Part shown: in pieces, positions 1-64,000 of the stretch | Layout: the number at the start of each line of letters is the position of its first letter | Position numbering within the stretch: position 1 is the first letter of the stretch | DNA from: Escherichia phage vB_EcoM_G2540 | Sequence record: MK327936.1 | Strand: one strand, 5' to 3' | Length of the DNA stretch: 64,000 nt | Notes under the pieces: model-generated | The model's database searches: none | Told to the model about the DNA's origin: nothing | What the model saw: the letters and a program-made list of their open reading frames with translations, nothing else | Program-made: the position numbers and the translations under genes

Positions 1-417
1 AGCAATTGTATCAATCTGCAGACCGCGAGATACACGCAACAGCTGTTGAAGGTCTTCAGCTTTAATTTCGGTAACAACAGATGCTACCGGGAATGGAATT
101 GGTTTATTAGGAGCAACTACTGTACTCGGATCGGCTGCTGGCCAAAAAATTGTTGAACGGGCATCAGCAATTTTAATATTTCCATCTTCTGACTGGGAAA
201 TTTCTGCATCATCATTAACTAGAGACAGAATACCGAGAAAACCGTTCAAATCGTAAATTGCTACATCAAAATCAATAGTGTCAGAAATATTTGCTTCCGC
301 GTAAGTTGTACCATTAACTGCGCGAGTCATAATAAATTGACCGGATTTAAGCATAATACCAGAGTTAATAGTAGCGAAATTTTTGAGCAGAGCAGTAGTA
401 TCTTTAGACAGTTTCAT
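1..417 (-). CDS. 45: Sliding clamp gp45 (partial, N-terminal part; gene continues beyond window start)
   Basis: Minus-strand ATG at 417..415; translation MKLSKDTTALLKNFATINSGIMLKSGQFIM matches recalled T4 gp45 N-terminus. Confidence 0.85.
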   Translation of the reverse strand, partial: MKLSKDTTALLKNFATINSGIMLKSGQFIMTRAVNGTTYAEANISDTIDFDVAIYDLNGFLGILSLVNDDAEISQSEDGNIKIADARSTIFWPAADPSTVVAPNKPIPFPVASVVTEIKAEDLQQLLRVSRGLQIDTIA

Positions 418-472
418 GTAATTTCCTTCAATTCAAATGAGATTTAATTTTATAACTAATTTAATAAAGCAA

Positions 473-862
473 TTAACGATTAAAATCAGCCGCAATTGTT
501 TCCGCAACAATTTGAGCAGCAACAATTAGACGTTCATCTGCATTACCGCAATAATCATCTTCAAGACGTTCACCACATGAAGTCATAATAAATTTAGCAC
601 CGGCGTTTAGGGATTCTGTAGTATGTTTGCGCATTAGTTCAATCCATTTATTACTTACTTCACGATCGATAGCTTCATAATACGCATGACGAGCAGGTGC
701 AGATTTAATTTTGTTCTGAATAACTTCCATTGCGTTATCAGAAAGAGACAAAACCCATGCTCGACGAATTTTATTTTGGTTTTGTGGATTTGATTCAGAA
801 CGCACGTGTTTTGGCTGAATATCTTTTACATCAACAGTATAATTCACAGTAATTTTAGTCAT
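473..862 (-). CDS. rpbA: RNA polymerase-binding protein RpbA (by position and 129-aa length)
   Basis: ORF track 129 aa; lies between gene 45 and gene 46 as in T4. Confidence 0.55.
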
Positions 863-871
863 AATACACCT

Positions 872-1063
872 TTAGTCATAATAATCAGTAACAGTCCAAG
901 CTTCATTTCTATTGGACATTATTTTTGTATATTCTGCTTTAAATGCATTCCTAAGCATAGATTCAGTAACTATATGCTCTTCATTAGAAAAATTATTTCT
1001 CAGAATATATCGTTTTATTTCAGGAATAGTTAATAGATGCTGTCCGGTTGAATATTCTGCCAC
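872..1063 (-). CDS. Hypothetical small protein (gene 45.2 position)
   Basis: 63-aa ORF, tightly packed after rpbA. Confidence 0.4.
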   Translation of the reverse strand: MAEYSTGQHLLTIPEIKRYILRNNFSNEEHIVTESMLRNAFKAEYTKIMSNRNEAWTVTDYYD

Positions 1064-1073
1064 AGTTCCTCCG

Positions 1074-1081
1074 TATAAATA
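1074..1081 (+). promoter_or_regulatory. T4-type late promoter (TATAAATA) upstream of HNH endonuclease gene
   Basis: Exact TATAAATA 34 nt before ATG 1115. Confidence 0.55.
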
Positions 1082-1114
1082 TGTTTATCACTCGCTGTAT
1101 CAAAAGGATATGTT

Positions 1115-1831
1115 ATGAATTATAAACTAATTTATGAAAAGTTAATCTCTAATGCTAAATCTCGAAAACTTGATTGTTATACTGAATCTCATCACATTAT
1201 ACCACGCTGTTTAAATGGCAGCGATGATGCTTCAAACTTAGTAGATTTAACACCAGAAGAGCACTATGTAGCTCATCAACTTTTAGTAAAAATTTATCCT
1301 TCTGAACCAAAATTAGTCTATGCTGCTAACATGATGACAGTTTCTACGAAATACGCTAAACGCAACAATAAAACTTTCGGTTGGATTCGTCGTAAACTCT
1401 GGGAAATAGAAAAGAATAAAGAATTCTCCCAGGAGACACGAAAGAAAATGTCTGATGCAGTAGCTAATAAAGCAAGACTAACTTGTCCTCATTGCGGTAA
1501 GTCTGGATTAAGCGGGAATATGAATCGTTGGCATTTTGATAACTGCCCAAATCACCCTAATCCTAAAGTTAGACCACCAATGTCTAAAGAACACAGAAAT
1601 AATATCTCAAACGGGCTTAAAGCAATCGTTCTTGAAGAAACATCCTGCGAATTCTGCGGAATGATAGGCAAGAAATGCGTTATCGCAGCGCATAGAAATT
1701 TCTGCAAGAAAAATCCAAATGGACGCAAGAAAACTGAAAAGACTGGTACTTGCGTCCATTGTGGTAAAGTTACCACTTTCGGAAATTTATCAAGATGGCA
1801 TAATGATAACTGTAAATATAAACTTAGCTAA
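1115..1831 (+). CDS. Free-standing HNH-family homing endonuclease with repeated Cys-rich zinc-finger motifs
   Basis: 238-aa ORF on strand opposite to neighbours; ESHHIIPR...EEHYVAH HNH-like core; three CxxCG...H..NC repeats; TATAAATA late promoter 34 nt upstream. Confidence 0.7.
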   Translation: MNYKLIYEKLISNAKSRKLDCYTESHHIIPRCLNGSDDASNLVDLTPEEHYVAHQLLVKIYPSEPKLVYAANMMTVSTKYAKRNNKTFGWIRRKLWEIEKNKEFSQETRKKMSDAVANKARLTCPHCGKSGLSGNMNRWHFDNCPNHPNPKVRPPMSKEHRNNISNGLKAIVLEETSCEFCGMIGKKCVIAAHRNFCKKNPNGRKKTEKTGTCVHCGKVTTFGNLSRWHNDNCKYKLS

Positions 1832-3512
1832 TCTTAGCTAAACTAAATCTACCAACTTTTTCCATCTGAATATGCTGACCATATTCTTGTGGGTCATGGT
1901 CTTTATGTGAAATTATGAAGAAGTTGGTATCCTTCAAACCATCTAAAATTTTAGCTACATTTTTAATACCTTCAGCATCAAATGCACCGTCATACACTTC
2001 ATCAAGAAATAAACAACTTATTTTAACACCTGAAACTTTTTCAGCAATATCACGCCAAGTAAATAAAAGAGCAATATCAATTCGTGCTTTTTCACCTTGA
2101 CTGAATGAAGCATAACTAAAATCTTCACGACCACGGGATTTAATTGTCTCATTAAATTCTTCATCTAATGTAAACACATAATCCGCTTCCATTATTTTAA
2201 GATAATGGTTAATCTGCTTATTAAATAATGGAATGTACTTTTTAATAATAGCACCTTTAATACCAGAATCTTTGAGCATATCAGTCAAAATTCCTCGGTG
2301 GTATTTTTCCATTACTAAATTAGTTTTTGTCTTAACAATTTTATCAAGTTCTTCTTGAAGCAGTGCTATTTCATCAGCATGGTCAATAAACTCAGAAGAT
2401 GCTTTTTCTATAGCCGCTTTAACTTTTTTAGCTTTATCTACCGTCGTGATTAGAGATTGCTTTTTATTGCGAATATCATTTGCCAGCGACTGCTGGGTTT
2501 TAATATTATCTCGGTATTCATCAACAAGAACTTTTAAATTATCACGATGTGTTGAAAGCTGTTCAAACGAATGCGTGCATTCAGAAACTTTATCTTTAAT
2601 TTTAGAAACAACTTTATCACCGGAACTTAATTGTGACAAACAGGTTGGACATAATCCACCTTCGTGATACATATTAATGACTTTATTATATGAGTCAATT
2701 TTTGATTTAATTAAAACTGCTTCTTGACCGATTTTATTAAATGCATCAGTCGGGTCTTCATCCAAAACAATATTAACTAATCTTTCATTAGCTTCTTCTA
2801 TTTCCGATTTTAGCGTTCTAGCTTCTTTTGCCAAATCATCGTACATATTTTGCAGACGAGTAAGGTTGTCACCCGTTAATTTTTTCTGGCGTTCAACGTT
2901 ATCATTATATATTTTAATTTGTTGGATAATACTATCTTTTTTAACATCAAGCACTTGGTTCTGCGAATTTAATTCACGTATTAGTGCTTTATTAAGCTTA
3001 TCCATTTCAGCTAATGTTCCTACCTCGAGCAGGTCTTCCACAAGCTTTCTTCGCGCAGGGGTCGACAAACCCATGAAAGGGGTATACCCTGCTGTACCAA
3101 GGACAACAATCTGCTTGAAACTGGCATATGACATTCCGATAAGCTGTTCAAATTCTGCTTGGAAATCTTTACTGCTGGCAGATTCATTAAGACGTGTACC
3201 GTTAACGGTGATTTCGAAAACGTTTGGTTTTTGTCCTCTTTTGATATAGTACTTTTTCTCATCATATTCCATCCACAGTTCAACTAAAAGTTCTTTCTTA
3301 TTTGTGCTGTTTATTAATTGACCTTTCTTTACATCACGGAATGGCTTGCCAAAAAGCCCAAATGTGATGGCTTCTAACATAGTAGACTTACCACCGCCAT
3401 TTCGTCCAGTAATAAGAGTTTTTTGAACCTTATCTAATTGAATGTCAATAGGATTTCCACCTACTGACATTATATTTTGATACCTAACTCGGTTTAGTTT
3501 AAAATTCTTCAC
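1824..3512 (-). CDS. 46: Recombination endonuclease subunit gp46 (Rad50/SbcC-like ATPase)
   Basis: 562 aa; Walker A GRNGGGKST near N-terminus; long coiled-coil middle; size and position match T4 gp46. Confidence 0.9.
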   Translation of the reverse strand: MKNFKLNRVRYQNIMSVGGNPIDIQLDKVQKTLITGRNGGGKSTMLEAITFGLFGKPFRDVKKGQLINSTNKKELLVELWMEYDEKKYYIKRGQKPNVFEITVNGTRLNESASSKDFQAEFEQLIGMSYASFKQIVVLGTAGYTPFMGLSTPARRKLVEDLLEVGTLAEMDKLNKALIRELNSQNQVLDVKKDSIIQQIKIYNDNVERQKKLTGDNLTRLQNMYDDLAKEARTLKSEIEEANERLVNIVLDEDPTDAFNKIGQEAVLIKSKIDSYNKVINMYHEGGLCPTCLSQLSSGDKVVSKIKDKVSECTHSFEQLSTHRDNLKVLVDEYRDNIKTQQSLANDIRNKKQSLITTVDKAKKVKAAIEKASSEFIDHADEIALLQEELDKIVKTKTNLVMEKYHRGILTDMLKDSGIKGAIIKKYIPLFNKQINHYLKIMEADYVFTLDEEFNETIKSRGREDFSYASFSQGEKARIDIALLFTWRDIAEKVSGVKISCLFLDEVYDGAFDAEGIKNVAKILDGLKDTNFFIISHKDHDPQEYGQHIQMEKVGRFSLAKIS

Positions 3513-3772
3513 AAAAGATTCCTTTTAATGTATCTTTTAGACCATTCTATCATATCATCATAATCTAAAAAGTATTCATCAAATTCAGCCATGCAAACAA
3601 CACCTTGTGCTGCTTTTGATGTGATATAAATTATTCCAACATATCTAGAATCTTCTTCGGTATAATCAATATTTGCTATGAATTCATCATTAATGTCAAA
3701 TGTCGAAAACTTCACAGTATGCATCCTTAATACAAGATACAGCCATATCTTGTAATGATTTAGGTGTGTCAT
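3509..3772 (-). CDS. Hypothetical protein (46.1 position; true start may be internal)
   Basis: ORF track; overlaps upstream ORF by 77 nt so annotated start is uncertain. Confidence 0.35.
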   Translation of the reverse strand: MTHLNHYKIWLYLVLRMHTVKFSTFDINDEFIANIDYTEEDSRYVGIIYITSKAAQGVVCMAEFDEYFLDYDDMIEWSKRYIKRNLL

Positions 3773-3959
3773 TATCTAAAATGTTGAAGTTAAAAGATAC
3801 AGCCCAGTCAGTGCAGACCGTAACCTTTTTAATACAATTATCTTCAACCTCTAACGGTTCAAACCAATATTCAATAATTTCTTTATGACCAATATCATCT
3901 TTTACTTCGCATTCAAAATGCTGACTCATCATAACATTTTTAAATTCATCAAAAGTCAT
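3696..3959 (-). CDS. Hypothetical protein (46.2 position)
   Basis: 87-aa ORF between genes 47 and 46. Confidence 0.4.
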   Translation of the reverse strand: MTFDEFKNVMMSQHFECEVKDDIGHKEIIEYWFEPLEVEDNCIKKVTVCTDWAVSFNFNILDNDTPKSLQDMAVSCIKDAYCEVFDI

Positions 3960-4975
3960 TGTGTTGCCTCTACATATAACTGATTTGCATATTGAATAAG
4001 TGCTTCACGGTCAGAATCAGTGATGTCTGGAATTGCATTAATGTATTCTTCCATCAACGTCTGAAGAGATTGAACTTCAACTTCTTCACTTTCATCTGAC
4101 TCGACAGAGTTATCAATCTTTGACACAACTCGTAATGAATGCACAACTTTTTCTAGTTCAGATTCGAACTTCGTTAGATTTTTGTCTACTTCAGTTACTA
4201 TAACACGTACTGATAGATTTGTAAAATCTTTATAGTCAATTTTTCCTTTAAATGGATAATGAATTCTGCGATGCCAAGTAGTGTTGTTTGGAATAAATTC
4301 CATTCGTTCTGTTTCTGTATCAAACATCCAGAACCCGCGAGGGTCATTCTCGTCACCTGCAGTTAGTGTCCATGGTGTCCCAATATATCTGACATTTGCA
4401 GCCTCAGAGATAGTATGGAAGTGACCAGACCACACTTCTTTATAAGTCTTAAGGAAATCAGGTTCAAGACCGTGAGATTTCATTCCTTTATAAAAATAAA
4501 ATCCATTCAGTTCCCAGTGACCAACACAAAAAGAAGCAGATGAAGTTTTGATGTGTTCAAGAATTTCACCAGTATTTTCTTCGCACATCCAAGGAATCAA
4601 ATCAATCAAACATCCGTCAAAATCTACTGTAGTAGGCTTATCATATACTTTAACATTAGGATATTTAGCCAAAAGCTCAGTAGAGGCATTTGGATGCATT
4701 ACATTTTTGTAGTGGAGATCGTGATTTCCTACAATAGTATGTAATGTGATTCCAGCGTCATCAAGCATTTGAACTATTTCACGGGCAAACTCCATAGTTT
4801 TATGCGTGATTGCTTTTCGCACATCAAAAATATCACCATATTGAATCCATACAGTAATTCCATTTTTCTTAGAATATTCTATCGCTTGCTTAATTCCATC
4901 AATTTGAATACCGCGAATCCACTCATCATCAGCTTTAACGCCTAAATGCCAATCACCCAAGTTTAGTATTTTCAT
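3956..4975 (-). CDS. 47: Recombination nuclease subunit gp47 (Mre11/SbcD-like phosphoesterase)
   Basis: 339 aa; calcineurin-like motifs GDWHLG, GDIFD, GNHD; size matches T4 gp47. Confidence 0.9.
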   Translation of the reverse strand: MKILNLGDWHLGVKADDEWIRGIQIDGIKQAIEYSKKNGITVWIQYGDIFDVRKAITHKTMEFAREIVQMLDDAGITLHTIVGNHDLHYKNVMHPNASTELLAKYPNVKVYDKPTTVDFDGCLIDLIPWMCEENTGEILEHIKTSSASFCVGHWELNGFYFYKGMKSHGLEPDFLKTYKEVWSGHFHTISEAANVRYIGTPWTLTAGDENDPRGFWMFDTETERMEFIPNNTTWHRRIHYPFKGKIDYKDFTNLSVRVIVTEVDKNLTKFESELEKVVHSLRVVSKIDNSVESDESEEVEVQSLQTLMEEYINAIPDITDSDREALIQYANQLYVEATQ

Positions 4976-5576
4976 GGTGTCTTTTCCATCCTAATTTAGC
5001 TGCTTTTGAAACCAGTTCTTTAATTTTTCCTTTTGTCCATTCAGGACCAGGAGGTTCATGACATAACATTTGCTTAACTCCGTTATTATACCATTTTTTA
5101 CCTTTATTATGTGATGAAGCTTTAAATTTATTTGACCTTCCTTTTACATAACCTTCTGGAATATAAGGCAAAAAGGCAGATTTTCCTGTTAATGGATCAT
5201 GTGAATGTATATTTCCTTTACAATTATGAGAACCATATAATGGATGATTTTGTCCTTTATTATCTCTTCCAAATGAACCTTTTGGAGCAGCATATGACAT
5301 ATTAAAGAATAATGGATTTTTAACTGCATCATGCAATCGTTGATAATATAACTCGCATTTAATAGCTTCTTCACGCGTATCAAATTCAGCTAAAATGCAT
5401 GAATCAAATAAGTGAGGATTATCTGAAAGCTCTTTATTATAAATTTTCTTATACTTTTTAGATAAAACTGAACCATGATATCCAGCTAAATGCCTATCTA
5501 AAGACGTAGATCCAATATAAAAAGGAGGAAGTTTATCTCCACTATATATTGTTAAATAAGTTATATATTTTTTCAT
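4953..5576 (-). CDS. GIY-YIG (Seg-like) homing endonuclease candidate with NUMOD-like C-terminal motif
   Basis: N-terminal YITYLTIYSGDKLPPFYIGST resembles GIY-(10 aa)-YIG; C-terminal GPEWTKGKIKEL resembles NUMOD3; basic C-terminus. Confidence 0.5.
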   Translation of the reverse strand: MKKYITYLTIYSGDKLPPFYIGSTSLDRHLAGYHGSVLSKKYKKIYNKELSDNPHLFDSCILAEFDTREEAIKCELYYQRLHDAVKNPLFFNMSYAAPKGSFGRDNKGQNHPLYGSHNCKGNIHSHDPLTGKSAFLPYIPEGYVKGRSNKFKASSHNKGKKWYNNGVKQMLCHEPPGPEWTKGKIKELVSKAAKLGWKRHHENTKLG

Positions 5577-5737
5577 ATATCAAGAACCGTCATTGAAATG
5601 CAAAATAAAATTATTGAAATAAACCCATCTGGTGTGCTAAAGAACCCAATCCAACATGCTTTAGTGAATAGATAAAATGCAAGAAAAAGTATCACATATC
5701 CAAGAAATATCATTATATCAAACTCCGTATAAAGCTA

Positions 5738-5755
5738 AAGGGCCGAAGCCCTTTA
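5738..5755 (-). terminator. Hairpin at end of a-gt (AAAGGGC-CGAA-GCCCTTT)
   Basis: Perfect 7-bp stem with tetraloop overlapping the a-gt stop; T-rich on both sides. Confidence 0.4.
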
Positions 5756-6955
5756 TTTTGTAATAATGTCAAACTGTTCTTTAAAGCAGAAGCTTGAATC
5801 TTGATGCTGATACAAAAATTCATATGCTTTTTCACGCTCACGGTCATAAAGAGCTCGGTCAGATGACAGTTCTTTAATACGTTCAAATGTTGATTCCATA
5901 TCATTTTCATCAAACCAAATGATACCGCTATCATGCGAGGTCAAAGGAGTATTATCAACACGGAATTTTAAATTTTCGCCAGTAGATTTCCAAAATACCG
6001 GAATTGTTCCACATGCACCAAGCTCGAGATGAGTATATTCTAAAGAGCGCTGTAGATATTTTTTATCCAACTTACTCAACTGATAACCAAATCCGGATTT
6101 ACTCATACGTTCAAGCATTTCGCTATTTACATAACGATCGAGAATTTGCGTTGGTAAATTAGGAGCAATTTTAATTTGGTCTACTTGATGAAGACGATAA
6201 TACTCGTATGGAATTCCTTTTTCTTTAATAGGAATGAACGCTGGAGAACGTTCCAGACCTTCCATAATAGTACTTAGTCCTGCAGGTTTAAGATGTTTTT
6301 CGTGAAAATCAAACATCTGATAAAAACCTTTCCATGTAGTCGTACGACCAATCCAACGGTTGACATTCATGTTAATTTCAGAAACATCTTTCCAGTAGGT
6401 TGACCGAACCTTCGCAATATCCATAGGAGGCTGAAAGTTATATACGGTCGGCGCTTCTTCAATATCATCAAACAGAGAAACAGTTTCTGGATACCATTCT
6501 TTCATCAGAACTTTATTAAAATCACCATTATCAGAATGGCTAAAAATAACATCAGCTCGACGAACAGTTTCTTCTAATCCCAAATTTCGACGCAAAGAAA
6601 GAGAAGAATGGTCATGTTGATAAACTACAACACGAACCGAAGGTTTAATGTTATCAATAATTTTTTTATAGTTATTAATAGTGTCTTCTTCAACTGAAGT
6701 AGCAGGAACTGAATTGATAATTAGAATATCACAATCATTTACCAGCTTAAGTGTTTTATCGTATTCTTTTGCCAATAAAACCGGAATTGAAAATGATTTA
6801 TAATCATGCGCACAGTTACGAGTAAATGATTTATCTTTGGCATAAACCAAAGTTACTTCATGACCATTTTTAATAAACCAATCACGTTGCTCGAGTGAGA
6901 ATTTTGTTACACCACAACCTTCAAGACCTCGAGCCATAAAAATACATACTTTCAT
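5753..6955 (-). CDS. a-gt: DNA alpha-glucosyltransferase
   Basis: 400 aa; N-terminus KVCIFMARGLEGCGVTKFSLEQRDWFIKNGHEVTLVYAKDKSF matches recalled T4 a-gt. Confidence 0.85.
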   Translation of the reverse strand: MKVCIFMARGLEGCGVTKFSLEQRDWFIKNGHEVTLVYAKDKSFTRNCAHDYKSFSIPVLLAKEYDKTLKLVNDCDILIINSVPATSVEEDTINNYKKIIDNIKPSVRVVVYQHDHSSLSLRRNLGLEETVRRADVIFSHSDNGDFNKVLMKEWYPETVSLFDDIEEAPTVYNFQPPMDIAKVRSTYWKDVSEINMNVNRWIGRTTTWKGFYQMFDFHEKHLKPAGLSTIMEGLERSPAFIPIKEKGIPYEYYRLHQVDQIKIAPNLPTQILDRYVNSEMLERMSKSGFGYQLSKLDKKYLQRSLEYTHLELGACGTIPVFWKSTGENLKFRVDNTPLTSHDSGIIWFDENDMESTFERIKELSSDRALYDREREKAYEFLYQHQDSSFCFKEQFDIITK

Positions 6956-7007
6956 TTAATATCCTCTTTGTTTTGGTTTATTTTACCAAAAATTTATAAA
7001 GCAATAT

Positions 7008-7025
7008 AGGAGCCGAAGCTCCTAT
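7008..7025 (-). terminator. Putative hairpin terminator (AGGAGC-CGAA-GCTCCT)
   Basis: Perfect stem with tetraloop; interrupted T-run. Confidence 0.35.
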
Positions 7026-7198
7026 CCGCATAATACGCCATACAAAGGCTCATTAGAACTTCTAAATTTTATGCGCTTATATGTTATAGTTCCTTCTGCT
7101 TTAGCTTTATCATAAGACTCTTTAAAGCGTCTCATCATTTCCTCTTTAGAGGAACGAATTTTATTATAATCTATTTCAGAAGTCTGGATGTTCATCTT

Positions 7199-7405
7199 TC
7201 ATAACTGCCACCATTTTTTGACTTGATAAGAATCAACCCACACTTTCATATTAGGGTCTGCTCTTACAATAGGAGGATTAACTTCTTTAATTGAACTATC
7301 ATGGTATTCTTTTTCAGAAATTTTCACACAAAGATGACCATTCAAAGATTCAGTAAATCCTGCATTAATTTTAAGACGCTTGAATTTTACGTGTGTAAGC
7401 ATCAA
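7199..7405 (-). CDS. Hypothetical small protein
   Basis: ORF track only. Confidence 0.3.
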   Translation of the reverse strand: MMLTHVKFKRLKINAGFTESLNGHLCVKISEKEYHDSSIKEVNPPIVRADPNMKVWVDSYQVKKWWQL

Positions 7406-7688
7406 TCATATCCTCAATTTGCGATCTAGTAGTCTTCCAAAGAATACTGATGAGTTCATCGTTATATGGCTGTTTTAGAATATCCCGACTTTTCTTGATA
7501 GCATATTCGTATTGAGCAAAATTATTATTTTCAGCCGCAATCTGAGCATACTTATAAAGACGATTCAGTTCGCGTTTGTTTTTAGACAATAACTTATTTG
7601 CTTTTCTTTCTGCTTCAAGACGGTTCTTTTCTTCAATAGAAGAAATAAGCTTTTCCACTTCATCATTAATTTCGGGTTTATCAGTCAT
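7371..7688 (-). CDS. Hypothetical protein
   Basis: 105-aa ORF, charged and helical. Confidence 0.35.
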   Translation of the reverse strand: MTDKPEINDEVEKLISSIEEKNRLEAERKANKLLSKNKRELNRLYKYAQIAAENNNFAQYEYAIKKSRDILKQPYNDELISILWKTTRSQIEDMIDAYTRKIQAS

Positions 7689-7689
7689 A

Positions 7690-7908
7690 TTATTTCTCTA
7701 ATATAAAATAAAAATCATCATCTGTTAAATGATACCTGTAATTTAATTCTACACCATTAGATTTAAAAGCGGTATCATACGGATTTTCTGGATCAATATC
7801 AATGTCAAGAGCTAAAACTTCCCTGAGATACATTTTAAGTAAATAGGGAATAGCTTCAACTTCAGGTATTTCTTCCAAGAATCCGGAGAGGTTAATCGTT
7901 AGCCTCAT
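7690..7908 (-). CDS. Hypothetical small protein
   Basis: 72-aa ORF immediately downstream of gene 55. Confidence 0.35.
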
Positions 7909-8455
7909 ATAAAAAATCCAAACTAGGAGAATCGTCTACAACACTTTTCTTTTCAGCCCCCGGTGTTCTATAGGTTGATTCTTCGTAATGCGTCATTTTA
8001 TCGTAGATGTCTTGAATAAAAGTTTCATCTACTAACGCAACCATATCGTCGTCACGGCTGTCATAGACATTGTGAACGAAGTAACTATATTTCTTTGCAA
8101 CTTCCTTACGTTCTTTTTTAATACGTTGGACGAATGCATTAAAACAAGCTTGAGTTATATACGCATGTGGGTTTTTATATTTCGTTTCATCAAAATTATG
8201 AAGCCCCTTAATAGAAGCTTCTATACCATCTGCAATCATTTCTTGTTTCCAAGACTGGGTGTATCCTGAAAAGTTGAAACGTTTAGATAAGCCTTCTGCA
8301 ATAAGCATAATGGCTAATCCGATAGTATCATTTTGACGAACTACTTTATTTGGGTCTTTATTATTTGCTAATTCTGTTTTCCAATCAATAATAGCTTGTA
8401 AAAGCTCTTTATTGTTTACGTAATTATATTTAGGCTTAGTTTCTGACATTTTCAC
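7892..8455 (-). CDS. 55: Late-transcription sigma factor gp55
   Basis: 187 aa; size and position match T4 gp55. Confidence 0.8.
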
Positions 8456-8527
8456 CTCTTAGCTCAATTCATAGATCTATTATATCATAATATTTGAAGA
8501 TCTATCTTAAAGCATAGAGGATATCAG

Positions 8528-8734
8528 TTATCTAAGTAAGCAGTATGCTTGGAACACTTTCTCCATCATCTTTTTAAATTCATGAATATCTATATAATGA
8601 CTAGTTAAATCAGCATGATATAAAAAGTCTAAAAACTTTTCATGTGTGCTAACATATTCACTTTCATTTAATTCAGAAACATGACTTTCCCAATATCCAA
8701 CACCAGTCTTATTTGGGAAAAATGAAATTTTCAT
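8528..8734 (-). CDS. Hypothetical small protein
   Basis: ORF track. Confidence 0.3.
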   Translation of the reverse strand: MKISFFPNKTGVGYWESHVSELNESEYVSTHEKFLDFLYHADLTSHYIDIHEFKKMMEKVFQAYCLLR

Positions 8735-8793
8735 GCATTAATCAACATAGAAAATGCCATAATTTTCAATAGTAATAGAAATATTAATAAATT

Positions 8794-9015
8794 TCATACA
8801 TTCATCAACTTAGCCGCTTCAAGAGCTGCATCTAGTGAATCAAATTGGTCAACATATTCAATCAATTCGCCATAATTGGCATATAACCACCATTGGCTAA
8901 ATTCATACTCAAGGATGAATCCGTTTCCTTCAATTTGAGTTAAACCAATGCCATTTGTATTTACTTCATATCCAGCAAGACGCAAATCGTTAATAAGAGC
9001 TTCGTTCATATTCAT
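8794..9015 (-). CDS. Hypothetical small protein
   Basis: ORF track; 4-nt overlap with the downstream ORF. Confidence 0.35.
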   Translation of the reverse strand: MNMNEALINDLRLAGYEVNTNGIGLTQIEGNGFILEYEFSQWWLYANYGELIEYVDQFDSLDAALEAAKLMNV

Positions 9016-9338
9016 ACCTTAGCAATTTTCAGGTCAGCAAATTTTTTCTTGCGTTGATTTTTCATACGACGAATAGTTTTATCGGAAATTTCATGCTTTT
9101 GATAAGCTTTAGATTCTACGCCAAAAGCTTTAACATCAAATTCCGACAAGATATATTGAACCAGCAATTCACGGACAGTATTACGTCCAATTTTCTGATC
9201 ATTCTGTTTCATCGTCTGATGAAGCTCTTTTTCCCATTTATCCAAAATTTGAGGAGTTACAATATCGCCTTTTTCTAGCAAAGAAACTACTTTATCATAT
9301 GCGTAAGAATTGATGGCGTTTTTAATTTGAATAGTCAT
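9012..9338 (-). CDS. Hypothetical protein
   Basis: 108-aa ORF. Confidence 0.4.
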   Translation of the reverse strand: MTIQIKNAINSYAYDKVVSLLEKGDIVTPQILDKWEKELHQTMKQNDQKIGRNTVRELLVQYILSEFDVKAFGVESKAYQKHEISDKTIRRMKNQRKKKFADLKIAKV

Positions 9339-9369
9339 ACATTATCCTCAATTGCGTTAAAATTTTATT

Positions 9370-9392
9370 ATCCAAAAAGGGCCGAAGCCCTT
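9370..9392 (-). terminator. Rho-independent terminator
   Basis: Minus strand AAGGGC-TTCG-GCCCTT followed by TTTTTGG. Confidence 0.6.
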
Positions 9393-9591
9393 AGCTAAAC
9401 TTTTTGGCACCCTTCCAGCCTTCATACATCATTGCGGCTGATATTAATATTGCTCCTGAGCAACTTGAATATTTGTGATTCCAAAACCAGTTTAGAAAAA
9501 CTTCGTCATCAATACCTTGTGCTATCATATTTTCAAAGAACTGACGACGAGCTTCGGCAATTCGCTGCGATAATTTAGATTCAGGATTCAT
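9391..9591 (-). CDS. Hypothetical small protein
   Basis: ORF track; terminator hairpin just downstream. Confidence 0.35.
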   Translation of the reverse strand: MNPESKLSQRIAEARRQFFENMIAQGIDDEVFLNWFWNHKYSSCSGAILISAAMMYEGWKGAKKFS

Positions 9592-9807
9592 TTAAATTTT
9601 CCAATTACCGTTTTCATCAATGAATTTAATCCAGTCATTTACTGACCACTTAGTTGTATCGCCTTTTGGAGTAACATTTAAAGTATATAGCCCTTGCTTA
9701 AAAAGCATTCGTTTGATATTCATAATTTCCTCAGCTGTAACGATAGCACTCGTTTGATTTACGTTTAGCAACTCGTTGAGAAGTATTATAATCAAAATCA
9801 TCGTCAA
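9592..9807 (-). CDS. Hypothetical small protein
   Basis: ORF track. Confidence 0.3.
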   Translation of the reverse strand: MTMILIIILLNELLNVNQTSAIVTAEEIMNIKRMLFKQGLYTLNVTPKGDTTKWSVNDWIKFIDENGNWKI

Positions 9808-10024
9808 TGTAAACTGATTTTTTCAACTTTCTTACTTCACCACGTAATTGGCGATTTAGCTCATCTTTAACTTCTGAATCAATACCTTTCATTCTACGCC
9901 ATTTATCTGAGCGAAAAATGTTTTCAACCATATCTTTATGACTTACCCCATCAGGAGCTTTACGCTTTCCGAAATAGTCATAATCACGCACTTTTAAGTC
10001 TTTACGACGATACGTTTTACCCAT
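9731..10024 (-). CDS. Hypothetical basic protein (start taken at internal Met)
   Basis: ORF track 9731..10063 trimmed to Met 14. Confidence 0.3.
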   Translation of the reverse strand: MGKTYRRKDLKVRDYDYFGKRKAPDGVSHKDMVENIFRSDKWRRMKGIDSEVKDELNRQLRGEVRKLKKSVYIDDDFDYNTSQRVAKRKSNECYRYS

Positions 10025-10199
10025 GGAGTTTAATTTCCTTAGCAACTGAACTAAATGCAGCACGATCGCAAATCATGCGTTTATGTAACTTGAGTATAAT
10101 ATAGCAAACTTCAAAACTATTTACATGAGTAACACGAACAGCATTACCATTAATGAGATAATACTGTCCCTTTTTAATTTCTTTATCAACCATAACCAT
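10017..10199 (-). CDS. Hypothetical small protein, first gene after an early promoter
   Basis: 60-aa ORF starting about 30 nt downstream of promoter 10230..10259. Confidence 0.35.
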   Translation of the reverse strand: MVMVDKEIKKGQYYLINGNAVRVTHVNSFEVCYIILKLHKRMICDRAAFSSVAKEIKLHG

Positions 10200-10229
10200 A
10201 TCAATTCCTCAAAGGTAATTCATATGTTA

Positions 10230-10259
10230 ATAATACCACGGTTTGAACTTGTTGTAAAC
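10230..10259 (-). promoter_or_regulatory. T4-type early promoter
   Basis: Minus strand GTTTACA-17 nt-TATTAT with A/T-rich TTTTTCACAAAGTT upstream. Confidence 0.6.
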
Positions 10260-10340
10260 AACTTTGTGAAAAATATTTCAGGGAATGATAAGAAAGGAAC
10301 GATAGCTTAGAATGGTAATATACAGAATGTAAGAAAGAAA

Positions 10341-10357
10341 GGCCCAGAGGGCCCATC
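10341..10357 (-). terminator. Putative terminator after nrdH
   Basis: GGCCC..GGGCC hairpin followed by TTTCTTTCTT on minus strand. Confidence 0.4.
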
Positions 10358-10681
10358 TTAGTCTTCTATGATATCTCTATCATATCCAAGTGAAATGAGA
10401 GTTTCTTTGAAGTGTTTAATGTTCTTTTGTCTGGAATCATTAATGAAAATGACTGGATAACGAATGTTAAGAGATGTGAATCCAGCGCGTTTAGCAAGAG
10501 ATACAATCAGTTGACGATCATACTCAATCTTACCATTATTAGTAAGAACTTTATAAAAAGTAAAAGGAACATTGAGCTCCTTTAGAAGTTTTGTAACTGA
10601 TTGACATCCAGGACAACGACCTACTTCATCTGGAATTCCATAGACTTCAATCTTATTCTTTAAGTTCGAGTTTTGTTCCAC
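10358..10681 (-). CDS. nrdH: Glutaredoxin-like protein NrdH, probable GTG start
   Basis: CPGC redox motif in VYGIPDEVGRCPGCQS; AAGGAA Shine-Dalgarno 9 nt upstream of in-frame GTG at 10681; the longer ORF-track form overlaps the upstream gene. Confidence 0.6.
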   Translation of the reverse strand: MEQNSNLKNKIEVYGIPDEVGRCPGCQSVTKLLKELNVPFTFYKVLTNNGKIEYDRQLIVSLAKRAGFTSLNIRYPVIFINDSRQKNIKHFKETLISLGYDRDIIED

Positions 10682-10964
10682 GAGAAATAATTCCTTGGTA
10701 AGCCCAATAAGGAGGATTAACAGAATCCTCACCAGAGTTTTCTTCAGGAAAATAAACCTGGATAACGAAGCCGGATTCATCAAAGGTAAAATAAACCGTA
10801 GGCAGTTCACCTAACAAATCGGCACGAGCGTTGATTTCGTCGAGGTCTTGTTCACGTCCAGCCCAGAAGCTTGGGTTCAGACTACATTCATAGAAATAAT
10901 AGTCATTACCGAACATATCAAAACCATTCCAACTCTCTACTACATACCGCTCAAAACTAATCAT
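10653..10964 (-). CDS. Hypothetical protein
   Basis: 103-aa ORF. Confidence 0.4.
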   Translation of the reverse strand: MISFERYVVESWNGFDMFGNDYYFYECSLNPSFWAGREQDLDEINARADLLGELPTVYFTFDESGFVIQVYFPEENSGEDSVNPPYWAYQGIISRGTKLELKE

Positions 10965-10966
10965 AA

Positions 10967-11182
10967 TTAATCCTTTTTATCAAGAACCGCATTCAGCTTG
11001 TTAGTAATTTTATCCAGACGCTCATTGAACTCACTAGAAGATAAGCCCTTTTCTGGAGAAATTAAACTAATCACGAAAAATACAACAATAAAAGGAATAA
11101 GAAAAATAGCTCCAACCGCCATAAACAGAAAGAACGTTACAGTTGTAAGAAAATCAGCTAAACCTTTACGAAATTTATACAT
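10967..11182 (-). CDS. Small membrane protein
   Basis: 71 aa with a long hydrophobic stretch FLTTVTFFLFMAVGAIFLIPFIVVFFVISLI. Confidence 0.4.
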   Translation of the reverse strand: MYKFRKGLADFLTTVTFFLFMAVGAIFLIPFIVVFFVISLISPEKGLSSSEFNERLDKITNKLNAVLDKKD

Positions 11183-11297
11183 ATTTTACCCTTAATTGAT
11201 TAACCAAGCATTGATAAGCACTAAACTATATTGCGAATAAAATTCTGGACCAAAATGAAAAATCATATCATTTATAGTGTCCATAATATAATTCAAT

Positions 11298-11768
11298 TTA
11301 ATCATGTTTCCACACCCCATCGGTATTTGACCAAAGTCGCTGATTATCTGATCCTCGCCACAGCTTTTTAGTCGGAAGATTTTTCTCATACTTCCCATCA
11401 ATAATAACATCAACATATTTAAGCATTTCTAGTTGTTTAATATCTTCAAACTTATATCCTGTCCACAACCAAATGCTTTTATTGGGATAAAGATTTTTTA
11501 CTGTTTGAACCACAGAGTGAATCACGTCTCTGTTATCAGGATAAAGAGGGTCACCTCCGGTTATAGTTAATCCTTCTATATAATCATTATTCAAACATTC
11601 AATTAATTGTTCTAGTGTTTCACCAGTGAATGGAATACCATTTCTAGCATTCCATGTTGATTTATTATAACACCCTTCGCATTTATGCAAACAACCTGTA
11701 ACGAAAAGAACGACCCTGCATCCAGGGCCATTCACAAAATCGCAAGGATAAAATCTATCATAATTCAT
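11298..11768 (-). CDS. nrdG: Anaerobic ribonucleotide reductase activating protein (radical SAM)
   Basis: 156 aa; Cys cluster CLHKCEGCYN; adjacent to nrdD; size matches T4 NrdG. Confidence 0.9.
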   Translation of the reverse strand: MNYDRFYPCDFVNGPGCRVVLFVTGCLHKCEGCYNKSTWNARNGIPFTGETLEQLIECLNNDYIEGLTITGGDPLYPDNRDVIHSVVQTVKNLYPNKSIWLWTGYKFEDIKQLEMLKYVDVIIDGKYEKNLPTKKLWRGSDNQRLWSNTDGVWKHD

Positions 11769-13582
11769 TGGTGTTTAACCCTATGCATGATTTCTTTATT
11801 TTTACCGAGATTAAATCCGCGTTCGTTCGGATTTCCCAAATAACCACATGTTCTTCTTATTGTGTTCATCTTTTTAGGATCAGTTTCTCCACAAATAGAA
11901 CAAACAAATCCGTTTTCAGTAGGAGTCATTTCATGGGTACTTCCACATGTAAAACATTTATCTACTGGCATATTAACACCAAAATAATCTAAATGTTGTG
12001 CAGCATAATCCCATACGGCCTCAAGGCCTTTCAAGTTATTTTTCATATCAGGAAGTTCAACATAAGAAATGTGACCACCTGTCGCAATGAAATGATATGG
12101 CGCTTCACGAGAAATCTTTTCAAACGGAGTAATATTTTCTTCTACTGAAACGTGGAAACTGTTAGTGTACCAGCCTTTATCGGTAACATCTTTTACACTT
12201 CCATATTTTTCTGTATCAAGTTTACAGAAGCGATAACAAAGGTTTTCAGCAGGAGTAGAATACAAACTAAAAGCAAACTCAGTTCTTTCAGTCCACTGTT
12301 TAAGACGAGCATTCATTTTAGTTAAAATTTCTCGTCCAATATCACGACCGACAAGAATATTCAATTCGTGAATACCAATGTATCCTAGAGACACTGAACT
12401 TCTACCATTTTTAAATAACTCAATTATATCGTCATCAGGTTTAAGACGAACCCCGAATGCACCTTCTTGGTAAAGAATAGGAGCAACAGTCGCTTTAACT
12501 CCTTTTAAGGAACTAATTCTACACATCAATGCTTCAAAACATAAATCCATTCGTTCATTGAACAATTCAACAAATTTCTGTTCATTGAATTGTGTTCCAA
12601 TATAAGAATCTAACGCGATACGAGGAAGATTCAGTGTTACAACACCGAGATTATTACGTCCATCAAGAATTTCATTACCAGTCGAATCTTTCCATACGCT
12701 CAAGAAACTACGGCAACCCATTGGAGAAACAGGAATAGATGAGCCGGTGATAGCTTTATTGTTCTTAGCTGAAATAATATCAGGATACATTCTTTTGCTT
12801 GCGCACTCTAGAGCAAGCTGTTTAATATCATAGTTCGGATCGTCTTTATAAAGATTAACACCTTCTTCAACAAACATAACAAGCTTAGGGAAAATAGGAG
12901 TTATCCCATCACGACCAAGACCTTTAATACGATTTTTCAGAATTGCTTTCTGAATCATTCGTTCAGTCCAGTCAGTTCCTGTACCAAATGTAATTGTTAC
13001 AAAAGGTGTTTGTCCGTTTGAACTAAAGAGAGTATTTACTTCATATTCATAAGCTTGGAATGCATCGTATACATCTTTTTCTGTTTTAGATTGAGCATAA
13101 TTCAACGCATCAGCGATTTGCCATTTTTCTGCATCCTCAATATGTTTTGCATAGGTGCGTTTAACATAAGGAGAAAGTACTTTATCTACATTAGCAAAAG
13201 TCGTTCCGCCGTATTGATGGGAAGCAACCTGTGCAGTAATTTGTGCCATAATTGCAGTAGCAACACCGATTGATTTAGGAGTTTCAATCTGTGCATTACC
13301 AAGCTTAAATCCATTCTCAAGCATTCCTTTTAAATCTACTAAACAACAATTAGTAAATGGAAGAGCAGGGGAATAATCAATATCGTGGAAATGAATAATT
13401 CCGCTTTCATGCGCTTTCATAATAAAAGACGGGACCATATTTTTGGCAATGTGTTTAGACACAATACCAGCCATAAGGTCCCGTTGAGTTGGAAAAACAC
13501 GAGAATCTTTATTAGCATTCTCGTTTAAAAGGTCTTTATTAGTTTTATGAATCAATCCTTCAATTTCTTTTTCAATTGTCAT
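11765..13582 (-). CDS. nrdD: Anaerobic ribonucleoside-triphosphate reductase, uninterrupted (no intron)
   Basis: Continuous 605-aa ORF; C-terminal glycyl-radical region RRTCGYLG and Cys cluster CFTCGS...CSICG. Confidence 0.9.
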   Translation of the reverse strand: MTIEKEIEGLIHKTNKDLLNENANKDSRVFPTQRDLMAGIVSKHIAKNMVPSFIMKAHESGIIHFHDIDYSPALPFTNCCLVDLKGMLENGFKLGNAQIETPKSIGVATAIMAQITAQVASHQYGGTTFANVDKVLSPYVKRTYAKHIEDAEKWQIADALNYAQSKTEKDVYDAFQAYEYEVNTLFSSNGQTPFVTITFGTGTDWTERMIQKAILKNRIKGLGRDGITPIFPKLVMFVEEGVNLYKDDPNYDIKQLALECASKRMYPDIISAKNNKAITGSSIPVSPMGCRSFLSVWKDSTGNEILDGRNNLGVVTLNLPRIALDSYIGTQFNEQKFVELFNERMDLCFEALMCRISSLKGVKATVAPILYQEGAFGVRLKPDDDIIELFKNGRSSVSLGYIGIHELNILVGRDIGREILTKMNARLKQWTERTEFAFSLYSTPAENLCYRFCKLDTEKYGSVKDVTDKGWYTNSFHVSVEENITPFEKISREAPYHFIATGGHISYVELPDMKNNLKGLEAVWDYAAQHLDYFGVNMPVDKCFTCGSTHEMTPTENGFVCSICGETDPKKMNTIRRTCGYLGNPNERGFNLGKNKEIMHRVKHQ

Positions 13583-14052
13583 TTTAAACTCTTTCTAAGC
13601 TGCTTCTTAAATGAAGCTATTAATTGTGTTTTGGTGTCAGATTCATTATATTCAAATCCTCTTTGAAGCATCTCGGCCATCATTTCCTCTTTTCCTAAAC
13701 GAGAAAATTCCTTTGATTTATCTCCAACGAAGTTAGGGTGAATATTATTTTGGGTGTAATCGGATTTTAAATAAGTAAGTAAATTTTCTAACCATTCAAG
13801 ATAATCAACGCCTTGTCCCTTTAAACCAGAGCGATTAAATTTATGTTTCATTTGACCTTCTGCAGCATTGCAGAGATTACAAAGCAATCCACGTACCTTT
13901 CCTGCTTTTGGTCCATTTAATTCATGGTCATGATCGAGGTGATTAGCTTGAACATCAGGATTTAGTTCTCGTTGGCAAATTAAGCATTTACCGTTTTGTG
14001 CATCATAAAATTTCTGTTTTTCTTCTTTATATAATTTGCCAGTCAATAACAT
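13579..14052 (-). CDS. 49: Endonuclease VII (Holliday junction resolvase)
   Basis: 157 aa; CLICQRELNPD...HLDHDHEL zinc/HNH-like motif; size matches T4 gp49. Confidence 0.9.
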   Translation of the reverse strand: MLLTGKLYKEEKQKFYDAQNGKCLICQRELNPDVQANHLDHDHELNGPKAGKVRGLLCNLCNAAEGQMKHKFNRSGLKGQGVDYLEWLENLLTYLKSDYTQNNIHPNFVGDKSKEFSRLGKEEMMAEMLQRGFEYNESDTKTQLIASFKKQLRKSLK

Positions 14053-14094
14053 AATAAAACCCTTACCTTAAATAGATAAGGGTATTTATTATTT

Positions 14095-14598
14095 TCAAGT
14101 ATTGTAAAACATTTGATGCAATCGCTTATATTGCCGAATCATTTGGTCAGAAAAAGAAATTTGAGTTTCAAGCCATTCAATGTATTCTGCGGCAGCTTGC
14201 ATCAGGTTACCTTCATAGCCATCGTTATTTTCTTGTGCAGCTAATTTAGCTAATGCGTATGAAATACGTTCACCTTGAAAATCGGCTTTAGGCTTCTGAA
14301 CAACTTGATTAGTTCGCTCTACAACTTCTTCAATTTCGCCATTTTCGACTGATTCAGTATTCCACAAACACCAATACGTAATTGGCTTATCGTAGATGTT
14401 AATAATCTTTCCATCAGAAAGTTCAATTTCAATAATTCCAGTATCAGGTTCTATATCATCTTCACATTCTTTTGCAAGTTCACGAACTTTAAAGACAGTA
14501 CCTGCACTAAGTTCCGGCCAGTAATTACACAGCCCTGTATCAGCACGATTAATTCTAAACCACTTATCTACTGTAATCATGTCCCATCTCCATATCAA
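14095..14598 (-). CDS. Hypothetical protein (position of T4 pin; identity not confirmed)
   Basis: 167-aa ORF next to gene 49. Confidence 0.3.
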   Translation of the reverse strand: MIWRWDMITVDKWFRINRADTGLCNYWPELSAGTVFKVRELAKECEDDIEPDTGIIEIELSDGKIINIYDKPITYWCLWNTESVENGEIEEVVERTNQVVQKPKADFQGERISYALAKLAAQENNDGYEGNLMQAAAEYIEWLETQISFSDQMIRQYKRLHQMFYNT

Positions 14599-14703
14599 TT
14601 AAGTCATTTATCGTTGGTTCATTATACACCGTTTCTTCATCAGTGTAAACCGGTTCTTCCGGCTCTGGCTCTACAGTTTCCCATCTAGCCGCCCACCAAG
14701 GTT

Positions 14704-15024
14704 TTATAGCGTAATCCATTCTCTTACTGTCTGAGTTACTACACGTTCTCGAAGCTCAACCAGTTCAACGGTAGGAACTGCATAATACCAATCAGAATGG
14801 TAAGAACCTGAGCGAGATTCATTTACAGCCACATGTACATTATGTTTTGGACTAAAATAAACACACTGACGATATTGGCATTTACCATCTTGCACCCAGT
14901 CTTCTATTTCGACAGGTTTAAGATAATCGGAAAAATCGAAATCATAGTTTTCTGAAAATGCATCATGGTCTTCAATGATTTCACTCAGAACTGCATCAAC
15001 ATCTAATTTATTTTCAATAGTCAT
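14704..15024 (-). CDS. Hypothetical protein
   Basis: 106-aa acidic ORF. Confidence 0.4.
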   Translation of the reverse strand: MTIENKLDVDAVLSEIIEDHDAFSENYDFDFSDYLKPVEIEDWVQDGKCQYRQCVYFSPKHNVHVAVNESRSGSYHSDWYYAVPTVELVELRERVVTQTVREWITL

Positions 15025-15034
15025 TTTTCACCAA

Positions 15035-15244
15035 TTAATTTCGCAATTTATTAAGTTCTTCATAATCAATCCAGGATTCTAATCCTGATGGCAAATCAGA
15101 TTCAATTTCCCAAAGAAGTTCTTCAATTTTATGAAGACGATCTAGTTCTTCAGCAGGAATAGTAACCATTGACGGAGCTCTTGCTACATTAATATCGTAA
15201 ATCATATTTACCCCAGTTTGACCATACAATCGCCGTATTTCCAC
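15035..15244 (-). CDS. Hypothetical small protein
   Basis: ORF track. Confidence 0.35.
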   Translation of the reverse strand: MEIRRLYGQTGVNMIYDINVARAPSMVTIPAEELDRLHKIEELLWEIESDLPSGLESWIDYEELNKLRN

Positions 15245-15423
15245 TTAGAAATAGACTTTTCACCGTTAGAATAATAAACTTCAAGTTTAGCACGATTATT
15301 TTTAATTTGAATAACCTTTGCTGTCATCAAAGTTCCATACCCATAATAAACTGCAACTTCATCACCTACATATACCGCGCTTCCGCGGTAATCGTGAATA
15401 TAGTCAGTTCCTTCGAGCATCAT
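15208..15423 (-). CDS. Hypothetical small protein
   Basis: ORF track; ATGA-type overlap with nrdC. Confidence 0.35.
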   Translation of the reverse strand: MMLEGTDYIHDYRGSAVYVGDEVAVYYGYGTLMTAKVIQIKNNRAKLEVYYSNGEKSISKWKYGDCMVKLG

Positions 15424-15683
15424 TTAAAATATTCTCGCAGTTGGTCAAATCCACCAATATGACTTCCATCAGGAGCAAATACTTGTGGCATTGTCAAACC
15501 AATTTGAGTATCACGACCTAGTTTAGCCAGAAGCTCAGCGATTTTCTCATCATCAAAAACACCTTTTTCCGGCATAATGTTGATAAATTCAAACGGCTGT
15601 TTCTTCACGGTCAAAAGACGTTTTGCATTATCGCAATACACACATTTATGAATGTTGCTATCATAACCATATACTTTAAACAT
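15420..15683 (-). CDS. nrdC: Thioredoxin/glutaredoxin NrdC
   Basis: 87 aa; MFKVYGYDSNIHKCVYCDNAKRLL matches recalled T4 thioredoxin with CVYC active site. Confidence 0.9.
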   Translation of the reverse strand: MFKVYGYDSNIHKCVYCDNAKRLLTVKKQPFEFINIMPEKGVFDDEKIAELLAKLGRDTQIGLTMPQVFAPDGSHIGGFDQLREYFK

Positions 15684-15684
15684 A

Positions 15685-15927
15685 TTATTCCTTAATTCCT
15701 AGTACTCGTTTAAAAGTCTCGTCGTAATCAAGACTTTGGCCCGTTTGTTCTTTATGTTTGTATATAATATCACTTACTTCTGATAGCATATTTTTATATG
15801 AACGAGTTAAAGCAGATTTAAGCACGCTGTATCTATCAGGAAATTTACCATGTTCATTATAATACGCTATTGCTAATTCACGGACTGCCTTTTCAGCAGT
15901 CTCCATATATTCTTTACGCTTTGTCAT
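15685..15927 (-). CDS. Hypothetical protein
   Basis: 80-aa ORF. Confidence 0.4.
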
Positions 15928-15929
15928 TT

Positions 15930-16319
15930 TTAATCCAAAATATTATTAGGCATTGGTTGAACACTCACAAGTTCTTTAAAGAACTCAGTAGAATCAGGCA
16001 ATTTAACCATTTCCGGAGCATGCTTACTGAATTTATGTTTACATTGACGGCATTTATATTCAAGCTCTGGTTTACGCCAGTTAATCAATTGAACTTGTTC
16101 AGTACCGCATTCAGGGCAATTAGGAACGTTTTTAGAAGCTCTTTCACGTCGTTCAACCATAGCCATAATAGCATCCCATGCTGGAGGTTTAAAATCTAAA
16201 TCGTCGCAGCCGTGAATCTTTCCACGCATTTCCATATCATCTTCCTCACCAGCCATAATAATTTTAATTAAACTGGAATTACTTGAAGCTGCAATGTCTT
16301 CTAATAAACGCTTTTTCAT
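15930..16319 (-). CDS. Zinc-ribbon protein
   Basis: 129 aa; CPECG...CRQCKH paired Cys motifs. Confidence 0.4.
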
Positions 16320-17245
16320 TTCAATACCTCAATAGCATTACGTAAACCATTTGCTTTTGCATTAAGAGCTTTTAACAATTTGGTGTGTTCTGCAATTTGG
16401 GCTTCAACTCCAATCAAACGGGCATTGAGATATTCACGTTCTTCACTCAGATTATCAACCTTTTCTACTTTAGGCTCTTTTACAACTGTCTTATATGTAT
16501 TAGGGTTCTTCAGTTTAATTAGAATGCGTGAACTGTATAACATTGAATCATTATCTTCGGTTTCGTCATACATTTCTACTACATCCATAATTTTTAACAT
16601 CATGCGGAGTTTATAAGACAACGAACGAATAGTTTTGTTGTGCTTATTAATTTCTTTAGCTGTCATGGTGCCGAGATTACGTGAGTAATAATAAGGAACC
16701 TGGATATTAATTAATACTGATGAACCACCTGGCTTGTGTGTTACTTCATCAGCAATAACCCAGTCCTTAACATGAACTGTATTTGTACGGTCATCACCCG
16801 CGGTAAACAGTTTGCGAGCATGCTTAAAAAGCATATTCACTTGGTCATTGAATTGACAAGCAAATTTATCAGCAAATTTAGTTTCAGGAATGGTAGATAA
16901 CCAATCAGCCAAATGAGTCTTTTTAACATCGTTAACAATAGTAAATTCAACCAAATCGGTTATAGATGTCTCAGATTTAATAAAGCTCGGCTTCATAAAG
17001 TTTTTAATGTTATCGTGAGCTACAGTAGAAGATAACATACGAGAACGTTTAAACCATTCAAGCAAATTACCTAACGAATGAGAATAAGCGTTTTGAGTAT
17101 CTTTACAGATATGATTTTCCTGGCCAACATATTGAAGGAAATCACGAAGAATATTATTGATTACTGCTCTGTGTCCTATCTGATAATTACGGTGTTTAGT
17201 AATAAGACTGTCAAAATAATCAATATAATGTTTACGAGTTTTCAT
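16316..17245 (-). CDS. Uncharacterised protein with C-terminal coiled coil (tandem set member 1)
   Basis: 309 aa; starts MKTR; last ~40 aa heptad-like ([37 protein letters not shown]). Confidence 0.5.
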   Translation of the reverse strand: MKTRKHYIDYFDSLITKHRNYQIGHRAVINNILRDFLQYVGQENHICKDTQNAYSHSLGNLLEWFKRSRMLSSTVAHDNIKNFMKPSFIKSETSITDLVEFTIVNDVKKTHLADWLSTIPETKFADKFACQFNDQVNMLFKHARKLFTAGDDRTNTVHVKDWVIADEVTHKPGGSSVLINIQVPYYYSRNLGTMTAKEINKHNKTIRSLSYKLRMMLKIMDVVEMYDETEDNDSMLYSSRILIKLKNPNTYKTVVKEPKVEKVDNLSEEREYLNARLIGVEAQIAEHTKLLKALNAKANGLRNAIEVLK

Positions 17246-17297
17246 GTTCTTCTCACTTGGTTAATGGTTTATACTCCGAGCCATCCTTGGCTTTAAA

Positions 17298-18329
17298 TTA
17301 CTTAATTAACTGTAAAGCTTGTTCAAGACGATCAAGACGATTAACGGATTCTTCCCAAATCTTTTTAGCCTGCTCATATTCTTTCTGCGCTTTATTAGAA
17401 ATTTCTAGAACTTCTTTATAAGCTTTTTCTAGTGCAATAACTTCTGGACGAATTTCTACCGGTTCAGGAGAATCATCAAGATTATCCATTAGTTCCTCAA
17501 GGGTAGTTTCTTCTTTAGGAGTATTCACAATTTCATCACATTTTTGTTGGTAAATTTCTTTATCAGTCGGTGAGTACGCACACTTTACTTCACGAAGACT
17601 AATTATAATTTTATATCCTTCCCATCCACACATATTTTTGAAAGGATATGTATGAATACTTTTTACAGTTTCCATACAGCCCAAAGCCGTCTCTAATTGA
17701 TGAGTTATAGTGCTAGCAATTGAGAAAAATTTATTAATGTTCTTTTGGTTAGTTTCTGGTGTAAAAAATCCATAATTCACAAAAATAGCTACTTTATTTT
17801 TATCAAGTTCATATTCTTTTATGATAATCATATCAGAAGCCAAAGGATGAATTTGACGATAATCGCCATAGCATAATTTAGAAGCTGATTTTAGAATTTG
17901 CTTCTTAAAAAGTCTGAAATTACTAATCCAACGACGAGTAAAAATATTCTCAGGGTCTTCTTTATTATTAAGATGATAAGAATTAACATCACCGAACCAA
18001 TTATATCCTACTACATCTTTGGTTCGTTTAATTTCTTTCCCAAAATTACCAAGAATATCCCGATTAACCAAATATGAAAGAAGACGAGACTCTTTAAAGG
18101 TTTTCTTGATAACATCTTTATCTACACGGCTAGAAATTTTACGAATTTCATGAATAAATTTAGTAGAAGAAACAATACTTGCATCAACACTATTGAGCCA
18201 TTGATTGATAATAGAAAGAACGATATTTTGACCAAACATCGGTATAGCTTTATCATCAATAACGCTATTGAATGATTTGATATATTCGTTACGAGTCATA
18301 TTAATCTCCTCATTAGAAAGTAAGAACAT
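17298..18329 (-). CDS. Uncharacterised protein with C-terminal coiled coil (tandem set member 2)
   Basis: 343 aa; C-terminal ALEKAYKEVLEISNKAQKEYEQAKKIWEESVNRLDRLEQALQLIK. Confidence 0.5.
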   Translation of the reverse strand: MFLLSNEEINMTRNEYIKSFNSVIDDKAIPMFGQNIVLSIINQWLNSVDASIVSSTKFIHEIRKISSRVDKDVIKKTFKESRLLSYLVNRDILGNFGKEIKRTKDVVGYNWFGDVNSYHLNNKEDPENIFTRRWISNFRLFKKQILKSASKLCYGDYRQIHPLASDMIIIKEYELDKNKVAIFVNYGFFTPETNQKNINKFFSIASTITHQLETALGCMETVKSIHTYPFKNMCGWEGYKIIISLREVKCAYSPTDKEIYQQKCDEIVNTPKEETTLEELMDNLDDSPEPVEIRPEVIALEKAYKEVLEISNKAQKEYEQAKKIWEESVNRLDRLEQALQLIK

Positions 18330-18356
18330 TATACCACATCCTTGTGGCGAAGTAAA

Positions 18357-19382
18357 CTAGTTTAGTGCATTTAGTGCATTGTTCAGTTTAGAACGTTGCT
18401 TTGTCAGATTTTGAACCCTTGACTGAGCTTGTTCTAACACCTTTTCAGCTTCTAGCACTTCATTGGTCGCTTTAACGAGTTCATCATCTACTGCCTTAAG
18501 AGACTTCTCAATCGCGCCAGCGTGCCATTTTTCTACAGGTTTAAGACTCGGATTTTCAACAGGAAGAAAATTCACTTTATTGAATTTCCATGCATCATTA
18601 TTACCTGAACTATACATCCAAAATTTAGAATCGTTTGATGAGCAATTGGATAAATTTAAATTTAAGTTATCTTGCACTTCTTGCTTTTTCTCTTGCGGGA
18701 CTTCGTCCTTTCTCAAAAAATCGTATTTAAATGAAACAATCATATCAAGTTCATATGTTGTCGTATCTAACTTAAATCGTTCAAAACGAGGTAAAATCTT
18801 AGATTGAACAGCAGCAACAACATCCATATACTTAAATGCTTCTGTCAACTGTGATTTAAGGCATTCACAAATTGAAAGAGAATTTTTTGTATTAGGTTTA
18901 AAGCTAATTCGTGCAGTTCTGTTATTTTCTTTTAATGGTCTTACTTCCATCTGAAGAGTATAACCATCAAATTTCAGATTCTTTAAGTTAATATCAGAAC
19001 CTTTTAATCGACTAGCCGTCGACAAAATTTGCTTTAATTGTTTACGGAATAGAGCAATAAATCTCCACTCAATACGATAATGATTTGGATTAAAAAATCC
19101 TGTTGATAAATCAACCTTACTCTGACCAACGCCTTGAACAAATAGAGGATTTTTATAATCAATAGTTTTACAGAAATCGGTGAGCTGCTCACGAGCCGTC
19201 ATTTGTGTAATATACCCCGCTTTACTAAAATGACGTAACCATTCACTGCTATTCATATATTTAAAGTGAATATCACGATTAACTTTATCAGGGTCTAAAT
19301 TATTTTGGCACAAAAATGTCATAACATCACGAGTATAACTGGCATTACGAACCATATCTTCAATTTGAGAACGAGTTTTCAT
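18357..19382 (-). CDS. Uncharacterised protein with C-terminal coiled coil (tandem set member 3)
   Basis: 341 aa; starts MKTR; C-terminal LEAEKVLEQAQSRVQNLTKQRSKLNNALNALN. Confidence 0.5.
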   Translation of the reverse strand: MKTRSQIEDMVRNASYTRDVMTFLCQNNLDPDKVNRDIHFKYMNSSEWLRHFSKAGYITQMTAREQLTDFCKTIDYKNPLFVQGVGQSKVDLSTGFFNPNHYRIEWRFIALFRKQLKQILSTASRLKGSDINLKNLKFDGYTLQMEVRPLKENNRTARISFKPNTKNSLSICECLKSQLTEAFKYMDVVAAVQSKILPRFERFKLDTTTYELDMIVSFKYDFLRKDEVPQEKKQEVQDNLNLNLSNCSSNDSKFWMYSSGNNDAWKFNKVNFLPVENPSLKPVEKWHAGAIEKSLKAVDDELVKATNEVLEAEKVLEQAQSRVQNLTKQRSKLNNALNALN

Positions 19383-19390
19383 GGTGTTCC

Positions 19391-20293
19391 TTAAAATTTA
19401 AGTAAATCAACGATTTTAATTAATTTTTCACGCTCAGATTTAGCTTTACTACTCAATCCAGATAGTCTGAAAATTTCATCATCATATTGCTGAATAGAAA
19501 TATTTAGCTCTTCAATCTGTTTATTAAAATAATCAATTTGTTCAGAATGTTTTTCGTTACTACGAACTGGTACAGGTTTTGTAGGCAATTTAGTTGAACT
19601 GGATTCATCCGGGCGATAAATTAAAATACAACTTGAACCAATAGGGCATTTTGCACCAGATGAATATTCTAATGTTCCGGCTTCTTTTAAAACTTCAAAA
19701 GCTAAACAGAGATGATGCCCCATATTGACATAATCTGTAGAGTGAGCTCTGATGTAATAATCATCTCCACGAGTACTAAATTTAAAGCATTTAAGGTCTT
19801 CTGTATTATTGGTCTTAAAAATCATTTGTTTATCTAGACCTTTAGCTAATCGAGCGCCTAATGCTAATAATCGTCGTTGATTTTCCCACAAATCCGCAAT
19901 CATTTGGTCAAATGATAATTTCGGCATTAGTCGACCATAAAGGTCATATCCTTTATTATAATTGCGAAGGATTTCACTCGCATTAATACGAGACAACGCT
20001 CCAATTTTATTAAGGGCTTTCATGATGCGATTAGATAAACCCATTCCAGATCCGTTTGTTCGTTGCAAATGTTTATCTAATCCAAACCCAATATCAACTT
20101 TAAATTTATCTAAAATTTCAGCATGAACATCTCTGTCAATAACATTCAAATCCAAAGTTGGGTTAAATCTATGAAAAAATTTATCTGGCTCTCCACGACG
20201 AAGTACAGTCCATTCATTTAATTTTTTATTAACTAAAGATTTAATTACTGCATTGACATTATTAATTACTACTGACATATTTTTCTCACTCAA
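19391..20293 (-). CDS. Uncharacterised protein with C-terminal coiled coil (tandem set member 4)
   Basis: 300 aa; C-terminal IEELNISIQQYDDEIFRLSGLSSKAKSEREKLIKIVDLLKF. Confidence 0.5.
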   Translation of the reverse strand: MSEKNMSVVINNVNAVIKSLVNKKLNEWTVLRRGEPDKFFHRFNPTLDLNVIDRDVHAEILDKFKVDIGFGLDKHLQRTNGSGMGLSNRIMKALNKIGALSRINASEILRNYNKGYDLYGRLMPKLSFDQMIADLWENQRRLLALGARLAKGLDKQMIFKTNNTEDLKCFKFSTRGDDYYIRAHSTDYVNMGHHLCLAFEVLKEAGTLEYSSGAKCPIGSSCILIYRPDESSSTKLPTKPVPVRSNEKHSEQIDYFNKQIEELNISIQQYDDEIFRLSGLSSKAKSEREKLIKIVDLLKF

Positions 20294-20694
20294 TTTTCAA
20301 TTTTACTAAATACACAGAATATGATGGAAAAGACTATATAAGCACCGCATACAGATTGAACTAATACCATTCCAAAGAACCAAACAATATTATCAAACAA
20401 TGTCTGTTTTACGTCGAAAGGACGTAAACTTACAGTAATATTATCACCTTTTTCTATTGAAGAATACATCTCTGGGGAAATATATTCACTAAATCTATAA
20501 CCGTCTTTGAGTTCATATACAGCAATAAACGATAAACTAGACCCCTTTCCTTGAGTTCCTGTAAAGGTATTAACTACAGTAACATCATAATCTTTATAAT
20601 GCATATAATCATTAATTGCGTAATAACCATATGCAACTACTACACATAAACAACATATCAATAAATTCAATCTTTTAATTATCAACTGTTTCAT
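20290..20694 (-). CDS. Membrane protein
   Basis: 134 aa; hydrophobic segments at both ends (LLICCLCVVVAYGYYAI, VWFFGMVLVQSVCGAYIVFSIIFCVF). Confidence 0.45.
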   Translation of the reverse strand: MKQLIIKRLNLLICCLCVVVAYGYYAINDYMHYKDYDVTVVNTFTGTQGKGSSLSFIAVYELKDGYRFSEYISPEMYSSIEKGDNITVSLRPFDVKQTLFDNIVWFFGMVLVQSVCGAYIVFSIIFCVFSKIEN

Positions 20695-20723
20695 AATAAT
20701 CTCAATTAAAAGGGCTTAGAACC

Positions 20724-20748
20724 ATTATACCATCCTTGGTATAAAGCG
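20724..20748 (-). promoter_or_regulatory. Possible middle (MotA-type) promoter
   Basis: Minus strand CGCTTTA box 12 nt upstream of TATAAT. Confidence 0.35.
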
Positions 20749-20749
20749 G

Positions 20750-21277
20750 TTATGCGAGTACCGTCTTTAACCGTTCTTCAAACTTCCGAAGAGTATTCTG
20801 GCGTTCAGCTCTTTGCTTTTTGTAAGTTTCAATACGCTCTGAAATGAGAGTGTATCGTTCATTTACTGATTCTTTCATAAAATCAGGAATTTCACGAGAA
20901 GCTTTAATCTCGTCAAATTTATCAATAACTGCTTGCTCTTCAGCAATTAAGTTATCATACATCAAAATATCTTTCTTGATGAACTCAATATCTTCTTGAG
21001 TTACACGAGATAATTTAGATGCTTTATCCTTTTTGTACTGTTCGTTAGTATCACGAGACCAGTGTAATGTACGATTTTTATTCGTATTCTTGTAAATTTC
21101 TACAATACCAATCTCATCGATAATAACGATCCAATTCCAACGAGATTTGTAAATTTGTCCTCCGTCAACCGTGATTTCACCTCCGATTGAGATGTCATTA
21201 AAGAACTTGCTTTGTGCTTCAGATTTAAATTTACCATCGTTGTAATTTACCAGGTTGAAAATATCTTTAGCGTTCAT
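20750..21277 (-). CDS. Hypothetical protein
   Basis: 175-aa ORF; GGAGG Shine-Dalgarno; early promoter upstream. Confidence 0.45.
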   Translation of the reverse strand: MNAKDIFNLVNYNDGKFKSEAQSKFFNDISIGGEITVDGGQIYKSRWNWIVIIDEIGIVEIYKNTNKNRTLHWSRDTNEQYKKDKASKLSRVTQEDIEFIKKDILMYDNLIAEEQAVIDKFDEIKASREIPDFMKESVNERYTLISERIETYKKQRAERQNTLRKFEERLKTVLA

Positions 21278-21305
21278 TTTGTGTTCCTCCGTAGTTGATA
21301 GTTGT

Positions 21306-21335
21306 ATAGTACCACAGAGGAACAGTCTTGTAAAC
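21306..21335 (-). promoter_or_regulatory. T4-type early promoter
   Basis: GTTTACA-17-TACTAT followed by conserved ACAACTATCAACTAC leader. Confidence 0.6.
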
Positions 21336-21337
21336 CA

Positions 21338-21652
21338 CTAAAAGAAACTTCTTTCACAATTTTTTCCACTGAACCATGCGCTTACCGCTTTCTTAGTCTC
21401 AGGAGCAGTGTTATCCATAAACCATTCAAAGGCAGCCTTTTTATGATTCTGGAGGGCTTCTCGGGCTTTAATCTGCTCACGGTCTATTAACACTAACATA
21501 TGAGCCTTTCTTGTCACCATGGGCTTCTTATGATTTTTTGAATACTCCCAGTCATTTGTCCATCGCATTGTCGTTGCGAACTTAAATACTGCTTCTTTAA
21601 TTTTAGTTTCGTAAATTTCACGAGCCTTTGAGTATAACATCATTACCTCCAT
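21338..21652 (-). CDS. Hypothetical protein
   Basis: 104-aa ORF. Confidence 0.4.
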   Translation of the reverse strand: MEVMMLYSKAREIYETKIKEAVFKFATTMRWTNDWEYSKNHKKPMVTRKAHMLVLIDREQIKAREALQNHKKAAFEWFMDNTAPETKKAVSAWFSGKNCERSFF

Positions 21653-21742
21653 TCACCAGTTTAATTCTAGTCATCTTTTTAATGGCAGTCCATATAATCT
21701 ATTTCTGAACTGCCTTTTTGTCATAGAAGTCCTCTTATGAAT

Positions 21743-22729
21743 TTATTTCAGAAGAGTAACCTCAGCGATTTCTTCCCAACCGTTTTTGTCGGTCATAATA
21801 AAGTCAGCAAGATAAAGAGCAGTACGCAGTGAAACATTGCGTAAACGATTAACATTAACTTTCATCCATGATAATGCTTTATAAGTTTCTTCATCAGAAA
21901 GACCGCGCTTTTGCATCATGTCGGTTGAAAGAATAACATCTTCAACCCTGACCATAATTTCTTCATTAGTGTGAACACCCAAATCTAAATAAACTGAGCG
22001 GGACACTAATGCTTGTAAATGTGGAGCAAGTTTAGTACCGCGGTCTAATTCGCGGTCAATGTCAACGTTTGTGATAAAAACAATCGTTCCTTTAAATTCA
22101 AACTCACGGTCAATGCCTTTTTCTTCTAAGTAAGAAGATGCAGTGCTCCAGCAGACTTTACGGGTCTCTCCAGTGTCCAGAGCAGCTTTTAGAAGATTAA
22201 GAATGTCCATATCAGAGAAAACATCCACATCATCAATCAAAAGGACAGAGTTCTCTTCACGATTATACCAAAGCTGCTCATAAAGACCAATACCAGAGAT
22301 TTTACCATTAATGCTTTTATATTCAATGTATCCAATATCGTTTGCTTTATTTAAAGCTTTATCTAAAGAATACGTTTTACCAATACCTGCTGCGCCAGAG
22401 ATAATTAATGAACGAATATTTCCATTAATAATACCATTCGTCATCATTCCCATAACATTAAATCTTTTATTAATGCGGGTTTTCATATCTTCATATGATT
22501 CTTTAACTTCTTCAACTTTTACACCATCATATGAAATATCTGATTTGTAAACCCAAACACCACGACGTTTACCGTCAATTTCAACAAAAACTTTACCATC
22601 TCCTTGTGCATCTACCGGAGCATTATCTGGGAACCATTCGCCTAAGAGCTCAAAAGTTCCAGAGATTTCTTTACCGAAGTAGATACCCTTATTGATAGTT
22701 ACAGTTTTCATTTTATTCTCCAATCTCAC
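21743..22729 (-). CDS. P-loop NTPase (AAA-like) protein
   Basis: 328 aa; Walker A GAAGIGKT, Walker B LLIDDVD. Confidence 0.6.
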   Translation of the reverse strand: MRLENKMKTVTINKGIYFGKEISGTFELLGEWFPDNAPVDAQGDGKVFVEIDGKRRGVWVYKSDISYDGVKVEEVKESYEDMKTRINKRFNVMGMMTNGIINGNIRSLIISGAAGIGKTYSLDKALNKANDIGYIEYKSINGKISGIGLYEQLWYNREENSVLLIDDVDVFSDMDILNLLKAALDTGETRKVCWSTASSYLEEKGIDREFEFKGTIVFITNVDIDRELDRGTKLAPHLQALVSRSVYLDLGVHTNEEIMVRVEDVILSTDMMQKRGLSDEETYKALSWMKVNVNRLRNVSLRTALYLADFIMTDKNGWEEIAEVTLLK

Positions 22730-22747
22730 ATTTGTTTTGATAGGGTA

Positions 22748-22777
22748 ATAGTATCACACTACTACCCTTTTGTAAAC
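22748..22777 (-). promoter_or_regulatory. T4-type early promoter
   Basis: GTTTACA-17-TACTAT on minus strand upstream of gene at 22729. Confidence 0.55.
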
Positions 22778-22780
22778 AAT

Positions 22781-23044
22781 TTATTTTAACGTTCGCCAAA
22801 TTTTTACTGCTTCACGGCGAGATACTTCTACAGCTCCAAGTTCTACAGCTTTTTGGCGTCGGCGAGCGTGTAAGTCATAATGTTTAATGCGTTTATCTTG
22901 AAACCAAGAACGTTTCATTCCTATTGCTTCTGCCATTTCATGAAGCTCTTCAATATCTCCATCAGTGAACATATGACAATTTTTAGTTGGATGACCGCGA
23001 AGTTTCCATCCATGATTCATTAAAACATCTACGTAAACTGTCAT
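22781..23044 (-). CDS. Hypothetical small basic protein
   Basis: 87-aa ORF. Confidence 0.4.
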   Translation of the reverse strand: MTVYVDVLMNHGWKLRGHPTKNCHMFTDGDIEELHEMAEAIGMKRSWFQDKRIKHYDLHARRRQKAVELGAVEVSRREAVKIWRTLK

Positions 23045-23193
23045 TGATTCTTCTCCAAATAAGTTTCGATAATTTTCTGAGCGAGATAAACTGCATTATC
23101 TTCAGTTGCATCTTCTAAGAAACTTTCAAAACACTCTGAAATTTCTTCTGTATCAATCAACTTTTTTACTTCAATTGGTGTAATTTTCATTTT
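23041..23193 (-). CDS. Hypothetical small protein (start trimmed to internal Met after the promoter)
   Basis: ORF-track form 23041..23361 would span promoter 23228..23257; MKITPIEVKK start follows it. Confidence 0.35.
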   Translation of the reverse strand, partial: KMKITPIEVKKLIDTEEISECFESFLEDATEDNAVYLAQKIIETYLEKNQ

Positions 23194-23227
23194 GTTTTTC
23201 CGTTTAAGTGTTTGTTTTGATAGTTGT

Positions 23228-23257
23228 ATAGTACCATAAAGCTTTATGCTTGTAAAC
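23228..23257 (-). promoter_or_regulatory. T4-type early promoter
   Basis: TTTTTCACAAAATTGTTTACA-17-TACTAT-ACAACTATCAA. Confidence 0.6.
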
Positions 23258-23281
23258 AATTTTGTGAAAAATTTTTGAAAT

Positions 23282-23306
23282 AAAAAAAGGGAGCCCGAAG
23301 GCTCCC
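23282..23306 (-). terminator. Rho-independent terminator
   Basis: Minus strand GGGAGCC-TTCG-GGCTCCC followed by TTTTTTT. Confidence 0.7.
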
Positions 23307-23308
23307 TA

Positions 23309-24295
23309 TCATTTATAATAACTTCGGTGGTTTTCAAGATAAACCCTCTCAAGGAAGTCATCCCAAAAACCCATGTCTACTTTTTGCTGCATACCGTTCT
23401 TAGAAGCTTCAGTAGATGCTGCTTCTACTTGATCGACCACATCTTCCAAAAACTCTTGAACCGTTTTAAATGGATGTTTACCCAACTTCACGTCGAGAAT
23501 AAATGGAGCATCTTGGAGTGGATAAACCAAGTCACCAGTTTTGTAAATTTCCAATAGTTGGAGTCCACCACGGCAAGCATGACTCAGAGCTTTCCAGTCA
23601 ATACCTTCATTGGCTTCGGCCTTACGAGCACGTTCACCGTATTCAGCATCTAATTTGTTCAGTGACTGCTTAAGCTCAATAAGAGAAAGCGTTGTCTGAT
23701 ATTTACGACCCAACACTGTGTAGAACGTCTGTGGGCCTGTTTTCTCATGATTATGGAACACCCATTCACAGAATTCGTTTTCTGGAAGACGATGCTTAAT
23801 ATCTTCAACTTTAGTACGACGCTGCTTAATAGAACCATCTTCTTGGTAATCAACCCATTGCTCAGGGATTTGATTAACTACTTTCAATACATCACGTAAT
23901 GCAGCCAAACGAGAACCCTTAACGCCGTATTTAGAAGCTTGCTTACGGACATATCCTAAATAGGATTTCATGTTAGTCGTATAAAAACGAGAACGGTTGT
24001 CTTGAATAAACTTCCACACATCAGGCAAATCAGATTTAACCACTAGTTCAGGTGGAGTGTGAAGCATATCTAACGCTACAGTTTCACCATCTGCTGCTAA
24101 TTTAAAGAAATATTTAAGACTGTATAGTTCATGGTCAATATCATCTTTAGTGTTTTTAGATGATGTGTTGTTAGTGTTTTTACTCATGTGCTCTTTAACA
24201 TTTCCGATAAGAATATCACGAGCAGGAGGAACAAAGATTTCTTTAAAATCTACATCAGATTCTGGGGGTAGAAGTTCCATAAAGATGACTACCAA
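23309..24295 (-). CDS. Hypothetical protein
   Basis: 328-aa ORF; terminator hairpin just downstream. Confidence 0.5.
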   Translation of the reverse strand: MVVIFMELLPPESDVDFKEIFVPPARDILIGNVKEHMSKNTNNTSSKNTKDDIDHELYSLKYFFKLAADGETVALDMLHTPPELVVKSDLPDVWKFIQDNRSRFYTTNMKSYLGYVRKQASKYGVKGSRLAALRDVLKVVNQIPEQWVDYQEDGSIKQRRTKVEDIKHRLPENEFCEWVFHNHEKTGPQTFYTVLGRKYQTTLSLIELKQSLNKLDAEYGERARKAEANEGIDWKALSHACRGGLQLLEIYKTGDLVYPLQDAPFILDVKLGKHPFKTVQEFLEDVVDQVEAASTEASKNGMQQKVDMGFWDDFLERVYLENHRSYYK

Positions 24296-24319
24296 AATAG
24301 CTTTTCATTACTGTTTTCA

Positions 24320-24781
24320 TCATTCAGCCTTATATTCAATAACAGGACATACTTTAGCTTTACGAGCTTTTAAAAATTCAACGATAATCGATTTCTTGGG
24401 TTGAATAGGAGGTAAACCTTTATACGCCCTATCAATATTTTCTACGTGTAAAGCATAATCCTTTTTCCATTTATAATCTTTATATTTTTCACGCAGTTGT
24501 GCAGGAATAACAAATGAACCGATAATAAGTAAAACAAGCAAAATGGCAAGTATAAATGCTGATGGAATAAGAGTCCATAAACTACCAAAAATAAGCCATT
24601 TCTGTATGATTTCTGCGCAGATGATAGTTAGACCTACGAGTATAGTACATCCGAAAAAAGAAACGAAAAATGTAGGAATAACAATAGACCAAAAATACGC
24701 GCACAGTGTCTTAGGTCGTTTCCATTCATCATTAAACATTTTGAATAATTTATAATGCCAAGAGTTTTCATTAATAATCAT
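24320..24781 (-). CDS. Polytopic membrane protein
   Basis: 153 aa; three hydrophobic segments. Confidence 0.45.
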   Translation of the reverse strand: MIINENSWHYKLFKMFNDEWKRPKTLCAYFWSIVIPTFFVSFFGCTILVGLTIICAEIIQKWLIFGSLWTLIPSAFILAILLVLLIIGSFVIPAQLREKYKDYKWKKDYALHVENIDRAYKGLPPIQPKKSIIVEFLKARKAKVCPVIEYKAE

Positions 24782-24783
24782 AA

Positions 24784-25305
24784 TTATCCTTTCATTGAAG
24801 GTGTAACAGTTGTTAAATACTTAATCATAGCTTCAGCTTCTGATTTTGATAATGAAATTTCTCCATTGTTTTGACGAATAGAAATAAAATCCGGATGACG
24901 GTCACCACCAGCTTTTAAAACACACATATAAGTATCAGTTTCATCTTCAATATTTGAAATGATTGAAGCAGTTCCACATGAATGTGGTTTTTGATAAATC
25001 AATACAGCTTTTCTTCCACCGTTTGACTGTTCATAAACTTTTAACACATCAAACAAATCACTTCTTTTATCAATAGCTAAGATGTTGTTTTCATCTTCAA
25101 TGTTAAATCCTTCGGATACTTCATAAAGCGTTACCCATAAATCACCTATATCGATAGTAGCATTTTCCTTTCCATGACTTTCAAGAGCATGACAAATTTT
25201 CTTGATTTCATCATAACTCATTTTAATAATATCATCTCCTTGAATAAGGAAGATGTCATTTTTAAATTCAACACGAATTAAACCGCTTCCACTTGAAATA
25301 AACAT
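24784..25305 (-). CDS. Hypothetical protein (paralog pair member)
   Basis: 173 aa; C-terminal SKSEAEAMIKYLTTVTPSM resembles the neighbour's C-terminus. Confidence 0.45.
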   Translation of the reverse strand: MFISSGSGLIRVEFKNDIFLIQGDDIIKMSYDEIKKICHALESHGKENATIDIGDLWVTLYEVSEGFNIEDENNILAIDKRSDLFDVLKVYEQSNGGRKAVLIYQKPHSCGTASIISNIEDETDTYMCVLKAGGDRHPDFISIRQNNGEISLSKSEAEAMIKYLTTVTPSMKG

Positions 25306-25311
25306 ATTTCC

Positions 25312-25878
25312 TCACTTTGAAATCATAGTTGGAATGGCAGAATCAAGATAAGTCTTTAGCGCAATAGCTTCGTCTTTTGTAAATGTAACAATATGTGCTC
25401 GAAAATCGTCAATTTGGCGAATAGTTAAGACATCTCCTTCTTCATAACATTTTGATACATTTAAAACAGTTTCATCATTCTGATCGCACTGATCGCAAGC
25501 GTTAGTAATAATAGCATTGCAATTTTTGAGCCATTTTAAACTATGTTTTCTTTCATTAGAATAATAAAAATATTTAATCTTAGCTATAAAACTATCCCAA
25601 TGGATAACTGATAAACACATTGACTCACTTTTAATATTAAATCCTGGGCATGAAGAATAAAAATGAATTTTGTGCTCATCATTGATGCTTACTATTTTAT
25701 CAGTATAAGGATATTCAATTTGGATTAAATGAACGATTTCACTAGGCGTAAAATATAGCATATCGTCTTCTTGCGTCAAACGATACATGTTATTTACTTT
25801 TTCTATAGCCAATTCACCAAAAAGCGGACTAACTTCTAATACTAATCGTTTCATATTGATTCTCTTCGACTCACTCAC
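25312..25878 (-). CDS. Hypothetical protein (paralog pair member), GTG start
   Basis: 188 aa; GTG at 25878 preceded by AGGAG; C-terminal TKDEAIALKTYLDSAIPTM. Confidence 0.45.
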   Translation of the reverse strand: MSESKRINMKRLVLEVSPLFGELAIEKVNNMYRLTQEDDMLYFTPSEIVHLIQIEYPYTDKIVSINDEHKIHFYSSCPGFNIKSESMCLSVIHWDSFIAKIKYFYYSNERKHSLKWLKNCNAIITNACDQCDQNDETVLNVSKCYEEGDVLTIRQIDDFRAHIVTFTKDEAIALKTYLDSAIPTMISK

Positions 25879-26023
25879 AATTACATACTCCTTTGAATAA
25901 TATCAATAATGTTGTTCACCAGATTATAAGTAAACATTGGGTAATTATATTGAATCATCACATACACAACAAACAAAACTTTCATTCTCTTCTCCTTGAC
26001 CGTTGACAAGATTACTATACCAT

Positions 26024-26053
26024 AACCTTGTCAACTTGTAAACCATTAAATGA
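26024..26053 (-). promoter_or_regulatory. T4-type early promoter
   Basis: GTTTACA-17-TATAGT on minus strand. Confidence 0.55.
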
Positions 26054-26208
26054 CGTTTTCAATAAAATTCTGAAGCTTTGTGTGAGCATCAACCATAATT
26101 TTCATTTCTTCCTTTGCGAAAGCTGTACCTCTTTCCCGAGCAGAATACTCATAGTCAGAAACTGCATTAGCATATTCTTCAATTAGCTTCATTAAAAACA
26201 TTTGCTTT

Positions 26209-26439
26209 TCAGTTTTCATTATTCCACCTAATCATTTCAAGATATTGAACTAACTTAGCTTTGGATTTATCCAAATCCTTTTTAGCTGCTTCTATACCGT
26301 CGTATGAATATCCTTCACAGTGCTCAACTGCCAATTGATATGAATCTATTTCAATATCACGTGCTAATTTAATGATTTTTTCAAACTGTTCACGTGTTAG
26401 CATACTAAACTCTCGTATTATGATCAATAATTTCATCAA
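26209..26439 (-). CDS. Hypothetical small protein
   Basis: ORF track. Confidence 0.35.
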   Translation of the reverse strand: MMKLLIIIREFSMLTREQFEKIIKLARDIEIDSYQLAVEHCEGYSYDGIEAAKKDLDKSKAKLVQYLEMIRWNNEN

Positions 26440-26644
26440 GAAACATATCTAACGCTTCTAAAGCATTATCAACTTTAGCTTCAAATTTTTCAATACCTTT
26501 ATTTGCAATGCCTGCCGAAAACCAAGCAAAGTCACTAAGTTCCTCATCTGCTTTGCGAATTAAAGCTACCAATTCTTTAATTTTATCTGCTTGTTCAATT
26601 CTAGTCATTATTCCACCACATATGAAAGAGAGAATATTGCACAC
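26405..26644 (-). CDS. Hypothetical small protein
   Basis: ORF track. Confidence 0.35.
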
Positions 26645-26841
26645 GCCATATGAGTTGCAGCTTCATCACACATATCATAACGTTTCTTAAGAAGTTCTAC
26701 AAGTTCTTCACTAGTAACTTCATCCATGTCGACGAAAAAATCACCATTAATGATGACGTAGATATTTCCTTCTTGATTGAGTGCTTCAATTTTCATGATG
26801 TTCTCCTCTTTATCCGATAGTTGTATAGTACCACAGCTCAA
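26608..26841 (-). CDS. Hypothetical small protein
   Basis: 77-aa ORF with GAGGAG Shine-Dalgarno directly after an early promoter. Confidence 0.4.
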
Positions 26842-26854
26842 ACGGAAAGTAAAC
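26825..26854 (-). promoter_or_regulatory. T4-type early promoter
   Basis: GTTTACT-17-TACTAT-ACAACTATC then GAGGAG and ATG 26841. Confidence 0.55.
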
Positions 26855-26864
26855 CGGCAAAATG

Positions 26865-26886
26865 AAAAAAGTCTCCCGAAGGAGAC
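26865..26886 (-). terminator. Rho-independent terminator
   Basis: Minus strand GTCTCC-TTCG-GGAGAC followed by TTTTTT. Confidence 0.7.
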
Positions 26887-26891
26887 TAATG

Positions 26892-27278
26892 TTATTCGAG
26901 GGAAAGAAGATACTTACTCTGGTAAAACATTCCAGTAATATCATCTATCGTGCTTTGAATGGCTGGAGGCATTTCTTTATAAATGCTGTTAGATTGATCT
27001 AGTATGCGATCAATCATTTTAATTGTGTCGGTAGGAAGTTTACTGGCATCTGGAATTGAAGGCGTGTATTTTCTACCAGAATACCCCAAATATTGCTCAC
27101 CAAATTTATCAATCAAATCTGGCAACTCGGAGAAAATAAAATCGTATGCTTTGTGTCTAGCATAACTTTTAGTTTCAAAATGTGCAGAATGAAAATAAGC
27201 TTGTGCAGCCATTAATAAACCTAAGTATTCATCTGCCTTTGAAGGTTTTCCACTTTGTGAAAAGTCGCTGAATTTCAT
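26892..27278 (-). CDS. Hypothetical protein (rI.-1 position)
   Basis: 128-aa ORF immediately downstream of rI. Confidence 0.45.
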
Positions 27279-27568
27279 TCAGTCTCCAATTTAATGTTCA
27301 TAATTCTAGCGTATGATTGTGCCATCTCCGCGCCTCGCTCTATACATTCAAAATCGGAAGAGCACGGGTCATTTTTATAAGTCGTTCGCATAAAACTATA
27401 GAACTGTTCAGATGATTCTACGCTTTTGTTTTCAAAAAGCATATAAACGTGTCTAATACCAGATTCCATAAATTTATCAAAATGAGAATCGACATTCGCT
27501 TCAATTGGTGGAGATAAAGCAAATGCTAATCCTAGCATGGCAAATAGTGCCGTTGCTTTTAAGGCCAT
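27275..27568 (-). CDS. rI: Lysis-inhibition regulator rI (periplasmic antiholin-like)
   Basis: 97 aa; N-terminal signal-anchor MALKATALFAMLGLAFALS; close match to recalled T4 rI. Confidence 0.85.
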   Translation of the reverse strand: MALKATALFAMLGLAFALSPPIEANVDSHFDKFMESGIRHVYMLFENKSVESSEQFYSFMRTTYKNDPCSSDFECIERGAEMAQSYARIMNIKLETE

Positions 27569-27580
27569 AAAGGCCTCCTA

Positions 27581-27793
27581 TCATTTTTGTCCTGTATTTA
27601 CTTTATGCCGATGCACGGCCTTAACTTTATCAAGGTATTTTTCAAAATTTCGCAATCTAGTATAGTCTGCCGGAGATTGGTTGAGTGATACTTCTCGACG
27701 CAAAGCTGAAATGATATTTCCAACTTCCCTACGAATTTCATCTAATTGAAGAACAGTAAGATTGCGAAGTTGCTTTTCAGTTAATTGTAGCAT
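27581..27793 (-). CDS. Hypothetical small protein (rI.1 position)
   Basis: 70-aa ORF. Confidence 0.4.
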
Positions 27794-27835
27794 ATATACC
27801 CCTTTAGTTAGATAAACCTATTTATAACTTTTGCA

Positions 27836-28417
27836 CTAACCGAGCTTTTTAGTTAATTCATTCCAATGTTTTCTACACAAAGAAACATAAATTTCATCAC
27901 CAATACAGATTTGATTACCTTCTTTAACTGGTGTTCCATCTTCCATTAATCGAGCTGTTATAATAGCTTTTTTACCACAATGACAAACTGCCTTTAGTTC
28001 AATAAGTTTATCTGCAATCGCCAAAAGTTCTTTAGAACCTTCAAATAATTTTCCAGCGAAATCAGTCCTTAGCCCATAAGCCATAACAGGAACATTATAT
28101 GTATCAACAATTCGACTTAATTGATGCACCTGTTCAGTTTTTAAAAACTGAGCTTCATCTACAAATACACAATGAATATCTTTTTGTGCTTCAGCCCATT
28201 TATAGAACTCAAAAATATCCATATCATCCGTAATAATATTCGCTTCCTGCTTAATTCCAATGCGAGAAACGACTTCACAGACAGAATCGCGAGTATCAAT
28301 AGCAGGCTTAAGAACTAATACACCCATTCCGCGTTCTTTATAATTATGTGCAGCAGTCAAAAGAGAAGCAGATTTTCCAGCATTCATTGCTGCGTAAGTA
28401 AAAATTAAACTCGCCAT
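27836..28417 (-). CDS. tk: Thymidine kinase
   Basis: 193 aa; P-loop NAGKSASLL; zinc ribbon CHCGKKA...C near C-terminus. Confidence 0.9.
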   Translation of the reverse strand: MASLIFTYAAMNAGKSASLLTAAHNYKERGMGVLVLKPAIDTRDSVCEVVSRIGIKQEANIITDDMDIFEFYKWAEAQKDIHCVFVDEAQFLKTEQVHQLSRIVDTYNVPVMAYGLRTDFAGKLFEGSKELLAIADKLIELKAVCHCGKKAIITARLMEDGTPVKEGNQICIGDEIYVSLCRKHWNELTKKLG

Positions 28418-28426
28418 ATCACCTTC

Positions 28427-28612
28427 TTAAAGCATATTCACATAAGCTATTAATTCGTTTTCTTTCTTATCAAACCGATCAGCAAATTCTTCTTGCTGTT
28501 CGGGAGATAGCGGGCCGTATTCATCATAAAAGGTGTTTGCTTCTGTATGCTCATCTAGAAGTTCATGGATAAGCTCAAACAATTTATCTTTTTGTTCTTT
28601 ACTCAGACTCAT
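28427..28612 (-). CDS. Hypothetical small acidic protein
   Basis: 61-aa ORF. Confidence 0.35.
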   Translation of the reverse strand: MSLSKEQKDKLFELIHELLDEHTEANTFYDEYGPLSPEQQEEFADRFDKKENELIAYVNML

Positions 28613-28778
28613 ATATTAATTTCCAGGAGTTTTAAAATAATTCGCTTTTGCTTAAATATTTCCATAGTTAAATGACCAGTATCTTTTTGACCGATTCCAA
28701 TGGCAAAACCTTTATTGACAGCGAGTTCAATTAAATTATCAAGCTCACGTAACACTTCATACTGTAACTCAAAACTAT

Positions 28779-28991
28779 TCATTTCGGTTTACCTTCTTTA
28801 ACGAAATCTGGATAAGGATAAAATCCCGAATAAAATCCTTCACCTTTATGATTGATGCATCCTTTATTAGAACAATAGCACCAATAATCGAAATCACAAG
28901 CCATTTCATCGTTGCATAAAGCAAAAACAACTGGCCATTTACACTTTTCACAATGGGCATTTTTAAGAATACTAGTTTGGCTCATAACCAT
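28779..28991 (-). CDS. Cys-rich small protein
   Basis: 70 aa; CEKCKW...C...CYC...C cysteine pattern. Confidence 0.35.
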   Translation of the reverse strand: MVMSQTSILKNAHCEKCKWPVVFALCNDEMACDFDYWCYCSNKGCINHKGEGFYSGFYPYPDFVKEGKPK

Positions 28992-29209
28992 GTAACCTTT
29001 AAGCAGTATTCTTCTACATGCTGTTTACGACCTTTCTTATCAATAAAGGTATATTCAACGAATGTTCCAATGTAGTCTTTATCTACATCATGCGGACTAT
29101 TAATTGGACATTTAGTACGGCAAATGCGTTCCCATTGACGAATAATTACTGCCTTATTCTTTGGGTCATATGGATGTGGATAATGTATATTCATAATAAC
29201 GGTTCCCAA
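28982..29209 (-). CDS. Hypothetical small protein
   Basis: 75-aa ORF. Confidence 0.35.
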   Translation of the reverse strand: MGTVIMNIHYPHPYDPKNKAVIIRQWERICRTKCPINSPHDVDKDYIGTFVEYTFIDKKGRKQHVEEYCLKVTWL

Positions 29210-29658
29210 TCAACAATCACAATTTCTAATTTAGAGGAATATGTATCTAAAATCCCCTCAATAATATCCCAGTTCCCTTTACCTATGCCTGCACCAATCC
29301 TAGGCATATAGATTGTAGGTTTAATCAGTTTATTTTCACCAAACTCATTTAATTCTAACATACAATTCATTAAAGCGGAATACTCAAAATTTGGCCCTGG
29401 TTGAAATTGAGTATAAAGGTTGAAGCAATACGCTTTATGAGTCCTAAAATATTTTTCATAGACTGAGTAAGAACCGAGTTTAGTTACATCACCCCATTCA
29501 GTCTGTAATTTATCAGCTTCCAAAATTTTAGGGAAAGCTTTGGTTAATTGACCCGCTACGCCTGAACCCATAGTATGAAAACAATTGCATCCATGCGCAA
29601 TATTTTTACCTTCAGCGAAAAGGGCGACAATATCGCCCTTGATATATTTTACAATCAT
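29191..29658 (-). CDS. Macro-domain (ADP-ribose binding/processing) protein
   Basis: 155 aa; GCNCFHTMGSGVAGQ resembles macro-domain nucleotide-binding loop; T4 tk.4 position. Confidence 0.6.
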   Translation of the reverse strand: MIVKYIKGDIVALFAEGKNIAHGCNCFHTMGSGVAGQLTKAFPKILEADKLQTEWGDVTKLGSYSVYEKYFRTHKAYCFNLYTQFQPGPNFEYSALMNCMLELNEFGENKLIKPTIYMPRIGAGIGKGNWDIIEGILDTYSSKLEIVIVDWEPLL

Positions 29659-29996
29659 CTAGTACTCAATCCTCGATTATAAGAATCTACCAAACGGTCA
29701 ACCATTGAATGACAAGCGGCTTTATCTTTCTCCTCCGCAACTGAACATTCTAAGGTATTCCACTTTTTAGCATATCGTTTTAACAATGTATCATTTTTAT
29801 ATCTGCTTGATTTATCTCTTTCTCCGTCTTTATATGCATATATTAATTTCTGCGCAAATTCAGCTTGGCATGCTTTATTTTTCCCGCAATAATCCGCGGC
29901 AGTACGGTTTACATACTCTCTAATTTCAGTATATGATGTATCTGCTAACGCAGAAAATGAAATTAATCCTATACATAAAACCAAAATTTTAGTCAT
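29655..29996 (-). CDS. Secreted small protein (T4 vs position)
   Basis: 113 aa; N-terminal signal peptide MTKILVLCIGLISFSALA. Confidence 0.4.
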   Translation of the reverse strand: MTKILVLCIGLISFSALADTSYTEIREYVNRTAADYCGKNKACQAEFAQKLIYAYKDGERDKSSRYKNDTLLKRYAKKWNTLECSVAEEKDKAACHSMVDRLVDSYNRGLSTR

Positions 29997-30534
29997 TTAC
30001 TATTTCCAAAAGTTTATTATTTTTAAGGTAATTAGCCTTTTCTAGGACTTCAGAAGCATATTTAGAACCTGCTTTAACATTCCATCCCGAATTATAAGAG
30101 GATATTGCTTTTCTTATATCGCCCTTATGTATATTTAACCAATAAGAAAGTTCAATGTACGCCCAGGAAGCTGAATTGGACCGTTTATTCAACATTCTTT
30201 TTATTTCTGCATCGGTCATATTATAACCAAGTTCCTTAACTCTTGCTCGCATAGTAGGCAAATAATTTTGGAACATTCCGTAGGCGTGATGCTTTGGTTT
30301 AGATTTTAAATTAACTCCGCCAGAGCTTTCTTGCCATAAAATAGCAGCCATTATATGACCTAATCCGCTCTTATGGATATTTTTGTGTGTTTTATATTTT
30401 CCATCCTTAGAAAATTGTTCCCCGAATTGATACGCGTAACGCATGTTATCGAGTTGGACATTACTGAAAGTATGCTCGGAGCTATGTGCCATCATTGAAA
30501 TGGCCAATAGACCAGCGAGTAGTGCTTTTCTCAT
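29989..30534 (-). CDS. Secreted lytic-transglycosylase-like protein
   Basis: 181 aa; signal peptide; WQESSGG and YGMFQ motifs reminiscent of SLT domains. Confidence 0.45.
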   Translation of the reverse strand: MRKALLAGLLAISMMAHSSEHTFSNVQLDNMRYAYQFGEQFSKDGKYKTHKNIHKSGLGHIMAAILWQESSGGVNLKSKPKHHAYGMFQNYLPTMRARVKELGYNMTDAEIKRMLNKRSNSASWAYIELSYWLNIHKGDIRKAISSYNSGWNVKAGSKYASEVLEKANYLKNNKLLEIVND

Positions 30535-30541
30535 GCTTACC

Positions 30542-31003
30542 TCATTGAGTTTTAATTACTGCTTTAGAAGCCTTTCCTGGTAAACGACGACTGTTGATAA
30601 TTGCCATCCTGCATTGAAGTGACGGGTTTTTGAACTTCTCATTAGGCTTACAAACCGTAAATCCAAGCCAAAGATTTCCATCTGTGATTTCTAAACGTCC
30701 AGGACGATATTCAACCCCATCAATAAAATCCTCGTCAATGTCAGGACGCGGAGGCATACTCAGGAATTCATTAACTTCTAAAACATGGTCTTTTATTTTA
30801 TGGAATAATTCAAAAACATATGTCTCATCAATCTCCCGTTGAATTGCACGATCAAGAAGATGCTGAGAATATTTTAGATGAAACGATGAGACTCCTGCTG
30901 CTTTTGATGCCTCACGAATCTCATTGTTAATTTGACGAAACTCCGACTCAAAGTGACGACGAAGCTTATTTCGACGGATAAAAACTTCTGTATTGATAGT
31001 CAT
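30542..31003 (-). CDS. regB: Endoribonuclease RegB
   Basis: 153 aa; size and position match T4 RegB; early promoter upstream. Confidence 0.8.
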   Translation of the reverse strand: MTINTEVFIRRNKLRRHFESEFRQINNEIREASKAAGVSSFHLKYSQHLLDRAIQREIDETYVFELFHKIKDHVLEVNEFLSMPPRPDIDEDFIDGVEYRPGRLEITDGNLWLGFTVCKPNEKFKNPSLQCRMAIINSRRLPGKASKAVIKTQ

Positions 31004-31030
31004 GTTATTCTCCTCTTAACTGATAGAAAA

Positions 31031-31061
31031 ATTATACCACAGTCAAGAGGAAAAGTAAACA
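31031..31061 (-). promoter_or_regulatory. T4-type early promoter upstream of regB
   Basis: GTTTACT-18-TATAAT on minus strand. Confidence 0.5.
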
Positions 31062-31062
31062 G

Positions 31063-31650
31063 TTATTCTTTAAATCTAATCAATTTATTCATAGACTTTG
31101 AAACTTCTGCACGAACCTCATGTAAGTTTTTAAGCTGTTCAAGACGCTGCTCATAGTAAGCAATTTCATCTTCTTCGAGACAGTCCTGTGAATCTTCTTT
31201 AAGATAACGTGCATAGTCCTGAAAAGCTTTACGGACTACTTCCTGGAAGTCATCAAGACTTTGAATTTTCTTAGGAGCGGCAGATACACGACGAGGTGCA
31301 GTATAATACTCATAACCAAACCCTGCACTTAATTGAGCCATTAGTATTTTTCCTCTGGTTGGAATATCGCTGATGTCAGGAACTTCAGTATCTTTTATAC
31401 TAAACCCACGTTTTAAGCATTCCGTTATAATGTCTGATTGACGCTTTCGCAAAAATTCTAACTTATCGTAAAAGAACGTAACATGACCAGAGCCTAAAAT
31501 AAACTCGGAAGATATTTTAAAATCTTTAACCCGCTTACCATTTGCCACATGTTTACGAACTATACCAAAAACACGCGGCAATTCACGATACTCAGCCATA
31601 AGATGTTGGTCGGTCAGTTCAGAAACAAGTGTTAAATTGATACGAGTCAT
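31063..31650 (-). CDS. denV: Endonuclease V (pyrimidine-dimer glycosylase) homolog with extended divergent C-terminus
   Basis: [12 protein letters not shown]...[13 protein letters not shown] matches recalled T4 EndoV for about 100 aa; then diverges and continues to 195 aa. Confidence 0.7.
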
Positions 31651-31687
31651 AATTTCCTCCAAGTAGTTGATGAATGTATAGTATCAA

Positions 31688-31708
31688 AGTCCTTGGAGGA
31701 AGTAAACA

Positions 31709-31717
<9 letters not shown>
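31688..31717 (-). promoter_or_regulatory. T4-type early promoter upstream of denV
   Basis: GTTTACT-17-TACTAT then ACATTCATCAACTAC leader and GGAGGA. Confidence 0.55.
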
Positions 31718-32511
<794 letters not shown>

Positions 32512-32967
32512 TTAAAAGAGGCTGTTCATTATTCGGTAAAGTGAAGGACCCATCACATATTGCCACTGAGTACGAGGAATAAGAGCAAAAGCATCCATCT
32601 CTGGAATCATAATACCATCTTTATTTTCAAAATAAGACTCGCAATGGCAATTTCTAAACATCTCATGCTCTACTGGAATCGTATAATAAAACAGCTGTAA
32701 GTCTTTATTACTAGAATATTTAAATACACCTAGGTCTTCTAGAAGGTCTGGATTATAATTGCTAAAACCGGTCTCTTCTAAGCATTCTCTTCGTGCTGCA
32801 TCTAGTGCGCTCAAATCAGAATTTTCTACACGGCCTTTTGGAATATCCCAGCGATGTGCCATCATTCCAGGCTTACGAGAACCAGTAACCCGTCCCATGA
32901 ATAAATCTTTATCTTCTGTCATAAAGATAATACCAGCTGATAATGTTTTCATTTTAATTTCCTGCAT
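32512..32967 (-). CDS. nudE: Nudix hydrolase
   Basis: 151 aa; Nudix box region RRECLEETG. Confidence 0.8.
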   Translation of the reverse strand: MQEIKMKTLSAGIIFMTEDKDLFMGRVTGSRKPGMMAHRWDIPKGRVENSDLSALDAARRECLEETGFSNYNPDLLEDLGVFKYSSNKDLQLFYYTIPVEHEMFRNCHCESYFENKDGIMIPEMDAFALIPRTQWQYVMGPSLYRIMNSLF

Positions 32968-33437
32968 TCGGTGATAAAATTATTTAAATTTTGAGTATAT
33001 TTCTTTTCATCAAAAATCTTTTGCTGCCTACGTAAACGCCATGGCATTTCAATGAACGTGTACCATATCCCAGATAATATTGCTGCTGTAAAAATATTAA
33101 CAAGTATGGTTAAAATAATCCAATCTCCCGTTCTGTCTACTGGACTTTCTCCAAAGAAGCAAAATATAAATGATGTCACAGGAAAACTAATAATATACCA
33201 CAGAATCATAATCTTATCTGTGAACCAATCAGTGTTCGTTAATTTAGCGCGACCATTATGAATACACACGAATTTATCATCTGTTGCAGTAGATGGCTTA
33301 ACTGGTTGATATCCCATTCTAAACTCCCTAATCAGCAAATTTTTCATATCTTCGGAACAGCCATTCCAGTCAACTCTATCAACTGAAATGCCATCATCCC
33401 CATCATCTAAATCATACCAGCGAGTTTTTAAAATCAT
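32949..33437 (-). CDS. Two-TM membrane protein (tandem array member)
   Basis: 162 aa; two hydrophobic helices; C-terminal FITECRKLK. Confidence 0.45.
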   Translation of the reverse strand: MILKTRWYDLDDGDDGISVDRVDWNGCSEDMKNLLIREFRMGYQPVKPSTATDDKFVCIHNGRAKLTNTDWFTDKIMILWYIISFPVTSFIFCFFGESPVDRTGDWIILTILVNIFTAAILSGIWYTFIEMPWRLRRQQKIFDEKKYTQNLNNFITECRKLK

Positions 33438-33808
33438 TTGATTTTCCTACAATCATTCACGAATTCTTTCATTGATTCATTTTCAATATAAGACATGTAG
33501 TTATTATATTCTTTTAATTGTATTTTGTAATCCTTTTTTCTTTGCCAATTTATTTTAAAATTATCATAATGAAAATATAAAATAATACCAAAGAATGAAA
33601 ATAATGAAATCGCTATAGTATAATGAAGTTCACTCCAAACTTCTATTATATCTACTATACCGCTGACATTACTGCGGATGTTTAAAATAATACAATCAAT
33701 CATTAATCCAATAAGACTACCAGCAAGAGCTGCAGCCAACGCCACAGCAAAAATTAAAAATGACTCAGGAAGCGAATATTTGACTTTATTTAGTTTTGGC
33801 TTTTGCAT
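33434..33808 (-). CDS. Two-TM membrane protein (tandem array member)
   Basis: 124 aa; two hydrophobic helices; C-terminal FVNDCRKIK. Confidence 0.45.
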   Translation of the reverse strand: MQKPKLNKVKYSLPESFLIFAVALAAALAGSLIGLMIDCIILNIRSNVSGIVDIIEVWSELHYTIAISLFSFFGIILYFHYDNFKINWQRKKDYKIQLKEYNNYMSYIENESMKEFVNDCRKIK

Positions 33809-34182
33809 CGTGATTCCTTAACAAATTTCATAATTTCATCAAATTCATACGCAGCAAGTTTAAGCTGGTGTTCCTTTTTAATCTTTTCACACTGTGCTTT
33901 CCAATCACGTACGCGTTTACGATAATGTCTTCCTTGATACCAGTATCCTACCCAATTTACAGGTACTAATAAAAGTGGAACTATTAATGGAAGAATTAGC
34001 ATTAATACAAGTATTTCGCCAGAATCAATATCAGTCATAACATCTAAAACACCTCCAATAATCAATAGAATTACAAATGATATGAGTATAACAGGACCTA
34101 TTAATACATCAGTAGAAATTATCTGACGCTTTAATTCATACTTTAAGGGTTTACTTGGAAGATACATTGATGGCTTTGACAT
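33790..34182 (-). CDS. Two-TM membrane protein (tandem array member)
   Basis: 130 aa; two hydrophobic helices; C-terminal FVKESRCK. Confidence 0.45.
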   Translation of the reverse strand: MSKPSMYLPSKPLKYELKRQIISTDVLIGPVILISFVILLIIGGVLDVMTDIDSGEILVLMLILPLIVPLLLVPVNWVGYWYQGRHYRKRVRDWKAQCEKIKKEHQLKLAAYEFDEIMKFVKESRCKSQN

Positions 34183-34756
34183 ATTCTCTGCATTCCTTCA
34201 CAAATTTTTCTAGTAATAAATCGCTTTCAAAATTGGGATTTTCCACGAATTTATCAAAAAGATCATCAACAATAGTTAAGATATTCTTTTTACTAAGAAT
34301 ACGTTTATTTTCATGCTTCGTTTCAGAATCAACTATAAGAGTAAAGAAATATTTCTTTCCCTGAAATTTTACCGTAGTATCAATATAAAATAAATTTGAC
34401 TTTTGTAAATTACGTTTAAACCATGCGTCACTTAAACTATAAACGCCAAGATAATCATAATCGTCGTTTAAATAACAAACTGTCCATTCAGGAGAAATGA
34501 AATCAGTAAATTCAACATCAAAATCACACGTCAATGAATGAATTGATTCAATGCTTTTAATGAGTATTCCAGGACGTATTAAAGACTTTTTACCTTTATA
34601 AAATCCAGAAAGACTTTCATCAGTTTCATATGAAGACCCCCAATAGTAATTACGTCCTTCTGCCATACGTTTAAGAGCATTTAGTAATTGATCTGGAACA
34701 TCAACCTGTCTTTGGAACTCTTCAAACATTGAATTGAAATCACTTTGCATTTTCAT
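34151..34756 (-). CDS. Hypothetical soluble protein upstream of the membrane-protein array
   Basis: 201 aa; C-terminal FVKECREY; 32-nt overlap with next gene. Confidence 0.45.
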   Translation of the reverse strand: MKMQSDFNSMFEEFQRQVDVPDQLLNALKRMAEGRNYYWGSSYETDESLSGFYKGKKSLIRPGILIKSIESIHSLTCDFDVEFTDFISPEWTVCYLNDDYDYLGVYSLSDAWFKRNLQKSNLFYIDTTVKFQGKKYFFTLIVDSETKHENKRILSKKNILTIVDDLFDKFVENPNFESDLLLEKFVKECREYVKAINVSSK

Positions 34757-34776
34757 TCCTATTTACTCCAAGTAAT

Positions 34777-34792
34777 AGGGGCCGAAGCCCCT
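34777..34792 (-). terminator. Putative hairpin terminator (AGGGGC-TTCG-GCCCCT)
   Basis: Perfect stem with tetraloop; weak T-run. Confidence 0.35.
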
Positions 34793-34797
34793 TATCA

Positions 34798-35391
34798 TTA
34801 TTTCAGAGAATTAATGTATTCCTGAACATCGGCAGAGGTAGTTTCAACCCCAGAAATATTGCCATTAAAGGTTTCAACTCGAGCAAGAGTATCTTCAATA
34901 TCAACCTTAGTCAGTGCTGCAATTTCAACTACATCATCAGCAGTACTAATTCCGAGGGCATTCGCAGCACGAGTTTCACGGATATATTCCAATTTAACTG
35001 CAAGTTCTTGGCGAGCATCATCTAACTCAACTACTTTCTTGGCGATTTCAATTCGCATTTCAGCATAACCATCAGCTTTAGTAGTCAACTGCTCAGCTGT
35101 TCGACGATATAGTAAACCAAGTTTAGCATGCATTGTTACATCTTGACCTTCGGAAAGAAGCTTGCGAATTTCGCGCTCTTTTGATTCGGCTTGTCGATTC
35201 TTTTCGACAATAAGTTCACGAATACGTTTTTCTTCATTAATAGATTTAACGGAAGCAGTTTTTAGGTCTTTAATCTTATCAAGTAGTTTTGCTGCCGCAG
35301 CGGTATACTGCTCTTCAACAGATAGATTTTTAGCCATAGCAGAACCAAGTTTAGTGCGAATAAACTCAACAATTTTCTTCAGTGTGTTCAT
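34798..35391 (-). CDS. Coiled-coil protein
   Basis: 197 aa, predominantly helical/charged heptad-like sequence. Confidence 0.4.
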
Positions 35392-35434
35392 AGTATTTCC
35401 TTAGGTTAATTAAGATTTAAAATCCACGAGAGTA

Positions 35435-35611
35435 TTATACTCCGGATAGTTTGTAAACTATTTCAACATCGCCTTTTGCTGCTTTATAACCTTCAGCCCA
35501 AGATACAACCGAGTTTTTATCTGAAGATTCAAATTCTGGCATTGGGCTTTCGCCAATGTTCACGCAGTATGTTTCTTCATTTTCGTCAAACCAAATAATT
35601 AAAGTAGTCAT
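35435..35611 (-). CDS. Small ORF below the ORF-track cutoff
   Basis: My translation gives MTTLIIWFDENEETYCVNIGESPMPEF..., 58 aa, ATG at 35611. Confidence 0.3.
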   Translation of the reverse strand: MTTLIIWFDENEETYCVNIGESPMPEFESSDKNSVVSWAEGYKAAKGDVEIVYKLSGV

Positions 35612-35680
35612 TTATTTCTCCGTTTTCTGTATTTGTTTTGATAAGTCTATAATAACACCGTCCTTGGTATTTGTACACAA

Positions 35681-35956
35681 TTATTTCATATTATTGAAAT
35701 ATTCTTCTGCGATTTCATCGTTATCATGGTAAACTTTAGAAGACAGTTTAACATAACCTTCAGCAGTGAACATGTTAATCACAACCTTTACAGTATACCA
35801 CTGACCGTCTTCATTACCCATTACTGCATAAGTTTCAAACATCGGATGGTCAGGACCGATAACTTTAATATCATTCACTGTACGACCAAAATCTTCTGAA
35901 ACACATTTCATAAAGAAGTTGAACAGTTCGCCGTAATTATCCATTTCATTCTCCAA
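35681..35956 (-). CDS. Hypothetical small protein
   Basis: 91-aa ORF directly after early promoter 35988..36017. Confidence 0.4.
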   Translation of the reverse strand: MENEMDNYGELFNFFMKCVSEDFGRTVNDIKVIGPDHPMFETYAVMGNEDGQWYTVKVVINMFTAEGYVKLSSKVYHDNDEIAEEYFNNMK

Positions 35957-35987
35957 GTTGTTTTCTGTATCAGTAGTTGATAGTTGT

Positions 35988-36017
35988 ATAGTACCATGGA
36001 AGAACAGGGATGTAAAC
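35988..36017 (-). promoter_or_regulatory. T4-type early promoter
   Basis: TTTTTTCACAAAACTGTTTACA-17-TACTAT-ACAACTATCAACTAC. Confidence 0.6.
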
Positions 36018-36150
36018 AGTTTTGTGAAAAAATTTTAAAAAGTTTTGGGGAATTCTAGGGCAGGGAGGGGCAATTAAAGGATAGGATAATATATTATAAA
36101 GGGTAGAAACTAAATGATGCCTAGAGAGGCCCGGAAAGGCCTAGATACCA

Positions 36151-36180
36151 AAAAGCCCCAACCTTTCGGTCGGGGCTAAG
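36151..36180 (-). terminator. Rho-independent terminator (copy 1 of identical 30-bp element)
   Basis: Minus strand AGCCCCGACC-GAAA-GGTTGGGGCT followed by TTTT; downstream of internal-protein gene. Confidence 0.7.
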
Positions 36181-36184
36181 AATG

Positions 36185-36658
36185 TTATTTGATTTGTTTA
36201 GCAGACCAAATGCGGTCTTTAATAATTTTTTGAATGTCTTCAACATACTCTAGGTCATGAGCATGTGGATTATCTTTGAAACTATGAGCTCGCGCAAGTT
36301 TCTGGCCTTCGGTCTTAATTATCAAAAGTTCTTTAAGAATTGCTTCATACCTGGAGATAATTCCTTTAGCAATATTTTTTTCTTGTGCTGCTTTAGTGTC
36401 AGCCTTAGGAGCAGGTTTACCTGAAGCCTTTGCAAAAGCAGCTCCAGTAGCAACTAAACTTTTCCAAGCCATACTAACTGCATTCCCTGTAAATCCTTCG
36501 GCTTTCATATCACGAGCAAATTGGAATCGTGATTCATCGGAAGCATCTTTATAGGAATATTTACCCGCGGCAATGGCAGCTTTTGCGACAGCTTGAATTT
36601 CGGTGCTAGATGCTTCATTTAACACCGCTTCATTTAAAAATTGAGCATATGATTTCAT
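36185..36658 (-). CDS. Internal-protein-like protein with capsid-targeting N-terminus
   Basis: 157 aa; starts MKSYAQFLNE like T4 IP targeting peptides; Ala/Lys-rich; late promoter TATAAATA upstream; flanked by identical terminators. Confidence 0.55.
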   Translation of the reverse strand: MKSYAQFLNEAVLNEASSTEIQAVAKAAIAAGKYSYKDASDESRFQFARDMKAEGFTGNAVSMAWKSLVATGAAFAKASGKPAPKADTKAAQEKNIAKGIISRYEAILKELLIIKTEGQKLARAHSFKDNPHAHDLEYVEDIQKIIKDRIWSAKQIK

Positions 36659-36694
36659 CTTATTTCCTGTTTTAATTCGTGGTTTTAATATACT

Positions 36695-36702
36695 TATTTA
36701 TA
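36695..36702 (-). promoter_or_regulatory. Late promoter (TATAAATA) for internal-protein gene
   Basis: Reverse complement of tatttata about 30 nt upstream of ATG 36658. Confidence 0.5.
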
Positions 36703-36705
36703 CTA

Positions 36706-36735
36706 AAAAGCCCCAACCTTTCGGTCGGGGCTAAG
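36706..36735 (-). terminator. Rho-independent terminator (copy 2) ending the tRNA operon
   Basis: 30 bp identical to 36151..36180; hairpin plus T-run on minus strand. Confidence 0.7.
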
Positions 36736-36784
36736 CCTTGCGGCAACCTTGTTGGGGTTCCACCTGCTAAGGCAAGTGTTTGTA

Positions 36785-36940
36785 CGAAACGCCGGGATTC
36801 GAACCCGGTTATTAAGTAGTTGACGCTACTCAATATTTTTAAAAGGCCATATCTCGACCATATCCGAACGTTCCGTCAAAAACGCTACTCGGCTTACGGC
36901 AAAGATATTTCCTCGAATCGATAATTCGGTGCGCCGTTTC
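36785..36940 (-). ncRNA. Putative stable tRNA-like RNA (T4 species-1/2-type)
   Basis: T-arm-like CCGGG-TTCGAAT-CCCGG and a 6-bp terminal pairing but no complete cloverleaf; within the tRNA operon before the terminator. Confidence 0.3.
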
Positions 36941-36944
36941 TGCT

Positions 36945-37043
36945 GTGATAGTAAAGAATCAGAACACAGTAAAACTGTGGGAGAAACTATACTCCAGGGA
37001 ACATCAGTCCGACGACTTACCGGTAGCGACCCGGTTTCTTGTC
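36945..37043 (-). ncRNA. Putative second stable RNA between tRNA-Arg and the tRNA-like RNA
   Basis: Non-coding interval inside tRNA operon; T4 encodes two stable RNAs here; boundaries approximate. Confidence 0.25.
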
Positions 37044-37119
37044 TGGTCGAGGCAGTAGGGATCGAACCTACGACCCAGGACTTAGAAGGTCCTTGCTCTT
37101 CCTTCTGAGCTATGCCCCG
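37044..37119 (-). tRNA. tRNA-Arg (anticodon TCT), CCA encoded
   Basis: Manual fold: acceptor CGGGGCA/TGCCTCG, D-arm GCTC..GAGC, anticodon loop CTTCTAA, T-arm GTAGG-TTCGATC-CCTAC. Confidence 0.75.
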
Positions 37120-37122
37120 TAA

Positions 37123-37788
37123 TTAAAATTTCATTTTTCGACCTTTAAACCATCCTTCTGGAATTGGGTCAGTTTTCTTAATAAGTTTAGAAACTTTTTC
37201 ATCTAATGAATGAATCCACATCATACCAAATTGGGAATTCTTTTCGCCTTGTTGGTGTTTATTTCTGGCGTGAGATTCTTTCATTTTATTAATAGTTTCA
37301 AGAGTATGGGTCTTACCCAAGAAAGATTTAGTATTTAAAAATTTCTCTCTATACTTAGGATTATCCCAAAGCTGTTTAAACCTTTCTGAACCCATTTTAC
37401 GATATTTTTCTTTAAGGTCTGGGTCGTTCTCAAATCTGGTTTTAAAAGCGGCAGCTCCTTTTAAGGAAGCTTCTTTCTTTTTATCCAAATATTCTTTAGT
37501 GTTTAAATGGTCCCAACCACCTTCACCACCTAATTTCAAATTATAAACATCAGGGCGCTTTAAAAACTCTTCAGTCACAATATTCTTTTCTGACTCAAAC
37601 ATAGAGGTTTTATCGTCAAAGAACTCTAATATTTCTTTAGAAAAATTTTCTATACCATACTTATCTTGGGCTCTTTTTAATAATTTACCAGAACCCATAT
37701 ATCCATCATCTAAATTTTCGGTAGAATGCACACCAATATAAATTTTATTATTAATTTTATTTGTTATTTTATAAGTGTAATGGAACAT
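37123..37788 (-). CDS. segB: GIY-YIG homing endonuclease SegB
   Basis: 221 aa; YTYKITNKINNKIYIGVHS GIY-YIG motif; embedded in tRNA cluster as in T4. Confidence 0.8.
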   Translation of the reverse strand: MFHYTYKITNKINNKIYIGVHSTENLDDGYMGSGKLLKRAQDKYGIENFSKEILEFFDDKTSMFESEKNIVTEEFLKRPDVYNLKLGGEGGWDHLNTKEYLDKKKEASLKGAAAFKTRFENDPDLKEKYRKMGSERFKQLWDNPKYREKFLNTKSFLGKTHTLETINKMKESHARNKHQQGEKNSQFGMMWIHSLDEKVSKLIKKTDPIPEGWFKGRKMKF

Positions 37789-37829
37789 AAATATCTCCTA
37801 TTTCTAAGAGTATTTATGTTCCCAAAATA

Positions 37830-37901
37830 TGGCCCTGGGTGGAATTGAACCACCATCTGGCGATTATGAGTCGCTTGCTTGAACCTTCCAGCTACAGGGC
37901 C
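37830..37901 (-). tRNA. tRNA with CAT anticodon (T4 tRNA-Ile-type; Ile via lysidine, or Met)
   Basis: Manual fold: acceptor GGCCCTG/CAGGGCC, anticodon loop CTCATAA, T-arm GGTGG-TTCAATT-CCACC. Confidence 0.75.
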
Positions 37902-37907
37902 TTGATA

Positions 37908-37980
37908 TGCTGATTGACGGAATCGAACCGCCGACATCCTCATTACAAGTGAGTTGCTCTACCTACTGAGCTAAATCAGC
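37908..37980 (-). tRNA. tRNA-Thr (TGT)
   Basis: Manual fold: acceptor GCTGATT/AATCAGC, D-arm GCTC-AGTAGGTA-GAGC, anticodon loop CTTGTAA, T-arm GGCGG-TTCGATT-CCGTC. Confidence 0.8.
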
Positions 37981-37987
37981 GAAATTA

Positions 37988-38074
37988 CGGAGGCGATAGG
38001 ATTTGAACCTATGAGTCGCCGGAGCGACTGCCGGTTTTCAAGACCGGTGCATTAAACCACTCTGCCACGCCTCC
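37988..38074 (-). tRNA. tRNA-Ser (TGA), long variable arm
   Basis: Manual fold: acceptor GGAGGCG/CGCCTCC, anticodon loop CTTGAAA, long variable arm, T-arm ATAGG-TTCAAAT-CCTAT. Confidence 0.8.
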
Positions 38075-38076
38075 AG

Positions 38077-38150
38077 TCTCCATACAAGGATTTGAACCTT
38101 GGACCTCCTGATCCCAAATCAGGCGCTCTACCAAACTGAGCTACACGGAG
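38077..38150 (-). tRNA. tRNA-Pro (TGG)
   Basis: Manual fold: D-arm GCTC-AGTTTGGTA-GAGC, anticodon stem CCTGA/TCAGG loop TTTGGGA, T-arm CAAGG-TTCAAAT-CCTTG. Confidence 0.8.
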
Positions 38151-38162
38151 TAAATTAAATTT

Positions 38163-38234
<72 letters not shown>

Positions 38235-38240
38235 AAACTT

Positions 38241-38327
38241 TGGTACGAGAAGTGGGACTCGAACCCACAAGGAAATCATTCCGCAGCATTTTAAGTGCTG
38301 TGCCTTTACCAATTTGACCATTCTCGC
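38241..38327 (-). tRNA. tRNA-Leu (TAA), long variable arm, CCA encoded
   Basis: Manual fold: acceptor GCGAGAA/TTCTCGT, anticodon stem CAGCA/TGCTG loop CTTAAAA, T-arm GTGGG-TTCGAGT-CCCAC. Confidence 0.8.
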
Positions 38328-38328
38328 G

Positions 38329-38401
38329 CTGGGAATAAAGGACTCGAACCTTTGCATCTAGCAGTCAAAGTGCTATGCCTTACCAACTTGGCTAATTCCC
38401 A
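38329..38401 (-). tRNA. tRNA-Gln (TTG)
   Basis: Manual fold: acceptor TGGGAAT/ATTCCCA, anticodon stem TAGCA/TGCTA loop CTTTGAC, T-arm AAAGG-TTCGAGT-CCTTT. Confidence 0.8.
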
Positions 38402-38487
38402 ATTATTAACAAAGGCTCTCAAACAAGAACCCTTGATGATAGAGGGTATTAATCAGTGCGGTATGAGTTAATAATAACAAATAATTC

Positions 38488-39003
38488 TTAAAGCAAATTA
38501 AACATTTTAACAGTCGGCAAAACAATTTCTTTTTCTATATAAGAGTATTTAACACTCTCAACTACACGCAGAAAATCATAATCATAATATTCAGAAGCAC
38601 TGCCTAAAATATTAATAAGTCCTTCAAACACTTTATTACCATTCACAAAGAATAAGTCAAATACACGTTCTTCATCTTCTTCAGATTTATTACCAAGGTC
38701 AACTTCTATATCAAAGACCTTTTTAATGAATTCTGGATAAAGCTGGTCTGAGAACAGTCCTTCAACCAAGTATTCATAAATAAAAAGCGATTGCTCGCTG
38801 AACAAGCCATTACCACAATAACGTTCAACTTTTGTGCTAGAATGTCTGCTTTTAAACTTCTTTAAAAGATATTGGAATTGTAAGATTTCATGCTCTTCTA
38901 CACCAAACAGTGTTTTAGTTTTATAGTTGTCACCATCATTTTCCCAGGTAGTGACATCAATTACGTAACCCTGCGGAATTGTAGTACCTAAACAAATATT
39001 CAT
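38488..39003 (-). CDS. Hypothetical protein
   Basis: 171-aa ORF upstream of the tRNA cluster. Confidence 0.45.
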   Translation of the reverse strand: MNICLGTTIPQGYVIDVTTWENDGDNYKTKTLFGVEEHEILQFQYLLKKFKSRHSSTKVERYCGNGLFSEQSLFIYEYLVEGLFSDQLYPEFIKKVFDIEVDLGNKSEEDEERVFDLFFVNGNKVFEGLINILGSASEYYDYDFLRVVESVKYSYIEKEIVLPTVKMFNLL

Positions 39004-39293
39004 TTACTCACCATATTAATGTAAGTATATTCAATACATTCAAGACCCAAAGGATTCTTGAAAATATCATATTCAAGAGGACCTTTTTCTGTTTCAATAA
39101 AGAAATCAAAATTTACTGTATTAAATTTACGGTCTTCCTTCAATAATTTAACTTGAGAAGATGAACGGTCAACATAAACCTTTTCAACTTCAAAACATGT
39201 TAAAACGCCATAATCATCAATCAAGGCTTTAGCCGCGTCTTGATCATATTTATATCCATTTTCAATGGACGATACTTTAGCATAAAGAATCAT
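39000..39293 (-). CDS. Hypothetical protein
   Basis: 97-aa ORF; ATGA overlap with downstream gene. Confidence 0.4.
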   Translation of the reverse strand: MILYAKVSSIENGYKYDQDAAKALIDDYGVLTCFEVEKVYVDRSSSQVKLLKEDRKFNTVNFDFFIETEKGPLEYDIFKNPLGLECIEYTYINMVSK

Positions 39294-39296
39294 TAT

Positions 39297-39716
39297 TTAC
39301 CCTTCATCAACAATAGTATGAGTGTGGGCATTTACAATTTGCCACCAATCAAAGCGATTAGAACCATACATTGGGTTGTTCTCATTTTCTTTGATAATGT
39401 CACGGAGTTCATCTTCGGTAGCGGCTTTCGCGATTAAATCAGCATATCCACCGCGAGGATAATAATTATCACCTGCAAAAAGTAAAAAGTTCGGTTTAAT
39501 ATTATTGAACTCTTCAAGAGTAATAACTTTTCCTGTCGGTTGAACAATCTCTACATATTTATATCCTAATTTTTGAGCAGCATCTACTGCTTCAAGCAAA
39601 GTATCATGAGCCCATCCAATTTGACAACCTGGCTTTTCAGATGGATTAGCCTGATAATCCGCGTACACTTTATACATTCTATTCACCTTTAGAAATTTTA
39701 TCCATAACGATAGCAA
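39297..39716 (-). CDS. Hypothetical protein (start may be internal Met at 39674)
   Basis: 139-aa ORF track; N-terminus overlaps the upstream small ORF. Confidence 0.4.
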   Translation of the reverse strand: MLSLWIKFLKVNRMYKVYADYQANPSEKPGCQIGWAHDTLLEAVDAAQKLGYKYVEIVQPTGKVITLEEFNNIKPNFLLFAGDNYYPRGGYADLIAKAATEDELRDIIKENENNPMYGSNRFDWWQIVNAHTHTIVDEG

Positions 39717-39864
39717 TTAAACCAATTAAAAATGCTACTACAAGTGAAAAAACATTTTCTGCTGTAGTTAATAATCCGCATATAAATCCAACAAACATTG
39801 AAAAACTAAAAGCGGAAGCAGAAATTGCAATAGCAACATTTCGAATTAATTCACAGCGTTTCAT
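39679..39864 (-). CDS. Small membrane protein
   Basis: 61 aa; two hydrophobic segments; GAGGAG Shine-Dalgarno after early promoter. Confidence 0.4.
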   Translation of the reverse strand: MKRCELIRNVAIAISASAFSFSMFVGFICGLLTTAENVFSLVVAFLIGLIAIVMDKISKGE

Positions 39865-39892
39865 TTTATTCTCCTCAGTAGTTGATAGGGTA

Positions 39893-39922
39893 ATAGTATC
39901 ACAACTAAAACCCTATGTAAAC
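39893..39922 (-). promoter_or_regulatory. T4-type early promoter
   Basis: TTTTTCACAAAGTTGTTTACA-17-TACTAT. Confidence 0.6.
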
Positions 39923-39940
39923 AACTTTGTGAAAAATTTA

Positions 39941-40225
39941 TTACAAAAGATTTTTTGCAATAATTTTAAGCTGAGCTACTGAAATATGCTTGGCTTTAAA
40001 CAAAGCAGTTTCTTCAGCAGGGGAGATAACGATTGTAGCACCATCTTTCTTAGCGGACCATCCATCACCCAGGTAAACAGTACCTTTGACTTCTTCGCCA
40101 TCAACCAGGCTAATCATCGGTTTACCTTCACGTCCTTTGTTTGCTTTAATAACTTCAGAAGTAAGGGTCGCTTCAGTCAAAGTAGAAGCGTTAGTCGTTG
40201 AAGTGAATTCTTGATAAGTTTTCAT
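39941..40225 (-). CDS. ipI: Internal protein I (IPI-like; capsid-packaged anti-restriction protein)
   Basis: 94 aa; starts MKTYQEF (IP capsid-targeting peptide); own early promoter; T4 ipI position before 57B. Confidence 0.65.
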   Translation of the reverse strand: MKTYQEFTSTTNASTLTEATLTSEVIKANKGREGKPMISLVDGEEVKGTVYLGDGWSAKKDGATIVISPAEETALFKAKHISVAQLKIIAKNLL

Positions 40226-40260
40226 TTTATTTTCCTAAATTAATAAATGTGTTGATGGAG

Positions 40261-40290
40261 ATAATATCACTTCTCCATCGTCGTGTAAAC
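40261..40290 (-). promoter_or_regulatory. T4-type early promoter upstream of ipI
   Basis: TTTCACAAAGTTGTTTACA-17-TATTAT. Confidence 0.6.
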
Positions 40291-40302
40291 AACTTTGTGA
40301 AA

Positions 40303-40999
<697 letters not shown>

Positions 41000-41000
<1 letters not shown>

Positions 41001-41725
41001 TATAGTACCTTTAGTGTATTTTTAATTTTAGAAAAAAGTTCTTCAAGAGAACCATCGTTTGTAATTACTAAATCGCCATCACGAATTGGCAATCCAGCTT
41101 CTGTAATATGAGTATCATTGGATTTTTGACCAGGACGAACTACATGAATTACTGTAGCACCCATCGCCCTAGCCGCATCCATTTCATGATCTTGACGAGT
41201 ATCAGGAACGATATAATAATCATAACCTGAGTTAAATTTATCAAGATAATCTAAAGCAAATAATTTTACCCAGTACATGCGGTCGAAGTTATTAACAATC
41301 AAATCCGTACCTAGGGCTTGCATCAGACGACGGACTGACCATTGATCTTCAATATTATTTATAACGTCAATAATCTTGTTAAATGCTACGGAATTAACTG
41401 ATTCTTGTCCTTCGTCATCAAAAACAAACACACCCTTAATTGGGCTTTTACCGTTAAGATAGCAAAATGCTTGTTCCATAATCGTGATTACTTCTGATTT
41501 AGTCAGATTTAAATTAGTCTCACGATCATAGTCAATTCCTTCAAACTCTTTACGAGTTAAGCAAGGATAGTCAGTGTTTGCTGCAAATACTCCCCATGCA
41601 TAAGCCAATGCATCCTTAATAGGACCAGCAAGTTGGTATTTAACTGCAGAATAATTGCTCATGATAAAATCAGCAGTAGTATCTTTTCCACTACGCTTTA
41701 CACCGCTTAAAAAGATTAGTTTCAT
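41000..41725 (-). CDS. 1: Deoxynucleoside monophosphate kinase gp1
   Basis: 241 aa from MKLIFLSGVKRSGKDTTADF (P-loop); ORF-track N-extension trimmed. Confidence 0.9.
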
Positions 41726-41774
41726 GTGTTTCTCCTCAAATTTAATTAAGATTATAACACACAAAACTGAAGCA

Positions 41775-42305
41775 TTAAACTTCTGCTATAATTTTGCCAT
41801 CTTTTTCTACTTGAAAATACGTATAAGGAATCGTAGCTGTACATACTAAAGCCGGGTCTGAATCTTCCGTATAGCTAAATTCTACTTCAGATAGGTCAGA
41901 AACCCAAGGCTTATAAAAATTTATTGACATCACGATTTCAGTTTTGCTATTATCTAAGATGTAAAGCGTAATGTATTCAGGACCTGTTTTTTGGGCAGTA
42001 TTTTCACCTGTAAGATAGTTGCTAGTTCCTAGCATCCATTCATACATTCCTATCCATGATTTAAGTTCTTCATCAACTATAAATCTCACAATGAGTGGAT
42101 CATACTCGAATGTAACACCTGGACGTTGTGCTCGGCCCAGTCCAAACGGCCCAGTCACGGTATCAGTAACAGGTATTCTAATTCCTGGAATAGGAACTGA
42201 CTGAGCATTTAAAGTAAAAGCAGATGTAGTATTACTATGTGGTATTGATACTACAAAGTTAGTTGTATTTGCTTGGTTAAAAATTTGTTGCAGAGCTTGC
42301 GACAT
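41775..42305 (-). CDS. 3: Tail tube terminator / sheath stabiliser gp3
   Basis: 176 aa from internal Met MSQALQQIF; T4 gene order 1-3-2-4. Confidence 0.75.
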   Translation of the reverse strand: MSQALQQIFNQANTTNFVVSIPHSNTTSAFTLNAQSVPIPGIRIPVTDTVTGPFGLGRAQRPGVTFEYDPLIVRFIVDEELKSWIGMYEWMLGTSNYLTGENTAQKTGPEYITLYILDNSKTEIVMSINFYKPWVSDLSEVEFSYTEDSDPALVCTATIPYTYFQVEKDGKIIAEV

Positions 42306-42411
42306 ATATTCCTCATAATGCTTTATAACTGTTAGTGGTATAATGGGTCTAAGTCCCTTCCATTCAATTCCATTTAGAATAAACAACAGAAAAGAATGGA
42401 AGATAATAGAA

Positions 42412-43236
42412 TTAGATATTTGACCAGACTTTGTTTGCAGAGAAACGTTTTCCTTTTGAAACGAACTGCTGAAGTGGCATCAACACAACGTTCGCCCAGT
42501 CTTTCGGGGCGATTTCAACAAGGCTACCCATAATATTACCAGGTATATATGCCTTAATCATTTGGTCTGCACCCCTAAATCCTTTCACTTGACTCCAATC
42601 AATTTTTAATTTCGTTTTATTAGTAATAGTAGGTGTATTTGCATATTGCTTTAAAAGCTCTTCTAGAAATTGCTGACGAGCTTTAGGTGGAATATAGTGC
42701 AAGTTCAATCCGTACATTAAATTATGCTTACCTAAACCAAGGTAAATTATCAAAGGAAATTTATCCCAGTAAGGAAGAGTTTCCTTGTGTTTAGCATCAT
42801 AAGCAAAAGCATATATTCGTCCCGGTTGCGGGCGAACAACTTTATGTCCTTTTACTTGCTTAATAGTTTCAGCAAACCACTTTCTGGTTTTATTATTAAT
42901 TGCTGCACCTTCATTACGAATTTTATCACGCAATGTTTGTCTGAATGAATTTATCATAAGCAGTTGTCTTTCTTGCTTATTGAGTTTATTCATTGGTTTT
43001 GATTCAAGCTTTTGAATCTTTTCAGCCGTTTTAATTCCTGAAGCATATTTTGACATTGCTGAAGTAAACGTAGAGTATTTGATTCCTCTTTCTTCAGCAA
43101 ATTGCTTTCCTGTCATTCCTTTTGCTTTGGCCTTTTTATATTCAAGACCTATCTGAATCCATTTCTTTTCGTTTAATGATTGCTTAACCTTTGGAACTTG
43201 GGGAGTGCTTTCATTAATTATTTGAAAAATAGCCAT
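42412..43236 (-). CDS. 2: DNA end-protector protein gp2
   Basis: 274 aa; size and position match T4 gp2. Confidence 0.8.
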
Positions 43237-43688
43237 TATGCCCCCTTAAAGCCAAGAGCTCGTAATCCATCTTCTGTTAGAATTCTAAATTTTATTCCAC
43301 GCTTTTCAGCTAAAGATTGTGCTGCTTTCCATTTGTCAGTGTTCACAGACCAGGTATAAATTTCATTCATAAATCTTTTCTTCGCTGCGGTTGTTAGATG
43401 TGCTGGTTTAACTGGTGGTTGTGTTTCTTTTTTAGGTTTTATTTCAATAAAAAATTCTTGCCCAGAAGAATCTTTCATCCAAATATCCATGAAGTATCTA
43501 CGTTTTTTCCCTTCTGCATTACAAAAATAAGGAATTACTGCTGTTTCACTACCCCATGCAATAATTTCTGGATTTTTATCTAACCATTCAAAAAAGAATT
43601 TTTCCCAATTTGATCTATACGTAATTTTTTTAGGGTCACCTCTATACTTTGATATATTTTTAGGAACCCATTTTCCAGAATATGCCAT
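43236..43688 (-). CDS. 4: Head completion protein gp4
   Basis: 150 aa; size and position match T4 gp4; late promoter upstream. Confidence 0.8.
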
Positions 43689-43699
43689 TGGATTCTCCT

Positions 43700-43707
43700 T
43701 ATAAATA
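43700..43707 (+). promoter_or_regulatory. Late promoter (TATAAATA) for gene 53
   Basis: Exact TATAAATA 29 nt before ATG 43736. Confidence 0.6.
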
Positions 43708-43714
43708 GATAATA

Positions 43715-43722
43715 TATTTATA
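43715..43722 (-). promoter_or_regulatory. Late promoter (TATAAATA) for gene 4, divergent from the gene 53 promoter
   Basis: Reverse complement of tatttata, 27 nt upstream of gene 4 ATG 43688. Confidence 0.55.
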
Positions 43723-43735
43723 AACAGGAGGGCCC

Positions 43736-44326
43736 ATGCTCTTTACATTTTTTGATCCGATTGAATATGCGGCCAAAACGGTGAATAAAAACGCGCCGAC
43801 TATTCCTATGACAGATATTTTTAGAAACTATAAAGACTATTTTAAACGCGCTCTTGCGGGATACCGCTTACGTACTTATTATATTAAAGGTTCACCACGC
43901 CCGGAAGAATTAGCAAATGCTATATATGGAAATCCGCAGTTGTATTGGGTTTTATTGATGTGTAATGATAATTATGATCCGTATTATGGATGGATTACTT
44001 CGCAAGAAGCTGCTTATCAAGCATCTATACAAAAATACAAAAATGTAGGTGGAGACCAAATAGTATATCACGTGAATGAGAACGGTGAAAAATTTTATAA
44101 TTTAATATCATACGATGATAATCCATATGTTTGGTATGATAAAGGCGATAAAGCTAGAAAATATCCTCAATATGAAGGAGCGCTTGCTGCGGTCGATACG
44201 TATGAAGCGGCTGTTCTTGAAAATGAAAAACTTCGTCAAATAAAAATAATAGCAAAATCAGACATCAATTCATTTATGAACGACCTTATACGTATAATGG
44301 AGAAATCTTATGGAAATGATAAGTAA
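43736..44326 (+). CDS. 53: Baseplate wedge protein gp53
   Basis: 196 aa; late promoter TATAAATA at 43700; precedes gene 5. Confidence 0.85.
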   Translation: MLFTFFDPIEYAAKTVNKNAPTIPMTDIFRNYKDYFKRALAGYRLRTYYIKGSPRPEELANAIYGNPQLYWVLLMCNDNYDPYYGWITSQEAAYQASIQKYKNVGGDQIVYHVNENGEKFYNLISYDDNPYVWYDKGDKARKYPQYEGALAAVDTYEAAVLENEKLRQIKIIAKSDINSFMNDLIRIMEKSYGNDK

Positions 44327-46037
44327 TAACCTTAATTGGTTTGTTGGTGTTGTTGAAGATAGAATGGACCCATTAAAATTAGGTCGTGTTCGTGTTCGTG
44401 TGGTTGGTCTGCATCCACCTCAAAGAGCACAAGGTGATGTAATGGGTATTCCAACTGAAAAATTACCATGGATGTCAGTTATTCAACCTATAACTTCTGC
44501 AGCAATGTCAGGAATTGGAGGTTCTGTTACTGGACCGGTAGAAGGAACTAGAGTTTATGGTCATTTTTTAGACAAATGGAAAACTAACGGAATTGTCCTT
44601 GGCACGTATGGTGGAATAGTTCGCGAAAAACCGAATAGACTTGAAGGATTTTCTGACCCAACTGGGCAATATCCTAGACGTTTAGGAAATGATACTAACG
44701 TATTAAACCAAGGCGGAGAAGTAGGATATGATTCGTCTTCTAATATTATCCAAGATAGTAATCTAGACACTGCAATAAATCCCGATGATAGACCACTATC
44801 AGAAATTCCAACTGATGATAATCCAAATATGTCAATGGCTGAAATGCTTCGCCGTGATGAAGGATTAAGACTAAAAGTTTATTGGGATACCGAAGGATAT
44901 CCGACAATTGGTATTGGTCATCTTATCATGAAGCAGCCAGTTCGTGATATGGCTCAAATTAATAAAGTTTTATCAAAACAAGTTGGTCGTGAAATTACAG
45001 GAAATCCAGGTTCTATTACAATGGAAGAAGCGACAGCTTTATTTGAGCGTGATTTGGCTGATATGCAACGTGACATTAAATCACATTCTAAAGTAGGACC
45101 AGTCTGGCAAGCTGTCAACCGTTCTCGTCAAATGGCATTAGAAAATATGGCATTTCAAATGGGTGTTGGCGGTGTAGCTAAATTTAACACTATGTTAACT
45201 GCTATGTTAGCAGGAGATTGGGAAAAAGCATATAAAGCCGGTCGTGATTCATTGTGGTATCAACAAACAAAAGGCCGTGCATCCCGTGTTACTATGATTA
45301 TTCTTACGGGGAATTTGGAATCATATGGTGTTGAAGTGAAAACCCCAGCTAGGTCTCTATCAGCAATGGCTGCTACTGTAGCTAAATCTTCTGACCCTGC
45401 TGACCCTCCTATTCCAAATGACTCGAGAATTTTATTCAAAGAACCAGTTTCTTCATATAAAGGTGAATATCCATATGTTCACACAATGGAAACTGAAAGC
45501 GGACATATTCAGGAATTTGATGATACCCCTGGGCAAGAACGATACAGATTAGTTCATCCAACTGGAACTTACGAAGAAGTATCACCGTCAGGAAGAAGAA
45601 CAAGAAAAACTGTTGATAATTTGTATGATATAACCAACGCTGATGGTAATTTTTTGGTAGCCGGTGATAAAAAGACTAACGTCGGTGGATCAGAAATTTA
45701 TTACAACATGGATAATCGTCTTCACCAGATAGATGGAAGCAATACAATATTTGTGCGTGGCGATGAAACTAAGACAGTTGAAGGTAATGGAACTATCTTA
45801 GTCAAAGGTAATGTTACTATTGTAGTTGAAGGTAATGCTGACATTACAGTTAAAGGAGATGCTACCAATTTAGTTGAAGGAAATCAAACTAACACAGTAA
45901 ATGGAAATCTTTCTTGGAAAGTTGCTGGGACAGTTGATTGGGACGTTGGTGGTGATTGGACAGAAAAAATGGCATCTATGAGTTCTATTTCATCTGGTCA
46001 ATACACAATTGATGGATCGAGGATTGACATTGGCTAA
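44310..46037 (+). CDS. 5: Baseplate hub/central spike with tail lysozyme domain gp5
   Basis: 575 aa; MEMISNNLNWFVGVVED N-terminus, lysozyme domain MLRRDEGLRLKVYWDTEGYPTIGIGHL, C-terminal VxGxxxxV beta-helix repeats. Confidence 0.95.
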   Translation: MEMISNNLNWFVGVVEDRMDPLKLGRVRVRVVGLHPPQRAQGDVMGIPTEKLPWMSVIQPITSAAMSGIGGSVTGPVEGTRVYGHFLDKWKTNGIVLGTYGGIVREKPNRLEGFSDPTGQYPRRLGNDTNVLNQGGEVGYDSSSNIIQDSNLDTAINPDDRPLSEIPTDDNPNMSMAEMLRRDEGLRLKVYWDTEGYPTIGIGHLIMKQPVRDMAQINKVLSKQVGREITGNPGSITMEEATALFERDLADMQRDIKSHSKVGPVWQAVNRSRQMALENMAFQMGVGGVAKFNTMLTAMLAGDWEKAYKAGRDSLWYQQTKGRASRVTMIILTGNLESYGVEVKTPARSLSAMAATVAKSSDPADPPIPNDSRILFKEPVSSYKGEYPYVHTMETESGHIQEFDDTPGQERYRLVHPTGTYEEVSPSGRRTRKTVDNLYDITNADGNFLVAGDKKTNVGGSEIYYNMDNRLHQIDGSNTIFVRGDETKTVEGNGTILVKGNVTIVVEGNADITVKGDATNLVEGNQTNTVNGNLSWKVAGTVDWDVGGDWTEKMASMSSISSGQYTIDGSRIDIG

Positions 46038-46071
46038 TATACTTCCAATGAGCGCTGATTTAGGAGAATCC

Positions 46072-46566
46072 ATGGAAGGTTCTTCTATCGACGTCACCTT
46101 TACCGCTCAATTAGAAACAGGTGAAACGTTAGTATCTATAAATATAACTAGTTACGAAGAAACTCCTGGGGTTTTAGTAGAAGAAAATCGCTTATATGGA
46201 ACATATGAATCTGTATTTGGTTTCGGAAATGACGCGTTGAAATATCGTTTAGGCGATGAATTTAAAACTGCTGCTTCATGGGAAGAACTTCCTACTGATT
46301 CTGATACTCAGTTGTATTTGTGGAAAGCTCCTCAAAATCTCCAGAAGACATTCACTTACGAAGTAACATTAATATATGACTACCAAGAACAAAGTGAATC
46401 TGGAGGTTCTGGCAGTAATTCTAGGTCATCTTCTGATACTACTGAACCGACGGATCCTCCTGCTCCAGTAAGAAAAACTCTCGTTAAAAATTATACTAAA
46501 ACTATAGTTGGAAATTGGAGTCGTTGGGCTAATAAACTGAGAAGCTATGTATATGAGAGGCAATAA
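46072..46566 (+). CDS. 5.1: Hypothetical protein (gene 5.1 position), start trimmed to Met with AGGAG
   Basis: ORF track 46009..46566; AGGAGAATCC-ATG at 46072. Confidence 0.5.
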
Positions 46567-46860
46567 ATGTCAGGATTAAGTTATGATAAGTGTGTTACTG
46601 CTGGCCATGAAGCGTGGCCTCCAACAGTTGTGAATGCTACACAAAGTAAAGTATTCACTGGAGGAATTGCTGTTCTCGTAGCAGGCGATCCAATTACAGA
46701 ACATACAGAAATTAAAAAGCCGTATGAAACACATGGCGGAGTGACACAACCTAGAACTTCTAAGGTATATGTCACTGGAAAGAAAGCTGTTCAAATGGCT
46801 GATCCAATATCATGCGGTGATACTGTGGCTCAGGCATCATCTAAAGTATTCATTAAATAG
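46567..46860 (+). CDS. 5.4: PAAR-repeat spike-tip protein gp5.4
   Basis: 97 aa; [26 protein letters not shown]-like fold signature. Confidence 0.85.
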
Positions 46861-46868
46861 GATTTAAA

Positions 46869-48851
46869 ATGGCAAATACCCCTGTAAATTATCAATTAAC
46901 AAGAACAGCAAATGCTATTCCCGAGATATTCGTCGGGGGTACGTTTGCTGAAATAAAACAAAATCTCATTGAATGGCTTAATGGCCAAAATGAATTTTTG
47001 GATTATGATTTTGAAGGCTCAAGATTAAACGTTCTGTGCGACCTTTTGGCTTATAATACGCTGTACATTCAACAGTTTGGTAATGCTGCTGTGTATGAAA
47101 GCTTTATGCGTACTGCTAACTTACGAAGTTCAGTTGTTCAAGCTGCACAAGATAACGGATATTTACCTACTTCAAAATCCGCTGCGCAGACCGAAATTAT
47201 GTTAACATGCACTGACGCATTGAATAGGAATTACATTACAATTCCTCGCGGAACTCGCTTTTTAGCATATGCAAAAGATACTTCTGTTAATCCATATAAC
47301 TTCGTTTCTACCGAAGACGTTATTGCTATTCGTGATAAAAATAACCAATATTTTCCGCGTTTAAAATTGGCCCAGGGACGTATAGTAAGAACTGAAATCA
47401 TTTATGATAAATTAACACCTATTATCATTTATGATAAAAATATTGATAGAAACCAGGTTAAATTATATGTTGATGGAGCGGAATGGATTAACTGGACAAG
47501 AAAGTCAATGGTTCATGCTGGTTCAACATCAACGATTTACTATATGCGTGAAACTATTGATGGAAACACTGAATTCTATTTTGGTGAAGGTGAAATTTCT
47601 GTTAATGCTTCTGAAGGAGCTTTGACCGCTAATTATATCGGAGGTCTTAAACCTACTCAGAACTCTACGATTGTCATTGAGTACATCAGTACTAATGGCG
47701 CTGACGCAAACGGAGCAGTCGGATTTTCATACGCAGATACATTAACAAATATAACTGTCATCAATATTAATGAAAATCCAAACGATGACCCAGATTTTGT
47801 TGGGGCAAATGGTGGCGGTGATCCAGAAGATATTGAGCGTATTCGCGAATTGGGTACTATTAAACGCGAAACCCAGCAACGATGCGTAACTGCGACTGAC
47901 TACGATACATTCGTTTCAGAGAGATTCGGTTCTATTATTCAGGCAGTTCAAACTTTCACTGATTCTACTAAACCTGGGTATGCATTTATTGCTGCTAAAC
48001 CTAAATCAGGTCTGTATTTAACTACTGTACAACGTGAAGATATTAAAAATTATCTCAAAGACTATAATTTAGCTCCTATTACGCCATCAATTATTTCTCC
48101 TAATTATCTTTTTATTAAGACTAATTTAAAAGTCACATATGCTTTAAATAAACTGCAAGAATCCGAGCAGTGGCTTGAAGGTCAAATAATTGATAAAATT
48201 GATCGCTATTATACCGAAGATGTAGAAATTTTTAACTCGTCTTTCGCTAAATCTAAGATGTTAACTTATGTAGATGATGCAGATCATTCTGTCATTGGTT
48301 CATCAGCGACTATTCAAATGGTTCGTGAAGTACAAAACTTCTATAAAACACCTGAAGCAGGTATTAAATACAATAATCAAATAAAAGATCGTTCTATGGA
48401 ATCTAATACGTTTTCATTTAATTCTGGACGAAAGGTTGTAAATCCTGATACTGGTTTAGAAGAAGATGTATTATATGACGTTCGTATAGTATCAACAGAC
48501 CGAGATTCTAAAGGAATTGGTAAAGTTATTATTGGTCCATTTGCTTCTGGCGATGTTACAGAAAATGAAAACATTCAGCCATATACAGGCAATGATTTTA
48601 ATAAATTAGCAAATTCTGATGGACGCGACAAATACTATGTTATCGGTGAAATAAATTATCCGGCTGACATGATTTATTGGAATATCGCTAAAATTAATTT
48701 AACATCTGAAAAATTTGAGGTTCAGACTATTGAATTATATTCTGACCCAACCGATGATGTTATCTTTACTCGCGATGGTTCACTGATTGTATTTGAAAAT
48801 GACTTACGTCCACAATACTTAACTATCGATTTGGAGCCTATATCACAATGA
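46869..48851 (+). CDS. 6: Baseplate wedge protein gp6
   Basis: 660 aa, size and order match T4. Confidence 0.9.
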   Translation: MANTPVNYQLTRTANAIPEIFVGGTFAEIKQNLIEWLNGQNEFLDYDFEGSRLNVLCDLLAYNTLYIQQFGNAAVYESFMRTANLRSSVVQAAQDNGYLPTSKSAAQTEIMLTCTDALNRNYITIPRGTRFLAYAKDTSVNPYNFVSTEDVIAIRDKNNQYFPRLKLAQGRIVRTEIIYDKLTPIIIYDKNIDRNQVKLYVDGAEWINWTRKSMVHAGSTSTIYYMRETIDGNTEFYFGEGEISVNASEGALTANYIGGLKPTQNSTIVIEYISTNGADANGAVGFSYADTLTNITVININENPNDDPDFVGANGGGDPEDIERIRELGTIKRETQQRCVTATDYDTFVSERFGSIIQAVQTFTDSTKPGYAFIAAKPKSGLYLTTVQREDIKNYLKDYNLAPITPSIISPNYLFIKTNLKVTYALNKLQESEQWLEGQIIDKIDRYYTEDVEIFNSSFAKSKMLTYVDDADHSVIGSSATIQMVREVQNFYKTPEAGIKYNNQIKDRSMESNTFSFNSGRKVVNPDTGLEEDVLYDVRIVSTDRDSKGIGKVIIGPFASGDVTENENIQPYTGNDFNKLANSDGRDKYYVIGEINYPADMIYWNIAKINLTSEKFEVQTIELYSDPTDDVIFTRDGSLIVFENDLRPQYLTIDLEPISQ

Positions 48852-51800
48852 CAGTAAAAGCACCTTCAGTCACTAGTCTCAGAATTTCCAAGTTATCCGC
48901 AAATCAGGTGCAAGTACGCTGGGATGACGTTGGTGCTAATTTCTACTATTTTGTAGAAATCGCTGAGACAAAAACAGACTCGGGGGAAAATCTCCCGAGT
49001 AATCAATACCGATGGATTAATTTAGGATATACAGCAAATAATAGTTTCTTTTTTGATGATGCTGATCCACTAACATCATACATCATTAGAGTAGCTACGG
49101 CGGCGCAAGATTTTGAGCAATCTGATTGGGTTTATACAGAAGAGTTTGAAACTTTTGCTACGAATGCTTATACATTTCAAAACATGATTGAAATGCAATT
49201 AGCCAATAAATTCATTCAGGAAAAATTTACTCTTAATAATTCTGATTATGTTAATTTTAATAATGATACTATAATGGCTGCATTGATGAATGAATCGTTC
49301 CAATTCAGCCCATCATATGTTGATGTTTCATCAATCAGTAATTTTATTATTGGTGAAAATGAATATCATGAAATACAAGGTTCCATTCAGCAAGTATGTA
49401 AGGATATTAACCGAGTTTATTTGATGGAATCAGAAGGGATTCTATATCTTTTTGAGCGCTATCAACCCGTAGTTAAAGTATCTAATGATAAAGGACAAAC
49501 CTGGAAAGCTGTAAAGCTCTTCAATGACCGTGTAGGATATCCTTTATCTAAGACAGTATATTACCAATCTGCAAACACGACATACGTTCTAGGATACGAC
49601 AAGATTTTCTACGGCCGCAAATCTACTGATGTTAGATGGTCAGCTGATGATGTCAGATTTAGTTCACAGGATATAACATTTGCTAAACTTGGTGACCAAT
49701 TGCATCTAGGATTTGATGTAGAAATTTTTGCCACTTATGCGACTTTACCAGCTAATGTATACCGCATTGCAGAAGCTATTACTTGCACCGATGATTACAT
49801 TTACGTTGTCGCCAGAGACAAAGTTAGATACATAAAAACGAGTAATGCACCTATAGATTCTGATCCATTATCTCCGACATATTCGGAAAGACTTTTTGAA
49901 CCTGATACAATGACTATAACTGGAAATCCTAAAGCAGTATGCTATAAAATGGATTCTATCGGTGATAAAGTTTTTGCTCTTATTATTGGAGAAGTTGAAA
50001 CATTAAATGCCAATCCGAGAACATCAAAAATAATTGATTCTGTTGATAAAGGAATATATGTTTTAAATCATGATGAAAAAACATGGAAAAGAGTTTTCGG
50101 TAATACCGAAGAAGAAAGAAGACGTATTCAACCCGGATATGCGAATATGTCAACTGACGGTAAATTAGTTTCTCTGTCTTCGAGTAATTTTAAATTTTTA
50201 AGTGATAATGTTGTTAATGACCCTGAAACTGCAGCAAAATATCAGTTAATTGGCGCTGTTAAATATGAATTTCCTCGTGAATGGTTAGCTGATAAGCATT
50301 ATCATATGATGGCATTTATAGCGGATGAAACATCTGATTGGGAGACTTTTACTCCTCAACCAATGAAATACTACGCAGAACCGTTCTTTAACTGGTCTAA
50401 AAAATCTAACACACGTTGTTGGATAAACAACTCTGATAGAGCTGTAGTAGTTTATGCTGATTTAAAATACACTAAAGTTATAGAAAATATTCCGGAAACA
50501 TCACCAGATAGATTAGTTCATGAATACTGGGATGATGGTGATTGCACTATAGTAATGCCAAATGTTAAATTCACTGGATTTAAAAAATATGCGTCTGGGA
50601 TGCTTTTCTATAAAGCCTCCGGTGAAATAATTTCTTACTATGATTTTAACTATCGTGTGAGAGATACAGTAGAAATTATTTGGAAGCCAACTGAAGTATT
50701 TTTAAAAGCATTTTTACAAAACCAAGAGCACGAGACTCCTTGGTCACCAGAAGAAGAGCGTGGATTAGCTGACCCCGATTTAAGACCATTAATTGGCACA
50801 ATGATGCCTGATTCTTATTTGTTACAGGATTCGAATTTTGAAGCATTTTGCGAAGCATATATTCAATATCTTTCTGACGGATACGGAACTCAGTATAACA
50901 ATTTACGAAATTTAATTCGTAACCAATATCCACGAGAAGAGCATGCATGGGAATATTTGTGGTCAGAGATATATAAAAGAAACATTTATTTAAATGCTGA
51001 TAAACGTGATGCTGTTGCGAGATTCTTTGAATCGCGTAGCTATGATTTTTATTCTACTAAAGGAATTGAAGCATCATACAAGTTTCTTTTTAAAGTTCTT
51101 TATAATGAAGAAGTTGAAATTGAAATTGAATCTGGGGCTGGTACTGAATATGATATAATCGTTCAATCTGATTCTTTGACTGAAGATTTAGTAGGACAAA
51201 CGATTTATACGGCAACAGGAAGATGTAATGTTACTTATATAGAAAGAAGCTATTCTAATGGTAAATTGCAATGGACCGTAACTATTCATAATCTTTTGGG
51301 ACGATTAATTGCTGGTCAAGAAGTTAAAGCAGAAAGACTCCCTAGTTTTGAAGGCGAAATTATTCGTGGCGTTAAAGGAAAGGATTTGCTTCAAAACAAT
51401 ATAGACTATATTAATAGAAGTAGATCATACTATGTAATGAAAATTAAATCCAATTTACCTTCTTCCCGTTGGAAATCTGACGTTATTCGTTTTGTTCATC
51501 CAGTAGGATTTGGATTTATAGCAATTACCCTTTTAACGATGTTTATTAATGTTGGTTTAACTCTTAAACATACAGAGACTATAATTAATAAATACAAAAA
51601 CTATAAATGGGATTCTGGATTGCCTACTGAATATGCTGATAGAGTAGCTAAATTAACTCCAACCGGTGAAATTGAACATGATTCAGTAACAGGCGAAGCA
51701 ATTTATGAGCCTGGCCCAATGGCTGGTGTAGAATATCCTCTTCCTGATGACTATAATGCTGAAAATAATAATTCAATATTTCAAGGTCAATTGCCGTCTG

Positions 51801-51946
51801 AACGACGTAAATTAATGAGTCCTTTATTTGATGCATCTGGAACAACATTTGCGCAATTTAGAGATTTAGTTAATAAACGTCTAAAAGATAATATAGGAAA
51901 TCCAAGAGACCCTGAAAATCCAACACAGGTTAAAATAGATGAATGA
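48848..51946 (+). CDS. 7: Baseplate wedge initiator gp7
   Basis: 1032 aa, size and order match T4. Confidence 0.9.
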   Translation: MTVKAPSVTSLRISKLSANQVQVRWDDVGANFYYFVEIAETKTDSGENLPSNQYRWINLGYTANNSFFFDDADPLTSYIIRVATAAQDFEQSDWVYTEEFETFATNAYTFQNMIEMQLANKFIQEKFTLNNSDYVNFNNDTIMAALMNESFQFSPSYVDVSSISNFIIGENEYHEIQGSIQQVCKDINRVYLMESEGILYLFERYQPVVKVSNDKGQTWKAVKLFNDRVGYPLSKTVYYQSANTTYVLGYDKIFYGRKSTDVRWSADDVRFSSQDITFAKLGDQLHLGFDVEIFATYATLPANVYRIAEAITCTDDYIYVVARDKVRYIKTSNAPIDSDPLSPTYSERLFEPDTMTITGNPKAVCYKMDSIGDKVFALIIGEVETLNANPRTSKIIDSVDKGIYVLNHDEKTWKRVFGNTEEERRRIQPGYANMSTDGKLVSLSSSNFKFLSDNVVNDPETAAKYQLIGAVKYEFPREWLADKHYHMMAFIADETSDWETFTPQPMKYYAEPFFNWSKKSNTRCWINNSDRAVVVYADLKYTKVIENIPETSPDRLVHEYWDDGDCTIVMPNVKFTGFKKYASGMLFYKASGEIISYYDFNYRVRDTVEIIWKPTEVFLKAFLQNQEHETPWSPEEERGLADPDLRPLIGTMMPDSYLLQDSNFEAFCEAYIQYLSDGYGTQYNNLRNLIRNQYPREEHAWEYLWSEIYKRNIYLNADKRDAVARFFESRSYDFYSTKGIEASYKFLFKVLYNEEVEIEIESGAGTEYDIIVQSDSLTEDLVGQTIYTATGRCNVTYIERSYSNGKLQWTVTIHNLLGRLIAGQEVKAERLPSFEGEIIRGVKGKDLLQNNIDYINRSRSYYVMKIKSNLPSSRWKSDVIRFVHPVGFGFIAITLLTMFINVGLTLKHTETIINKYKNYKWDSGLPTEYADRVAKLTPTGEIEHDSVTGEAIYEPGPMAGVEYPLPDDYNAENNNSIFQGQLPSERRKLMSPLFDASGTTFAQFRDLVNKRLKDNIGNPRDPENPTQVKIDE

Positions 51947-52943
51947 TTCAAGTGTTATCTATCGTGCGATAGTTACTTCAAAATTTAGAACAGAAAAAAT
52001 GTTGAATTTTTATAATTCAATTGGAAGTGGTCCGGATAAAAACACTATCTTTATCACATTTGGAAGATCAGAACCGTGGTCATCAAATGAAAATGAGGTG
52101 GGCTTTGCCCCACCTTATCCAACCGATTCTGTATTAGGCGTAACTGACATGTGGACGCATATGATGGGAACAGTAAAAGTTCTTCCATCAATGCTTGATG
52201 CAGTTATTCCTCGTCGAGATTGGGGAGATACTAGATATCCGGATCCGTATACATTTAGAATTAACGATATTGTAGTGTGTAACTCAGCTCCTTACAATGC
52301 TACTGAATCAGGCGCAGGCTGGTTAGTATATCGTTGTTTAGATGTTCCTGATACTGGAATGTGTTCAATAACATCTTTAACTGATAAGGATGAATGCCTC
52401 AAATTAGGTGGAAAATGGACACCTTCTGTTAGGTCAATGACTCCTCCTGAAGGCCGAGGAGATGCTGAAGGAACAATTGAACCTGGAGACGGATATGTTT
52501 GGGAATATCTATTTGAGATTCCGCCTGATGTATCTATAAATAGATGCACAAATGAATATATCGTGGTTCCTTGGCCTGAGGAATTAAAAGAAGACCCGAC
52601 TAGATGGGGGTATGAAGATAATCTCACTTGGCAGCAAGATGATTTTGGATTGATTTACCGAGTTAAGGCAAATACTATCCGTTTTAAAGCATATTTAGAT
52701 TCAGTTTATTTTCCTGAAGCTGCATTGCCAGGAAATAAAGGATTTAGACAAATATCAATAATCACGAATCCTCTTGAAGCTAAAGTTCATCCAAATGACC
52801 CAAACGTTAAAGCTGAAAAGGATTATTATGACCCAGAAGATTTAATGAGGCATTCGGGCGAAATGATTTATATGGAAAATAGGCCACCTATTATTATGGC
52901 AATGGATCAAACAGAAGAAATCAATATTCTGTTTACATTTTAA
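51939..52943 (+). CDS. 8: Baseplate wedge protein gp8
   Basis: 334 aa, size and order match T4. Confidence 0.9.
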   Translation: MNDSSVIYRAIVTSKFRTEKMLNFYNSIGSGPDKNTIFITFGRSEPWSSNENEVGFAPPYPTDSVLGVTDMWTHMMGTVKVLPSMLDAVIPRRDWGDTRYPDPYTFRINDIVVCNSAPYNATESGAGWLVYRCLDVPDTGMCSITSLTDKDECLKLGGKWTPSVRSMTPPEGRGDAEGTIEPGDGYVWEYLFEIPPDVSINRCTNEYIVVPWPEELKEDPTRWGYEDNLTWQQDDFGLIYRVKANTIRFKAYLDSVYFPEAALPGNKGFRQISIITNPLEAKVHPNDPNVKAEKDYYDPEDLMRHSGEMIYMENRPPIIMAMDQTEEINILFTF

Positions 52944-52948
52944 ATTAA

Positions 52949-52972
52949 GGGAGCCCATGGGCTCCCTTTTTC
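52949..52972 (+). terminator. Rho-independent terminator after gene 8
   Basis: Perfect palindrome GGGAGCCCATGGGCTCCC followed by TTTTTC. Confidence 0.75.
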
Positions 52973-52974
52973 TT

Positions 52975-52982
52975 TATAAATA
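52975..52982 (+). promoter_or_regulatory. Late promoter (TATAAATA) for gene 9
   Basis: Exact TATAAATA 25 nt before ATG 53007. Confidence 0.6.
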
Positions 52983-53006
52983 TTATAAACTCATAAGGAA
53001 ACCGCT

Positions 53007-53873
53007 ATGTTCATTCAAGAACCAAAGAAATTGATTGATACCGGCGAAATTGGTAACGCTTCTACTGGTGATATCTTATTCGACGGTGGTAATAAAATTA
53101 ATAGTGATTTTAACGCAATTTATAATGCGTTTGGCGATCAGCGTAAAATGGCAGTAGCAAATGGCACTGGAGCTGATGGTCAAATTATCCATGCTACTGG
53201 ATATTATCAAAAACACTCTATTGCTGAGTATGCAACTCCAGTAAAAGTTGGCACTAGACATGATATTGATACCTCTACTGTAGGTGTTAAAGTTATCATT
53301 GAAAGAGGAGAACTTGGCGATTGTGTTGAATTCATTAACTCTAATGGATCAATATCAGTTACTAATCCTTTAACGATTCAGGCTATTGATTCAATTAAAG
53401 GTGTTTCAGGTAATTTGGTAGTAACTACTCCATATAGTAAAGTTACTTTACGCTGTATTTCATCTGATAATTCTACATCGGTTTGGAATTATTCTATTGA
53501 AAGCATGTTTGGTCAAAAGGAATCACCGGTTGAAGGTACGTGGAATATTTCTACATCTGGATCAGTTGACATTCCATTGTTTCATCGCACTGAATATAAC
53601 ATGGCTAAATTGTTAGTTACATGCCAGTCAGCAGATGGAAGAAAAATTAAAACAGCAGAAATAAATATTCTTGTGGATATTGTTAATTCAGAGGTCATTT
53701 CTTCTGAATATGCTGTCATGCGAGTTGGGAATGAAACCGAAGAAGACGAAATCGCTAATATTGCATTTAGTATTAAAGAAAATTATGTAACGGCGACTAT
53801 AAGTTCTTCAACTGTCGGTATGAGAGCAGCAGTTAAAGTTATCGCTACGCAGAAAATCGGGGTGGCTCAATAA
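53007..53873 (+). CDS. 9: Baseplate wedge / long tail fibre socket gp9
   Basis: 288 aa; late promoter TATAAATA at 52975. Confidence 0.9.
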   Translation: MFIQEPKKLIDTGEIGNASTGDILFDGGNKINSDFNAIYNAFGDQRKMAVANGTGADGQIIHATGYYQKHSIAEYATPVKVGTRHDIDTSTVGVKVIIERGELGDCVEFINSNGSISVTNPLTIQAIDSIKGVSGNLVVTTPYSKVTLRCISSDNSTSVWNYSIESMFGQKESPVEGTWNISTSGSVDIPLFHRTEYNMAKLLVTCQSADGRKIKTAEINILVDIVNSEVISSEYAVMRVGNETEEDEIANIAFSIKENYVTATISSSTVGMRAAVKVIATQKIGVAQ

Positions 53874-55678
53874 TGAAACAAAATATTAATATCGGTAATG
53901 TTGTAGATGATGGTACCGGTGACTACCTGCGTAAAGGTGGTATAAAAATAAATGAAAACTTTGATGAGCTTTATTACGAGCTTGGTGACGGTGATGTTCC
54001 ATATTCAGCTGGTGCCTGGAAAACTTATAATGCTTCATCAGGACAAACATTAACAGCAGAATGGGGAAAATCATATGCCATTAACACTTCATCTGGAAGA
54101 GTAACCCTACAACTTCCTAAAGGAACCGTTAATGATTATAATAAAGTAATTAAAGCTAGGGATGTATTTGCAACATGGAATGTTAATCCAGTTACTCTAG
54201 TAGCCGCTTCTGGTGATACTATTAAAGGATCATCGTCATCAGTTGAAATTAATGTTCAATTTAGCGATTTAGAATTAGTTTATTGTGCTCCAGGACGTTG
54301 GGAATATGTCAAAAACAAACAAATTGACAAAATTATTAGTTCAGATATTAGTAATGTAGCACGTAAAGAATTTTTAGTCGAAGTTCAAGGACAAACAGAC
54401 TTTTTAGATGTTTTCCGTGGAACTAGCTATAATGTTAATAACATCCGAGTAAAACACCGCGGTAATGAATTATATTATGGCGATGTATTTAGTGAAAACA
54501 GTGACTTTGGCTCTCCTGGGGAAAATGAAGGAGAATTGATTCCTCTTGATGGATTTAATATTAGGTTAAGACAGCCTTGTAATATTGGTGACACTGTTCA
54601 AATTGAAACATTTATGGATGGTGTATCACAATGGAGAAGTTCATATACAAGACGCCAAATAAAAGTATTAGATTCAAAATTAACGTCAAAAACTTCTTTA
54701 GAAGGAAGTATTTACGTTACTGATTTATCAACAATGAAATCAATTCCATTCTCTGCATTTGGATTAATTCCTGGAGAACCTATTAATCCTAATTCTCTTG
54801 AAGTTCGTTTTAATGGAATTTTACAACAACAAGCTGGAACAGCCGGATATCCTCTGTTTTTGTGTGAAGGTGCTAATTCAGATACGCAAGCAGGATGTAT
54901 ATCTCTTGGTGGTGAATGGAAAGAATCGAATACAGATTATTCTATAGAATATGAAGATGGAAAACCTGTCAGTCTTTTATTTGATAGAAAATTTGAATCT
55001 GGCGATATAATCGTTATAACATGGTTCAATAATGATTTAGGAACTCTTTTAGAAAAAGATGACATTATTGAATTAACTGATGACCGTTATGTTAGTAAAG
55101 GATCATCTACTGAAGTTACTGGTGATGTAGCCTTAACAGATTTTGATAAAATCGGTTGGCCAAATGTTGAAAAAGTTGATTCTTATACTAGAACGTATAA
55201 TTCAATATCATCTATTTTCGACAGCATTTATCCTGTTGGTTCAATTTATGAAAATGCTATAAATCCAAATAATCCAGTGACTTATATGGGATTTGGTTCA
55301 TGGAAATTATTTGGTAAAGGGCAGGTTTTAGTAGGATGGAATGATGATGTTACAGATCCAAACTTTGCATTAAACAATAATGATTTAGATTCTAGCGGAA
55401 ATCCTTCACATACCGCCGGTGGAACAGTTGGTACAACATCAGTAACGCTTGAAAACGCAAATCTTCCTGCGACTAAAACTGATGAAAGAGTTTTAATTGA
55501 AGACGAAAATGGATCAGTTATTATTGGAGGATGTCAATATGACCCAGACGAAACTGGTCCTATATATACAAAATATCGTGAAGACTACGCAACAACAAAC
55601 TCTTCACATACTCCTCCTACTAATATTAGTAATATTCAACCGTCTATTACTGTATACCGTTGGATAAGGATTGCATAA
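53873..55678 (+). CDS. 10: Baseplate wedge / short tail fibre attachment gp10
   Basis: 601 aa; size and order match T4. Confidence 0.9.
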
Positions 55679-56392
55679 TGAGTTTACTTAATAATAAAGC
55701 GGGAGTTATTTCCCGCTTAGCAGATTTTCTTGGTTTTAGAACTAAGAAAAATGATATTTCGGTTATGAATAATCAGCCGGTAGGCGCTGTAACAATTTCA
55801 CAAATAGCAAAAGGTTTTTATGACCCAAATGTAGAATCTGCTATCAATGATGTTAGAAATATGGCAGAGCAACAGGTTGGAGCTGTATTAATTTGCTATC
55901 AATGATGTTAGAAATATGGCAGAGCAACAGGTTGGAGCTGTATTAATTAATATAAGCGGCGTATCTCCTACTGGAGTGCAACAAACAGACTATTGGTCAT
56001 TTGAAGGAACTGTTACTGATACTTCAGCCAAACCAGGTGACCCAGTTATTGTTAACATGTTTGGTATTCCAGTTAAAGCTACTAACGGAATGACTTCAAT
56101 TGAATTTACCAGTGCCGTTAGAATAGCTCTACAGGAAATGGTTGCAAAATTTATTGCAATTGATTCATTTGAAGACCATCCTACTATAGGGAATAAAATA
56201 CAAGTTAAGTATTTAGATAACCAAGAACATATCTTAGAGCAATACTCTGATAAAGGAATTACTTTCAAACAAGAAATAATTTCTCCTTCTAAACCTGGAT
56301 ATGGAACTTGGCAATTATTAGGTGCGCAAACTGTCACGTTAGATAGTCACACACAACCTACAGTATTTTATTATTTTGAGAGAATAGCATGA
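55678..56392 (+). pseudogene. 11: Baseplate gene 11 interrupted by a 55-bp tandem duplication (N-fragment 55678..55905, C-fragment ORF 55916..56392)
   Basis: [20 protein letters not shown] start overlapping gene 10 stop; frame breaks after the duplicated segment; removing one copy gives a continuous ORF of about 219 aa. Confidence 0.75.
55839..55948. repeat. Perfect direct tandem duplication, 2 x 55 bp
   Basis: 55839..55893 identical to 55894..55948 by direct comparison; flanking bases differ. Confidence 0.9.
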
Positions 56393-57939
56393 GTAATAAT
56401 ACATATCAGCACGTATCAAATGAATCAAAATATGTTAAATTCGATCCAGTGGGATCGAATTTTCCTGACACTGTTACGACGGTGCAGTCTGCATTATCAA
56501 AAATAAGTAATATCGGCGTAAATGGTATTCCTGATGCAACTATGGAAGTTAAAGGAATAGCAATGATTGCATCAGAGCAAGAGGTTTTAGATGGAACAAA
56601 TAATTCTAAAATCGTTACACCAGCTACATTAGCAACAAGATTATTGTATCCAAATGCTACTGAAACTAAATATGGTTTAACGCGCTATTCAACAAATGAA
56701 GAAATATTAGAAGGCTCAGATAATAATTCATCAATAACACCGCAAAAACTGAAATACCATACTGATGATGTGTTCCAAAATAGATATTCGTCTGAGTCAT
56801 CAAACGGGGTTATTAAAATATCATCTACGCCTGCAGCTTTGGCTGGTGTCGATGATACTACGGCGATGACTCCGCTGAAAACCCAAAAACTTGCAATAAA
56901 ATTAATTTCACAAATAGCTCCTTCAGAAGACACTGCAACAGAATCTGTGAGAGGAGTAGTTCAATTATCTACTGTTGCACAAACTCGTCAAGGAACTCTC
57001 CGCGAAGGATATGCAATTTCCCCGTATACCTTTATGAATTCTGTTGCAACACAAGAATATAAGGGTGTTATACGTCTAGGAACACAAGCAGAAATTAATA
57101 ATAATTTGGGGGATGTTGCAGTAACAGGTGAAACACTAAATGGTCGAGGAGCTACCGGTTCTATGCGTGGGGTAGTAAAATTAACGACGCAAGCTGGTAT
57201 TGCTCCTGAAGGTGATAGCTCTGGGGCATTAGCCTGGAACGCAGATGTAATTAATACTCGTGGTGGACAAACTATTAATGGTTCTTTAAATTTAGATCAT
57301 CTCACAGCAAATGGAATTTGGTCGCGCGGCGGAATGTGGAAAAATGGCGATCAACCTGTTGCCACTGAAAGATATGCGTCCGAAAGGGTTCCGGTTGGAA
57401 CTATTATGATGTTTGCGGGTGATTCAGCACCTCCAGGTTGGATTATGTGTCATGGTGGAACTGTGTCAGGAGATCAATATCCTGATTATAGAAACACAGT
57501 TGGAACAAGATTTGGTGGGGATTGGAATAATCCAGGGATTCCTGATATGCGAGGTCTTTTCGTCAGAGGAGCGGGCACAGGTGGTCATATTTTAAATCAA
57601 CGAGGACAAGATGGTTATGGGAAGGATAGACTTGGTGTAGGATGTGATGGAATGCATGTTGGTGGTGTTCAAGCGCAACAAATGTCATACCATAAACACG
57701 CTGGTGGTTGGGGAGAATATAACAGAAGTGAAGGTCCATTTGGCGCGTCTGTTTATCAAGGATATCTTGGAACTAGAAAATATGCCGACTGGGATAACGC
57801 TTCATACTTCACCAATGATGGATTTGAATTAGGTGGACCGAGAGATGCCCTTGGTACACTTAATCGTGAAGGATTAATTGGTTATGAAACTAGACCATGG
57901 AATATATCATTAAACTATATTATTAAAATTCATTACTAA
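56389..57939 (+). CDS. 12: Short tail fibre gp12
   Basis: 516 aa; order after gene 11. Confidence 0.9.
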
Positions 57940-57948
57940 GGATTACAA

Positions 57949-59406
57949 ATGATTGAATTAAAAGATTTACCTTTTGTTGATAGCGTTCCTGGCGAAGGTC
58001 AGGAACGTATTTCATGGATTAAAAATGGTGAAGAAATACTAGGAGCTAGTACTAAGTATGGAAACGATGGATCAATGAATAGACCAACTGTTTCCGTGTT
58101 TAAAAATGTCGAAGTTCTTGATGAAAATGTGGGAATTCTTAAAACTGCCGTTGAAACATCGCAGGAAGATATTAAAACAATTCAAGGCATTTTAGATGTA
58201 TCAGGAGATATAGAAGCACTATCGCAGATCAGCGTTAATAAAAATGATATATCAAATTTAAAGACACTCACAAATGAACACACTGATATATTAAATGGTA
58301 CAAATACCACAGTTGACCGCATTCTTTCTGATATAGGTCCATTTAATGAGCAAGCAAATTCAGTTTATAGAACGATTAGAAATGATTTGCTGTGGATTAA
58401 AAGGGAATTAGGGCAATATGCTGGGCAAGATATTAATGGTCTTCCTGTTGTAGGAAATAACAGCACGGGAATGAAGCACCGCATCATTAATAATACAGAT
58501 GCTATAACTTCCCAAGGAATACGTCTAAGTGATTTGGAAGAAAAATTTATTGAATCTGATGTAGGTTCGCTTACAATCGAAGTAGGAAATCTTAGACAGG
58601 AATTAGGACAAAGACCATCTTCATTTAGTGAAAGCATATATTCACGTGTGCATAATTTAGATCAAGCACAAATTGATCTAAATTCTGAAATTAAATTTAT
58701 AAAAACTTCTATTGGATATCCAGGAAATACTTCTATAATCACAGATGTCAATGTCAATAGTCAAGAAATTTCAGCTTTAAATGATGAACTAAATAAAAGC
58801 GGAGGTGTTAAACAACGATTAACTATTATCGAAACATCGATTGGTTCAGATGATATTCCTTCTAGTATTAAAGGTCGAATTAAAGATAATACTACTTCTA
58901 TTGAATCTTTAAATGGAATTGTAGGTGAAAACACCTCGTCTGGTTTAAGAGCCAATGTTTCATGGTTAAACCAAATTGTTGGAACTGATTCTAGCGGTGG
59001 ACAACCTTCTCCTCCTGGGTCTCTTTTAAATAGAATTTCAACAGTTGAAACTTCCGTTAATAGATTGAACAATGATGTTCAAAACTTACAAGTTGAAATT
59101 GGTAATAACAATTCCGGAATTAAAGGACAAGTTGTAGCATTAAATAAATTAGTAAATGGAACAAATCCAAATGGTTCAACTGTCGAAGAACGCGGATTGA
59201 CTAATTCAATAAAAGCTAATGAGACTAACATTGCTTCAATTAATCAAGAGATTCGTAGCATTAAAAGCGATGTATCTTCATTACAAAGGGATGTCCAGAC
59301 TTTACAGGAAGCCGGTTATATTCCTGAAGCTCCAAGAGATGGGCAAGCTTACGTTCGTAAAGACGGCGAATGGGTATTGCTTTCTACCTTTTTATCACCA
59401 GCATAA
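57949..59406 (+). CDS. wac: Fibritin (whisker antigen control)
   Basis: 485 aa; segmented coiled coil; C-terminal foldon [27 protein letters not shown]. Confidence 0.95.
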
Positions 59407-59409
59407 CAT

Positions 59410-59425
59410 GGGGCCGCAAGGCCCC
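59410..59425 (+). terminator. Hairpin after wac (GGGGCC-GCAA-GGCCCC)
   Basis: Perfect 6-bp GC stem with tetraloop; no immediate T-run. Confidence 0.4.
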
Positions 59426-59437
59426 AAAGGATTTTAA

Positions 59438-61140
<1,703 letters not shown>

Positions 61141-61181
61141 TAAATATTATAAACTAATTAAAGCCCAGATTAGGAGAAATC

Positions 61182-64000
<2,819 letters not shown>

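Follow-up and report, generated by a model that had tools for sequence, protein, structure and literature searches.

In the genome of Escherichia phage vB_EcoM_G2540, a single reading frame of 238 amino acids runs on the plus strand between genes 45.2 and 46, amid genes that all lie on the minus strand. This raises the question of what kind of element it is and what defines its attachment to this junction. The stretch analyzed here, 64,000 nucleotides of sequence record MK327936.1 and referred to as the window, belongs to a T4-like coliphage of the genus Tequatrovirus. Over its first 5.6 kb it is 98-99% identical to teqhad, FL08 and REP2, and about 97.6% identical to RB32 and RB33. Read from right to left, the minus-strand gene order is 47, 46.2, 46.1, 46, 45.2, rpbA and 45. 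The reversed gene occupies positions 1115 to 1831 (plus strand), with its ATG at 1115 and a TAA stop codon at 1829-1831, and every neighbor was found on the minus strand, as a preliminary description of this DNA had held. That description read the frame as an inserted Mob-type mobile endonuclease gene, and both its homology to HNH and Mob proteins and its patchy distribution support this view. As the description also stated, T4 has no gene at the 45.2/46 junction; only a 55-bp spacer is present there.

As a predicted gene the element has been described before, and it is not a new insertion. In the RB32 record (DQ904452) the same ORF has been annotated since 2006 as RB32ORF054w, with the label 'similar to mobB', and two mob-like HNH genes were tallied for RB32 by Petrov et al. 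2010 (PMC2993671, Table 5). Other GenBank records name the gene "homing endonuclease" or "HNH endonuclease", and dozens of identical or near-identical copies exist. The gene call thus adds nothing new, and the element is of an ordinary kind for T4-like phages. A literature search found no study of this particular gene. What is new is its fidelity to one junction across genera, and the sharply bounded tract of gene 46 that is linked to it.

On the far side of genes 46 and 47, the same phage has a second endonuclease gene, and the paired endonuclease genes around the 46/47 region can be likened to the 'HEG islands' described elsewhere (PMC10448857). No paralogues of the gene studied here, MobB-like ones included, were found within the 64-kb window.

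Expression signals and insertion boundaries

The preliminary description had pointed to an exact late promoter upstream of the ORF, and a T4-type late promoter box, TATAAATA, is indeed present as an exact match at positions 1074-1081 (plus strand), with a gap of 33 nt to the ATG. We treat this box as a putative promoter. Note that the word itself is not enriched in the window, where 13 copies are found against 10.6 expected; its significance derives from where it lies and from its being conserved ahead of all the orthologues examined, not from word frequency. In the orthologues from Dhakavirus, Mosigvirus, Roth04 and COW86c, whose genes are only about 63-72% identical in nucleotides, TATAAATA is located 33-43 nt upstream of a start codon that opens an MNY or MDY sequence, with a conserved TATCAnTCGCnGTATCA block and then an AGGA site downstream of the box. 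In COW86c the annotated start lies 16 codons too far upstream, and the box falls within that extension. The corresponding 5' leader of the present gene (1082-1114, plus strand) contains the TATCAnTCGCnGTATCA block, which is kept in five lineages, and an AAGGA ribosome-binding site at 1104-1108. That an exact 8-mer should survive a divergence of about 30% in four other lineages seems unlikely to be due to chance without constraint; a rough estimate that assumes the lineages to be independent is 0.7^32, or about 1e-5. From this conservation we infer that the TATAAATA box functions as a late promoter. As the homing endonuclease genes of T4 are co-oriented with their neighbors except for segD, which itself is without a recognisable promoter (PMC2988022), the combination of reversed orientation and a separate late-promoter box is a less usual arrangement, although not a new principle.

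Other regulatory signals were considered as well. Sequestration of the ribosome-binding site in an RNA hairpin, as known from mobE and I-TevI, was rejected: the leader folds like its shuffled versions, with a z-score of -0.54. A scan of positions 800-2100 for sigma-70 promoters and intrinsic terminators gave nothing above shuffle expectation, and no terminator between the convergent genes of this phage was found in the same region. In Bp7, FL31 and COW86c, a GCCTC...GAGGC hairpin is located between the convergent genes. We also do not claim that the cassette replaced a motif resembling a MotA-type middle promoter in the 46/45.2 spacer of T4, as the orthologues in other genera are without a match. 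A single MotA-type match lies inside the ORF, at 1599-1624 on the minus strand, with about 0.14 expected by chance.

In an alignment with T4, the sequences are identical up to window position 1056, just inside the first codons of gene 45.2, and the identity resumes at about 1842, within the last codons of gene 46. Adding the co-inherited, diverged 3' end of gene 46 to the insert that is absent from T4 (approximately 1057-1840), we place the whole mobile cassette, as a probable extent, at positions 1057-2017. On the left, the cassette supplies gene 45.2 with a new GTG start codon (1061-1063, minus strand) and a GGAGG ribosome-binding site (1068-1072, minus strand), and the ATG-GAA of T4 (MEYS) is replaced by GTG-GCA-GAA (MAEYS). 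In Dhakavirus, Mosigvirus and COW86c, too, the orthologous cassette alters the opening codons of 45.2, so that its product begins with M-A-. On the right, the C-terminus of gp46 reads ...GRFSLAKIS in place of ...GRFTVMV, and the two convergent genes end in overlapping stop codons that can be read directly within a duplicated palindrome, TTAGCTAA-tc-TTAGCTAA, at positions 1824-1841. The stop codon of gene 46 falls at 1824-1826 on the minus strand, next to that of the endonuclease gene on the plus strand, and in RB68 a variant of the palindrome, TTAATTAA, is found. In Dhakavirus, genes 46 and 45.2 overlap at the empty site (ATGGAATGA), and there the cassette re-creates the stop of gene 46 as well as a new M-A- start for 45.2. 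Both neighboring genes remain functional, by this reading, because the cassette carries a new stop region for the one and a ribosome-binding site with start codon for the other.

The protein: an HNH core followed by zinc modules

The HNH-like core ESHHIIPR...EEHYVAHQ that had been noticed in the translation is present at residues 24-55 and is predicted to form a catalytic core of the beta-beta-alpha-metal type (nt 1184-1279, plus strand). The profile search that had been suggested as a check gave a divided answer. With this single protein, the Pfam model HNH (PF01844) reaches only 16.9 bits and stays below its gathering cut-off of 21.4, while a profile of the family, as well as 29 of 50 relatives, did match HNH. 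The sub-threshold score is attributed to the sensitivity of the Pfam model, as the motif itself is complete; T4 MobB clears the same cut-off narrowly, with 22.5 bits. In addition to the 29 with matches to Pfam HNH (E<=0.01), the 50 relatives include 14 with HNH_5 and 34 with NUMOD3. In their alignment residues E24, H26, H27, P30, G35, N41, L45, H50 and H54 are invariant. A profile of these 50 relatives aligns residues 21-55 to the HNH motifs of McrA (E 5.6e-4), Cas8f-HNH, IscB, a group II intron maturase and pyocin AP41. Here H26 and H27 pair with the HH of 'EVHHVIP' in McrA and 'EVHHIVP' in Cas8-HNH, the first histidine being the general base at the end of strand 1, and N41 and H50, the central asparagine and the helix histidine, align with the matching residues of McrA. 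A single-sequence search of the PDB sequences yielded only E values of 0.17-0.29. In the structure model, a beta-beta-alpha fold surrounds the motif, with strands at 24-27 and 42-45 and a helix at 47-60.

The protein matches PHROG 655, 'homing endonuclease', with an E value of 7.5e-69, and 2300 homologues at E<=1e-5 were retrieved from a large protein database. Residues 1-110 are 44% identical to T4 MobB (E 6e-30), and residues 1-115 are 43% identical to T4 MobE over 120 residues (E 2e-29); past residue 115 or so, no similarity to MobB or MobE was found. The Mob group is defined by a common N-terminal HNH domain and an individual C-terminal half (PMC2790892). The present gene combines an N-terminal HNH domain of the MobA-E type with a C-terminal half of its own, and it stands alone between conserved genes, in place of the 55-bp spacer of T4. 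The assignment of its product as a Mob-type HNH endonuclease with predicted nuclease activity is supported by these features.

In the C-terminal half, a single, weak NUMOD3-like helix is encoded at 1421-1459 (plus strand; Pfam NUMOD3 E 0.13, below cut-off), at the position where the 34 relatives mentioned above have their NUMOD3 repeats. The three cysteine-rich repeats of the preliminary description were located at residues 124-144, 178-197 and 213-233, with matching peptide strings, and they form CCHC zinc modules. In the model, module 1 (nt 1484-1546, plus strand; C-x2-C-x12-H-x3-C) consists of strands 121-123 and 130-132 and helix 133-143, module 2 (nt 1646-1705, plus strand; C-x2-C-x11-H-x3-C) of strands 175-177 and 184-186 and helix 187-196, and module 3 (nt 1751-1813, plus strand) of strands 210-212 and 219-221 and helix 222-232. 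Only module 3 is invariant throughout the family, with C213, C216, H229 and C233 retained in the 50 relatives. Where most family members have NUMOD3 repeats, the lineage at the 45.2|46 junction has two extra CCHC modules.

The AlphaFold2 model is confident, with a mean pLDDT of 93.3, and shows a helix, the beta-beta-alpha HNH core, several further helices and three beta-beta-alpha modules, one at each of the three C-x2-C-x11/12-H-x3-C motifs. A Foldseek comparison with predicted viral structures returned 89 hits at E<=0.001, among them T4 MobB (9e-11) and T4 MobC (2e-9), and many of these matches are entries named 'Mob-like homing endonuclease'. A comparison of the whole-chain model with solved structures gave no significant match.

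Distribution and the linked tract of gene 46

At a nucleotide identity of at least 95%, the gene was found in 58 phage records, as opposed to about 500 records in which the flanking genes reach a comparable identity. When the flank-ranked records were sampled at even spacing, those of Tequatrovirus comprised 43 empty and 6 filled sites, and by either count carriage among close relatives is about 12%. The synteny comparison proposed in the preliminary description thus shows that the gene is not conserved at the 45.2-46 junction in all close relatives. The site is empty in T4, T6, RB14, phiD1 and others, and within a single species, Tequatrovirus gee4498, it is filled in G4498 and empty in UTI-E2. 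Diverged orthologues with an amino-acid identity of about 60-65%, again reversed relative to their neighbors, were located at the 45.2|46 junction of Dhakavirus Bp7 and IME281, Mosigvirus FL31, Klebsiella phage Roth04 and Erwinia phage COW86c, and in most relatives of these carriers the site is empty. In IMG/VR, 31 loci spread over several genera comprised one filled site (L017, the IME281 locus), 29 empty ones and one that was truncated before the junction. Presence and absence are therefore polymorphic at one homologous site in five lineages, as is characteristic of a homing gene. Within Tequatrovirus, all copies are at least 97.7% identical and always occupy the one site; this near-identity makes a single recent acquisition conceivable, and the copies may have been spread from it by ordinary recombination.

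The gene does not travel alone. The 3' end of gene 46, from the Walker B codons to the stop (1824-2017, minus strand), accompanies it, as evidenced by the divergence between carriers and non-carriers, and is our candidate for the target region. The comparison comprised 6 carriers versus 12 non-carriers in Tequatrovirus, 2 versus 4 in Dhakavirus and 1 versus 1 in Mosigvirus, small samples owing to the few close relatives among the 31 IMG/VR loci. In Tequatrovirus, approximately 190 bp of gene 46 are 16-32% diverged between carriers and non-carriers, with 21 fixed differences, and divergence then drops to 0-2%. The tract is nearly invariant among the carriers, and the fixed differences associated with the endonuclease gene extend to about 2015-2017, beyond which the background level is reached. 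In the phage studied here the body of gene 46 differs from that of RB14 by 1.0%, and the tract differs from that of every non-carrier by 20-25%. On the 45.2/rpbA side, no position separates the 6 carriers from the 12 non-carriers of Tequatrovirus up to the boundary of the insert.

The same pattern is repeated in the other genera. In Dhakavirus the tract is diverged by 26-33%, followed by 3-6%, and a comparison of Mosigvirus FL31 with a non-carrier locus (L008) gave 25.6% for the tract and 1.9% for the body of gene 46. Across the three genera the linked block measures about 190-225 bp, and its inner end falls within some 25 nt of one alignment position (here about 2017-2042). This position directly precedes the Walker B codons (C-L-F-L-D-E) in gene 46, which encodes a Rad50/SbcC-like ATPase. 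Carrier tracts of different genera are as diverged from each other as are their endonuclease genes, and gene and tract therefore behave as one unit. Among the sampled genera no donor of the tract closer than 19-29% was found, and the carrier tracts of different genera do not cluster.

A one-sided tract of this kind is the footprint, at the level of populations, that would be expected of homing with co-conversion if everything from the cut to the endonuclease gene is copied each time a break is repaired, as has been reported for MobE and SegG. The last 90 nt of gene 46 are highly conserved across 23 non-carrier alleles from several genera, and carrier alleles deviate there at otherwise invariant sites, with an arginine codon changed from CGA to AGA or AGG in three of the five lineages. 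At the other end of the tract, just past Walker B, a phenylalanine is replaced by tyrosine, again in three of five carrier lineages. A single protective change common to all carriers was not evident in this comparison, in which differences at invariant positions are common to only two or three of the five lineages. As the carriers have changes near both ends of the tract, both ends are candidates for the cut, and the tract does not fix its position. Note also that the inner boundary could merely represent the first block that is conserved enough for recombination to resolve, and not the cut site.

The coding sequence itself has been maintained. None of the 11 copies examined has a disrupted reading frame, and among the near-identical copies of Tequatrovirus the synonymous codon differences outnumber the non-synonymous ones (for example 9:2 and 12:5). 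The dN/dS ratio is 0.04 between Bp7 and IME281 and 0.12-0.23 in cross-genus comparisons, where it is approximate because dS is saturated. The protein is under purifying selection.

Proposed mechanism, rival readings and known systems

The anatomy of the locus, the homology of the protein, its sporadic distribution, the junction specificity across genera, the linked tract and the purifying selection together lead us to assign a probability of roughly 80% to the reading of the ORF as a Mob-type HNH homing endonuclease gene that is free-standing and specific to the 46/45.2 junction. The mechanism that we propose for it is modelled on this anatomy, on the homology to MobE and MobB and on the population patterns; its conditional steps are the late timing of transcription, the cleavage of DNA, where that cut falls, and self-protection. 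Late in infection, RNA polymerase directed by gp55 would start at TATAAATA and transcribe the gene against its early-gene neighbors. The product would combine an N-terminal HNH nuclease of the MobB/MobE type with a NUMOD3-like helix and three CCHC fingers, presumably for recognition of the DNA target, and in a co-infecting relative without the gene it would nick or cut the DNA in or beside the conserved 3' end of gene 46. Recombinational repair from the carrier genome would then copy the gene together with the last 190 bp or so of gene 46, as the population pattern suggests, and the carrier would be spared by virtue of its own diverged copy of that stretch. As the cassette legibly contains a stop region for gene 46, together with a start codon and ribosome-binding site for 45.2, the neighbors of a newly inserted copy would stay functional.

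A more far-reaching version of this reading can be formulated, and we advance it tentatively, considering it possible rather than probable. Here the cassette would belong to an old, junction-specific lineage that has co-diverged with a fixed piece of gene 46 of about 190-225 bp, from Walker B through the H-loop to the stop, in at least five T4-like groups. Its enzyme would cut near the conserved signature-motif/Walker B block some 200 bp away and would repeatedly replace the C-terminus of the gp46 ATPase in its recipients, the three alleles of this segment in Tequatrovirus, that of T4 included, would be relics of such events, and the tandem CCHC fingers would constitute a modular array that reads the conserved sequence.

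Several rival explanations have to be weighed against homing. The gene might once have been mobile and now be fixed, retained since its deletion would remove the stop region of gene 46 along with the ribosome-binding site and start of 45.2. In favor of this view, gene 45.2 receives its start codon and Shine-Dalgarno sequence from the cassette, as gene 46 does its final codons, and the Tequatrovirus copies, all at one site, are almost the same in sequence; in T4, mobA and I-TevIII exemplify endonuclease genes that have persisted although defunct. A decaying gene, however, would not be expected to retain its promoter box in five lineages, nor does decay agree with 11 of 11 intact frames, the excess of synonymous changes and dN/dS ratios of 0.04-0.23 across genera. 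Catalytic and zinc-binding residues are invariant among the 50 relatives, and presence of the gene varies within a single species, so that we regard fixation as unlikely. The three zinc modules could also point to a DNA-binding regulator that has lost its nuclease activity and, for example, represses or times the expression of 45.2 and 46 through the leader, where a conserved TATCA...GTATCA block lies between promoter box and start codon; I-TevI, for one, doubles as an autorepressor (PMC2988022). Every catalytic position of the HNH motif is nevertheless invariant in the 50 relatives, and neither the sporadic distribution nor the linked tract of gene 46 is expected of a regulator, which makes this by far the least probable of the explanations.

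It is also conceivable that the nuclease is active but mainly serves the phage, with homing as a side effect, be it as a weapon against co-infecting relatives (marker exclusion) or as an aid to recombination or amplification near genes 46 and 47. T4 endonucleases contribute to the partial exclusion of T2 (PMC2993671), and SegB is reported to aid immune evasion via the amplification of nearby loci (PMC13096335). The gene furthermore adjoins the essential recombination nuclease genes 46 and 47, on whose other side the second endonuclease gene is found, in an arrangement like that of the 'HEG islands' (PMC10448857). No feature of the sequence separates such a role from plain homing, with which it is compatible, but carriage of about 12% is more in keeping with a selfish element than with a function of general use, and we consider a primary benefit to the phage improbable, more so than fixation.

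The comparison shows a single endonuclease lineage that adheres to one junction across genera, always in reversed orientation, with its own putative late-promoter box and always with the same short piece of gene 46. That this piece is dragged along also accounts for the hot spot of mosaicism at the 3' end of gene 46 among T-even genomes, and the linked tract offers a concrete place to seek the cleavage site of a Mob-type enzyme. The comparative picture may be useful to researchers on phage mobile elements.

Among the systems known from T4, MobB, at the a-gt/a-gt.2 junction, is the best T4 match for the N-terminal domain, but its C-terminal half consists of two NUMOD1 domains and an I-HmuI NUMOD-like domain instead of zinc fingers, and its insertion site and orientation are different. 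The NUMOD3-containing HNH endonucleases of phages and metagenomes, which make up the bulk of the 2300 homologues, have the N-terminal domain and the invariant C-terminal CCHC finger in common with the present protein, but they mostly contain NUMOD3 repeats mid-protein, in the place of the two extra modules of the junction lineage. The GIY-YIG gene segD, between genes 23 and 24, is the sole homing endonuclease gene of T4 that is likewise oriented against its neighbors (PMC2988022). It belongs to a different nuclease family, and no segD-specific promoter was found, in contrast to the conserved late-promoter box observed here. For SegG, a GIY-YIG enzyme encoded beside gene 32, co-conversion from a cleavage site distant from the gene has been reported (Liu et al. 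2003, cited in PMC2993671), and the tract of about 190 bp suggests the same for the present gene; nuclease family and locus are different, and cleavage by SegG was demonstrated, whereas that by the present enzyme is predicted.

The closest parallel in mechanism is MobE, encoded between nrdA and nrdB, the only Mob protein of T4 with experimental data (PMC2790892). Its nick falls in the adjacent nrdB gene of T2, and flanking sequence is co-converted as mobE is inherited (PMC2790892). Both genes are free-standing between conserved genes, and their products are related in the N-terminal HNH domain (43% identity). The target of MobE lies in a neighboring conserved gene and not at the point of insertion, and the gene 46 tract suggests that the same holds here. 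MobE, however, has only 141 residues, and its gene lacks a dedicated promoter, points in the direction of its neighbors and is limited by an internal terminator, whereas the gene in the window encodes 238 residues including three CCHC zinc modules, is reversed and is preceded by its own late-promoter box.

The gene 46/45.2 spacer and the 3' end of gene 46

We compared the spacer between genes 46 and 45.2 of T4 (nt 748-802 of the T4 locus L003, T4 33247-33301) with the insert of the window phage (window 1057-1840). Directly upstream of 45.2, the T4 spacer holds a good match to a middle promoter-like motif of the MotA type (TATGCTTTAA, 11 nt, TATAAT). This T4-type spacer is missing in its entirety from the carriers of the endonuclease gene, and the sole similar MotA-type motif of the insert is found on the minus strand at window 1599-1624 and is not retained in other genera.

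Even among the non-carriers, the 3'-terminal ~200 bp of gene 46 occur as two alleles, a T4-type and an RB14-type (window 1842-2042 compared with the loci L003 and L039), that diverge by 10-21% while the remainder of the gene is almost identical. At the protein level, it is the T4 allele that more closely resembles the carrier allele, the diverged gene 46 end linked to the endonuclease gene (DG.FDAEGIK, ISHKDHDPQEYGQH). The allele found in T4 could be the remnant of an earlier invasion after which the endonuclease gene was lost.

Relatives and their database records

The stretch comprising genes 44, 45 and rpbA is another hot spot for insertions in the relatives. In the Mosigvirus FL31, a minus-strand gene for a protein of 296 aa (L036 907-1797), matching PHROG 7504 'homing endonuclease' at 2.6e-16, is located between 45 and rpbA, the IMG/VR locus L014 contains an extra ~850 bp between rpbA and 45 (about 5300-6200), and an unnamed minus-strand gene of 579 bp lies between 44 and 45 in the Dhakavirus Bp7 (L038 421-999).

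Several records show anomalies. The annotation of Bp7 (HQ829472) splits gene 46 into two CDS of 183 bp and 1239 bp (L038 3337-4837), which points to a frameshift or a mistake in the sequencing; in the almost identical locus of the Dhakavirus carrier IME281 the gene is single and intact, with 1683 bp. In the orthologue from Erwinia phage COW86c, the conserved MNYKLIY start is found 16 codons downstream of the annotated one (L037 2453-2500), the annotated N-terminal extension includes a TATAAATA box, and the annotation is probably overlong. Note that PV654520.1, 'Pseudomonas phage vB_PSGBLB0006' with P. aeruginosa as its listed host, is 98.4% identical to the Tequatrovirus region of the window over 5.6 kb, so that mislabelling or contamination of this record seems likely.

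Other endonuclease genes in the window

A tblastn search of the 64-kb window revealed no paralogue of the HNH protein, and the phage is therefore without MobB-, MobC- and MobD-like genes where T4 has them. The a-gt/a-gt.2 junction, occupied by mobB in T4, seems to be empty in this phage.

A second endonuclease gene, also free-standing and encoding 207 aa, is located on the minus strand between gene 47 and a-gt (window 4953-5576), at the position taken in T4 by the small gene 47.1, and is common to only about ten records. Pfam indicated a GIY-YIG domain at 21.4 bits, slightly below the cut-off of 22.6 bits, and the protein matched PHROG 10820, labelled 'HNH endonuclease', at 1e-94 and PHROG 314 'homing endonuclease' at 5e-18. 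In the close relative teqhad, the RefSeq name of this gene is likewise 'HNH endonuclease', a name that may be wrong. The gene at the 45.2/46 junction and the 207-aa endonuclease gene flank the 46-47 recombination nuclease operon on either side, an arrangement resembling the 'HEG islands' described in PMC10448857.

What the first reader, a model, noticed from the sequence alone, without database searches (positions are those of the whole stretch)
4953..5576. Seg-like GIY-YIG endonuclease candidate wedged between gene 47 and a-gt
The 207-aa ORF has an N-terminal YITYLTIYSGDKLPPFYIGST segment that fits a degenerate GIY-(10-11 aa)-YIG motif. Its C-terminus has a TKGKIKEL segment resembling the NUMOD3 DNA-binding motif of Seg proteins. 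Its 3' end overlaps the start of gene 47 by 23 nt. I do not recall a seg gene at this locus in T4.
Basis: partly seen in the sequence, partly recalled or inferred. Interest (0 to 1): 0.5.

Follow-up and report, generated by a model that had tools for sequence, protein, structure and literature searches.

The report
SegE-like homing endonuclease beside gene 47
This 207-codon gene is a real, intact, selfish "homing endonuclease" of the phage T4 Seg type, inserted just upstream of the recombination-nuclease gene 47 in a minority of T4-like phages; it is an uncharacterised new member of a well-known kind.

Summary
The ORF (4953..5576, minus strand, 207 aa) is real and overlaps gene 47 by 23 nt. 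It lies between 47.1 and 47, not against a-gt. T4 lacks it: a clean 601-nt insertion separates T4's abutting 47.1 stop and 47 start.

The N-terminal half is a GIY-YIG nuclease domain. The best structural matches of the predicted model are I-TevI and other GIY-YIG nucleases. A profile comparison with T4 SegA-E and SegG gives 98.6% probability. The closest T4 protein is SegE, colinear over both domains.

The C-terminus is not NUMOD3.

The ORF is in 68 phage records, while 465 have the empty junction. It is under strong purifying selection and is more uniform than its flanks. It is tightly linked only to the first ~150 nt of gene 47. Homologues of 50-70% identity sit directly upstream of gene 47 in five other lineages of T4-like phages. 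Paralogues with the same catalytic domain but another C-terminus sit upstream of gene 39.

Best reading: a free-standing Seg-family homing endonuclease that targets the 5' end of gene 47. Cleavage and homing are inferred, not shown. New member of a known kind; databases often mislabel it "HNH endonuclease".

The parts
4953..5576 (-). Seg-like homing endonuclease gene, 207 aa, intact
   Evidence: ORF listing. PHROG 10820, E 1e-94. Identical protein present in public data (P0001). dN/dS 0.03-0.04 against other Tequatrovirus alleles.
5277..5576 (-). N-terminal GIY-YIG catalytic domain (residues ~1-100); family-invariant Y7, Y11, Y20, I21, G22, Y33, S39, E75, N92
5133..5228 (-). C-terminal repeat 1 (residues 117-148): beta-hairpin ending in IPEGYVKGR
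   Evidence: Aligns with SegE repeat 1. Strands 123-126 and 133-136 in the model.
5019..5117 (-).
   Evidence: Aligns with SegE repeat 2 and the SegB C-terminus. Strands 161-164 and 169-172 and helix 186-201 in the model. No Pfam family, no NUMOD3.
4953..4975 (-). 23-nt overlap of the endonuclease 3' end with the start of gene 47; the tail ...HENTKLG* is read from gene 47's ATGAAAAT...
   Evidence: The same type of overlap, with tails containing -EN- (ENNS*, NENS*, ENSALR*), occurs in three of the five homologues examined: SmallBear, IME540 and Aeromonas L9-6.
4958..4967 (-). Four silent substitutions in gene 47 codons 3-6 (ATA CTA AAC TTG; T4 has ATT TTA AAT TTA), linked to presence of the ORF; candidate self-immunity or co-converted donor sequence
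   Evidence: Present in 10 of 11 genomes with the ORF and 1 of 10 without it. P(4 or more of the 38 differences from T4 falling in the first 25 nt) = 0.012.
3956..4975 (-). Gene 47 (Mre11/SbcD-like nuclease subunit), the presumed target gene; its first ~150 nt are co-inherited with the ORF
   Evidence: Fst 0.79 for nt 1-50 and about 0.4 for nt 51-150, falling to about 0 at nt 151-200. Upstream values range from -0.08 to 0.16.
5573..5713 (-). Gene 47.1 (46 aa, predicted membrane protein); its TGA overlaps the endonuclease ATG (ATGA), the same junction that serves gene 47 in T4
5736..5755 (-). GC-rich hairpin (GGGC-TTCG-GCCC) just after the a-gt stop; identical in T4; marks the upstream edge of the 47.1-ORF-47 unit
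   Evidence: The pattern scan found the same palindrome. Annotated as a terminator in fPS-90.

Best explanation
The ORF encodes a free-standing homing endonuclease of the T-even Seg family, with SegE-like architecture. It has an N-terminal GIY-YIG nuclease domain joined to an extended C-terminal DNA-binding region made of two WxNNG...PxG[WFY]xKG[RK] hairpin repeats and a helix.

Expression (inferred): it is read as part of the 47.1-47-46 unit. Its ATG sits in the ATGA junction that gene 47 uses in T4.

Action (inferred by analogy with SegA-G): in a mixed infection with a relative that lacks it, the C-terminal module binds a site in or next to the 5' end of gene 47. The GIY-YIG domain then makes a double-strand break. 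Phage recombination-dependent repair copies the endonuclease gene and the adjoining ~100-150 nt of gene 47 from the genome that carries the ORF. This is intronless homing with localized marker exclusion.

Self-protection (inferred): the carrier genome would be protected because the insertion splits the 47.1/47 junction, because of the four silent changes in gene 47 codons 3-6, or both.

Shown here: gene integrity, fold, Seg homology, insertion polymorphism, linkage pattern and locus conservation. Not shown: cleavage, target site and homing.
For: Fold and family:
- Pfam GIY-YIG 21.4 bits, matching bona fide SegE at 21.6 bits.
- Foldseek top 3 are I-TevI, probability 0.99.
- hhalign against T4 SegA-E and SegG: 98.6%, E 8.6e-16, 179 columns.
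- BLASTP against SegE: 28% identity over 193 aa, colinear through both C-terminal repeats.
- The N-domain profile ranks SegG, SegE, SegB and SegD first among 1119 ORFs.

Mobility:
- Clean 601-nt insertion relative to T4, with ATGAAAA at both ends.
- 68 records carry the ORF; 465 have the uninterrupted junction.
- In six of the nine verified ORF-carrying genomes compared with the window, the ORF differs by 1-3 of 601 nt, while a-gt differs by 2-11% wherever it could be compared.
- Differentiation between carriers and non-carriers is confined to gene 47 nt 1-150 and is near zero upstream.
- Damaged copies exist: frameshift in ESh36, truncation in GEP001, internal deletion in KNP1/KNP5.

Function retained: dN/dS 0.03-0.04 within Tequatrovirus and 0.12-0.22 between lineages.

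Target inference:
- Homologues of 50-70% identity lie directly upstream of gene 47 in a Klebsiella phage, Winklervirus, Dhakavirus, Mosigvirus and an Aeromonas Biquartavirus, whatever lies further upstream.
- Paralogues with the same N-domain but a different C-terminus lie directly upstream of gene 39 in four phages.
Against: - No biochemical or genetic evidence of cleavage or homing exists here or in the literature searched.
- The arginine at the I-TevI R27 position is not invariant in the family: it is R28 here, and K/R/N/S elsewhere. Active T4 Seg proteins also lack it.
- The C-terminal model has no structural match, so DNA binding is inferred from homology to SegE and SegB only.
- The population sample is small (10-11 carriers, 10 non-carriers) and the sequences are phylogenetically related.
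- The cluster of four silent changes is only modestly significant (P 0.012 for the first 25 nt; P 0.10 for any 10-nt window). It could simply be linked donor sequence.
- One empty-site genome carries the variant haplotype (EPIMAM01). One unverified record (ERS-1), whose ORF copy appears frameshifted, carries the T4 haplotype.
Confidence: 0.8

Rival explanations
1. It is a Seg-derived gene that no longer homes. It would be either a domesticated nuclease or DNA-binding protein serving the phage (for example excluding competitors, or modulating gene 47 expression through the overlap), or an inactive relic that persists by linkage.
For: The canonical catalytic arginine is not invariant. The conserved overlap with the gene 47 start could reflect a regulatory role. 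Strong purifying selection fits any useful function, not only homing. Several copies are disrupted without apparent harm to the phage.
Against: The metal-binding E75, N92 and the GIY/YIG tyrosines are invariant in 55 homologues. Only about 12% of related phage records carry the gene. Uniformity of the ORF across divergent backgrounds points to horizontal spread. A domesticated gene would be expected to be more nearly fixed.
Confidence: 0.12
2. It is an HNH endonuclease, as RefSeq records and PHROG 10820 label it.
For: The annotation 'HNH endonuclease' appears on many RefSeq records and on PHROG 10820.
Against: No HNH family appears in the Pfam scan even at E up to 10. All sequence-profile and structural matches are GIY-YIG. 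The label appears to be propagated misannotation.
Confidence: 0.01
3. It is an active Seg-type endonuclease, but its cleavage site is not in gene 47. The site could be in 47.1 or a-gt, or distant. Alternatively its patchy distribution reflects vertical descent with repeated loss rather than homing.
For: No cleavage site is mapped. Diversity in 47.1 is low, so a linkage signal upstream would be hard to detect. Rare empty sites with the ORF-linked haplotype (EPIMAM01 type, at least 4 records) suggest that precise loss occurs.
Against: In Winklervirus, Dhakavirus, Mosigvirus and Biquartavirus no alpha-glucosyltransferase is annotated upstream of the homologue, yet the gene still abuts gene 47. 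Fst is near zero in the diverse a-gt 3' end but 0.4-0.8 in gene 47 nt 1-150. The ORF is far more uniform than its flanks.
Confidence: 0.07

Closest known systems
T4 SegE (free-standing GIY-YIG homing endonuclease next to uvsW)
   Same: Nearly the same length (205 against 207 aa). The GIY-YIG domain has the Seg signature YIG-x9-GYxGS...E...N. Two C-terminal WxNNG...PxG[WFY]xKG[RK] repeats follow in the same order. BLASTP gives 28% identity over 193 aa, E 2e-5. Both score equally weakly on Pfam GIY-YIG.
   Different: Different locus and presumed target (gene 47, not uvsW). Only 28% identical. The window protein does not reach Pfam SegE_GIY-YIG. It has a 'GdKLPPF' loop between the GIY and YIG strands and a C-terminal helix. 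Its activity is untested.
T4 SegB, SegG, SegA, SegC, SegD
   Same: Same catalytic-domain family: hmmsearch E 2e-6 to 1e-1 among 1119 ORFs, all ranked at the top. All are free-standing genes between conserved genes. SegB shares one C-terminal PxGWxKGR unit.
   Different: SegA, SegB and SegD carry NUMOD3 and/or helix-turn-helix modules that the window protein lacks. Their insertion sites differ.
I-TevI (td intron GIY-YIG endonuclease), catalytic domain 1LN0/1MK0
   Different: I-TevI is intron-encoded. Its DNA-binding region is a zinc finger plus minor-groove helix plus helix-turn-helix. Sequence similarity is not detectable by HMMER. The R27 equivalent is not invariant in this family.
Paralogous GIY-YIG genes upstream of gene 39 (Yersinia TG1 gp009, Bp7 gp108, IME281 gp274, Klebsiella Biddle_MM4)
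   Same: In the three short-match phages (Biddle_MM4, Bp7, IME281) the N-terminal catalytic domain is 58-69% identical over roughly the first 115-135 residues. TG1 matches at 45% over residues 3-197. All are free-standing and abut the 5' end of an essential DNA-metabolism gene.
   Different: The representative IME281 and TG1 proteins (P0039, P0040) carry NUMOD3. The locus differs (topoisomerase large subunit). Together the two groups look like a natural swap of the targeting domain.

Membership tests
Seg family (free-standing GIY-YIG homing endonucleases of T-even phages) | GIY-YIG alpha/beta catalytic fold | tested here: met
Seg family (free-standing GIY-YIG homing endonucleases of T-even phages) | Sequence homology to T4 Seg proteins, including the YIG...GY(M/x)GS signature, the catalytic Glu and the conserved Asn | tested here: met
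   hhalign 98.6%, E 8.6e-16. hmmsearch ranks SegG, SegE, SegB and SegD first. Y20, I21, G22, Y33, S39, E75 and N92 are invariant.
Seg family (free-standing GIY-YIG homing endonucleases of T-even phages) | Free-standing gene (not in an intron or intein) between conserved genes, present in some close relatives and absent in others | tested here: met
   Lies between 47.1 and 47. T4, T2 and 465 phage records have the empty junction; 68 records carry the gene.
Seg family (free-standing GIY-YIG homing endonucleases of T-even phages) | C-terminal DNA-binding module | tested here: inconclusive
   Two repeats homologous to those of SegE and SegB. There is no Pfam family and no structural match for the C-terminal model. 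DNA binding itself is not shown.
Seg family (free-standing GIY-YIG homing endonucleases of T-even phages) | Site-specific double-strand cleavage of the allele that lacks the gene | not testable with these tools
   Needs purified protein and gene 47 region substrates.
Seg family (free-standing GIY-YIG homing endonucleases of T-even phages) | Preferential inheritance with co-conversion of flanking markers in mixed infection | not testable with these tools
   Indirect support only. The ORF is more uniform than its flanks, and linkage is confined to gene 47 nt 1-150.
NUMOD3-containing endonucleases (Pfam PF07460) | At least one NUMOD3 motif detectable by the Pfam model | tested here: not met
   No match in the whole protein (E up to 10) or the C-terminal half (E up to 1), although 29 of 55 family members do match. 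Only a remnant, GQNHPLYGSHN, aligns with the start of their repeats.
HNH endonucleases (database label for this protein) | HNH / beta-beta-alpha-metal motif | tested here: not met
   No HNH family in Pfam at E up to 10. All structural matches are GIY-YIG.
Canonical GIY-YIG motif as in I-TevI | GIY and YIG separated by 10-11 residues, with an invariant Arg about 8 residues after YIG | tested here: not met
   Spacing is 12 or 8 residues. The R28 position is K/R/N/S across the family. Active T4 Seg proteins share this departure.

The most novel reading that the evidence does not exclude
This is an unnamed Seg lineage that has tracked the start codon of gene 47 across at least six lineages of T4-like phages. 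In four of the six (the window, SmallBear, IME540, L9-6) its own stop codon lies inside gene 47. Its recognition site would be the DNA encoding the N-terminus and phosphoesterase motif I (LGDWHLG) of the Mre11-like nuclease, a nuclease implicated in processing breaks during homing. The four silent changes in codons 3-6 would be the self-immunity determinant. With its gene 39 paralogues it would form a natural domain-swap pair that shows how GIY-YIG endonucleases are retargeted.
Probability: 0.35. Interest if true: 0.45.

Novelty: new member of a known kind. Interest (0 to 1): 0.3.

Why it matters
Seg endonucleases shape which alleles survive when T-even phages co-infect a cell. This one would bias inheritance of the 5' end of gene 47, an essential recombination nuclease, in modern E. 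coli, Shigella and Yersinia phage isolates, including therapy candidates.

Practical points:
- The common RefSeq/PHROG label "HNH endonuclease" should read GIY-YIG, Seg-like homing endonuclease.
- The gene 47 and gene 39 paralogue pair (same nuclease domain, different targeting domain, different locus) is a clean natural system for studying how GIY-YIG endonucleases are retargeted.
- Nothing here challenges current understanding.

Tried and rejected
- Sequence searches of the PDB with the protein and with a 55-sequence profile found nothing relevant. Only fold comparison linked the protein to I-TevI.
- NCBIfam gave only a chance match. PADLOC gave a weak 'homing endonuclease' match, E 0.01.
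- NUMOD3 was rejected.
- A pattern scan of IMG/VR for the conserved gene 47 sequence returned only six loci, all empty sites. Genomes carrying the ORF had to come from GenBank phages and Logan contigs.
- The sigma-70 promoter scan found no more sites than in shuffled sequence. A MotA-box-like AGCTTTA with a TATAAT overlapping the 47.1 ATG was seen, but it is identical in T4 and untested, so it is not claimed.
- Literature searches found no named seg gene at the 47 locus.

Full report
**Context.** The window is a Tequatrovirus (T4-like) genome segment, 96-98% identical to many E. coli phage isolates. On the minus strand the gene order is 55, a-gt.5 to a-gt.2-like ORFs, a-gt (5753..6955), 47.1 (5573..5713), the ORF in question (4953..5576), 47 (3956..4975), 46.2, 46.1 and 46.

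**Observation.**
- The 207-aa ATG-started ORF is at the stated coordinates and contains both quoted peptide segments.
- Its stop lies 23 nt inside gene 47. Its ATG shares ATGA with the stop of 47.1.
- T4 (NC_000866) has 47.1 abutting 47. Aligning the two shows a clean 601-nt insertion in the window, with ATGAAAA at both ends.
The upstream neighbour is 47.1 rather than a-gt.

**What the protein is.**
- Pfam gives only GIY-YIG: residues 4-84, 21.4 bits, E 3e-4, just under the 22.6-bit cut-off.
- This weak score is typical for the family. Proven T4 SegE scores 21.6 bits, SegD scores 19.2, and SegG matches nothing.
- PHROGs places the protein in phrog_10820 (E 1e-94, labelled 'HNH endonuclease') and more weakly in phrog_314, 'homing endonuclease'.
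- An AlphaFold model built on 55 homologues (pLDDT 86) has beta-beta-alpha-alpha-beta-alpha order in residues 4-81.
- The three best Foldseek matches in the PDB are the I-TevI catalytic domain, with probability 0.99 for the best two.
- The HNH label is therefore wrong.
- A profile of the N-domain, searched against 1119 stop-to-stop ORFs from the window and 144 kb of T4, ranks SegG, SegE, SegB and SegD directly after the query itself (alignments).
- Profile-profile comparison with T4 SegA-E and SegG gives 98.6% probability, E 8.6e-16, over 179 columns.
- The family-invariant residues are Y7, Y11, G13, P17, Y20, I21, G22, S23, Y33, S39, L56, F57, A71, E75 and N92. They include the GIY/YIG tyrosines, the metal-binding Glu and the structural Asn.
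- The 'GYxGS' motif matches 'DGYMGSG' of SegA-E.
- The residue at the I-TevI R27 position is R28 here but varies in the family. Active T4 Seg proteins lack it too, so this does not argue against activity.

**C-terminal half.**
- There is no NUMOD3 match in the whole protein or the C-terminal half, although 29 of 55 relatives have it.
- Residues 117-148 and 154-186 are two copies of a hairpin motif, G-x-x-[WI]-[YH]-x-N-G...P-[ED]-G-[YWF]-x-K-G-[RK].
- T4 SegE has this motif twice in the same order, and SegB has it once.
- Overall the protein is colinear with SegE: 28% identity over 193 aa.

**Evidence that it behaves as a mobile element.**
- The 601-nt insert is found in 68 phage records. The uninterrupted T4-type junction is found in 465.
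- No T-even or RB phage appears among the 60 of 68 carrier records listed. T4, T2, RB6, RB18, RB27, RB33 and RB51 have the empty junction.
- I aligned 11 genomes with the ORF and 10 without it.
- In six of the nine verified ORF-carrying genomes compared with the window, the ORF differs by 1-3 of 601 nt. Their a-gt genes, where they could be compared, differ by 2-11%.
- Between carriers and non-carriers, Fst ranges from -0.08 to 0.16 over the 600 nt upstream (47.1 and the a-gt 3' end). It is 0.79 in gene 47 nt 1-50 and about 0.4 in nt 51-150, with lesser bumps up to nt 300.
- Four consecutive silent changes in gene 47 codons 3-6 occur in 10 of 11 carriers and 1 of 10 non-carriers.
- Placing 4 or more of the 38 differences from T4 in the first 25 nt has P = 0.012. 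The cluster alone, anywhere in the gene, has P = 0.10.
- There are two exceptions. EPIMAM01-type phages have an empty site with the variant haplotype, in at least 4 records. ERS-1, an unverified record whose ORF copy appears frameshifted, has the T4 haplotype.
- Damaged copies exist: a frameshift in ESh36, a truncation in GEP001 and an internal deletion in KNP1/KNP5. Some of these may be sequencing errors.
- Intact alleles show dN/dS of 0.03-0.04.
- Together this fits the usual homing-endonuclease cycle of invasion, maintenance, decay and loss.

**Where it probably acts.**
- Full-length homologues (50-70% identity) lie immediately upstream of gene 47 in five other phages:
  - Klebsiella phage SmallBear
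  - Serratia phage LC53 (Winklervirus)
  - IME540 (Dhakavirus)
  - AV116 (Mosigvirus)
  - Aeromonas phage L9-6 (Biquartavirus)
- In the last four, no alpha-glucosyltransferase is annotated upstream of the homologue.
- In three of these five (SmallBear, IME540, L9-6) the stop codon lies inside gene 47. Their tails contain -EN- (ENNS*, NENS*, ENSALR*), read from gene 47's ATGAAAAT.
- Homologues that share mainly the catalytic domain lie immediately upstream of gene 39 in four phages: Biddle_MM4, Bp7 and IME281 (58-69% identity over roughly the first 115-135 residues) and TG1 (45% over residues 3-197). The IME281 and TG1 proteins carry NUMOD3.
- C-terminal module and locus therefore co-vary, as expected if the C-terminus sets the target.
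- The 5' end of gene 47 encodes MKILNLGDWHLG, the first phosphoesterase motif. This is the kind of constrained sequence that homing endonucleases typically exploit (general knowledge of the field).
- I infer a target in the first ~150-300 nt of gene 47. The cut site itself is unknown.

**Expression.** The insertion keeps the 47.1 ATGA coupling for the endonuclease and gives gene 47 a new upstream context. Promoter scans were uninformative.

**Known or new.**
- Unequal distribution of seg-like genes among T4 relatives is well documented (PMC2993671, PMC2988022).
- I found no paper that names or tests a seg gene at the 47 locus.
- Database labels vary: hypothetical protein, putative homing endonuclease, homing endonuclease, HNH endonuclease.
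- The N-domain family is large: 1460 clusters at 50% identity with E up to 1e-3. Among the 150 best-scoring clusters listed, most share only residues ~1-117.

**Verdict.** This is a genuine, probably active, SegE-like GIY-YIG homing endonuclease gene inserted upstream of gene 47. It is a new, uncharacterised member of a known kind. Interest is modest.

Noticed in passing
window 37126..37797 (-): A second Seg-type gene in the window: an orthologue of T4 SegB (83% identity over 221 aa).
   Followed up: partly
window 6956..7200, compared with T4 L001 7886-8680: T4 carries the HNH gene mobB between a-gt and a-gt.2. The window has no such gene there: a-gt is followed by a 57-aa ORF at 7022..7195. 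This is another homing-endonuclease presence/absence difference within 2 kb of the finding.
   Followed up: partly
L027 (T2) 4523-5137; L025 (PhiZZ23) 4565-5419: T2 and Citrobacter phage PhiZZ23 carry an annotated homing endonuclease gene downstream of 46.1 and upstream of 46. The window (46.1 at 3509..3772, 46 at 1824..3512) and T4 have none there.
   Followed up: no
L008 2498-3181; L030 1798-2478; L031 1804-2484; L032 1798-2475: Paralogues whose main similarity is in the N-terminal catalytic domain (45-69% identity; the TG1 match runs on to residue 197), with a different C-terminus carrying NUMOD3 in TG1 and IME281, sit directly upstream of the topoisomerase large-subunit gene 39 in Yersinia TG1, Klebsiella Biddle_MM4, Bp7 and IME281.
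   Followed up: partly
L029 (EPIMAM01) 3001-3120; also PBM-1, UGKSEcP1, UGKSEcP2: These have an empty 47.1/47 junction but carry the four silent gene 47 changes otherwise linked to the ORF. This could be a precise loss of the endonuclease gene, a cleavage-resistant empty allele, or the ancestral donor haplotype.
   Followed up: partly
RefSeq records such as NC_054933, NC_054911, NC_054916; PHROG 10820: This protein family is systematically labelled 'HNH endonuclease', although every profile and fold result says GIY-YIG.
   Followed up: yes
KNP1 (KX452694) 25869-26465; KNP5 (NC_055713) 37294-37890; L022 (ESh36) 2501-3125; L023 (GEP001) 2501-3049: Disrupted copies of the ORF: an internal deletion of about 120 nt, a frameshift and a premature stop. 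They fit endonuclease-gene decay, but some may be sequencing errors.
   Followed up: partly
window 4876..4925 (gene 47 nt 51-100), in genomes without the ORF (L012, L016, L017, L028, L029): Phages without the ORF fall into two sharply different haplotypes in gene 47 codons ~19-27: WIRGIQID (T4-like) and WVQSIQLD. All phages with the ORF have the T4-like version. Diversity here is 0.12 among non-carriers and 0.03 among carriers.
   Followed up: partly

Follow-up and report, generated by a model that had tools for sequence, protein, structure and literature searches.

Results

A family of T4-type early promoter cassettes

The window, by which we mean the whole 64,000-nt stretch analysed, contains 14 minus-strand sites that we assign, with a probability of about 85%, to sigma-70-dependent early promoter cassettes of the T4 type, carrying a start-site block, RegB-type Shine-Dalgarno (SD) sequences and, in most cases, a stem joining the promoter spacer to the leader. 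A search of the window for GTTTACW-N17-TAYTAT returned nine exact matches where 0.01 were expected, every one of them on the minus strand. Allowing a TATAAT or TATAGT -10 element, or one mismatch in the -35 element, added the sites at 31060, 26043, 18357, 35678 and 41780. The preliminary description had counted at least eleven minus-strand sites with GTTTAC(A/T), a 17-nt spacer and TA(C/T)TAT between 10,230 and 40,290, and had read them as early promoters. Both statements are borne out: 13 of the 14 sites lie in that range and one (41780) just outside it, and the family consists of positional orthologues of T4 early promoters that fit the published T4 consensus. The cassettes are as follows, with +1 positions here and below inferred from T4 numbering.

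41723-41802, minus strand: early promoter of gene 1 (dNMP kinase); -35 GTTTAA at 41775-41780, -10 TATAAT, inferred +1 at 41744, ATG at 41725
40223-40312, minus strand: early promoter of an ipI-family internal-protein gene; -35 at 40285-40290, -10 TATTAT, SD GGAAAATAAAA, ATG at 40225
39862-39944, minus strand: early promoter of a trna.4 homologue; exact UP block TTTTTCACAAAGTT, -35 at 39917-39922, -10 TACTAT, leader TACCCTATCAACTAC, ATG at 39864
35942-36039, minus strand: early promoter of an e.8 homologue; -35 at 36012-36017, -10 TACTAT, exact ACAACTATCAACTAC, ATG at 35944
35609-35700, minus strand: variant early promoter (35678) of a 58-aa ORF; GTGTAC, -10 TATTAT, TATCAA at -1 to +5
31648-31729, minus strand: early promoter of denV (here a truncated, fused ORF); -35 at 31702-31707, -10 TACTAT, ATG at 31650
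31001-31082, minus strand: early promoter of regB; -35 at 31055-31060, -10 TATAAT, ATG at 31003
26794-26876, minus strand: early promoter of a mobD.5 homologue; -35 at 26849-26854, -10 TACTAT, leader beginning ACAACTATC, ATG at 26796
25983-26065, minus strand: early promoter of a mobD.2 homologue (34 aa); -35 at 26038-26043, -10 TATAGT, ATG at 25985
23188-23279, minus strand: early promoter (23257) of an inserted 49-aa ORF; same as T4 PnrdC.10 through ACAACTATCAA
22709-22799, minus strand: early promoter directly upstream of nrdC.10; -35 at 22772-22777, -10 TACTAT, leader TACCCTATCAA, ATG at 22711
21275-21357, minus strand: early promoter of nrdC.8; -35 at 21330-21335, -10 TACTAT, exact ACAACTATCAACTAC, ATG at 21277
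18297-18379, minus strand: early promoter of nrdC.4; -35 at 18352-18357, -10 TATAAT, ATG at 18299
10197-10281, minus strand: early promoter of a 55.6 homologue; exact UP block, -35 at 10254-10259, -10 TATTAT, ATG at 10199

The -35 element is exactly GTTTAC at 12 of the 14 sites and has one mismatch at the other two (GTTTAA and GTGTAC), and the TG at -15/-14 together with T-12, A-11 and T-7 is invariant. An SD and ATG follow 25-43 nt past the -10 hexamer at every site, such that all 14 show the PeSL succession of A/T-rich sequence and early promoter leading into the SD and ATG of the following gene. A generic sigma-70 scan marks the same sites as TTTACA-17-TAnnAT with the TG present; over this A/T-rich genome the scan is uninformative (94 matches, 78 expected).

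Before the same gene in T4 (NC_000866), 12 of the 14 sites have a counterpart of identical or near-identical sequence; the gene 1 promoter, for instance, is identical to the one at T4 75429. The 38-76 kb segment of T4 contains 14 matches to the motif (0.18 expected), at the same genes as in the window. The site at 35678, and 22777 in its present position, lack a counterpart at the T4 locus; 22777 is similar to a promoter at T4 146143, and at denV the promoter belongs to the Mosigvirus type.

Upstream and start-site sequences

The common A/T-rich upstream block of the preliminary description holds for part of the family only. TTTTTCACAAAGTT adjoins GTTTAC at five sites (10259 and 39922 with no mismatch, 23257 with one, 36017 and 40290 with two), but upstream of the remaining sites we find generic A/T-rich sequence, and as a free pattern in the window TTTTTCACAAAGTT is not enriched (35 matches, 28 expected). 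Information in the upstream region peaks at -40, -45, -48 and -57, and A or T is the majority base in most columns.

The sequence said to be shared downstream of the -10 element has a similar fate. The 15-mer ACAACTATCAACTAC is exact at only two sites (21291 and 35973) and is not enriched in the window at up to three mismatches (six matches against 2.6 expected, equalled in 6 of 100 shuffles). What does stand is a shorter block in fixed register, T(-1)A(+1)TCAA, at a constant distance from the -10 element: T-1 occurs at 13 of the 14 sites, A+1, T+2 and A+4 each at 11, and C+3 and A+5 each at 10. TGnTAnnAT-N5-TATCAA with at most one mismatch gave 11 matches where 1.6 were expected, a number reached in none of 100 shuffles. 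Beyond +9 nothing is conserved except GGAG-type SDs. The register of the block follows the -10 element and not the SD or ATG, whose distance from the hexamer varies as given above. The ACAACT portion would be untranscribed because it occupies -6 to -1 under the published numbering, and only ATCAACTAC (+1 to +9) would be RNA. In Mosigvirus and Karamvirus, the CCTATCAA block precedes other, unrelated genes. A preference for NAD capping at +1 was dropped, since the -3 to +2 context would not fit the published NCIN consensus.

RegB-type Shine-Dalgarno sites

The RegB consensus, GG*AGRAYARAA, is found in early T4 translation-initiation regions. The promoter-proximal SDs of the window have GGAG followed by A-rich sequence, a type cleaved by the phage RNase RegB, and six of the 14 fit the consensus with at most one mismatch, that of regB itself included: exactly at 22711 and 39864, where the SD is GGAGAATAAAA, and with one mismatch at 25985, 31003, 35944 and 40225. 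These sites coincide with the SD, and the block singled out in the preliminary description lies 10-28 nt upstream of them. Cleavage by RegB with S1 has been reported for T4 regB, motA and others, and the denV and gene 1 leaders have been reported as poor substrates.

Predicted pairing between spacer and leader

Complementarity between the spacer and the leader was absent from the preliminary description and is the only less familiar feature of the family. The 18-nt spacers fold with their own leader and SD at -13.4 kcal/mol, compared with -9.07 ± 0.73 kcal/mol for swapped leaders, and none of 20,000 permutations was as low. A spacer-leader stem is predicted in ten of the 14 promoters, among them most of those without a terminator upstream. 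The SD serves as the 3' arm at regB, denV, nrdC.8 and others; in the remaining cases this arm is the -6 to +6 region, so that the stem brackets the -10 element. The SD itself is paired in only four to six of the 14; four stems enclose the -10 element and leave the SD free, and four promoters lack a spacer-leader stem.

The regB stem is of 18 pairs and joins spacer 31037-31054 to 31008-31026, including the SD GAGGAG (-22.4 kcal/mol), and that of nrdC.8 is of 13 pairs, between spacer 21312-21324 and 21282-21294, including the SD GGAGG (-20.8 kcal/mol). At denV, the 5' arm TTCCTCCAAG (from -30) pairs with the SD-containing CTTGGAGGAA (class A, -17.8 kcal/mol), and exchanging the leader with that of T4 PdenV costs 17.1 kcal/mol. 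The gene 1 spacer (-22 to -13) pairs with the ATG region (+16 to +25). Stems that bracket the -10 element (class B) are formed by ATGGAG/CTCCAT at the ipI-family gene, where T4 PipI at 73939 has a different stem of equal complementarity, by ATAGGGT/ACCCTAT at the trna.4 homologue, by GGGTAGTA/TACTATTACCC at nrdC.10 (22777) and by 14 pairs of GTTGACAAGGTTA/TAATCTTGTCAAC at the mobD.2 homologue (-18.3 kcal/mol). The e.8-homologue spacer TTCTTCCA pairs only weakly with the SD TGGAGAA, and spacer-SD pairing is likewise weak at the mobD.5 homologue. A spacer-internal palindrome, GCATAAAGCTTTATG, is the sole structure at 23257, and nrdC.4 has only the spacer-internal hairpin CCACAaggaTGTGG. No spacer-leader stem was found in the fold of 35678 or in the short fold of the 55.6-homologue promoter.

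The same tendency is seen in T4 (z = -10, n = 32), Mosigvirus (z = -4.6) and Karamvirus (z = -4.2), and when each spacer is shuffled, the mean z comes to about -2.6 for all four sets. Across seven lineages, regB promoters fold with their own leaders at -20.3 kcal/mol and with each other's at -11.2 kcal/mol (INPHARED records were used, as IMG/VR gave only 11 regB loci). Swapping orthologues between genera was destabilising in 21 of 22 cases, at a mean cost of 12.4 kcal/mol, the pairs not being phylogenetically independent. Judged from these sequences, the pairing is kept by compensatory change between genera, the spacers being otherwise unconserved.

Gene starts with a promoter fold at -13.9 kcal/mol, those without one at -7.75 kcal/mol (p = 1e-4), and anti-SD tetramers occur in nine of 27 T4 spacers against a background of 5.3% (p = 7e-6). 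Folding predictions put the accessibility of the SD at about 0.5 on a transcript from the promoter itself and at about 0.3 on read-through RNA; on upstream-initiated transcripts, the predicted unpaired probability of the SD falls from 0.2-0.5 to 0.0 at 31707, 31060 and 21335. Predicted masking of the SD is weaker at 36017 and 26854, and at 41780 it is the ATG rather than the SD that is masked.

The stems lack a U-tract and are therefore not canonical terminators. Intrinsic terminators lie directly upstream of 23257 (23288-23307) and 26854 (26870-26887) and about 137 nt upstream of 36017 (36154-36177). The excess stability of the spacer-leader fold is -0.5 kcal/mol with an upstream terminator and -5.9 kcal/mol without one (p = 0.001). 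Sense folds exceed antisense folds by -3.8 kcal/mol, hardly more than the baseline of -1.5 to -2.0 kcal/mol for the genome (p = 0.06), and so the G-U strand asymmetry does not separate structure in RNA from structure in DNA.

Genome setting and mosaicism

The genome from which the window comes is a mosaic member of Tequatrovirus (T4-like phages); the window's identity to genomes of this genus is 98-99.7%, and its promoter-bearing region is mosaic with respect to all database phages. Compared with T4, it contains a two-ORF insertion bounded by the cassettes at 23257 and 22777, with junctions directly after ACAACTATCAA and at TTGGAGAATAAAATG. These two cassettes thus lie in the hyperplastic region and flank an indel relative to close relatives, as PeSLs do.

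Discussion

The T4 early promoter class with UP, GTTTAC, TGn and -10 elements is said to go back to Liebig and Ruger in 1989 and Miller et al. in 2003. The motif family of the window is this known one, the classical T4 early promoters or PeSL cassettes. Each promoter has an A/T-rich UP-like region, the phage-typical GTTTAC, the 17 bp between hexamers that are optimal for sigma-70, an extended -10 (TGn) and TAnnAT, and host RNA polymerase would use it immediately after infection. The T4 early promoter (Pe) class (Hinton 2010 PMC2988021; Nolan et al. 2006 PMC1524935) has a published consensus with GTTTAC at -36 to -31 (PMC1524935), and reviews list UP, -35, TGn and -10 elements plus 'additional regions of consensus'. 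The window promoters agree with it in the position of the -35 element, the spacing, the TGn, the -10 element and the A/T-rich upstream region, and differ in nothing essential. The GenBank and RefSeq T4 records carry no annotated promoter features.

The PeSL (Arbiol et al. 2010 PMC2839356; Comeau et al. 2014 PMC4122927) is the same composite unit of A/T-rich region, promoter, stem-loop, SD and ATG. PeSLs likewise cluster in the hyperplastic region, at the borders of indels, and the published PST/T4 PeSL consensus, TTTACW-N17-TAYWAT (PMC2839356; PMC4122927), agrees with the window. The longer identities after the -10 element, such as ACAACTATCAACTAC and, in T4, whole leaders up to GGAGAATAAAATG, mark sub-families of near-identical promoter/RBS cassettes, which would recombine with each other and so move genes into and out of the hyperplastic region. 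The stem-loops of RB49 and phi1 PeSLs lie inside or overlap the promoter (PMC2839356; PMC4122927). For T4 and PST, they are placed just upstream of it (Comeau et al. 2014 PMC4122927), whereas most of the stems here fall inside the promoter, frequently with the SD as their far end; they have no U-tract, and their arms co-vary from genus to genus. The published PeSL interpretation does not include masking of the SD, and our literature search found neither a description of pairing between early-promoter spacers and SDs nor a genome-wide map of T4 start sites.

A functional parallel is provided by T4 genes e, soc, 49 and I-TevI, in which hairpins with a nested promoter sequester the RBS (reviewed in PMC3014915). 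There, a long upstream-initiated transcript pairs its SD or AUG, a fold that is predicted for some of the window promoters, and the gene's own transcript is open because it starts at a proximal promoter situated in the 5' portion of the folded region. The nested promoter of those genes is a late one (TATAAATA), and translation is delayed until late; here it is a sigma-70 early promoter, and the mechanism would therefore be analogous rather than of the same class. By this analogy, with an early nested promoter, the predicted effect would be to confine translation to immediate-early transcripts.

A transcript started at its own promoter would be without the 5' arm, and the stem would form only on RNA arriving from upstream promoters. 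On such read-through RNA the stem, to go by the folding predictions, probably masks the SD or has some other attenuating or insulating effect on expression, and translation of the first gene would then draw mainly on the immediate-early transcript from its own promoter. Tentatively, and at somewhat less than even odds, we suggest that the spacer of T4-like early promoters doubles as an anti-SD or anti-start-site arm that evolves together with the leader of its gene, creating a genome-wide interlock between promoter and RBS in which only promoter-born transcripts are translated. The interlock would take the place of an upstream terminator and restrict expression of each cassette's first gene to the immediate-early burst. 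Translational coupling, with a terminating ribosome melting the stem, was also considered and, from the sequences, judged unlikely; the upstream stop codon is about 8 nt before the 5' arm, and a ribosome there would therefore open only one or two pairs.

The published PeSL reading, in which embedded stem-loops attenuate or terminate upstream transcription and are not translational masks, seems to us on the unlikely side. Such stem-loops between -35 and -10, or overlapping -10, have already been described for RB49 and phi1, where one of them cut downstream lacZ as strongly as rrnB T1; termination or attenuation by stem-loops, and recombination mini-circles, have been shown experimentally only for these two phages. 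The mutual exclusion of embedded stems and upstream canonical terminators also fits attenuation, as do the class B stems, which leave the SD untouched. On the other hand, A-rich sequence rather than a U-tract follows the T4-type embedded stems, anti-SD tetramers are specifically enriched in the spacers, and in the most stable cases the 3' arm is the SD, a location conserved across genera.

We consider it decidedly unlikely that the similarity after the -10 element reflects only recent duplication or gene conversion of cassettes, with the start-site block unselected. The cassette sub-families are indeed near-identical from the UP region through the ATG, and recombination junctions fall within the block; but T-1 A+1 TCAA also occurs in promoters with unrelated flanks and spacers and in two other genera, and spacers differ within otherwise identical cassettes.

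Still less probable is a role of the dyad symmetry in DNA, as a cruciform or single-strand hairpin acting in cassette recombination or in promoter opening or shut-off. Class B stems have the -10 element at their centre, those of Mosigvirus are near-perfect palindromes whose sense and antisense folds are equally stable, PeSLs recombine, with a structure-specific protein proposed as a possible partner, and the reviews leave the shut-off of early promoters unexplained. Against this, the class A loops of 20-30 nt disfavour cruciform extrusion, the link to upstream terminators points to a role in RNA, and the G-U pairs of the stems would be mismatches in a cruciform, weak evidence given the genomic baseline.

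The RNase or translational-control element that the preliminary description placed in the leader is unsupported as stated, and that ACAACTATCAACTAC is such a dedicated element of an early-gene regulon is very improbable: its +1 to +9 portion would be transcribed, it recurs in fixed register and some T4 copies share the entire leader down to the ATG, but the 15-mer is rarely exact and is unenriched, conservation is limited to about -3 to +7 with half of the 15-mer upstream of +1, the block keeps step with the -10 element while the SD and ATG shift, it precedes unrelated genes in other genera, the Rfam gathering scan returned eight tRNAs only and no family matching the leaders or the block, and the RNase site already known from these leaders is the GGAG SD. 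The "conserved leader" is mainly the promoter class's own start-site block, (C)T-1 A+1 T C A A, and the post-transcriptional signals that the leaders do contain, RegB-type SDs and spacer-leader stems, lie outside it.

The promoter family is thus a rediscovery of the textbook T4 early promoters and contains nothing new, beyond illustrating that a reader of sequence alone can pick them out. The side result on the stems, of some value for specialists, extends the RB49/phi1 PeSL stem-loop architecture to T4 proper and two further genera and reveals that spacer and leader co-vary at many genes. It suggests that the device by which a nested promoter opens a masked RBS in T4 late genes works systematically at early promoters. 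If this is true, it would help to explain how over-expression is kept from accumulating across the tandem strong promoters of the hyperplastic regions and how RegB and similar products stay limited to a short burst.

Identity of the promoters

A 6-kb piece of the region in which the preliminary description placed a promoter family shares, by sequence comparison, 99.7% identity with Escherichia phage vB_EcoM_G9062 and 95-99% with genomes of several hundred Tequatrovirus (T4-like) phages. The best matches of other parts of the window lie in different T4-like phages, and 28-42.5 kb is matched only piecewise; we therefore regard the genome as a mosaic member of Tequatrovirus. From about 1 to 44 kb, transcription runs on the minus strand, in agreement with composition skew and with the annotation of relatives. 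The stretch is the early, "hyperplastic" region of T4, which extends from gene 55 to gene 1. It includes the T4 tRNA region, between the e.8 and trna.4 promoters:

37047-38401, minus strand: cluster of eight tRNA genes

The promoter family itself is real. GTTTACW-N17-TAYTAT has nine matches in the window against 0.01 expected, all on the minus strand, and a relaxed scan with inspection brings the total to 14, adding (sites are named by the position at which the -35 element starts) 31060, 26043 and 18357, which have TATAAT or TATAGT at -10, and 35678 (GTGTAC) and 41780 (GTTTAA), with one mismatch at -35. The site at 41780 lies just beyond the range originally assigned to the family. In all 14 the hexamers are exactly 18 nt apart (17 nt in the sigma-70 register, TTTACA-17-TAnnAT), inspection finds TG at -15/-14, and a Shine-Dalgarno sequence (SD) and an ATG opening an ORF follow 25-43 nt after the -10 hexamer. 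The A/T-rich upstream block that was also proposed survives in part: TTTTTCACAAAGTT adjoins the -35 element at only five sites, the others having a generic A/T-rich region upstream, and scanning the window for it as a free pattern shows no enrichment.

The same motif is found 14 times in the 38-76 kb segment of T4 (0.18 expected), there are 32 such promoters in the 126 kb of T4 scanned, and 12 of the 14 window sites precede the same gene as in T4 (55.6, nrdC.4, nrdC.8, nrdC.10, mobD.5, mobD.2, regB, denV, e.8, trna.4, ipI and gene 1). T4 early promoters carry GTTTAC at -36 to -31 (PMC1524935), and reviews call them "uber" promoters, of UP/-35/TGn/-10 build and with further consensus regions. 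The consensus for the promoter-early stem-loop (PeSL) cassettes of PST and T4 is TTTACW-N17-TAYWAT, preceded by an A/T-rich region, and the cassettes close with SD and ATG (Comeau et al. 2014 PMC4122927). Gene context and published consensus thus both fit the original label of early promoters, and we conclude that the sites are classical T4 early promoters, described too as PeSL cassettes and already known.

The sequence following the -10 element had been taken for a conserved transcribed leader. The 15-mer on which this rested, ACAACTATCAACTAC, is exact at two sites and, with three mismatches allowed, is not enriched in a window scan. With GTTTAC numbered -36 to -31, +1 is the A of TATCAA, so that the first six bases, ACAACT, are the untranscribed -6 to -1; predicted starts are, for example, 21299, 31024 and 31671. 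What remains is a shorter start-site block, which sits at a constant offset from the -10 element and at differing distances from the ATG (column profile of the 14 sites: T-1 13/14, A+1 11/14, T+2 11/14, C+3 10/14, A+4 11/14, A+5 10/14; beyond about +9 no position is conserved except the SD). TGnTAnnAT-N5-TATCAA has 11 matches in the window against 1.6 expected, and in Mosigvirus and Karamvirus unrelated genes are preceded by the CCTATCAA block; the start-site block belongs to the promoter class. An RNase site, suggested for this block, is absent from it, and a putative RegB-type site is located instead at the SD. The SD is of the GGAG plus A-rich type and matches the RegB consensus GGAGRAYARAA exactly at two sites and with one mismatch at four, regB's own SD among the latter. 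The leaders match no Rfam family.

We note two further minus-strand sites:

35429-35458, minus strand: GTTTAC-N18-TACTCT without TG, upstream of the e.6 homologue; a degraded T4 Pe.6 promoter (T4 69967), comparable to the '1/2 PeSLs' of PST
8468-8487, minus strand: TGATATAATAGATCTATGAA, upstream of the gene 55 region; extended -10 and an approximate start-site block, no GTTTAC at -35; perhaps a weak or middle-type promoter

Predicted pairing of spacer and leader

A feature missed in the preliminary description is that each 18-nt spacer is complementary to its own downstream sequence, the spacers being unconserved between promoters. Folding the segment from -35 to ATG+3, with the leader replaced by that of another promoter as control, gave a window mean of -13.4 kcal/mol against -9.07 +/- 0.73 for swapped leaders (0 of 20,000 permutations as low). 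The effect is found also in T4 (n=32, -14.0 against -9.34 +/- 0.47, z = -10), where for 14 promoters their own leader folds best of all 32, in Mosigvirus (n=15, z = -4.6) and in Karamvirus (n=11, z = -4.2). Spacer shuffling gave a mean z of about -2.6 in each of the four sets, and gene starts with a promoter fold at -13.9 kcal/mol against -7.75 for promoterless ones (p = 1e-4).

Arrangements of the spacer-leader stems
Class A: 3' arm is the SD (gene 1: the ATG); regB (18 pairs, -22.4 kcal/mol), denV, nrdC.8; weaker at e.8 and mobD.5
Class B: stem brackets the -10 hexamer, 3' arm about -9 to +6; ipI, trna.4, mobD.2, nrdC.10
Class C: hairpin wholly within the spacer (nrdC.4 and the promoter at 23257), or no stem

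At regB the spacer-SD stem is kept in seven lineages despite differing arm sequences, with two-tier stems in Karamvirus and Jiaodavirus, and in a 7 x 7 swap matrix every row has its lowest value on the diagonal (-20.3 against -11.2 kcal/mol).

Arms of the regB stem
T4 type: CCTCTTGACTG/CAGTTAAGAGG
Mosigvirus: CTCCTCTAGTTG/CAACTAGAGGAG
Gelderlandvirus: TTTCTCCTCTTTATG/CATAAAGAGGAGAAA

Leaders were also exchanged between orthologous promoters of different genera, in 22 pairs that cover about nine genes and are not phylogenetically independent; the exchange was destabilising in 21 and cost 12.4 kcal/mol on average.

Exchange of cassettes

The cassettes fall into sub-families that are near-identical over longer stretches; five T4 promoters share ACAACTATCAACTACTGATAC..TTGGAGAATAAAATG and differ mainly in the spacer. 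One rearrangement involves two cassettes:

22709-23279, minus strand: insertion, relative to T4, of two ORFs, one of 49 aa and one DUF4031-like, between the T4 PnrdC.10 promoter and nrdC.10

The insertion is flanked by the cassettes; one junction directly follows ACAACTATCAA, inside the start-site block, and the other is at TTGGAGAATAAAATG, on the SD. In this arrangement nrdC.10 is probably driven by a second early-promoter cassette, which resembles the promoter at T4 146143. This is modular shuffling of the PeSL type, as in Arbiol et al. and Comeau et al. (PMC2839356, PMC4122927).

Other features of the region are:

31648-31729, minus strand: denV promoter and leader, of Mosigvirus type in an otherwise T4-type genome
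31063-31650, minus strand: 195-aa ORF, an in-frame fusion of the first approximately 100 DenV residues with the C-terminal end of another gene
36709-36732 and 36154-36177, minus strand: two identical intrinsic terminators, AGCCCCGACCGAAAGGTTGGGGCT then a T-run, 555 bp apart

DenV is endonuclease V. The spacer of the denV promoter differs from that of PhAPEC2 at three positions and from that of T4 at 12, which shows exchange of a whole promoter-leader unit between genera. The fusion partner is vs.3, the gene upstream of regB; the junction lies near 31346, and compared with T4 and G9062 the window lacks about 2.2 kb, made up of the 3' part of denV and of vs.8 to vs.4. Of 655 matching phage records, none runs unbroken across the junction; the fusion may have arisen by natural deletion, by mutation in the laboratory or by a join made in assembly. 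The terminators flank a 157-aa ORF and look like a duplicated terminator cassette.

Possible role of the stems

The 5' arm lies at -30 to -13 and is thus missing from the promoter's own transcript. It is included in RNA from the many upstream early promoters, and early transcripts, according to reviews, routinely run on into downstream genes. We suggest that on such read-through RNA the spacer arm would pair with the SD or leader, and that the promoter's own transcript, having no such arm, would stay open. The predicted accessibility of the SD is about 0.5 on the own transcript and drops to about 0.3 on read-through RNA (p = 5e-5 in T4, 0.002 in Mosigvirus, 0.02 in the window; not significant in Karamvirus), and anti-SD tetramers occur in 9/27 T4 spacers against a 5.3% background (p = 7e-6). 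Promoters with a terminator up to about 100 nt upstream have an excess stability of -0.5 kcal/mol (n=13), those without one of -5.9 (n=40; p = 0.001). Where an intrinsic terminator, confirmed by independent scan, lies upstream, specific spacer-leader pairing is absent, and from this pattern the stem appears to be required only at promoters that transcription from upstream reaches.

The published view of PeSLs, that the stem-loop attenuates upstream transcription with its position relative to the promoter varying, is also consistent with these observations, although the embedded stems of T4 type have no U-tract. The class B stems make no contact with the SD. The structure may act in RNA or in DNA; the sense-strand folding advantage is only marginally above the genomic baseline.

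Stem-loops embedded in the promoter have already been described for RB49/phi1; those of T4/PST were drawn upstream of the promoter (Comeau et al. 2014 PMC4122927). In the reviews compared, masking of the ribosome binding site (RBS) is given for late-promoter cases only, and pairing between early promoter and SD may have been mentioned before. The predicted spacer-leader stem is a modest refinement of a known kind, with statistical and phylogenetic support. Masking on read-through RNA would follow the same logic as in T4 genes e, soc, 49 and I-TevI, where an RBS-masking hairpin is opened by a nested promoter (PMC3014915); the nested promoter is late in those genes, whereas in the window cassettes it is early.

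Follow-up and report, generated by a model that had tools for sequence, protein, structure and literature searches.

The uninterrupted nrdD gene of Escherichia phage vB_EcoM_G2540 and its empty group I intron insertion site

Is an uninterrupted nrdD gene in a T4-like phage a departure that calls for explanation, or is it the usual state of this gene? The question is raised by Escherichia phage vB_EcoM_G2540 (MK327936.1), of which a 64,000-nt stretch, referred to below as the window, was analyzed. The original prediction described the anaerobic ribonucleotide reductase gene of this phage as an intronless allele, empty and potentially susceptible to homing, and set it against that of T4, which carries a group I intron with the I-TevII endonuclease gene. 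The description of T4 agrees with its reference record (NC_000866), in which the nrdD coding sequence is given in two pieces, and the difference in intron content between the two phages is real. The implied contrast is not a notable one, however, since the intronless state is the rule among relatives (~90%). The reading favored here, with a probability of about 0.9, is that nrdD of vB_EcoM_G2540 is an ordinary wild-type Tequatrovirus allele that was never interrupted, as is normal for these relatives.

The variable occurrence of T4 introns has been recognized since 1987-89 (reviewed in PMC2988022) and is also documented in PMC2993671, and a close relative, UFV13, has been reported to be without I-TevI, -II and -III (PMC5931544). 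Intronless nrdD and the patchy distribution of T4 introns are thus already known, and the finding is in itself of little weight, as T4-like phages have the gene without an intron by default and patchy introns are textbook matter. The by-products of the analysis are descriptive: the empty site and its haplotype were mapped, the T4-type target was found almost only together with the intron (with Salmonella phage SG1 as the exception), and a second, commoner intron lineage was found to use the same nrdD site. These observations are relevant to the population dynamics of homing endonucleases and reveal nothing special about vB_EcoM_G2540.

The nrdD gene, its product and its neighbors

The open reading frame of nrdD starts with ATG and runs without interruption to its stop codon (Table 1). 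An ORF of 605 codons in DNA of 35% G+C lies far beyond chance expectation, and base composition is uniform along the gene. Searches against Pfam identified an NRDD domain covering residues 21-604 (PF13597, profile positions 1-562, 4e-171, 570.8 bits) and a Gly_radical domain at residues 481-586 (PF01228, 1e-25, 90.5 bits), and residues 1-605 of the predicted protein match residues 1-605 of the crystallized T4 NrdD (1H78, 1HK8 and related entries). Residues C79, C290, N311, C543, C546, C561, C564 and G580 are all retained at their T4 positions. In the T4 enzyme these are the radical glycine (G580), residues of the active site (C290, C79 and N311) and the four cysteines of a zinc site. One continuous 605-residue ORF with an intact glycyl-radical region and C-terminal cysteine cluster had been predicted, and both parts of this description hold. 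Every sequence criterion that was applied, namely domain content, key residues and an adjoining nrdG gene, places the protein in the NrdD family, and judged in this way it is apparently a functional enzyme. Full-length NrdD would be activated by NrdG to yield a glycyl-radical enzyme that converts NTPs to dNTPs under anaerobiosis. Many Tequatrovirus genomes match the nrdD region at 98-99% identity, Shigella phage ESh31 being the best of them (99.1%).

Table 1. Coordinates of the nrdD locus in the window and of the second intron in its reference phages
Feature	Position	Strand	Basis
nrdG, radical-SAM activase	11298..11768	-	Pfam: Fer4_12 (7e-49) and Radical_SAM
nrdD, class III (anaerobic) ribonucleotide reductase catalytic subunit, uninterrupted CDS, 605 aa	11765..13582	-	ORF list, Pfam, T4 alignment, PDB match
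Gly580 codon, glycyl-radical residue, motif RRTCGYLG	11843..11845	-	
C-terminal zinc-binding cysteine cluster of NrdD (C543, C546, C561, C564)	11891..11956	-	
Equivalent of the 30-bp I-TevII target, -10 to +20	13025..13054	-	T4 alignment
Empty intron insertion site, within codon Tyr180 (13045, last exon-1 base, T; 13044, first exon-2 base, A)	13044..13045	-	T4 alignment
Gene 49, endonuclease VII	13579..14052	-	Pfam
Second intron, phage JM10 locus	3041-4085		
Second intron, phage HY03 (Tequatrovirus) locus	about 1956-3000		

The nrdD gene is tightly packed between gene 49 and nrdG. Its ATG overlaps the stop codon of gene 49 (ATGA at 13582..13579), and its own stop codon is overlapped by the ATG of nrdG (ATGA at 11768..11765); because stop and start codons overlap in this way, the arrangement suggests that gene 49, nrdD and nrdG are translationally coupled. 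In related phages three optional positions at this locus can hold mobile elements, namely the nrdD intron site, the slot between gene 49 and nrdD, and the slot between nrdD and nrdG. All three are empty in vB_EcoM_G2540. The slot between nrdD and nrdG is occupied by mobC in T4 and PST, by segH in T6, and by homing endonuclease genes that are unnamed or carry other annotations in EC128, RPN226, RB3, fPS-2 and HY03. In fPS-2, G8 and Manna the slot between gene 49 and nrdD is filled by a homing endonuclease gene. In most phages with a filled slot, T4 and PST not among them, the adjoining end of nrdD is divergent over its first ~60-220 nt or its last 64 nt.

Two other regions of the window resemble homing endonuclease genes. 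A 238-aa ORF on the plus strand (1115-1831) lies opposite in orientation to both flanking ORFs (473..862 and 1824..3512, minus strand) and shares 37% identity with the N-terminal 136 residues of T4 MobC (tblastn, 8e-20), a similarity that makes it a likely free-standing HNH homing endonuclease gene. On the minus strand, positions 37480-37740 resemble the N-terminal part of homing endonucleases at 46-50% identity, with matches to T6 segH, an EC128 endonuclease and an RB3 protein annotated as 'segD'. The tRNA genes at 37119 and 37830 flank this stretch, which has the position of segB in T4, within a minus-strand cluster of eight tRNA genes (37047-38401; Rfam, 57-70 bits). Its presence means that vB_EcoM_G2540 is not free of homing endonuclease genes.

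The empty insertion site and the introns that occupy it elsewhere

Alignment of the nrdD coding sequence with the spliced T4 coding sequence (NC_000866) revealed two sequences of 1818 nt that are colinear, with no indel, and differ at 64 nucleotides (96.5% identity). The proteins differ by four conservative changes (V65F, V283I, H426R and G435E). The T4 intron is 1,033 nt in length (44815..45847 of the record), carries I-TevII and separates exons of 538 and 1280 nt; its boundaries were set by the group I rules, with U as the last base of exon 1 and G as the last base of the intron, which gives a sensible translation. BLAST alignment of the window with T4 breaks cleanly at a single point, across which the exon 1/exon 2 junction of vB_EcoM_G2540 is uninterrupted. 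The 1,033-nt intron is precisely absent, with no residue left behind. The alignment to the T4 exons placed the insertion site between 13045 and 13044 and revealed no missing exon segment, and the predicted intronless state is borne out by this colinearity and by the lack of any Rfam or BLAST trace of an intron.

The Rfam result requires some care in its reading. No group I intron was matched in the whole 64-kb window or in a permissive scan of positions 10800-14400, and in positive controls the T4 and JM10 introns were recognized as Intron_gpI at 105 and 70.9 bits, respectively. However, in a joint scan of two loci, gathering mode with default filters failed to report the JM10 intron, which was recovered in E-value mode on 1.2 kb, at a score above the 50-bit gathering score. 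A negative scan in gathering mode is by itself no proof that an intron is absent, so the call for nrdD rests mainly on colinearity. BLAST and tblastn searches with both intron types described below and with their endonucleases likewise returned no match within the 64-kb window.

The frequency of introns at this site was estimated from close relatives. A 601-nt probe centered on the junction matched 682 records at ≥90% identity and gave split matches with 74 records. The latter number agrees with the ~71 intron carriers identified among these ~682 relatives (about 10%) and establishes the intronless gene as the norm. The T4-type intron with I-TevII was found in 25 phage records (~3.5%), many of which are T4 itself or laboratory derivatives; the carriers comprise T4 and its derivatives, RB55, RB59, PST, Manna, G8, RPN226, fPS-2, U5 and EC128. 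A second intron lineage occupies the same site in 44 records, with two further records in which the endonuclease appears to be deleted. At the level of the junction itself, a 90-nt probe of the window type matched 521 records at ≥95% identity, and the corresponding probe from the spliced T4 junction matched no intronless record above 94.4% identity. Environmental sequences gave a similar picture. Exact empty-site matches in IMG/VR numbered six for the window type and none for the T4 type, and a degenerate pattern that allowed either haplotype recovered eight metagenome loci, all of the window type. Altogether, 11 of 14 environmental empty sites carry the exact window haplotype and the other three differ from it by one base.

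The second lineage, represented by the introns of phages HY03 and JM10, consists of 1,045-nt introns that are assigned to group I by Rfam, are ~70% identical to the T4 intron and encode a GIY-YIG endonuclease 56% identical to I-TevII. These introns are commoner than those of the T4 type (44 versus 25 records) and are linked to their own exon flank, with G at -11, -8 and -2, A at +14 and T at +17. Both types insert at the equivalent of 13045/13044, which for the HY03/JM10 type reads GAGT/ATGAAG (with the slash marking the insertion point). The nrdD junction of vB_EcoM_G2540, at codon 180, is an empty site for two related elements, each composed of a group I intron and a GIY-YIG endonuclease gene.

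Several records depart from these two intron types and from the plain empty site. PP328843.1 (215Ecol030PP) and OR757453.1 (BYEP01) contain 46% and 34% of the second intron, respectively, in two pieces inside nrdD, and appear to be intron copies from which the endonuclease gene was deleted. Salmonella phage SG1 (locus about 2520-2565) was the only intronless phage found with intron-linked junction bases; its junction combines an exon-1 side of the HY03 type (-11G, -8G, -2G) with an exon-2 side of the T4 type (+8 to +20), and SG1 may either have lost an intron precisely or preserve the original empty site as a relic. Approximately 300 short, high-identity partial matches to the second intron were set aside as irrelevant to the window, as they correspond to a 42-nt segment of the intron core that the td intron has as well. 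This segment (JM10 locus 3070-3111, intron positions 30-71) is 97.6-100% identical in roughly 300 T4-like genomes and lies in td where annotated, for example in RB9.

The junction haplotype and its origin

The I-TevII recognition sequence, on whose integrity the original prediction had also touched, is not intact in its T4-defined form. The equivalent 30-bp target reads GCTTATGAAT on the exon-1 side and ATGAAGTAAATACTCTCTTT on the exon-2 side of the insertion point in vB_EcoM_G2540, and GCTTATGAGT and ATGAAGTGAACACGTTATTC in T4. The two are identical at 23 of 30 positions and differ at -2, +8, +11, +14, +15, +17 and +20. All seven differences are synonymous and leave the peptide AYEYEVNTLF unchanged, yet together they form the densest cluster of differences from T4 in nrdD, where ~1 per 30 nt would be expected. 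The catalogued 30-mer site of I-TevII is equal to the T4 spliced junction, as the alignment confirmed. A full-text literature search for the I-TevII target sequence returned no match. Bell-Pedersen et al. (1990) and Loizos et al. (1996) reportedly placed the cut 13-15 nt downstream of where the intron inserts, and with that cleavage position the differences at +14 and +15 would sit at the cut.

Base-level comparison revealed that these differences follow the intron. T2, T6, RB3, RB32 and SP18 share the exact seven-site haplotype of the window, VR25 shares six of the seven sites, and all eight T4-type carriers are identical to T4 from at least -28 to +28. In an allele-separation panel of 14 phages (seven T4-type carriers and seven non-carriers), the only sites among all 1818 at which carriers and non-carriers have no allele in common were -2, +8, +14, +15, +17 and +20. 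The introns of the carriers are 99.2-100% identical, whereas their exons are only 90.8-98.1% identical to those of T4 and are often closest to those of intronless phages (PST to T2, EC128 to T6). In each carrier the T4-like tract reaches 29-155 nt leftward and 29-35 nt rightward from the point of insertion. Near-identical introns combined with such short T4-like flanks are, as read from the alignments, the signature of recent horizontal intron spread with co-conversion. Homing accompanied by co-converted flanks has been described for the introns of T-even phages (PMC2988022).

Two processes would together explain why T4-type junction bases travel only with the intron, the need for P1 pairing and co-conversion. 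The first would account for position -2, where helix P1 would require a G opposite a C of the intron internal guide sequence. UAUGAGU of the exon forms base pairs with GCUCAUG of the intron, and the two intron lineages have an identical guide as well as G at -2. Replacement of this residue by A abolished the P1 hairpin in the predicted fold, with z-scores that were weak, as is expected for 8-bp helices; because they are weak, the proposed pairing requirement behind the linkage of G(-2) is drawn from standard group I architecture. Co-conversion would account for the remaining positions, since +8 to +15 fall within the stretch from insertion site to cut, with +17 and +20 just past the cut, where donor bases would be copied into the recipient at each homing event. 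We infer a co-conversion origin for the junction tract on these grounds, although short tracts of this kind could be mimicked by ordinary recombination in the vicinity of the intron. The pattern is best explained by P1 pairing and co-conversion, neither of which involves anything particular to vB_EcoM_G2540. Its polarity is suggested by outgroup phages (Moonvirus and phages of Klebsiella, Enterobacter and Citrobacter), in which position -2 is A and positions +11 and +14 are mostly T. With these bases in the outgroups, the window-type junction looks ancestral and the T4-type junction imported.

The same cluster of differences could instead reflect escape from homing. In this alternative, the junction haplotype of nearly all wild intronless T-even phages is a synonymous-site 'immunity' allele, refractory to cleavage or poorly cut by I-TevII, whose silent changes were selected to block homing, and the intron is rare for that reason. 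The clustering of seven synonymous differences around the reported cleavage position is what such selection might leave, and the sole characterized substrate of I-TevII differs from the wild target at these seven of 30 positions, including the two at the reported cut. The T4-type intron reaches a frequency of only about 3.5%, and natural examples of a T4-type empty site are almost lacking, represented by SG1 alone in the phage collection and by none of the 14 environmental sites. Were this correct, the laboratory homing site, composed of intron-deleted T4 exons, would be an artificial substrate with hardly any natural counterpart, and the rarity of the intron would reflect escape by the host gene rather than slow spread. 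However, one and the same haplotype runs through Tequatrovirus and Gaprivervirus, and the bases A(-2), T(+11) and T(+14) shared with more distant outgroups make it look ancestral rather than like a derived escape. Near-identical introns in backgrounds nearest to intronless phages, as in the pairs PST/T2 and EC128/T6, moreover point to recent entry into alleles of this kind.

What is known of I-TevII specificity also argues against an immune allele. The recognition site is long, degenerate and bound through the minor groove (PMC2988022), and the enzyme reportedly cleaves a pseudo-site consisting of the fused intron sequences that flank its own ORF (reviewed in PMC3984707). When reconstructed, this pseudo-site was identical to the target at only 17 of 30 positions; the match is good from -7 to +10 and poor around the cut, and the base at -2 is A. 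T2, which has the same junction haplotype as the window, is said to have been the recipient in the classical homing crosses with the nrdD (sunY) intron. An immunity allele is therefore considered unlikely. I-TevII can probably still cut the window-type allele at some efficiency, and the predicted susceptibility of this allele to homing is plausible from the sequences compared here. Recipients of recent natural transfers would have been mostly of the window type, because almost no other empty allele exists.

Precise deletion of an intron once present in this allele is a much less probable origin of the empty site. Such loss is part of the accepted life cycle of homing endonucleases (PMC2988022), and SG1 demonstrates that an intronless allele with intron-linked flanking bases exists. 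Precise loss would leave those bases behind, but unlike SG1 the window has none of them (G at -2 and G, C, G, T, A and C at the differing positions from +8 to +20), and it contains no intron remnant; this explanation is rejected. The least probable reading, that the ORF hides an unrecognized insertion, a missing exon segment or a pseudogene, is excluded by colinearity with a T4 coding sequence of the same spliced length and by the full-length match to the T4 structure, in keeping with the few conservative substitutions, the uniform composition and the lack of any RNA family match along nrdD. A never-interrupted allele of the common Tequatrovirus type remains the favored reading; no observation spoke against it, and susceptibility to homing is its weak point.

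Comparison with nrdD loci of known phages

The closest counterparts of this allele are the intronless nrdD (sunY) genes of T2, T6, RB3, RB32, RB51 and UFV13, each of which is an 1818-nt coding sequence with the same junction as the window from -2 to +20. Over the 90-nt junction probe, RB51 and RB68 are 100% identical to the window. T2 and RB32 resemble the window in a direct overlap of nrdG with nrdD, whereas T6 and RB3 have an endonuclease gene between nrdD and nrdG that is lacking in the window. Outside the junction tract, T2 nrdD differs from that of the window at 50 positions, which are scattered SNPs.

T4 nrdD (NC_000866 43535..46385), with its group IA intron, shares with the window the gene order 49-nrdD-nrdG and exons that are 96.5% identical. 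It is unlike the window in its 1,033-nt intron, in the seven synonymous differences at the junction, and in the presence of mobC, an HNH endonuclease gene, between nrdD and nrdG. Introns of the HY03/JM10 type share the insertion point, and the window constitutes an empty allele for this type as well; its junction differs from the flanks of these introns at -11, -8, -2, +14, +17 and +20.

Follow-up and report, generated by a model that had tools for sequence, protein, structure and literature searches.

Introduction

About half of the genes of T4, the best-studied phage, lack a known function. Here we ask whether four consecutive minus-strand open reading frames (ORFs) between nrdC and tk belong together and what their products do; they lie in a 64,000-nucleotide stretch of Escherichia phage vB_EcoM_G2540 (MK327936.1), referred to below as the window. 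A sequence-only reading had described four uncharacterised proteins of no recognisable family, each with a C-terminal coiled coil and two with an MKTR start, and had guessed at a diversified family of anti-defence or host-takeover factors, to be checked by pairwise profile comparison, structure prediction and presence or absence across T4-like genomes. We favour the explanation, with a probability of about 0.6 for the whole of it, that the genes are ancient tandem copies of one gene found only in T4-like phages and constitute a diversified early-gene family of host-range or anti-defence proteins. An anti-defence role has been shown for one member, nrdC.5, and would extend to nrdC.3, nrdC.4 and nrdC.6 on the grounds of paralogy and evolutionary behaviour.

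Results

Gene identities and start codons

The window is from a Tequatrovirus. Phage slur04 is 98% identical over the region, for which 656 T4-like records give matches. The four ORFs proved to be orthologues of T4 nrdC.3, nrdC.4, nrdC.5 and nrdC.6, long-annotated genes rather than an unrecognised family, and the gene order nrdC.3-.4-.5-.6-.7 is the same in the T4 reference record NC_000866, a synteny that bears out the location between nrdC and tk. As called by the program, the ORFs run on the minus strand at 16316–17245 (309 aa), 17298–18329 (343 aa), 18357–19382 (341 aa) and 19391–20293 (300 aa), as the sequence-only reading had them, with 8 nt between the nrdC.6 stop and the nrdC.5 start.

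Two of the called starts, those of the 343-aa and 300-aa ORFs, are probably wrong, judging from sequence context and homologues. The first ATG of the 343-aa ORF falls within the -10 box of a promoter-like site (TTTACT-17-TATAAT, 18356..18328), and the second (18299) is preceded by a GAGGAG ribosome-binding site and is the start used in most homologues, the T4 annotation and the PHROG profile, which gives 333 aa. The 300-aa ORF begins at TTG (20293), and its homologues begin at an ATG five codons downstream (20278), which gives 295 aa. After start correction the MKTR observation widens to M(K)TR at the opening of three of the four proteins (MKTRK, MTRNE and MKTRS), nrdC.6 being the one without it. 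The corrected features are as follows.

16316–17245, minus strand: nrdC.3 orthologue, 309 aa (PHROG 1435)
17298–18299, minus strand: nrdC.4 orthologue, 333 aa from the probable ATG at 18299 (PHROG 1435, Pfam PF26897)
18357–19382, minus strand: nrdC.5 orthologue, 341 aa (Pfam DUF7235, PF23882; 95% identity to T4 nrdC.5)
19391–20278, minus strand: nrdC.6 orthologue, 295 aa from the probable ATG at 20278 (PHROG 2257, Pfam PF26899)
18328–18356, minus strand: promoter-like site in the gap between nrdC.5 and nrdC.4 (TTTACT-17-TATAAT, TG upstream; consensus match only)

The nrdC.5 protein matches PF23882 with 398.8 bits (cut-off 30) from residues 1–341 to positions 1–307 of 307, and the Pfam search gave no PF23882 match in the nrdC.3, nrdC.4 or nrdC.6 proteins. 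PHROG 1435 matches the 309-aa protein (E 3e-115) and the 343-aa ORF (E 2e-168), and PHROG 2257 matches nrdC.6 (E 6e-153, alignment from residue 6); PF26897 and PF26899 are precomputed on all nrdC.4 and all nrdC.6 homologues, respectively. The databases place the four proteins in three separate DUFs and PHROGs, which are treated as unrelated.

A proposed superfamily

By profile and bridging-sequence comparison, nrdC.3–nrdC.6 are remote paralogues of one superfamily, and for that reason the reading as a diversified family is now supported more strongly. The link between nrdC.3 and nrdC.4 is seen with blastp (E 9e-6) and hhalign (98%, E 3e-13), in addition to their common PHROG. Once Mosigvirus members are added to its profile, nrdC.5 aligns with nrdC.3/4 over its full length (95.2%, E 2.6e-8, 284 columns), and P0233 of Marfavirus matches both the nrdC.4 HMM (1.7e-9) and the nrdC.5 HMM (4.8e-8). 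nrdC.6, weak in direct comparison, joins the other families via bridging proteins that other T4-like genera carry as single copies. One of these, IME523 gp085, gives a single-domain, zero-bias match to the nrdC.6 HMM (1.2e-9) that spans the core-helix motif and the tail, and it also matches nrdC.5 (8.3e-6) and nrdC.3/4 (1.2e-4). With this protein as the query, phmmer finds the nrdC.6 of the window at 6.8e-6 and later iterations bring in the other three families; across 372 ORFs the iterative search converged on 39 four-family members and 6 syntenic relatives, recovering 45/45 expected ORFs and 0/327 others, with neither fibritin nor pin recruited.

Similarity persists when the coil is removed: nrdC.5 matches nrdC.3/4 at 83% (E 9e-6), the bridge matches nrdC.3/4 at 92%, and the nrdC.6 globular domain links weakly to other families (P 0.002–0.02), while 12 of 12 reversed-profile controls gave P of at least 0.17. 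Three weak pairwise alignments are also transitively consistent in register (p300 S101 = p341 T59 = p343 S85). Homology of all four families is supported at the sequence level independently of coiled-coil composition, more weakly for nrdC.6 without its coil. Each protein carries a core-helix motif, and that of nrdC.6, LWENQRRLLALGARLAKGLDKQMIFKT, matches NWRMILTLGSRLCVGSSRELEFKT of IME523 gp085.

16790–16852, minus strand: core-helix motif of nrdC.3, aa 132–152, FNDQVNMLFKHARKLFTAGDD
17859–17918, minus strand: core-helix motif of nrdC.4, aa 128–147, FRLFKKQILKSASKLCYGDY
18993–19061, minus strand: core-helix motif of nrdC.5, aa 108–130, FIALFRKQLKQILSTASRLKGSD
19811–19891, minus strand: core-helix motif of nrdC.6, aa 130–156, LWENQRRLLALGARLAKGLDKQMIFKT

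The helical tail and predicted structures

All four proteins close with a heptad-periodic helix, as the sequence-only reading had proposed. When the 71 ORFs of at least 100 aa in the window were scored for heptad register, six had a C-terminal 28-residue window above the 99th percentile: the four of the array, pin and, as the positive control, fibritin. AlphaFold2 gives a single long helix for nrdC.5 (282–340, pLDDT up to 93), and for nrdC.6 a pair of helices (242–271 and 277–294), a two-helix unit that may pack intramolecularly. The tail and the core helix are the most conserved blocks, and the remainder is fast-evolving.

16319–16453, minus strand: nrdC.3 C-terminal module, aa 265–309, heptad-periodic helix
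17301–17447, minus strand: nrdC.4 C-terminal module, aa 285–333, PEVIALEKAY motif and a helix ending RLEQALQLIK
18360–18539, minus strand: nrdC.5 C-terminal module, aa 282–341, PVEKWHA motif and one long helix
19394–19552, minus strand: nrdC.6 C-terminal module, aa 243–295, two helices split by SGLSS

Fibritin (wac) has a comparable heptad-periodic helix and is the top scorer in the same heuristic, but the iterative search found no sequence relationship to it. The array proteins carry their coil as a short extension at the C-terminal end of a globular domain, and the array genes, in contrast to fibritin and other phage coiled-coil proteins, are reported to be early (PMC9391042) and are not known to encode virion components.

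Structure prediction was informative for nrdC.6 (pLDDT 78) and not for nrdC.5, whose model (pLDDT 43) is unusable outside the tail, so the structural evidence for a putative common fold comes from nrdC.6 and the bridging proteins. A Foldseek search of BFVD with the nrdC.6 model returned a 335-aa IME523 protein (E 4.8e-7), attributed to gp085 by phage name and length, and seven further 304–335-aa proteins of other T4-like phages, with E 5e-7 to 1e-3 and TM 0.2–0.5 over the range. No solved structural relative was found for this confident model.

Distribution and evolution

Copy number across T4-like genomes differs by genus. Kanagawavirus, Marfavirus and Pectobacterium phage PM2 have one copy of the gene, beside nrdC.2, and in Tequatrovirus, Mosigvirus and Gaprivervirus it appears to have expanded to three or four. 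Content also varies among T4-like phages, with some members missing and others split in T2, SP18 and L004. Within Tequatrovirus, dN is 0.02–0.05 for the array versus <=0.011 for gp49, nrdC, nrdC.8 and nrdC.10, and identity between genera is 27–51% versus 80–91% for gp49, nrdC and nrdC.10 (nrdC.10 in Mosigvirus only). The array dN/dS of 0.05–0.25 indicates purifying rather than positive selection overall. The nrdC.3 of the window is a mosaic allele, with 61% identity to T4 nrdC.3 and 77–80% to the Mosigvirus version.

Known function

T4 nrdC.5 overcomes Dsr1, a SIR2 defence gene of E. coli ECOR17 (Srikant, Guegler and Laub, eLife 2022; PMC9391042). It rescues a T4 deletion mutant on Dsr1-carrying cells, and from a plasmid nrdC.5 alone restores plating specifically against cloned dsr1; Dsr1 is a SIR2 NADase, and nrdC.5 suffices to restore infection of Dsr1 cells (PMC9391042). 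The genes are dispensable on standard hosts, and the same paper places nrdC.5 and the rest of the array among the early genes (PMC9391042). The Dsr1 sensor recognises major capsid proteins (PMC12803255). The experimental support for nrdC.5 is genetic and comes from a single paper (PMC9391042); a literature search found no published function or phenotype for nrdC.3, nrdC.4 or nrdC.6, and no published mechanism for any of the four. Given the nrdC.5 phenotype, the description of four uncharacterised proteins is only three-quarters true, holding for the other three, and the anti-defence guess is borne out for nrdC.5 and extends to its neighbours as a prediction. The nrdC.5 of the window, 95% identical to the T4 copy, would be expected to overcome Dsr1 likewise. 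As nrdC.5 disarms Dsr1 and the four appear to be copies of one gene, the other three are good candidates for a similar job.

Discussion

The proteins appear to be laid out as a globular alpha/beta region of ~240–285 aa in which fast-evolving flanks surround a conserved core helix, a low-confidence and probably flexible linker, and a conserved helical tail of 45–60 residues with heptad periodicity. We propose that the family consists of stoichiometric, non-enzymatic binders produced before the late-gene trigger appears. The variable globular part would pick out a particular host immune protein, which for nrdC.5 would be Dsr1, most plausibly the TPR sensor that detects the major capsid protein, and the conserved tail would serve to oligomerise the protein and add avidity, or to engage a putative common partner. 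nrdC.3, nrdC.4 and nrdC.6 would then be host-range factors directed at other defence proteins or at other Dsr1-type variants. Taken further, and as a speculation that is quite unlikely to hold in all its parts, the array might be an 'anti-sensor' family that tracks the diversification of a bacterial pattern-recognition family. Each paralogue would use its variable globular domain to block its own clade of the TPR capsid-sensor domain common to Dsr1, Avs7 and other effectors, the C-terminal helix would homo- or hetero-oligomerise the paralogues into a single multivalent inhibitor, and the allele swapping in mid-nrdC.3 would be an arms-race footprint.

The genes could instead be true paralogues whose primary role is not immune evasion, acting as early host-takeover or regulatory adaptors that bind a host or phage complex via the tail, with the Dsr1 rescue an indirect effect, for example on trigger timing or level or on NAD+ metabolism. 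Strong conservation of the tail and core helix in all paralogues suggests a common partner over four targets, dN/dS is below 1, the sole functional datum is a genetic rescue, and the array sits amid nucleotide-metabolism and accessory genes. Even so, we consider this unlikely: plasmid-borne nrdC.5 acts alone and specifically against cloned dsr1, the genes are dispensable on standard hosts (PMC9391042), and varying copy number with decay in T2, SP18 and L004 fits a host-specific accessory role better. An enzymatic role linked to the nucleotide-reductase genes around the array, for instance in redox chemistry or nucleotide modification, would account for the 'thioredoxin' label in many GenBank records and for the adjoining nrdC, but the label has evidently spread from the gene names nrdC.N, and NrdC thioredoxin proper is a separate 87-aa ORF (15420–15683). 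None of the four proteins gave a thioredoxin or glutaredoxin match (Pfam E <= 1; NCBIfam E <= 0.1) or any enzyme-family match above threshold (Pfam, NCBIfam), the nrdC.6 model has no solved-structure relative, and superfamily-wide conserved columns are mainly hydrophobic or structural, with no common catalytic motif evident, all of which makes such a role very improbable.

The paralogy itself could be narrower, with three paralogues and an unrelated nrdC.6 that resembles them in size, position and helical tail by convergence or through a shuffled C-terminal module. Direct profile–profile comparison of nrdC.6 with nrdC.3/4 and nrdC.5 is weak (probability 2–11%, P 0.003–0.02), its N-terminus lacks the M(K)TR motif, and Pfam and PHROGs keep it apart. 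This is decidedly unlikely in view of the zero-bias IME523 gp085 match, which covers the core helix as well as the tail in a protein that also matches the other families, the iteration that recruits those three families and nothing else, the full-length Foldseek matches, and the transitively agreeing registers with every reversed control worse.

Three DUFs (PF26897, PF23882/DUF7235 and PF26899; three PHROGs) come together as a single family whose sole characterised member counters a SIR2 immune protein, and this makes nrdC.3, nrdC.4 and nrdC.6 specific, testable host-range candidates. The relatives that Klebsiella, Enterobacter, Edwardsiella and Pectobacterium phages carry in one copy are likewise candidates, which is relevant to the choice and engineering of T4-like therapeutic phages, and the division into a variable region proposed for recognition and a conserved tail gives mechanistic studies of NrdC.5 and Dsr1 a map of domains to work from.

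T4 NrdC.5 is the closest known system. The 341-aa protein of the window is its orthologue, in the same position and with a full-length Pfam match of 399 bits, whereas the other three share the architecture as remote paralogues, below the DUF7235 threshold and in separate Pfam/PHROG families. DSAD1 of Bacillus phage SPbeta is described as an inhibitor of the SIR2 defence protein DSR2, countering a defence-associated sirtuin NADase whose trigger is a late structural protein. We use it as a working analogy, the same kind of stoichiometric block being proposed for NrdC.5 on Dsr1, although target (DSR2 versus Dsr1), host clade and architecture (a helical tail in NrdC.5) differ; the BFVD search with the nrdC.6 model matched no SPbeta protein, in a database that may not contain DSAD1. 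Other T4 accessory host-range or counter-defence genes are tifA (against ToxIN), dmd (RnlA), adfA/61.2 (DarTG) and ipIII, which are non-essential, dispensable on laboratory hosts and needed with a particular defence system (PMC9391042). These are single and mostly small, whereas the nrdC array is a tandem of three or four proteins of ~300–340 aa with a common ancestor and a common helical tail.

Identity of the array

The window belongs to a T4-like phage, genus Tequatrovirus. Over the interval 16316-20293 it shares 98% identity with Escherichia phage slur04, and 656 phage records match this interval. Comparison of gene order with the T4 reference record shows that the four ORFs on the minus strand here are orthologues of T4 nrdC.3, nrdC.4, nrdC.5 and nrdC.6:

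16316-17245, minus strand, nrdC.3
17298-18329, minus strand, nrdC.4
18357-19382, minus strand, nrdC.5
19391-20293, minus strand, nrdC.6

The flanking ORFs encode endonuclease VII, pin and the NrdC thioredoxin, and synteny with T4 places the array within the nrdC-to-tk accessory block. The phage T2 record, in which product names are scrambled, was left out of gene naming. An array of four ORFs, as a sequence-only reading had described it, is confirmed here, with two start codons of the mechanical ORF list corrected. A TTTACT-17-TATAAT site has the first ATG of nrdC.4 inside its -10 hexamer. GAGGAG precedes the second ATG (18299), at which the T4 annotation, most homologues and the PHROG profile start, so the protein is 333 aa long. 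For nrdC.6 the start is most likely ATG 20278, not TTG 20293, which gives 295 aa. The gap between nrdC.6 and nrdC.5 is 8 nt, so the two are probably co-transcribed. The intergenic TTTACT-17-TATAAT site is a candidate promoter to be treated as a lead, given that the promoter scan found 34 sites with 34.7 expected by chance.

Relatedness of the four proteins

Existing classifications divide the four into PHROGs 1435 (nrdC.3 and nrdC.4), 2351 (nrdC.5) and 2257 (nrdC.6), and into three separate Pfam families (PF26897, PF23882/DUF7235 and PF26899). BLAST connects nrdC.3 with nrdC.4 only (24% identity, E 9e-6), and the corresponding family profiles match with 98% probability (E 3e-13). After enrichment with divergent Mosigvirus nrdC.5-like genes, the nrdC.5 profile matches that of nrdC.3/4 with 95.2% probability (E 2.6e-8); the 284 aligned columns run from close to the N-terminus through to the final residue, and the match holds at 83% (E 9e-6) when the coiled coils are removed. 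These profile matches very strongly support nrdC.3, nrdC.4 and nrdC.5 as remote paralogues.

The connection to nrdC.6 runs through bridging proteins of other phages. When the nrdC.3/4 profile was run exhaustively with HMMER against 1.84 billion representative proteins, only 10 matched, with no cellular relative among the classified ones. One of the 10, P0233 of Klebsiella Marfavirus phages, matches the HMMs of nrdC.4 (1.7e-9) and nrdC.5 (4.8e-8), and Enterobacter phage IME523 carries relatives of it. Scored against the nrdC.6 HMM, the 335-aa IME523 protein gp085 gives 1.2e-9 in a single domain with a compositional bias of zero, and the matched domain includes both the tail and the core-helix motif of the globular part (nqrRllalgaRLakGlDkqmtFkt versus NWRMILTLGSRLCVGSSRELEFKT). 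The same protein also matches nrdC.5 (8.3e-6) and nrdC.3/4 (1.2e-4). Profile comparison detects similarity across all four proteins, which the sequence-only reading had grouped by architecture, and structure prediction agrees: the confident AlphaFold2 model of nrdC.6 (pLDDT 78, pTM 0.66), compared with the viral structure library BFVD, matches a 335-aa IME523 protein (Foldseek E 4.8e-7), attributed to gp085 by phage name and length, not by sequence. Seven further Foldseek matches are uncharacterised 304-335-aa proteins from T4-like phages of Pectobacterium, Acinetobacter, Klebsiella, Yersinia and Citrobacter.

A rival reading is that nrdC.6 lacks true homology with the other three. The motifs of the joint alignment are collinear. 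The N-terminal one, M(K)TR..I, is absent in nrdC.6. The alignment also contains a motif, F...LS...A...L.NF, a core helix, F......(I/L)L..(A/G)(S/A)(R/K)L..G...R, and a C-terminal module, P.E..(H/Y), followed by a coil ending (Q)R.(K/R)L..A...LK. Seeded with gp085, an iterative profile search through the 372 ORFs of at least 80 aa in the window plus twelve fetched loci reached convergence after four rounds, having gathered all 39 ORFs of the four families and six syntenic relatives. None of the 327 other ORFs was recruited, and fibritin, pin and nrdC.8 were excluded despite their helical tails; twelve reversed-profile controls gave P of at least 0.17 throughout. Support for nrdC.6 as a remote paralogue of the other three is good but partly indirect, and with its inclusion three DUFs are merged into one superfamily with a defined map of variable and conserved domains. 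As a possible fifth member, nrdC.8 (20750-21277, minus strand, 175 aa) was rejected because its HMM matches have E of at least 0.05 and the gp085 iteration never recruited it. Its C-terminus is helical and rich in E/K/R, with a heptad score at the 98.7th percentile. A 2026 DRT1 paper refers to nrdC.8 only through its transcript, which is listed as down-regulated, and mislabels it a nucleotide reductase, a name for which the sequence gives no support.

Coiled-coil tails

Heptad register was scored in 28-residue windows for the 71 ORFs here that are at least 100 aa long. Only six exceed the 99th percentile in a window at the C-terminus: the four array proteins, pin and fibritin, the last being the positive control as a classic trimeric coiled coil. 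Fibritin (wac) is a 485-aa ORF on the plus strand (57949-59406) with the foldon at its C-terminal end. In nrdC.5, AlphaFold2 predicts one 59-residue C-terminal helix with pLDDT up to 93, which is the only usable part of an otherwise poor model (pLDDT 43, pTM 0.23, from a 23-sequence alignment). In nrdC.6 it predicts two C-terminal helices, at residues 242-271 and 277-294. Given the heptad scores of all four and these helices, the earlier description of a globular region followed by a C-terminal coiled coil is correct. Matches of the nrdC.5 coil to DUF4164, V-SNARE and PgrA were sub-threshold and treated as noise.

Variation among T4-like phages

Copy number differs by genus, from one to four, across the T4-like genomes compared. 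A single tblastn match per genome is found in Kanagawavirus (IME523 and Edwardsiella PEi20), Marfavirus and Pectobacterium PM2, and these relatives adjoin an nrdC.2 homologue where the annotation was inspected. Mosigvirus carries nrdC.3 with divergent nrdC.5-like and nrdC.6-like genes, Gaprivervirus SP18 carries nrdC.4, a split nrdC.5-like gene and nrdC.6, and Tequatrovirus carries all four copies. The broken members could be true pseudogenes or sequencing frameshifts:

T2 (L001, AP018813) 6982-7921, nrdC.4 split into 155+170 aa
T2 (L001, AP018813) 9069-9959, nrdC.6 truncated to 201 aa
Locus L004 6916-7948, nrdC.4 split into 193+158 aa
SP18 (L009) 5038-5942, nrdC.5-like gene in two ORFs

Within Tequatrovirus the array changes in amino-acid sequence several-fold faster than its neighbours (dN 0.02-0.05 versus at most 0.011), under purifying selection (dN/dS 0.05-0.25). 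Between genera, array identity is 27-51%, compared with 80-91% for gp49 and NrdC and likewise, in Mosigvirus only, for nrdC.10. Conservation is highest in the last 30-60 residues and around the core helix, and variation is highest in the N-terminal region and in the stretch after the core helix.

The window nrdC.3 is 98% identical to that of an IMG/VR contig (L005) and 61% identical overall to T4 nrdC.3, with 87-90% over the first 60 residues, 40-57% over residues ~90-270 and 73-100% in the tail. Against the Mosigvirus version it is 77-80% identical overall and 40% over the first 30 residues. With T4-like ends and overall likeness to Mosigvirus, it is a mosaic allele, a pattern that suggests intragenic recombination between genera.

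Residues 30-86 of nrdC.3 (16988-17156), a stretch overlapping the conserved F...LS...A...L.NF motif, weakly resemble the N-terminal core-binding (SAM-like) domain that tyrosine recombinases carry (NCBIfam E 0.002, Pfam Phage_int_SAM_1 E 0.075; both below threshold). The likeness is probably due to chance, and the sub-threshold matches of this N-terminal part to PHL, Phage_int_SAM_1 and XerD were treated as noise.

Function and proposed mechanism

A full-text search for the gene names nrdC.3-nrdC.6 found one functional study, in which T4 clones lacking a gene block lost infection of E. coli ECOR17 and T4 nrdC.5 showed an anti-Dsr1 phenotype (PMC9391042). Dsr1, which has a SIR2 domain, is thought to deplete NAD+. 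According to a 2026 preprint (PMC12803255), its TPR sensor, which Avs7 shares, recognises the major capsid proteins of phages. No paper was found on how NrdC.5 acts, on nrdC.3, nrdC.4 or nrdC.6, or on PF26897, PF23882/DUF7235 or PF26899. The sequence-only reading had called all four uncharacterised, which holds for nrdC.3, nrdC.4 and nrdC.6; nrdC.5 has a published phenotype, and the four belong to the known T4 gene set and do not make up a new family. Its suggestion of a diversified anti-defence family stands as to diversification and, with T4 nrdC.5, includes a proven counter-defence gene; for the other three an anti-defence role is a prediction.

We infer that the window NrdC.5 also neutralises Dsr1. 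The array proteins are probably non-enzymatic binders: no enzyme family matched them, no conserved catalytic motif is evident in the conserved columns of the joint alignment and no solved structural relative was found. Their synthesis would come early, ahead of the capsid-protein trigger; the globular part, which is variable, would recognise a host protein, and the conserved tail may serve oligomerisation or bind a common partner. Proteins nrdC.3, nrdC.4 and nrdC.6 would then be host-range factors directed at further defence proteins or at further variants of the Dsr1 type. The working analogy for NrdC.5 versus Dsr1 is DSAD1, which counteracts DSR2; nothing indicates that the two are homologous.

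Another rival is a shared non-immune function, with the effect on Dsr1 being indirect. A role as enzymes or as a 'thioredoxin' is excluded as far as sequence can tell; the thioredoxin domain is absent from all four proteins. The 'thioredoxin' label is carried by nrdC.2-nrdC.11 homologues in many GenBank phage records and was evidently propagated from the nrdC.N gene names. Capsid mimicry was considered because Dsr1 senses the major capsid protein, and was rejected, with no capsid protein among the BFVD or PDB matches.

Neighbouring genes

15930-16319, minus strand, nrdC.2
21743-22729, minus strand, nrdC.10 (328 aa)
22781-23044, minus strand, 87-aa DUF4031 protein
15208-15423 and 15035-15244, minus strand, T4 gene 49.3 slot, occupied by a different small gene

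The nrdC.2 gene, whose stop overlaps the nrdC.3 region (16316-17245), is the constant neighbour of the nrdC.3-6 superfamily in every genus examined. It encodes 129 aa versus 104 aa in T4 (76% identity), with two CxxC pairs (CPEC...CRQC) and a sub-threshold Zn_ribbon_8 match (26.5 bits versus a cut-off of 34.4). For nrdC.10, only weak sub-threshold P-loop/AAA matches were found, including the STAND-type NTPase nSTAND3 (E 0.0014). Between nrdC.10 and the gene that follows sits the DUF4031 protein (Pfam E 8e-22), at a position where T4 has only the 114-nt nrdC.10-nrdC.11 gap. The product of the gene in the 49.3 slot is a DUF7205 protein of 71 aa. No T4 ORF of the region exceeds about 26% identity to it, and three further Tequatrovirus contigs conserve it at 100%.
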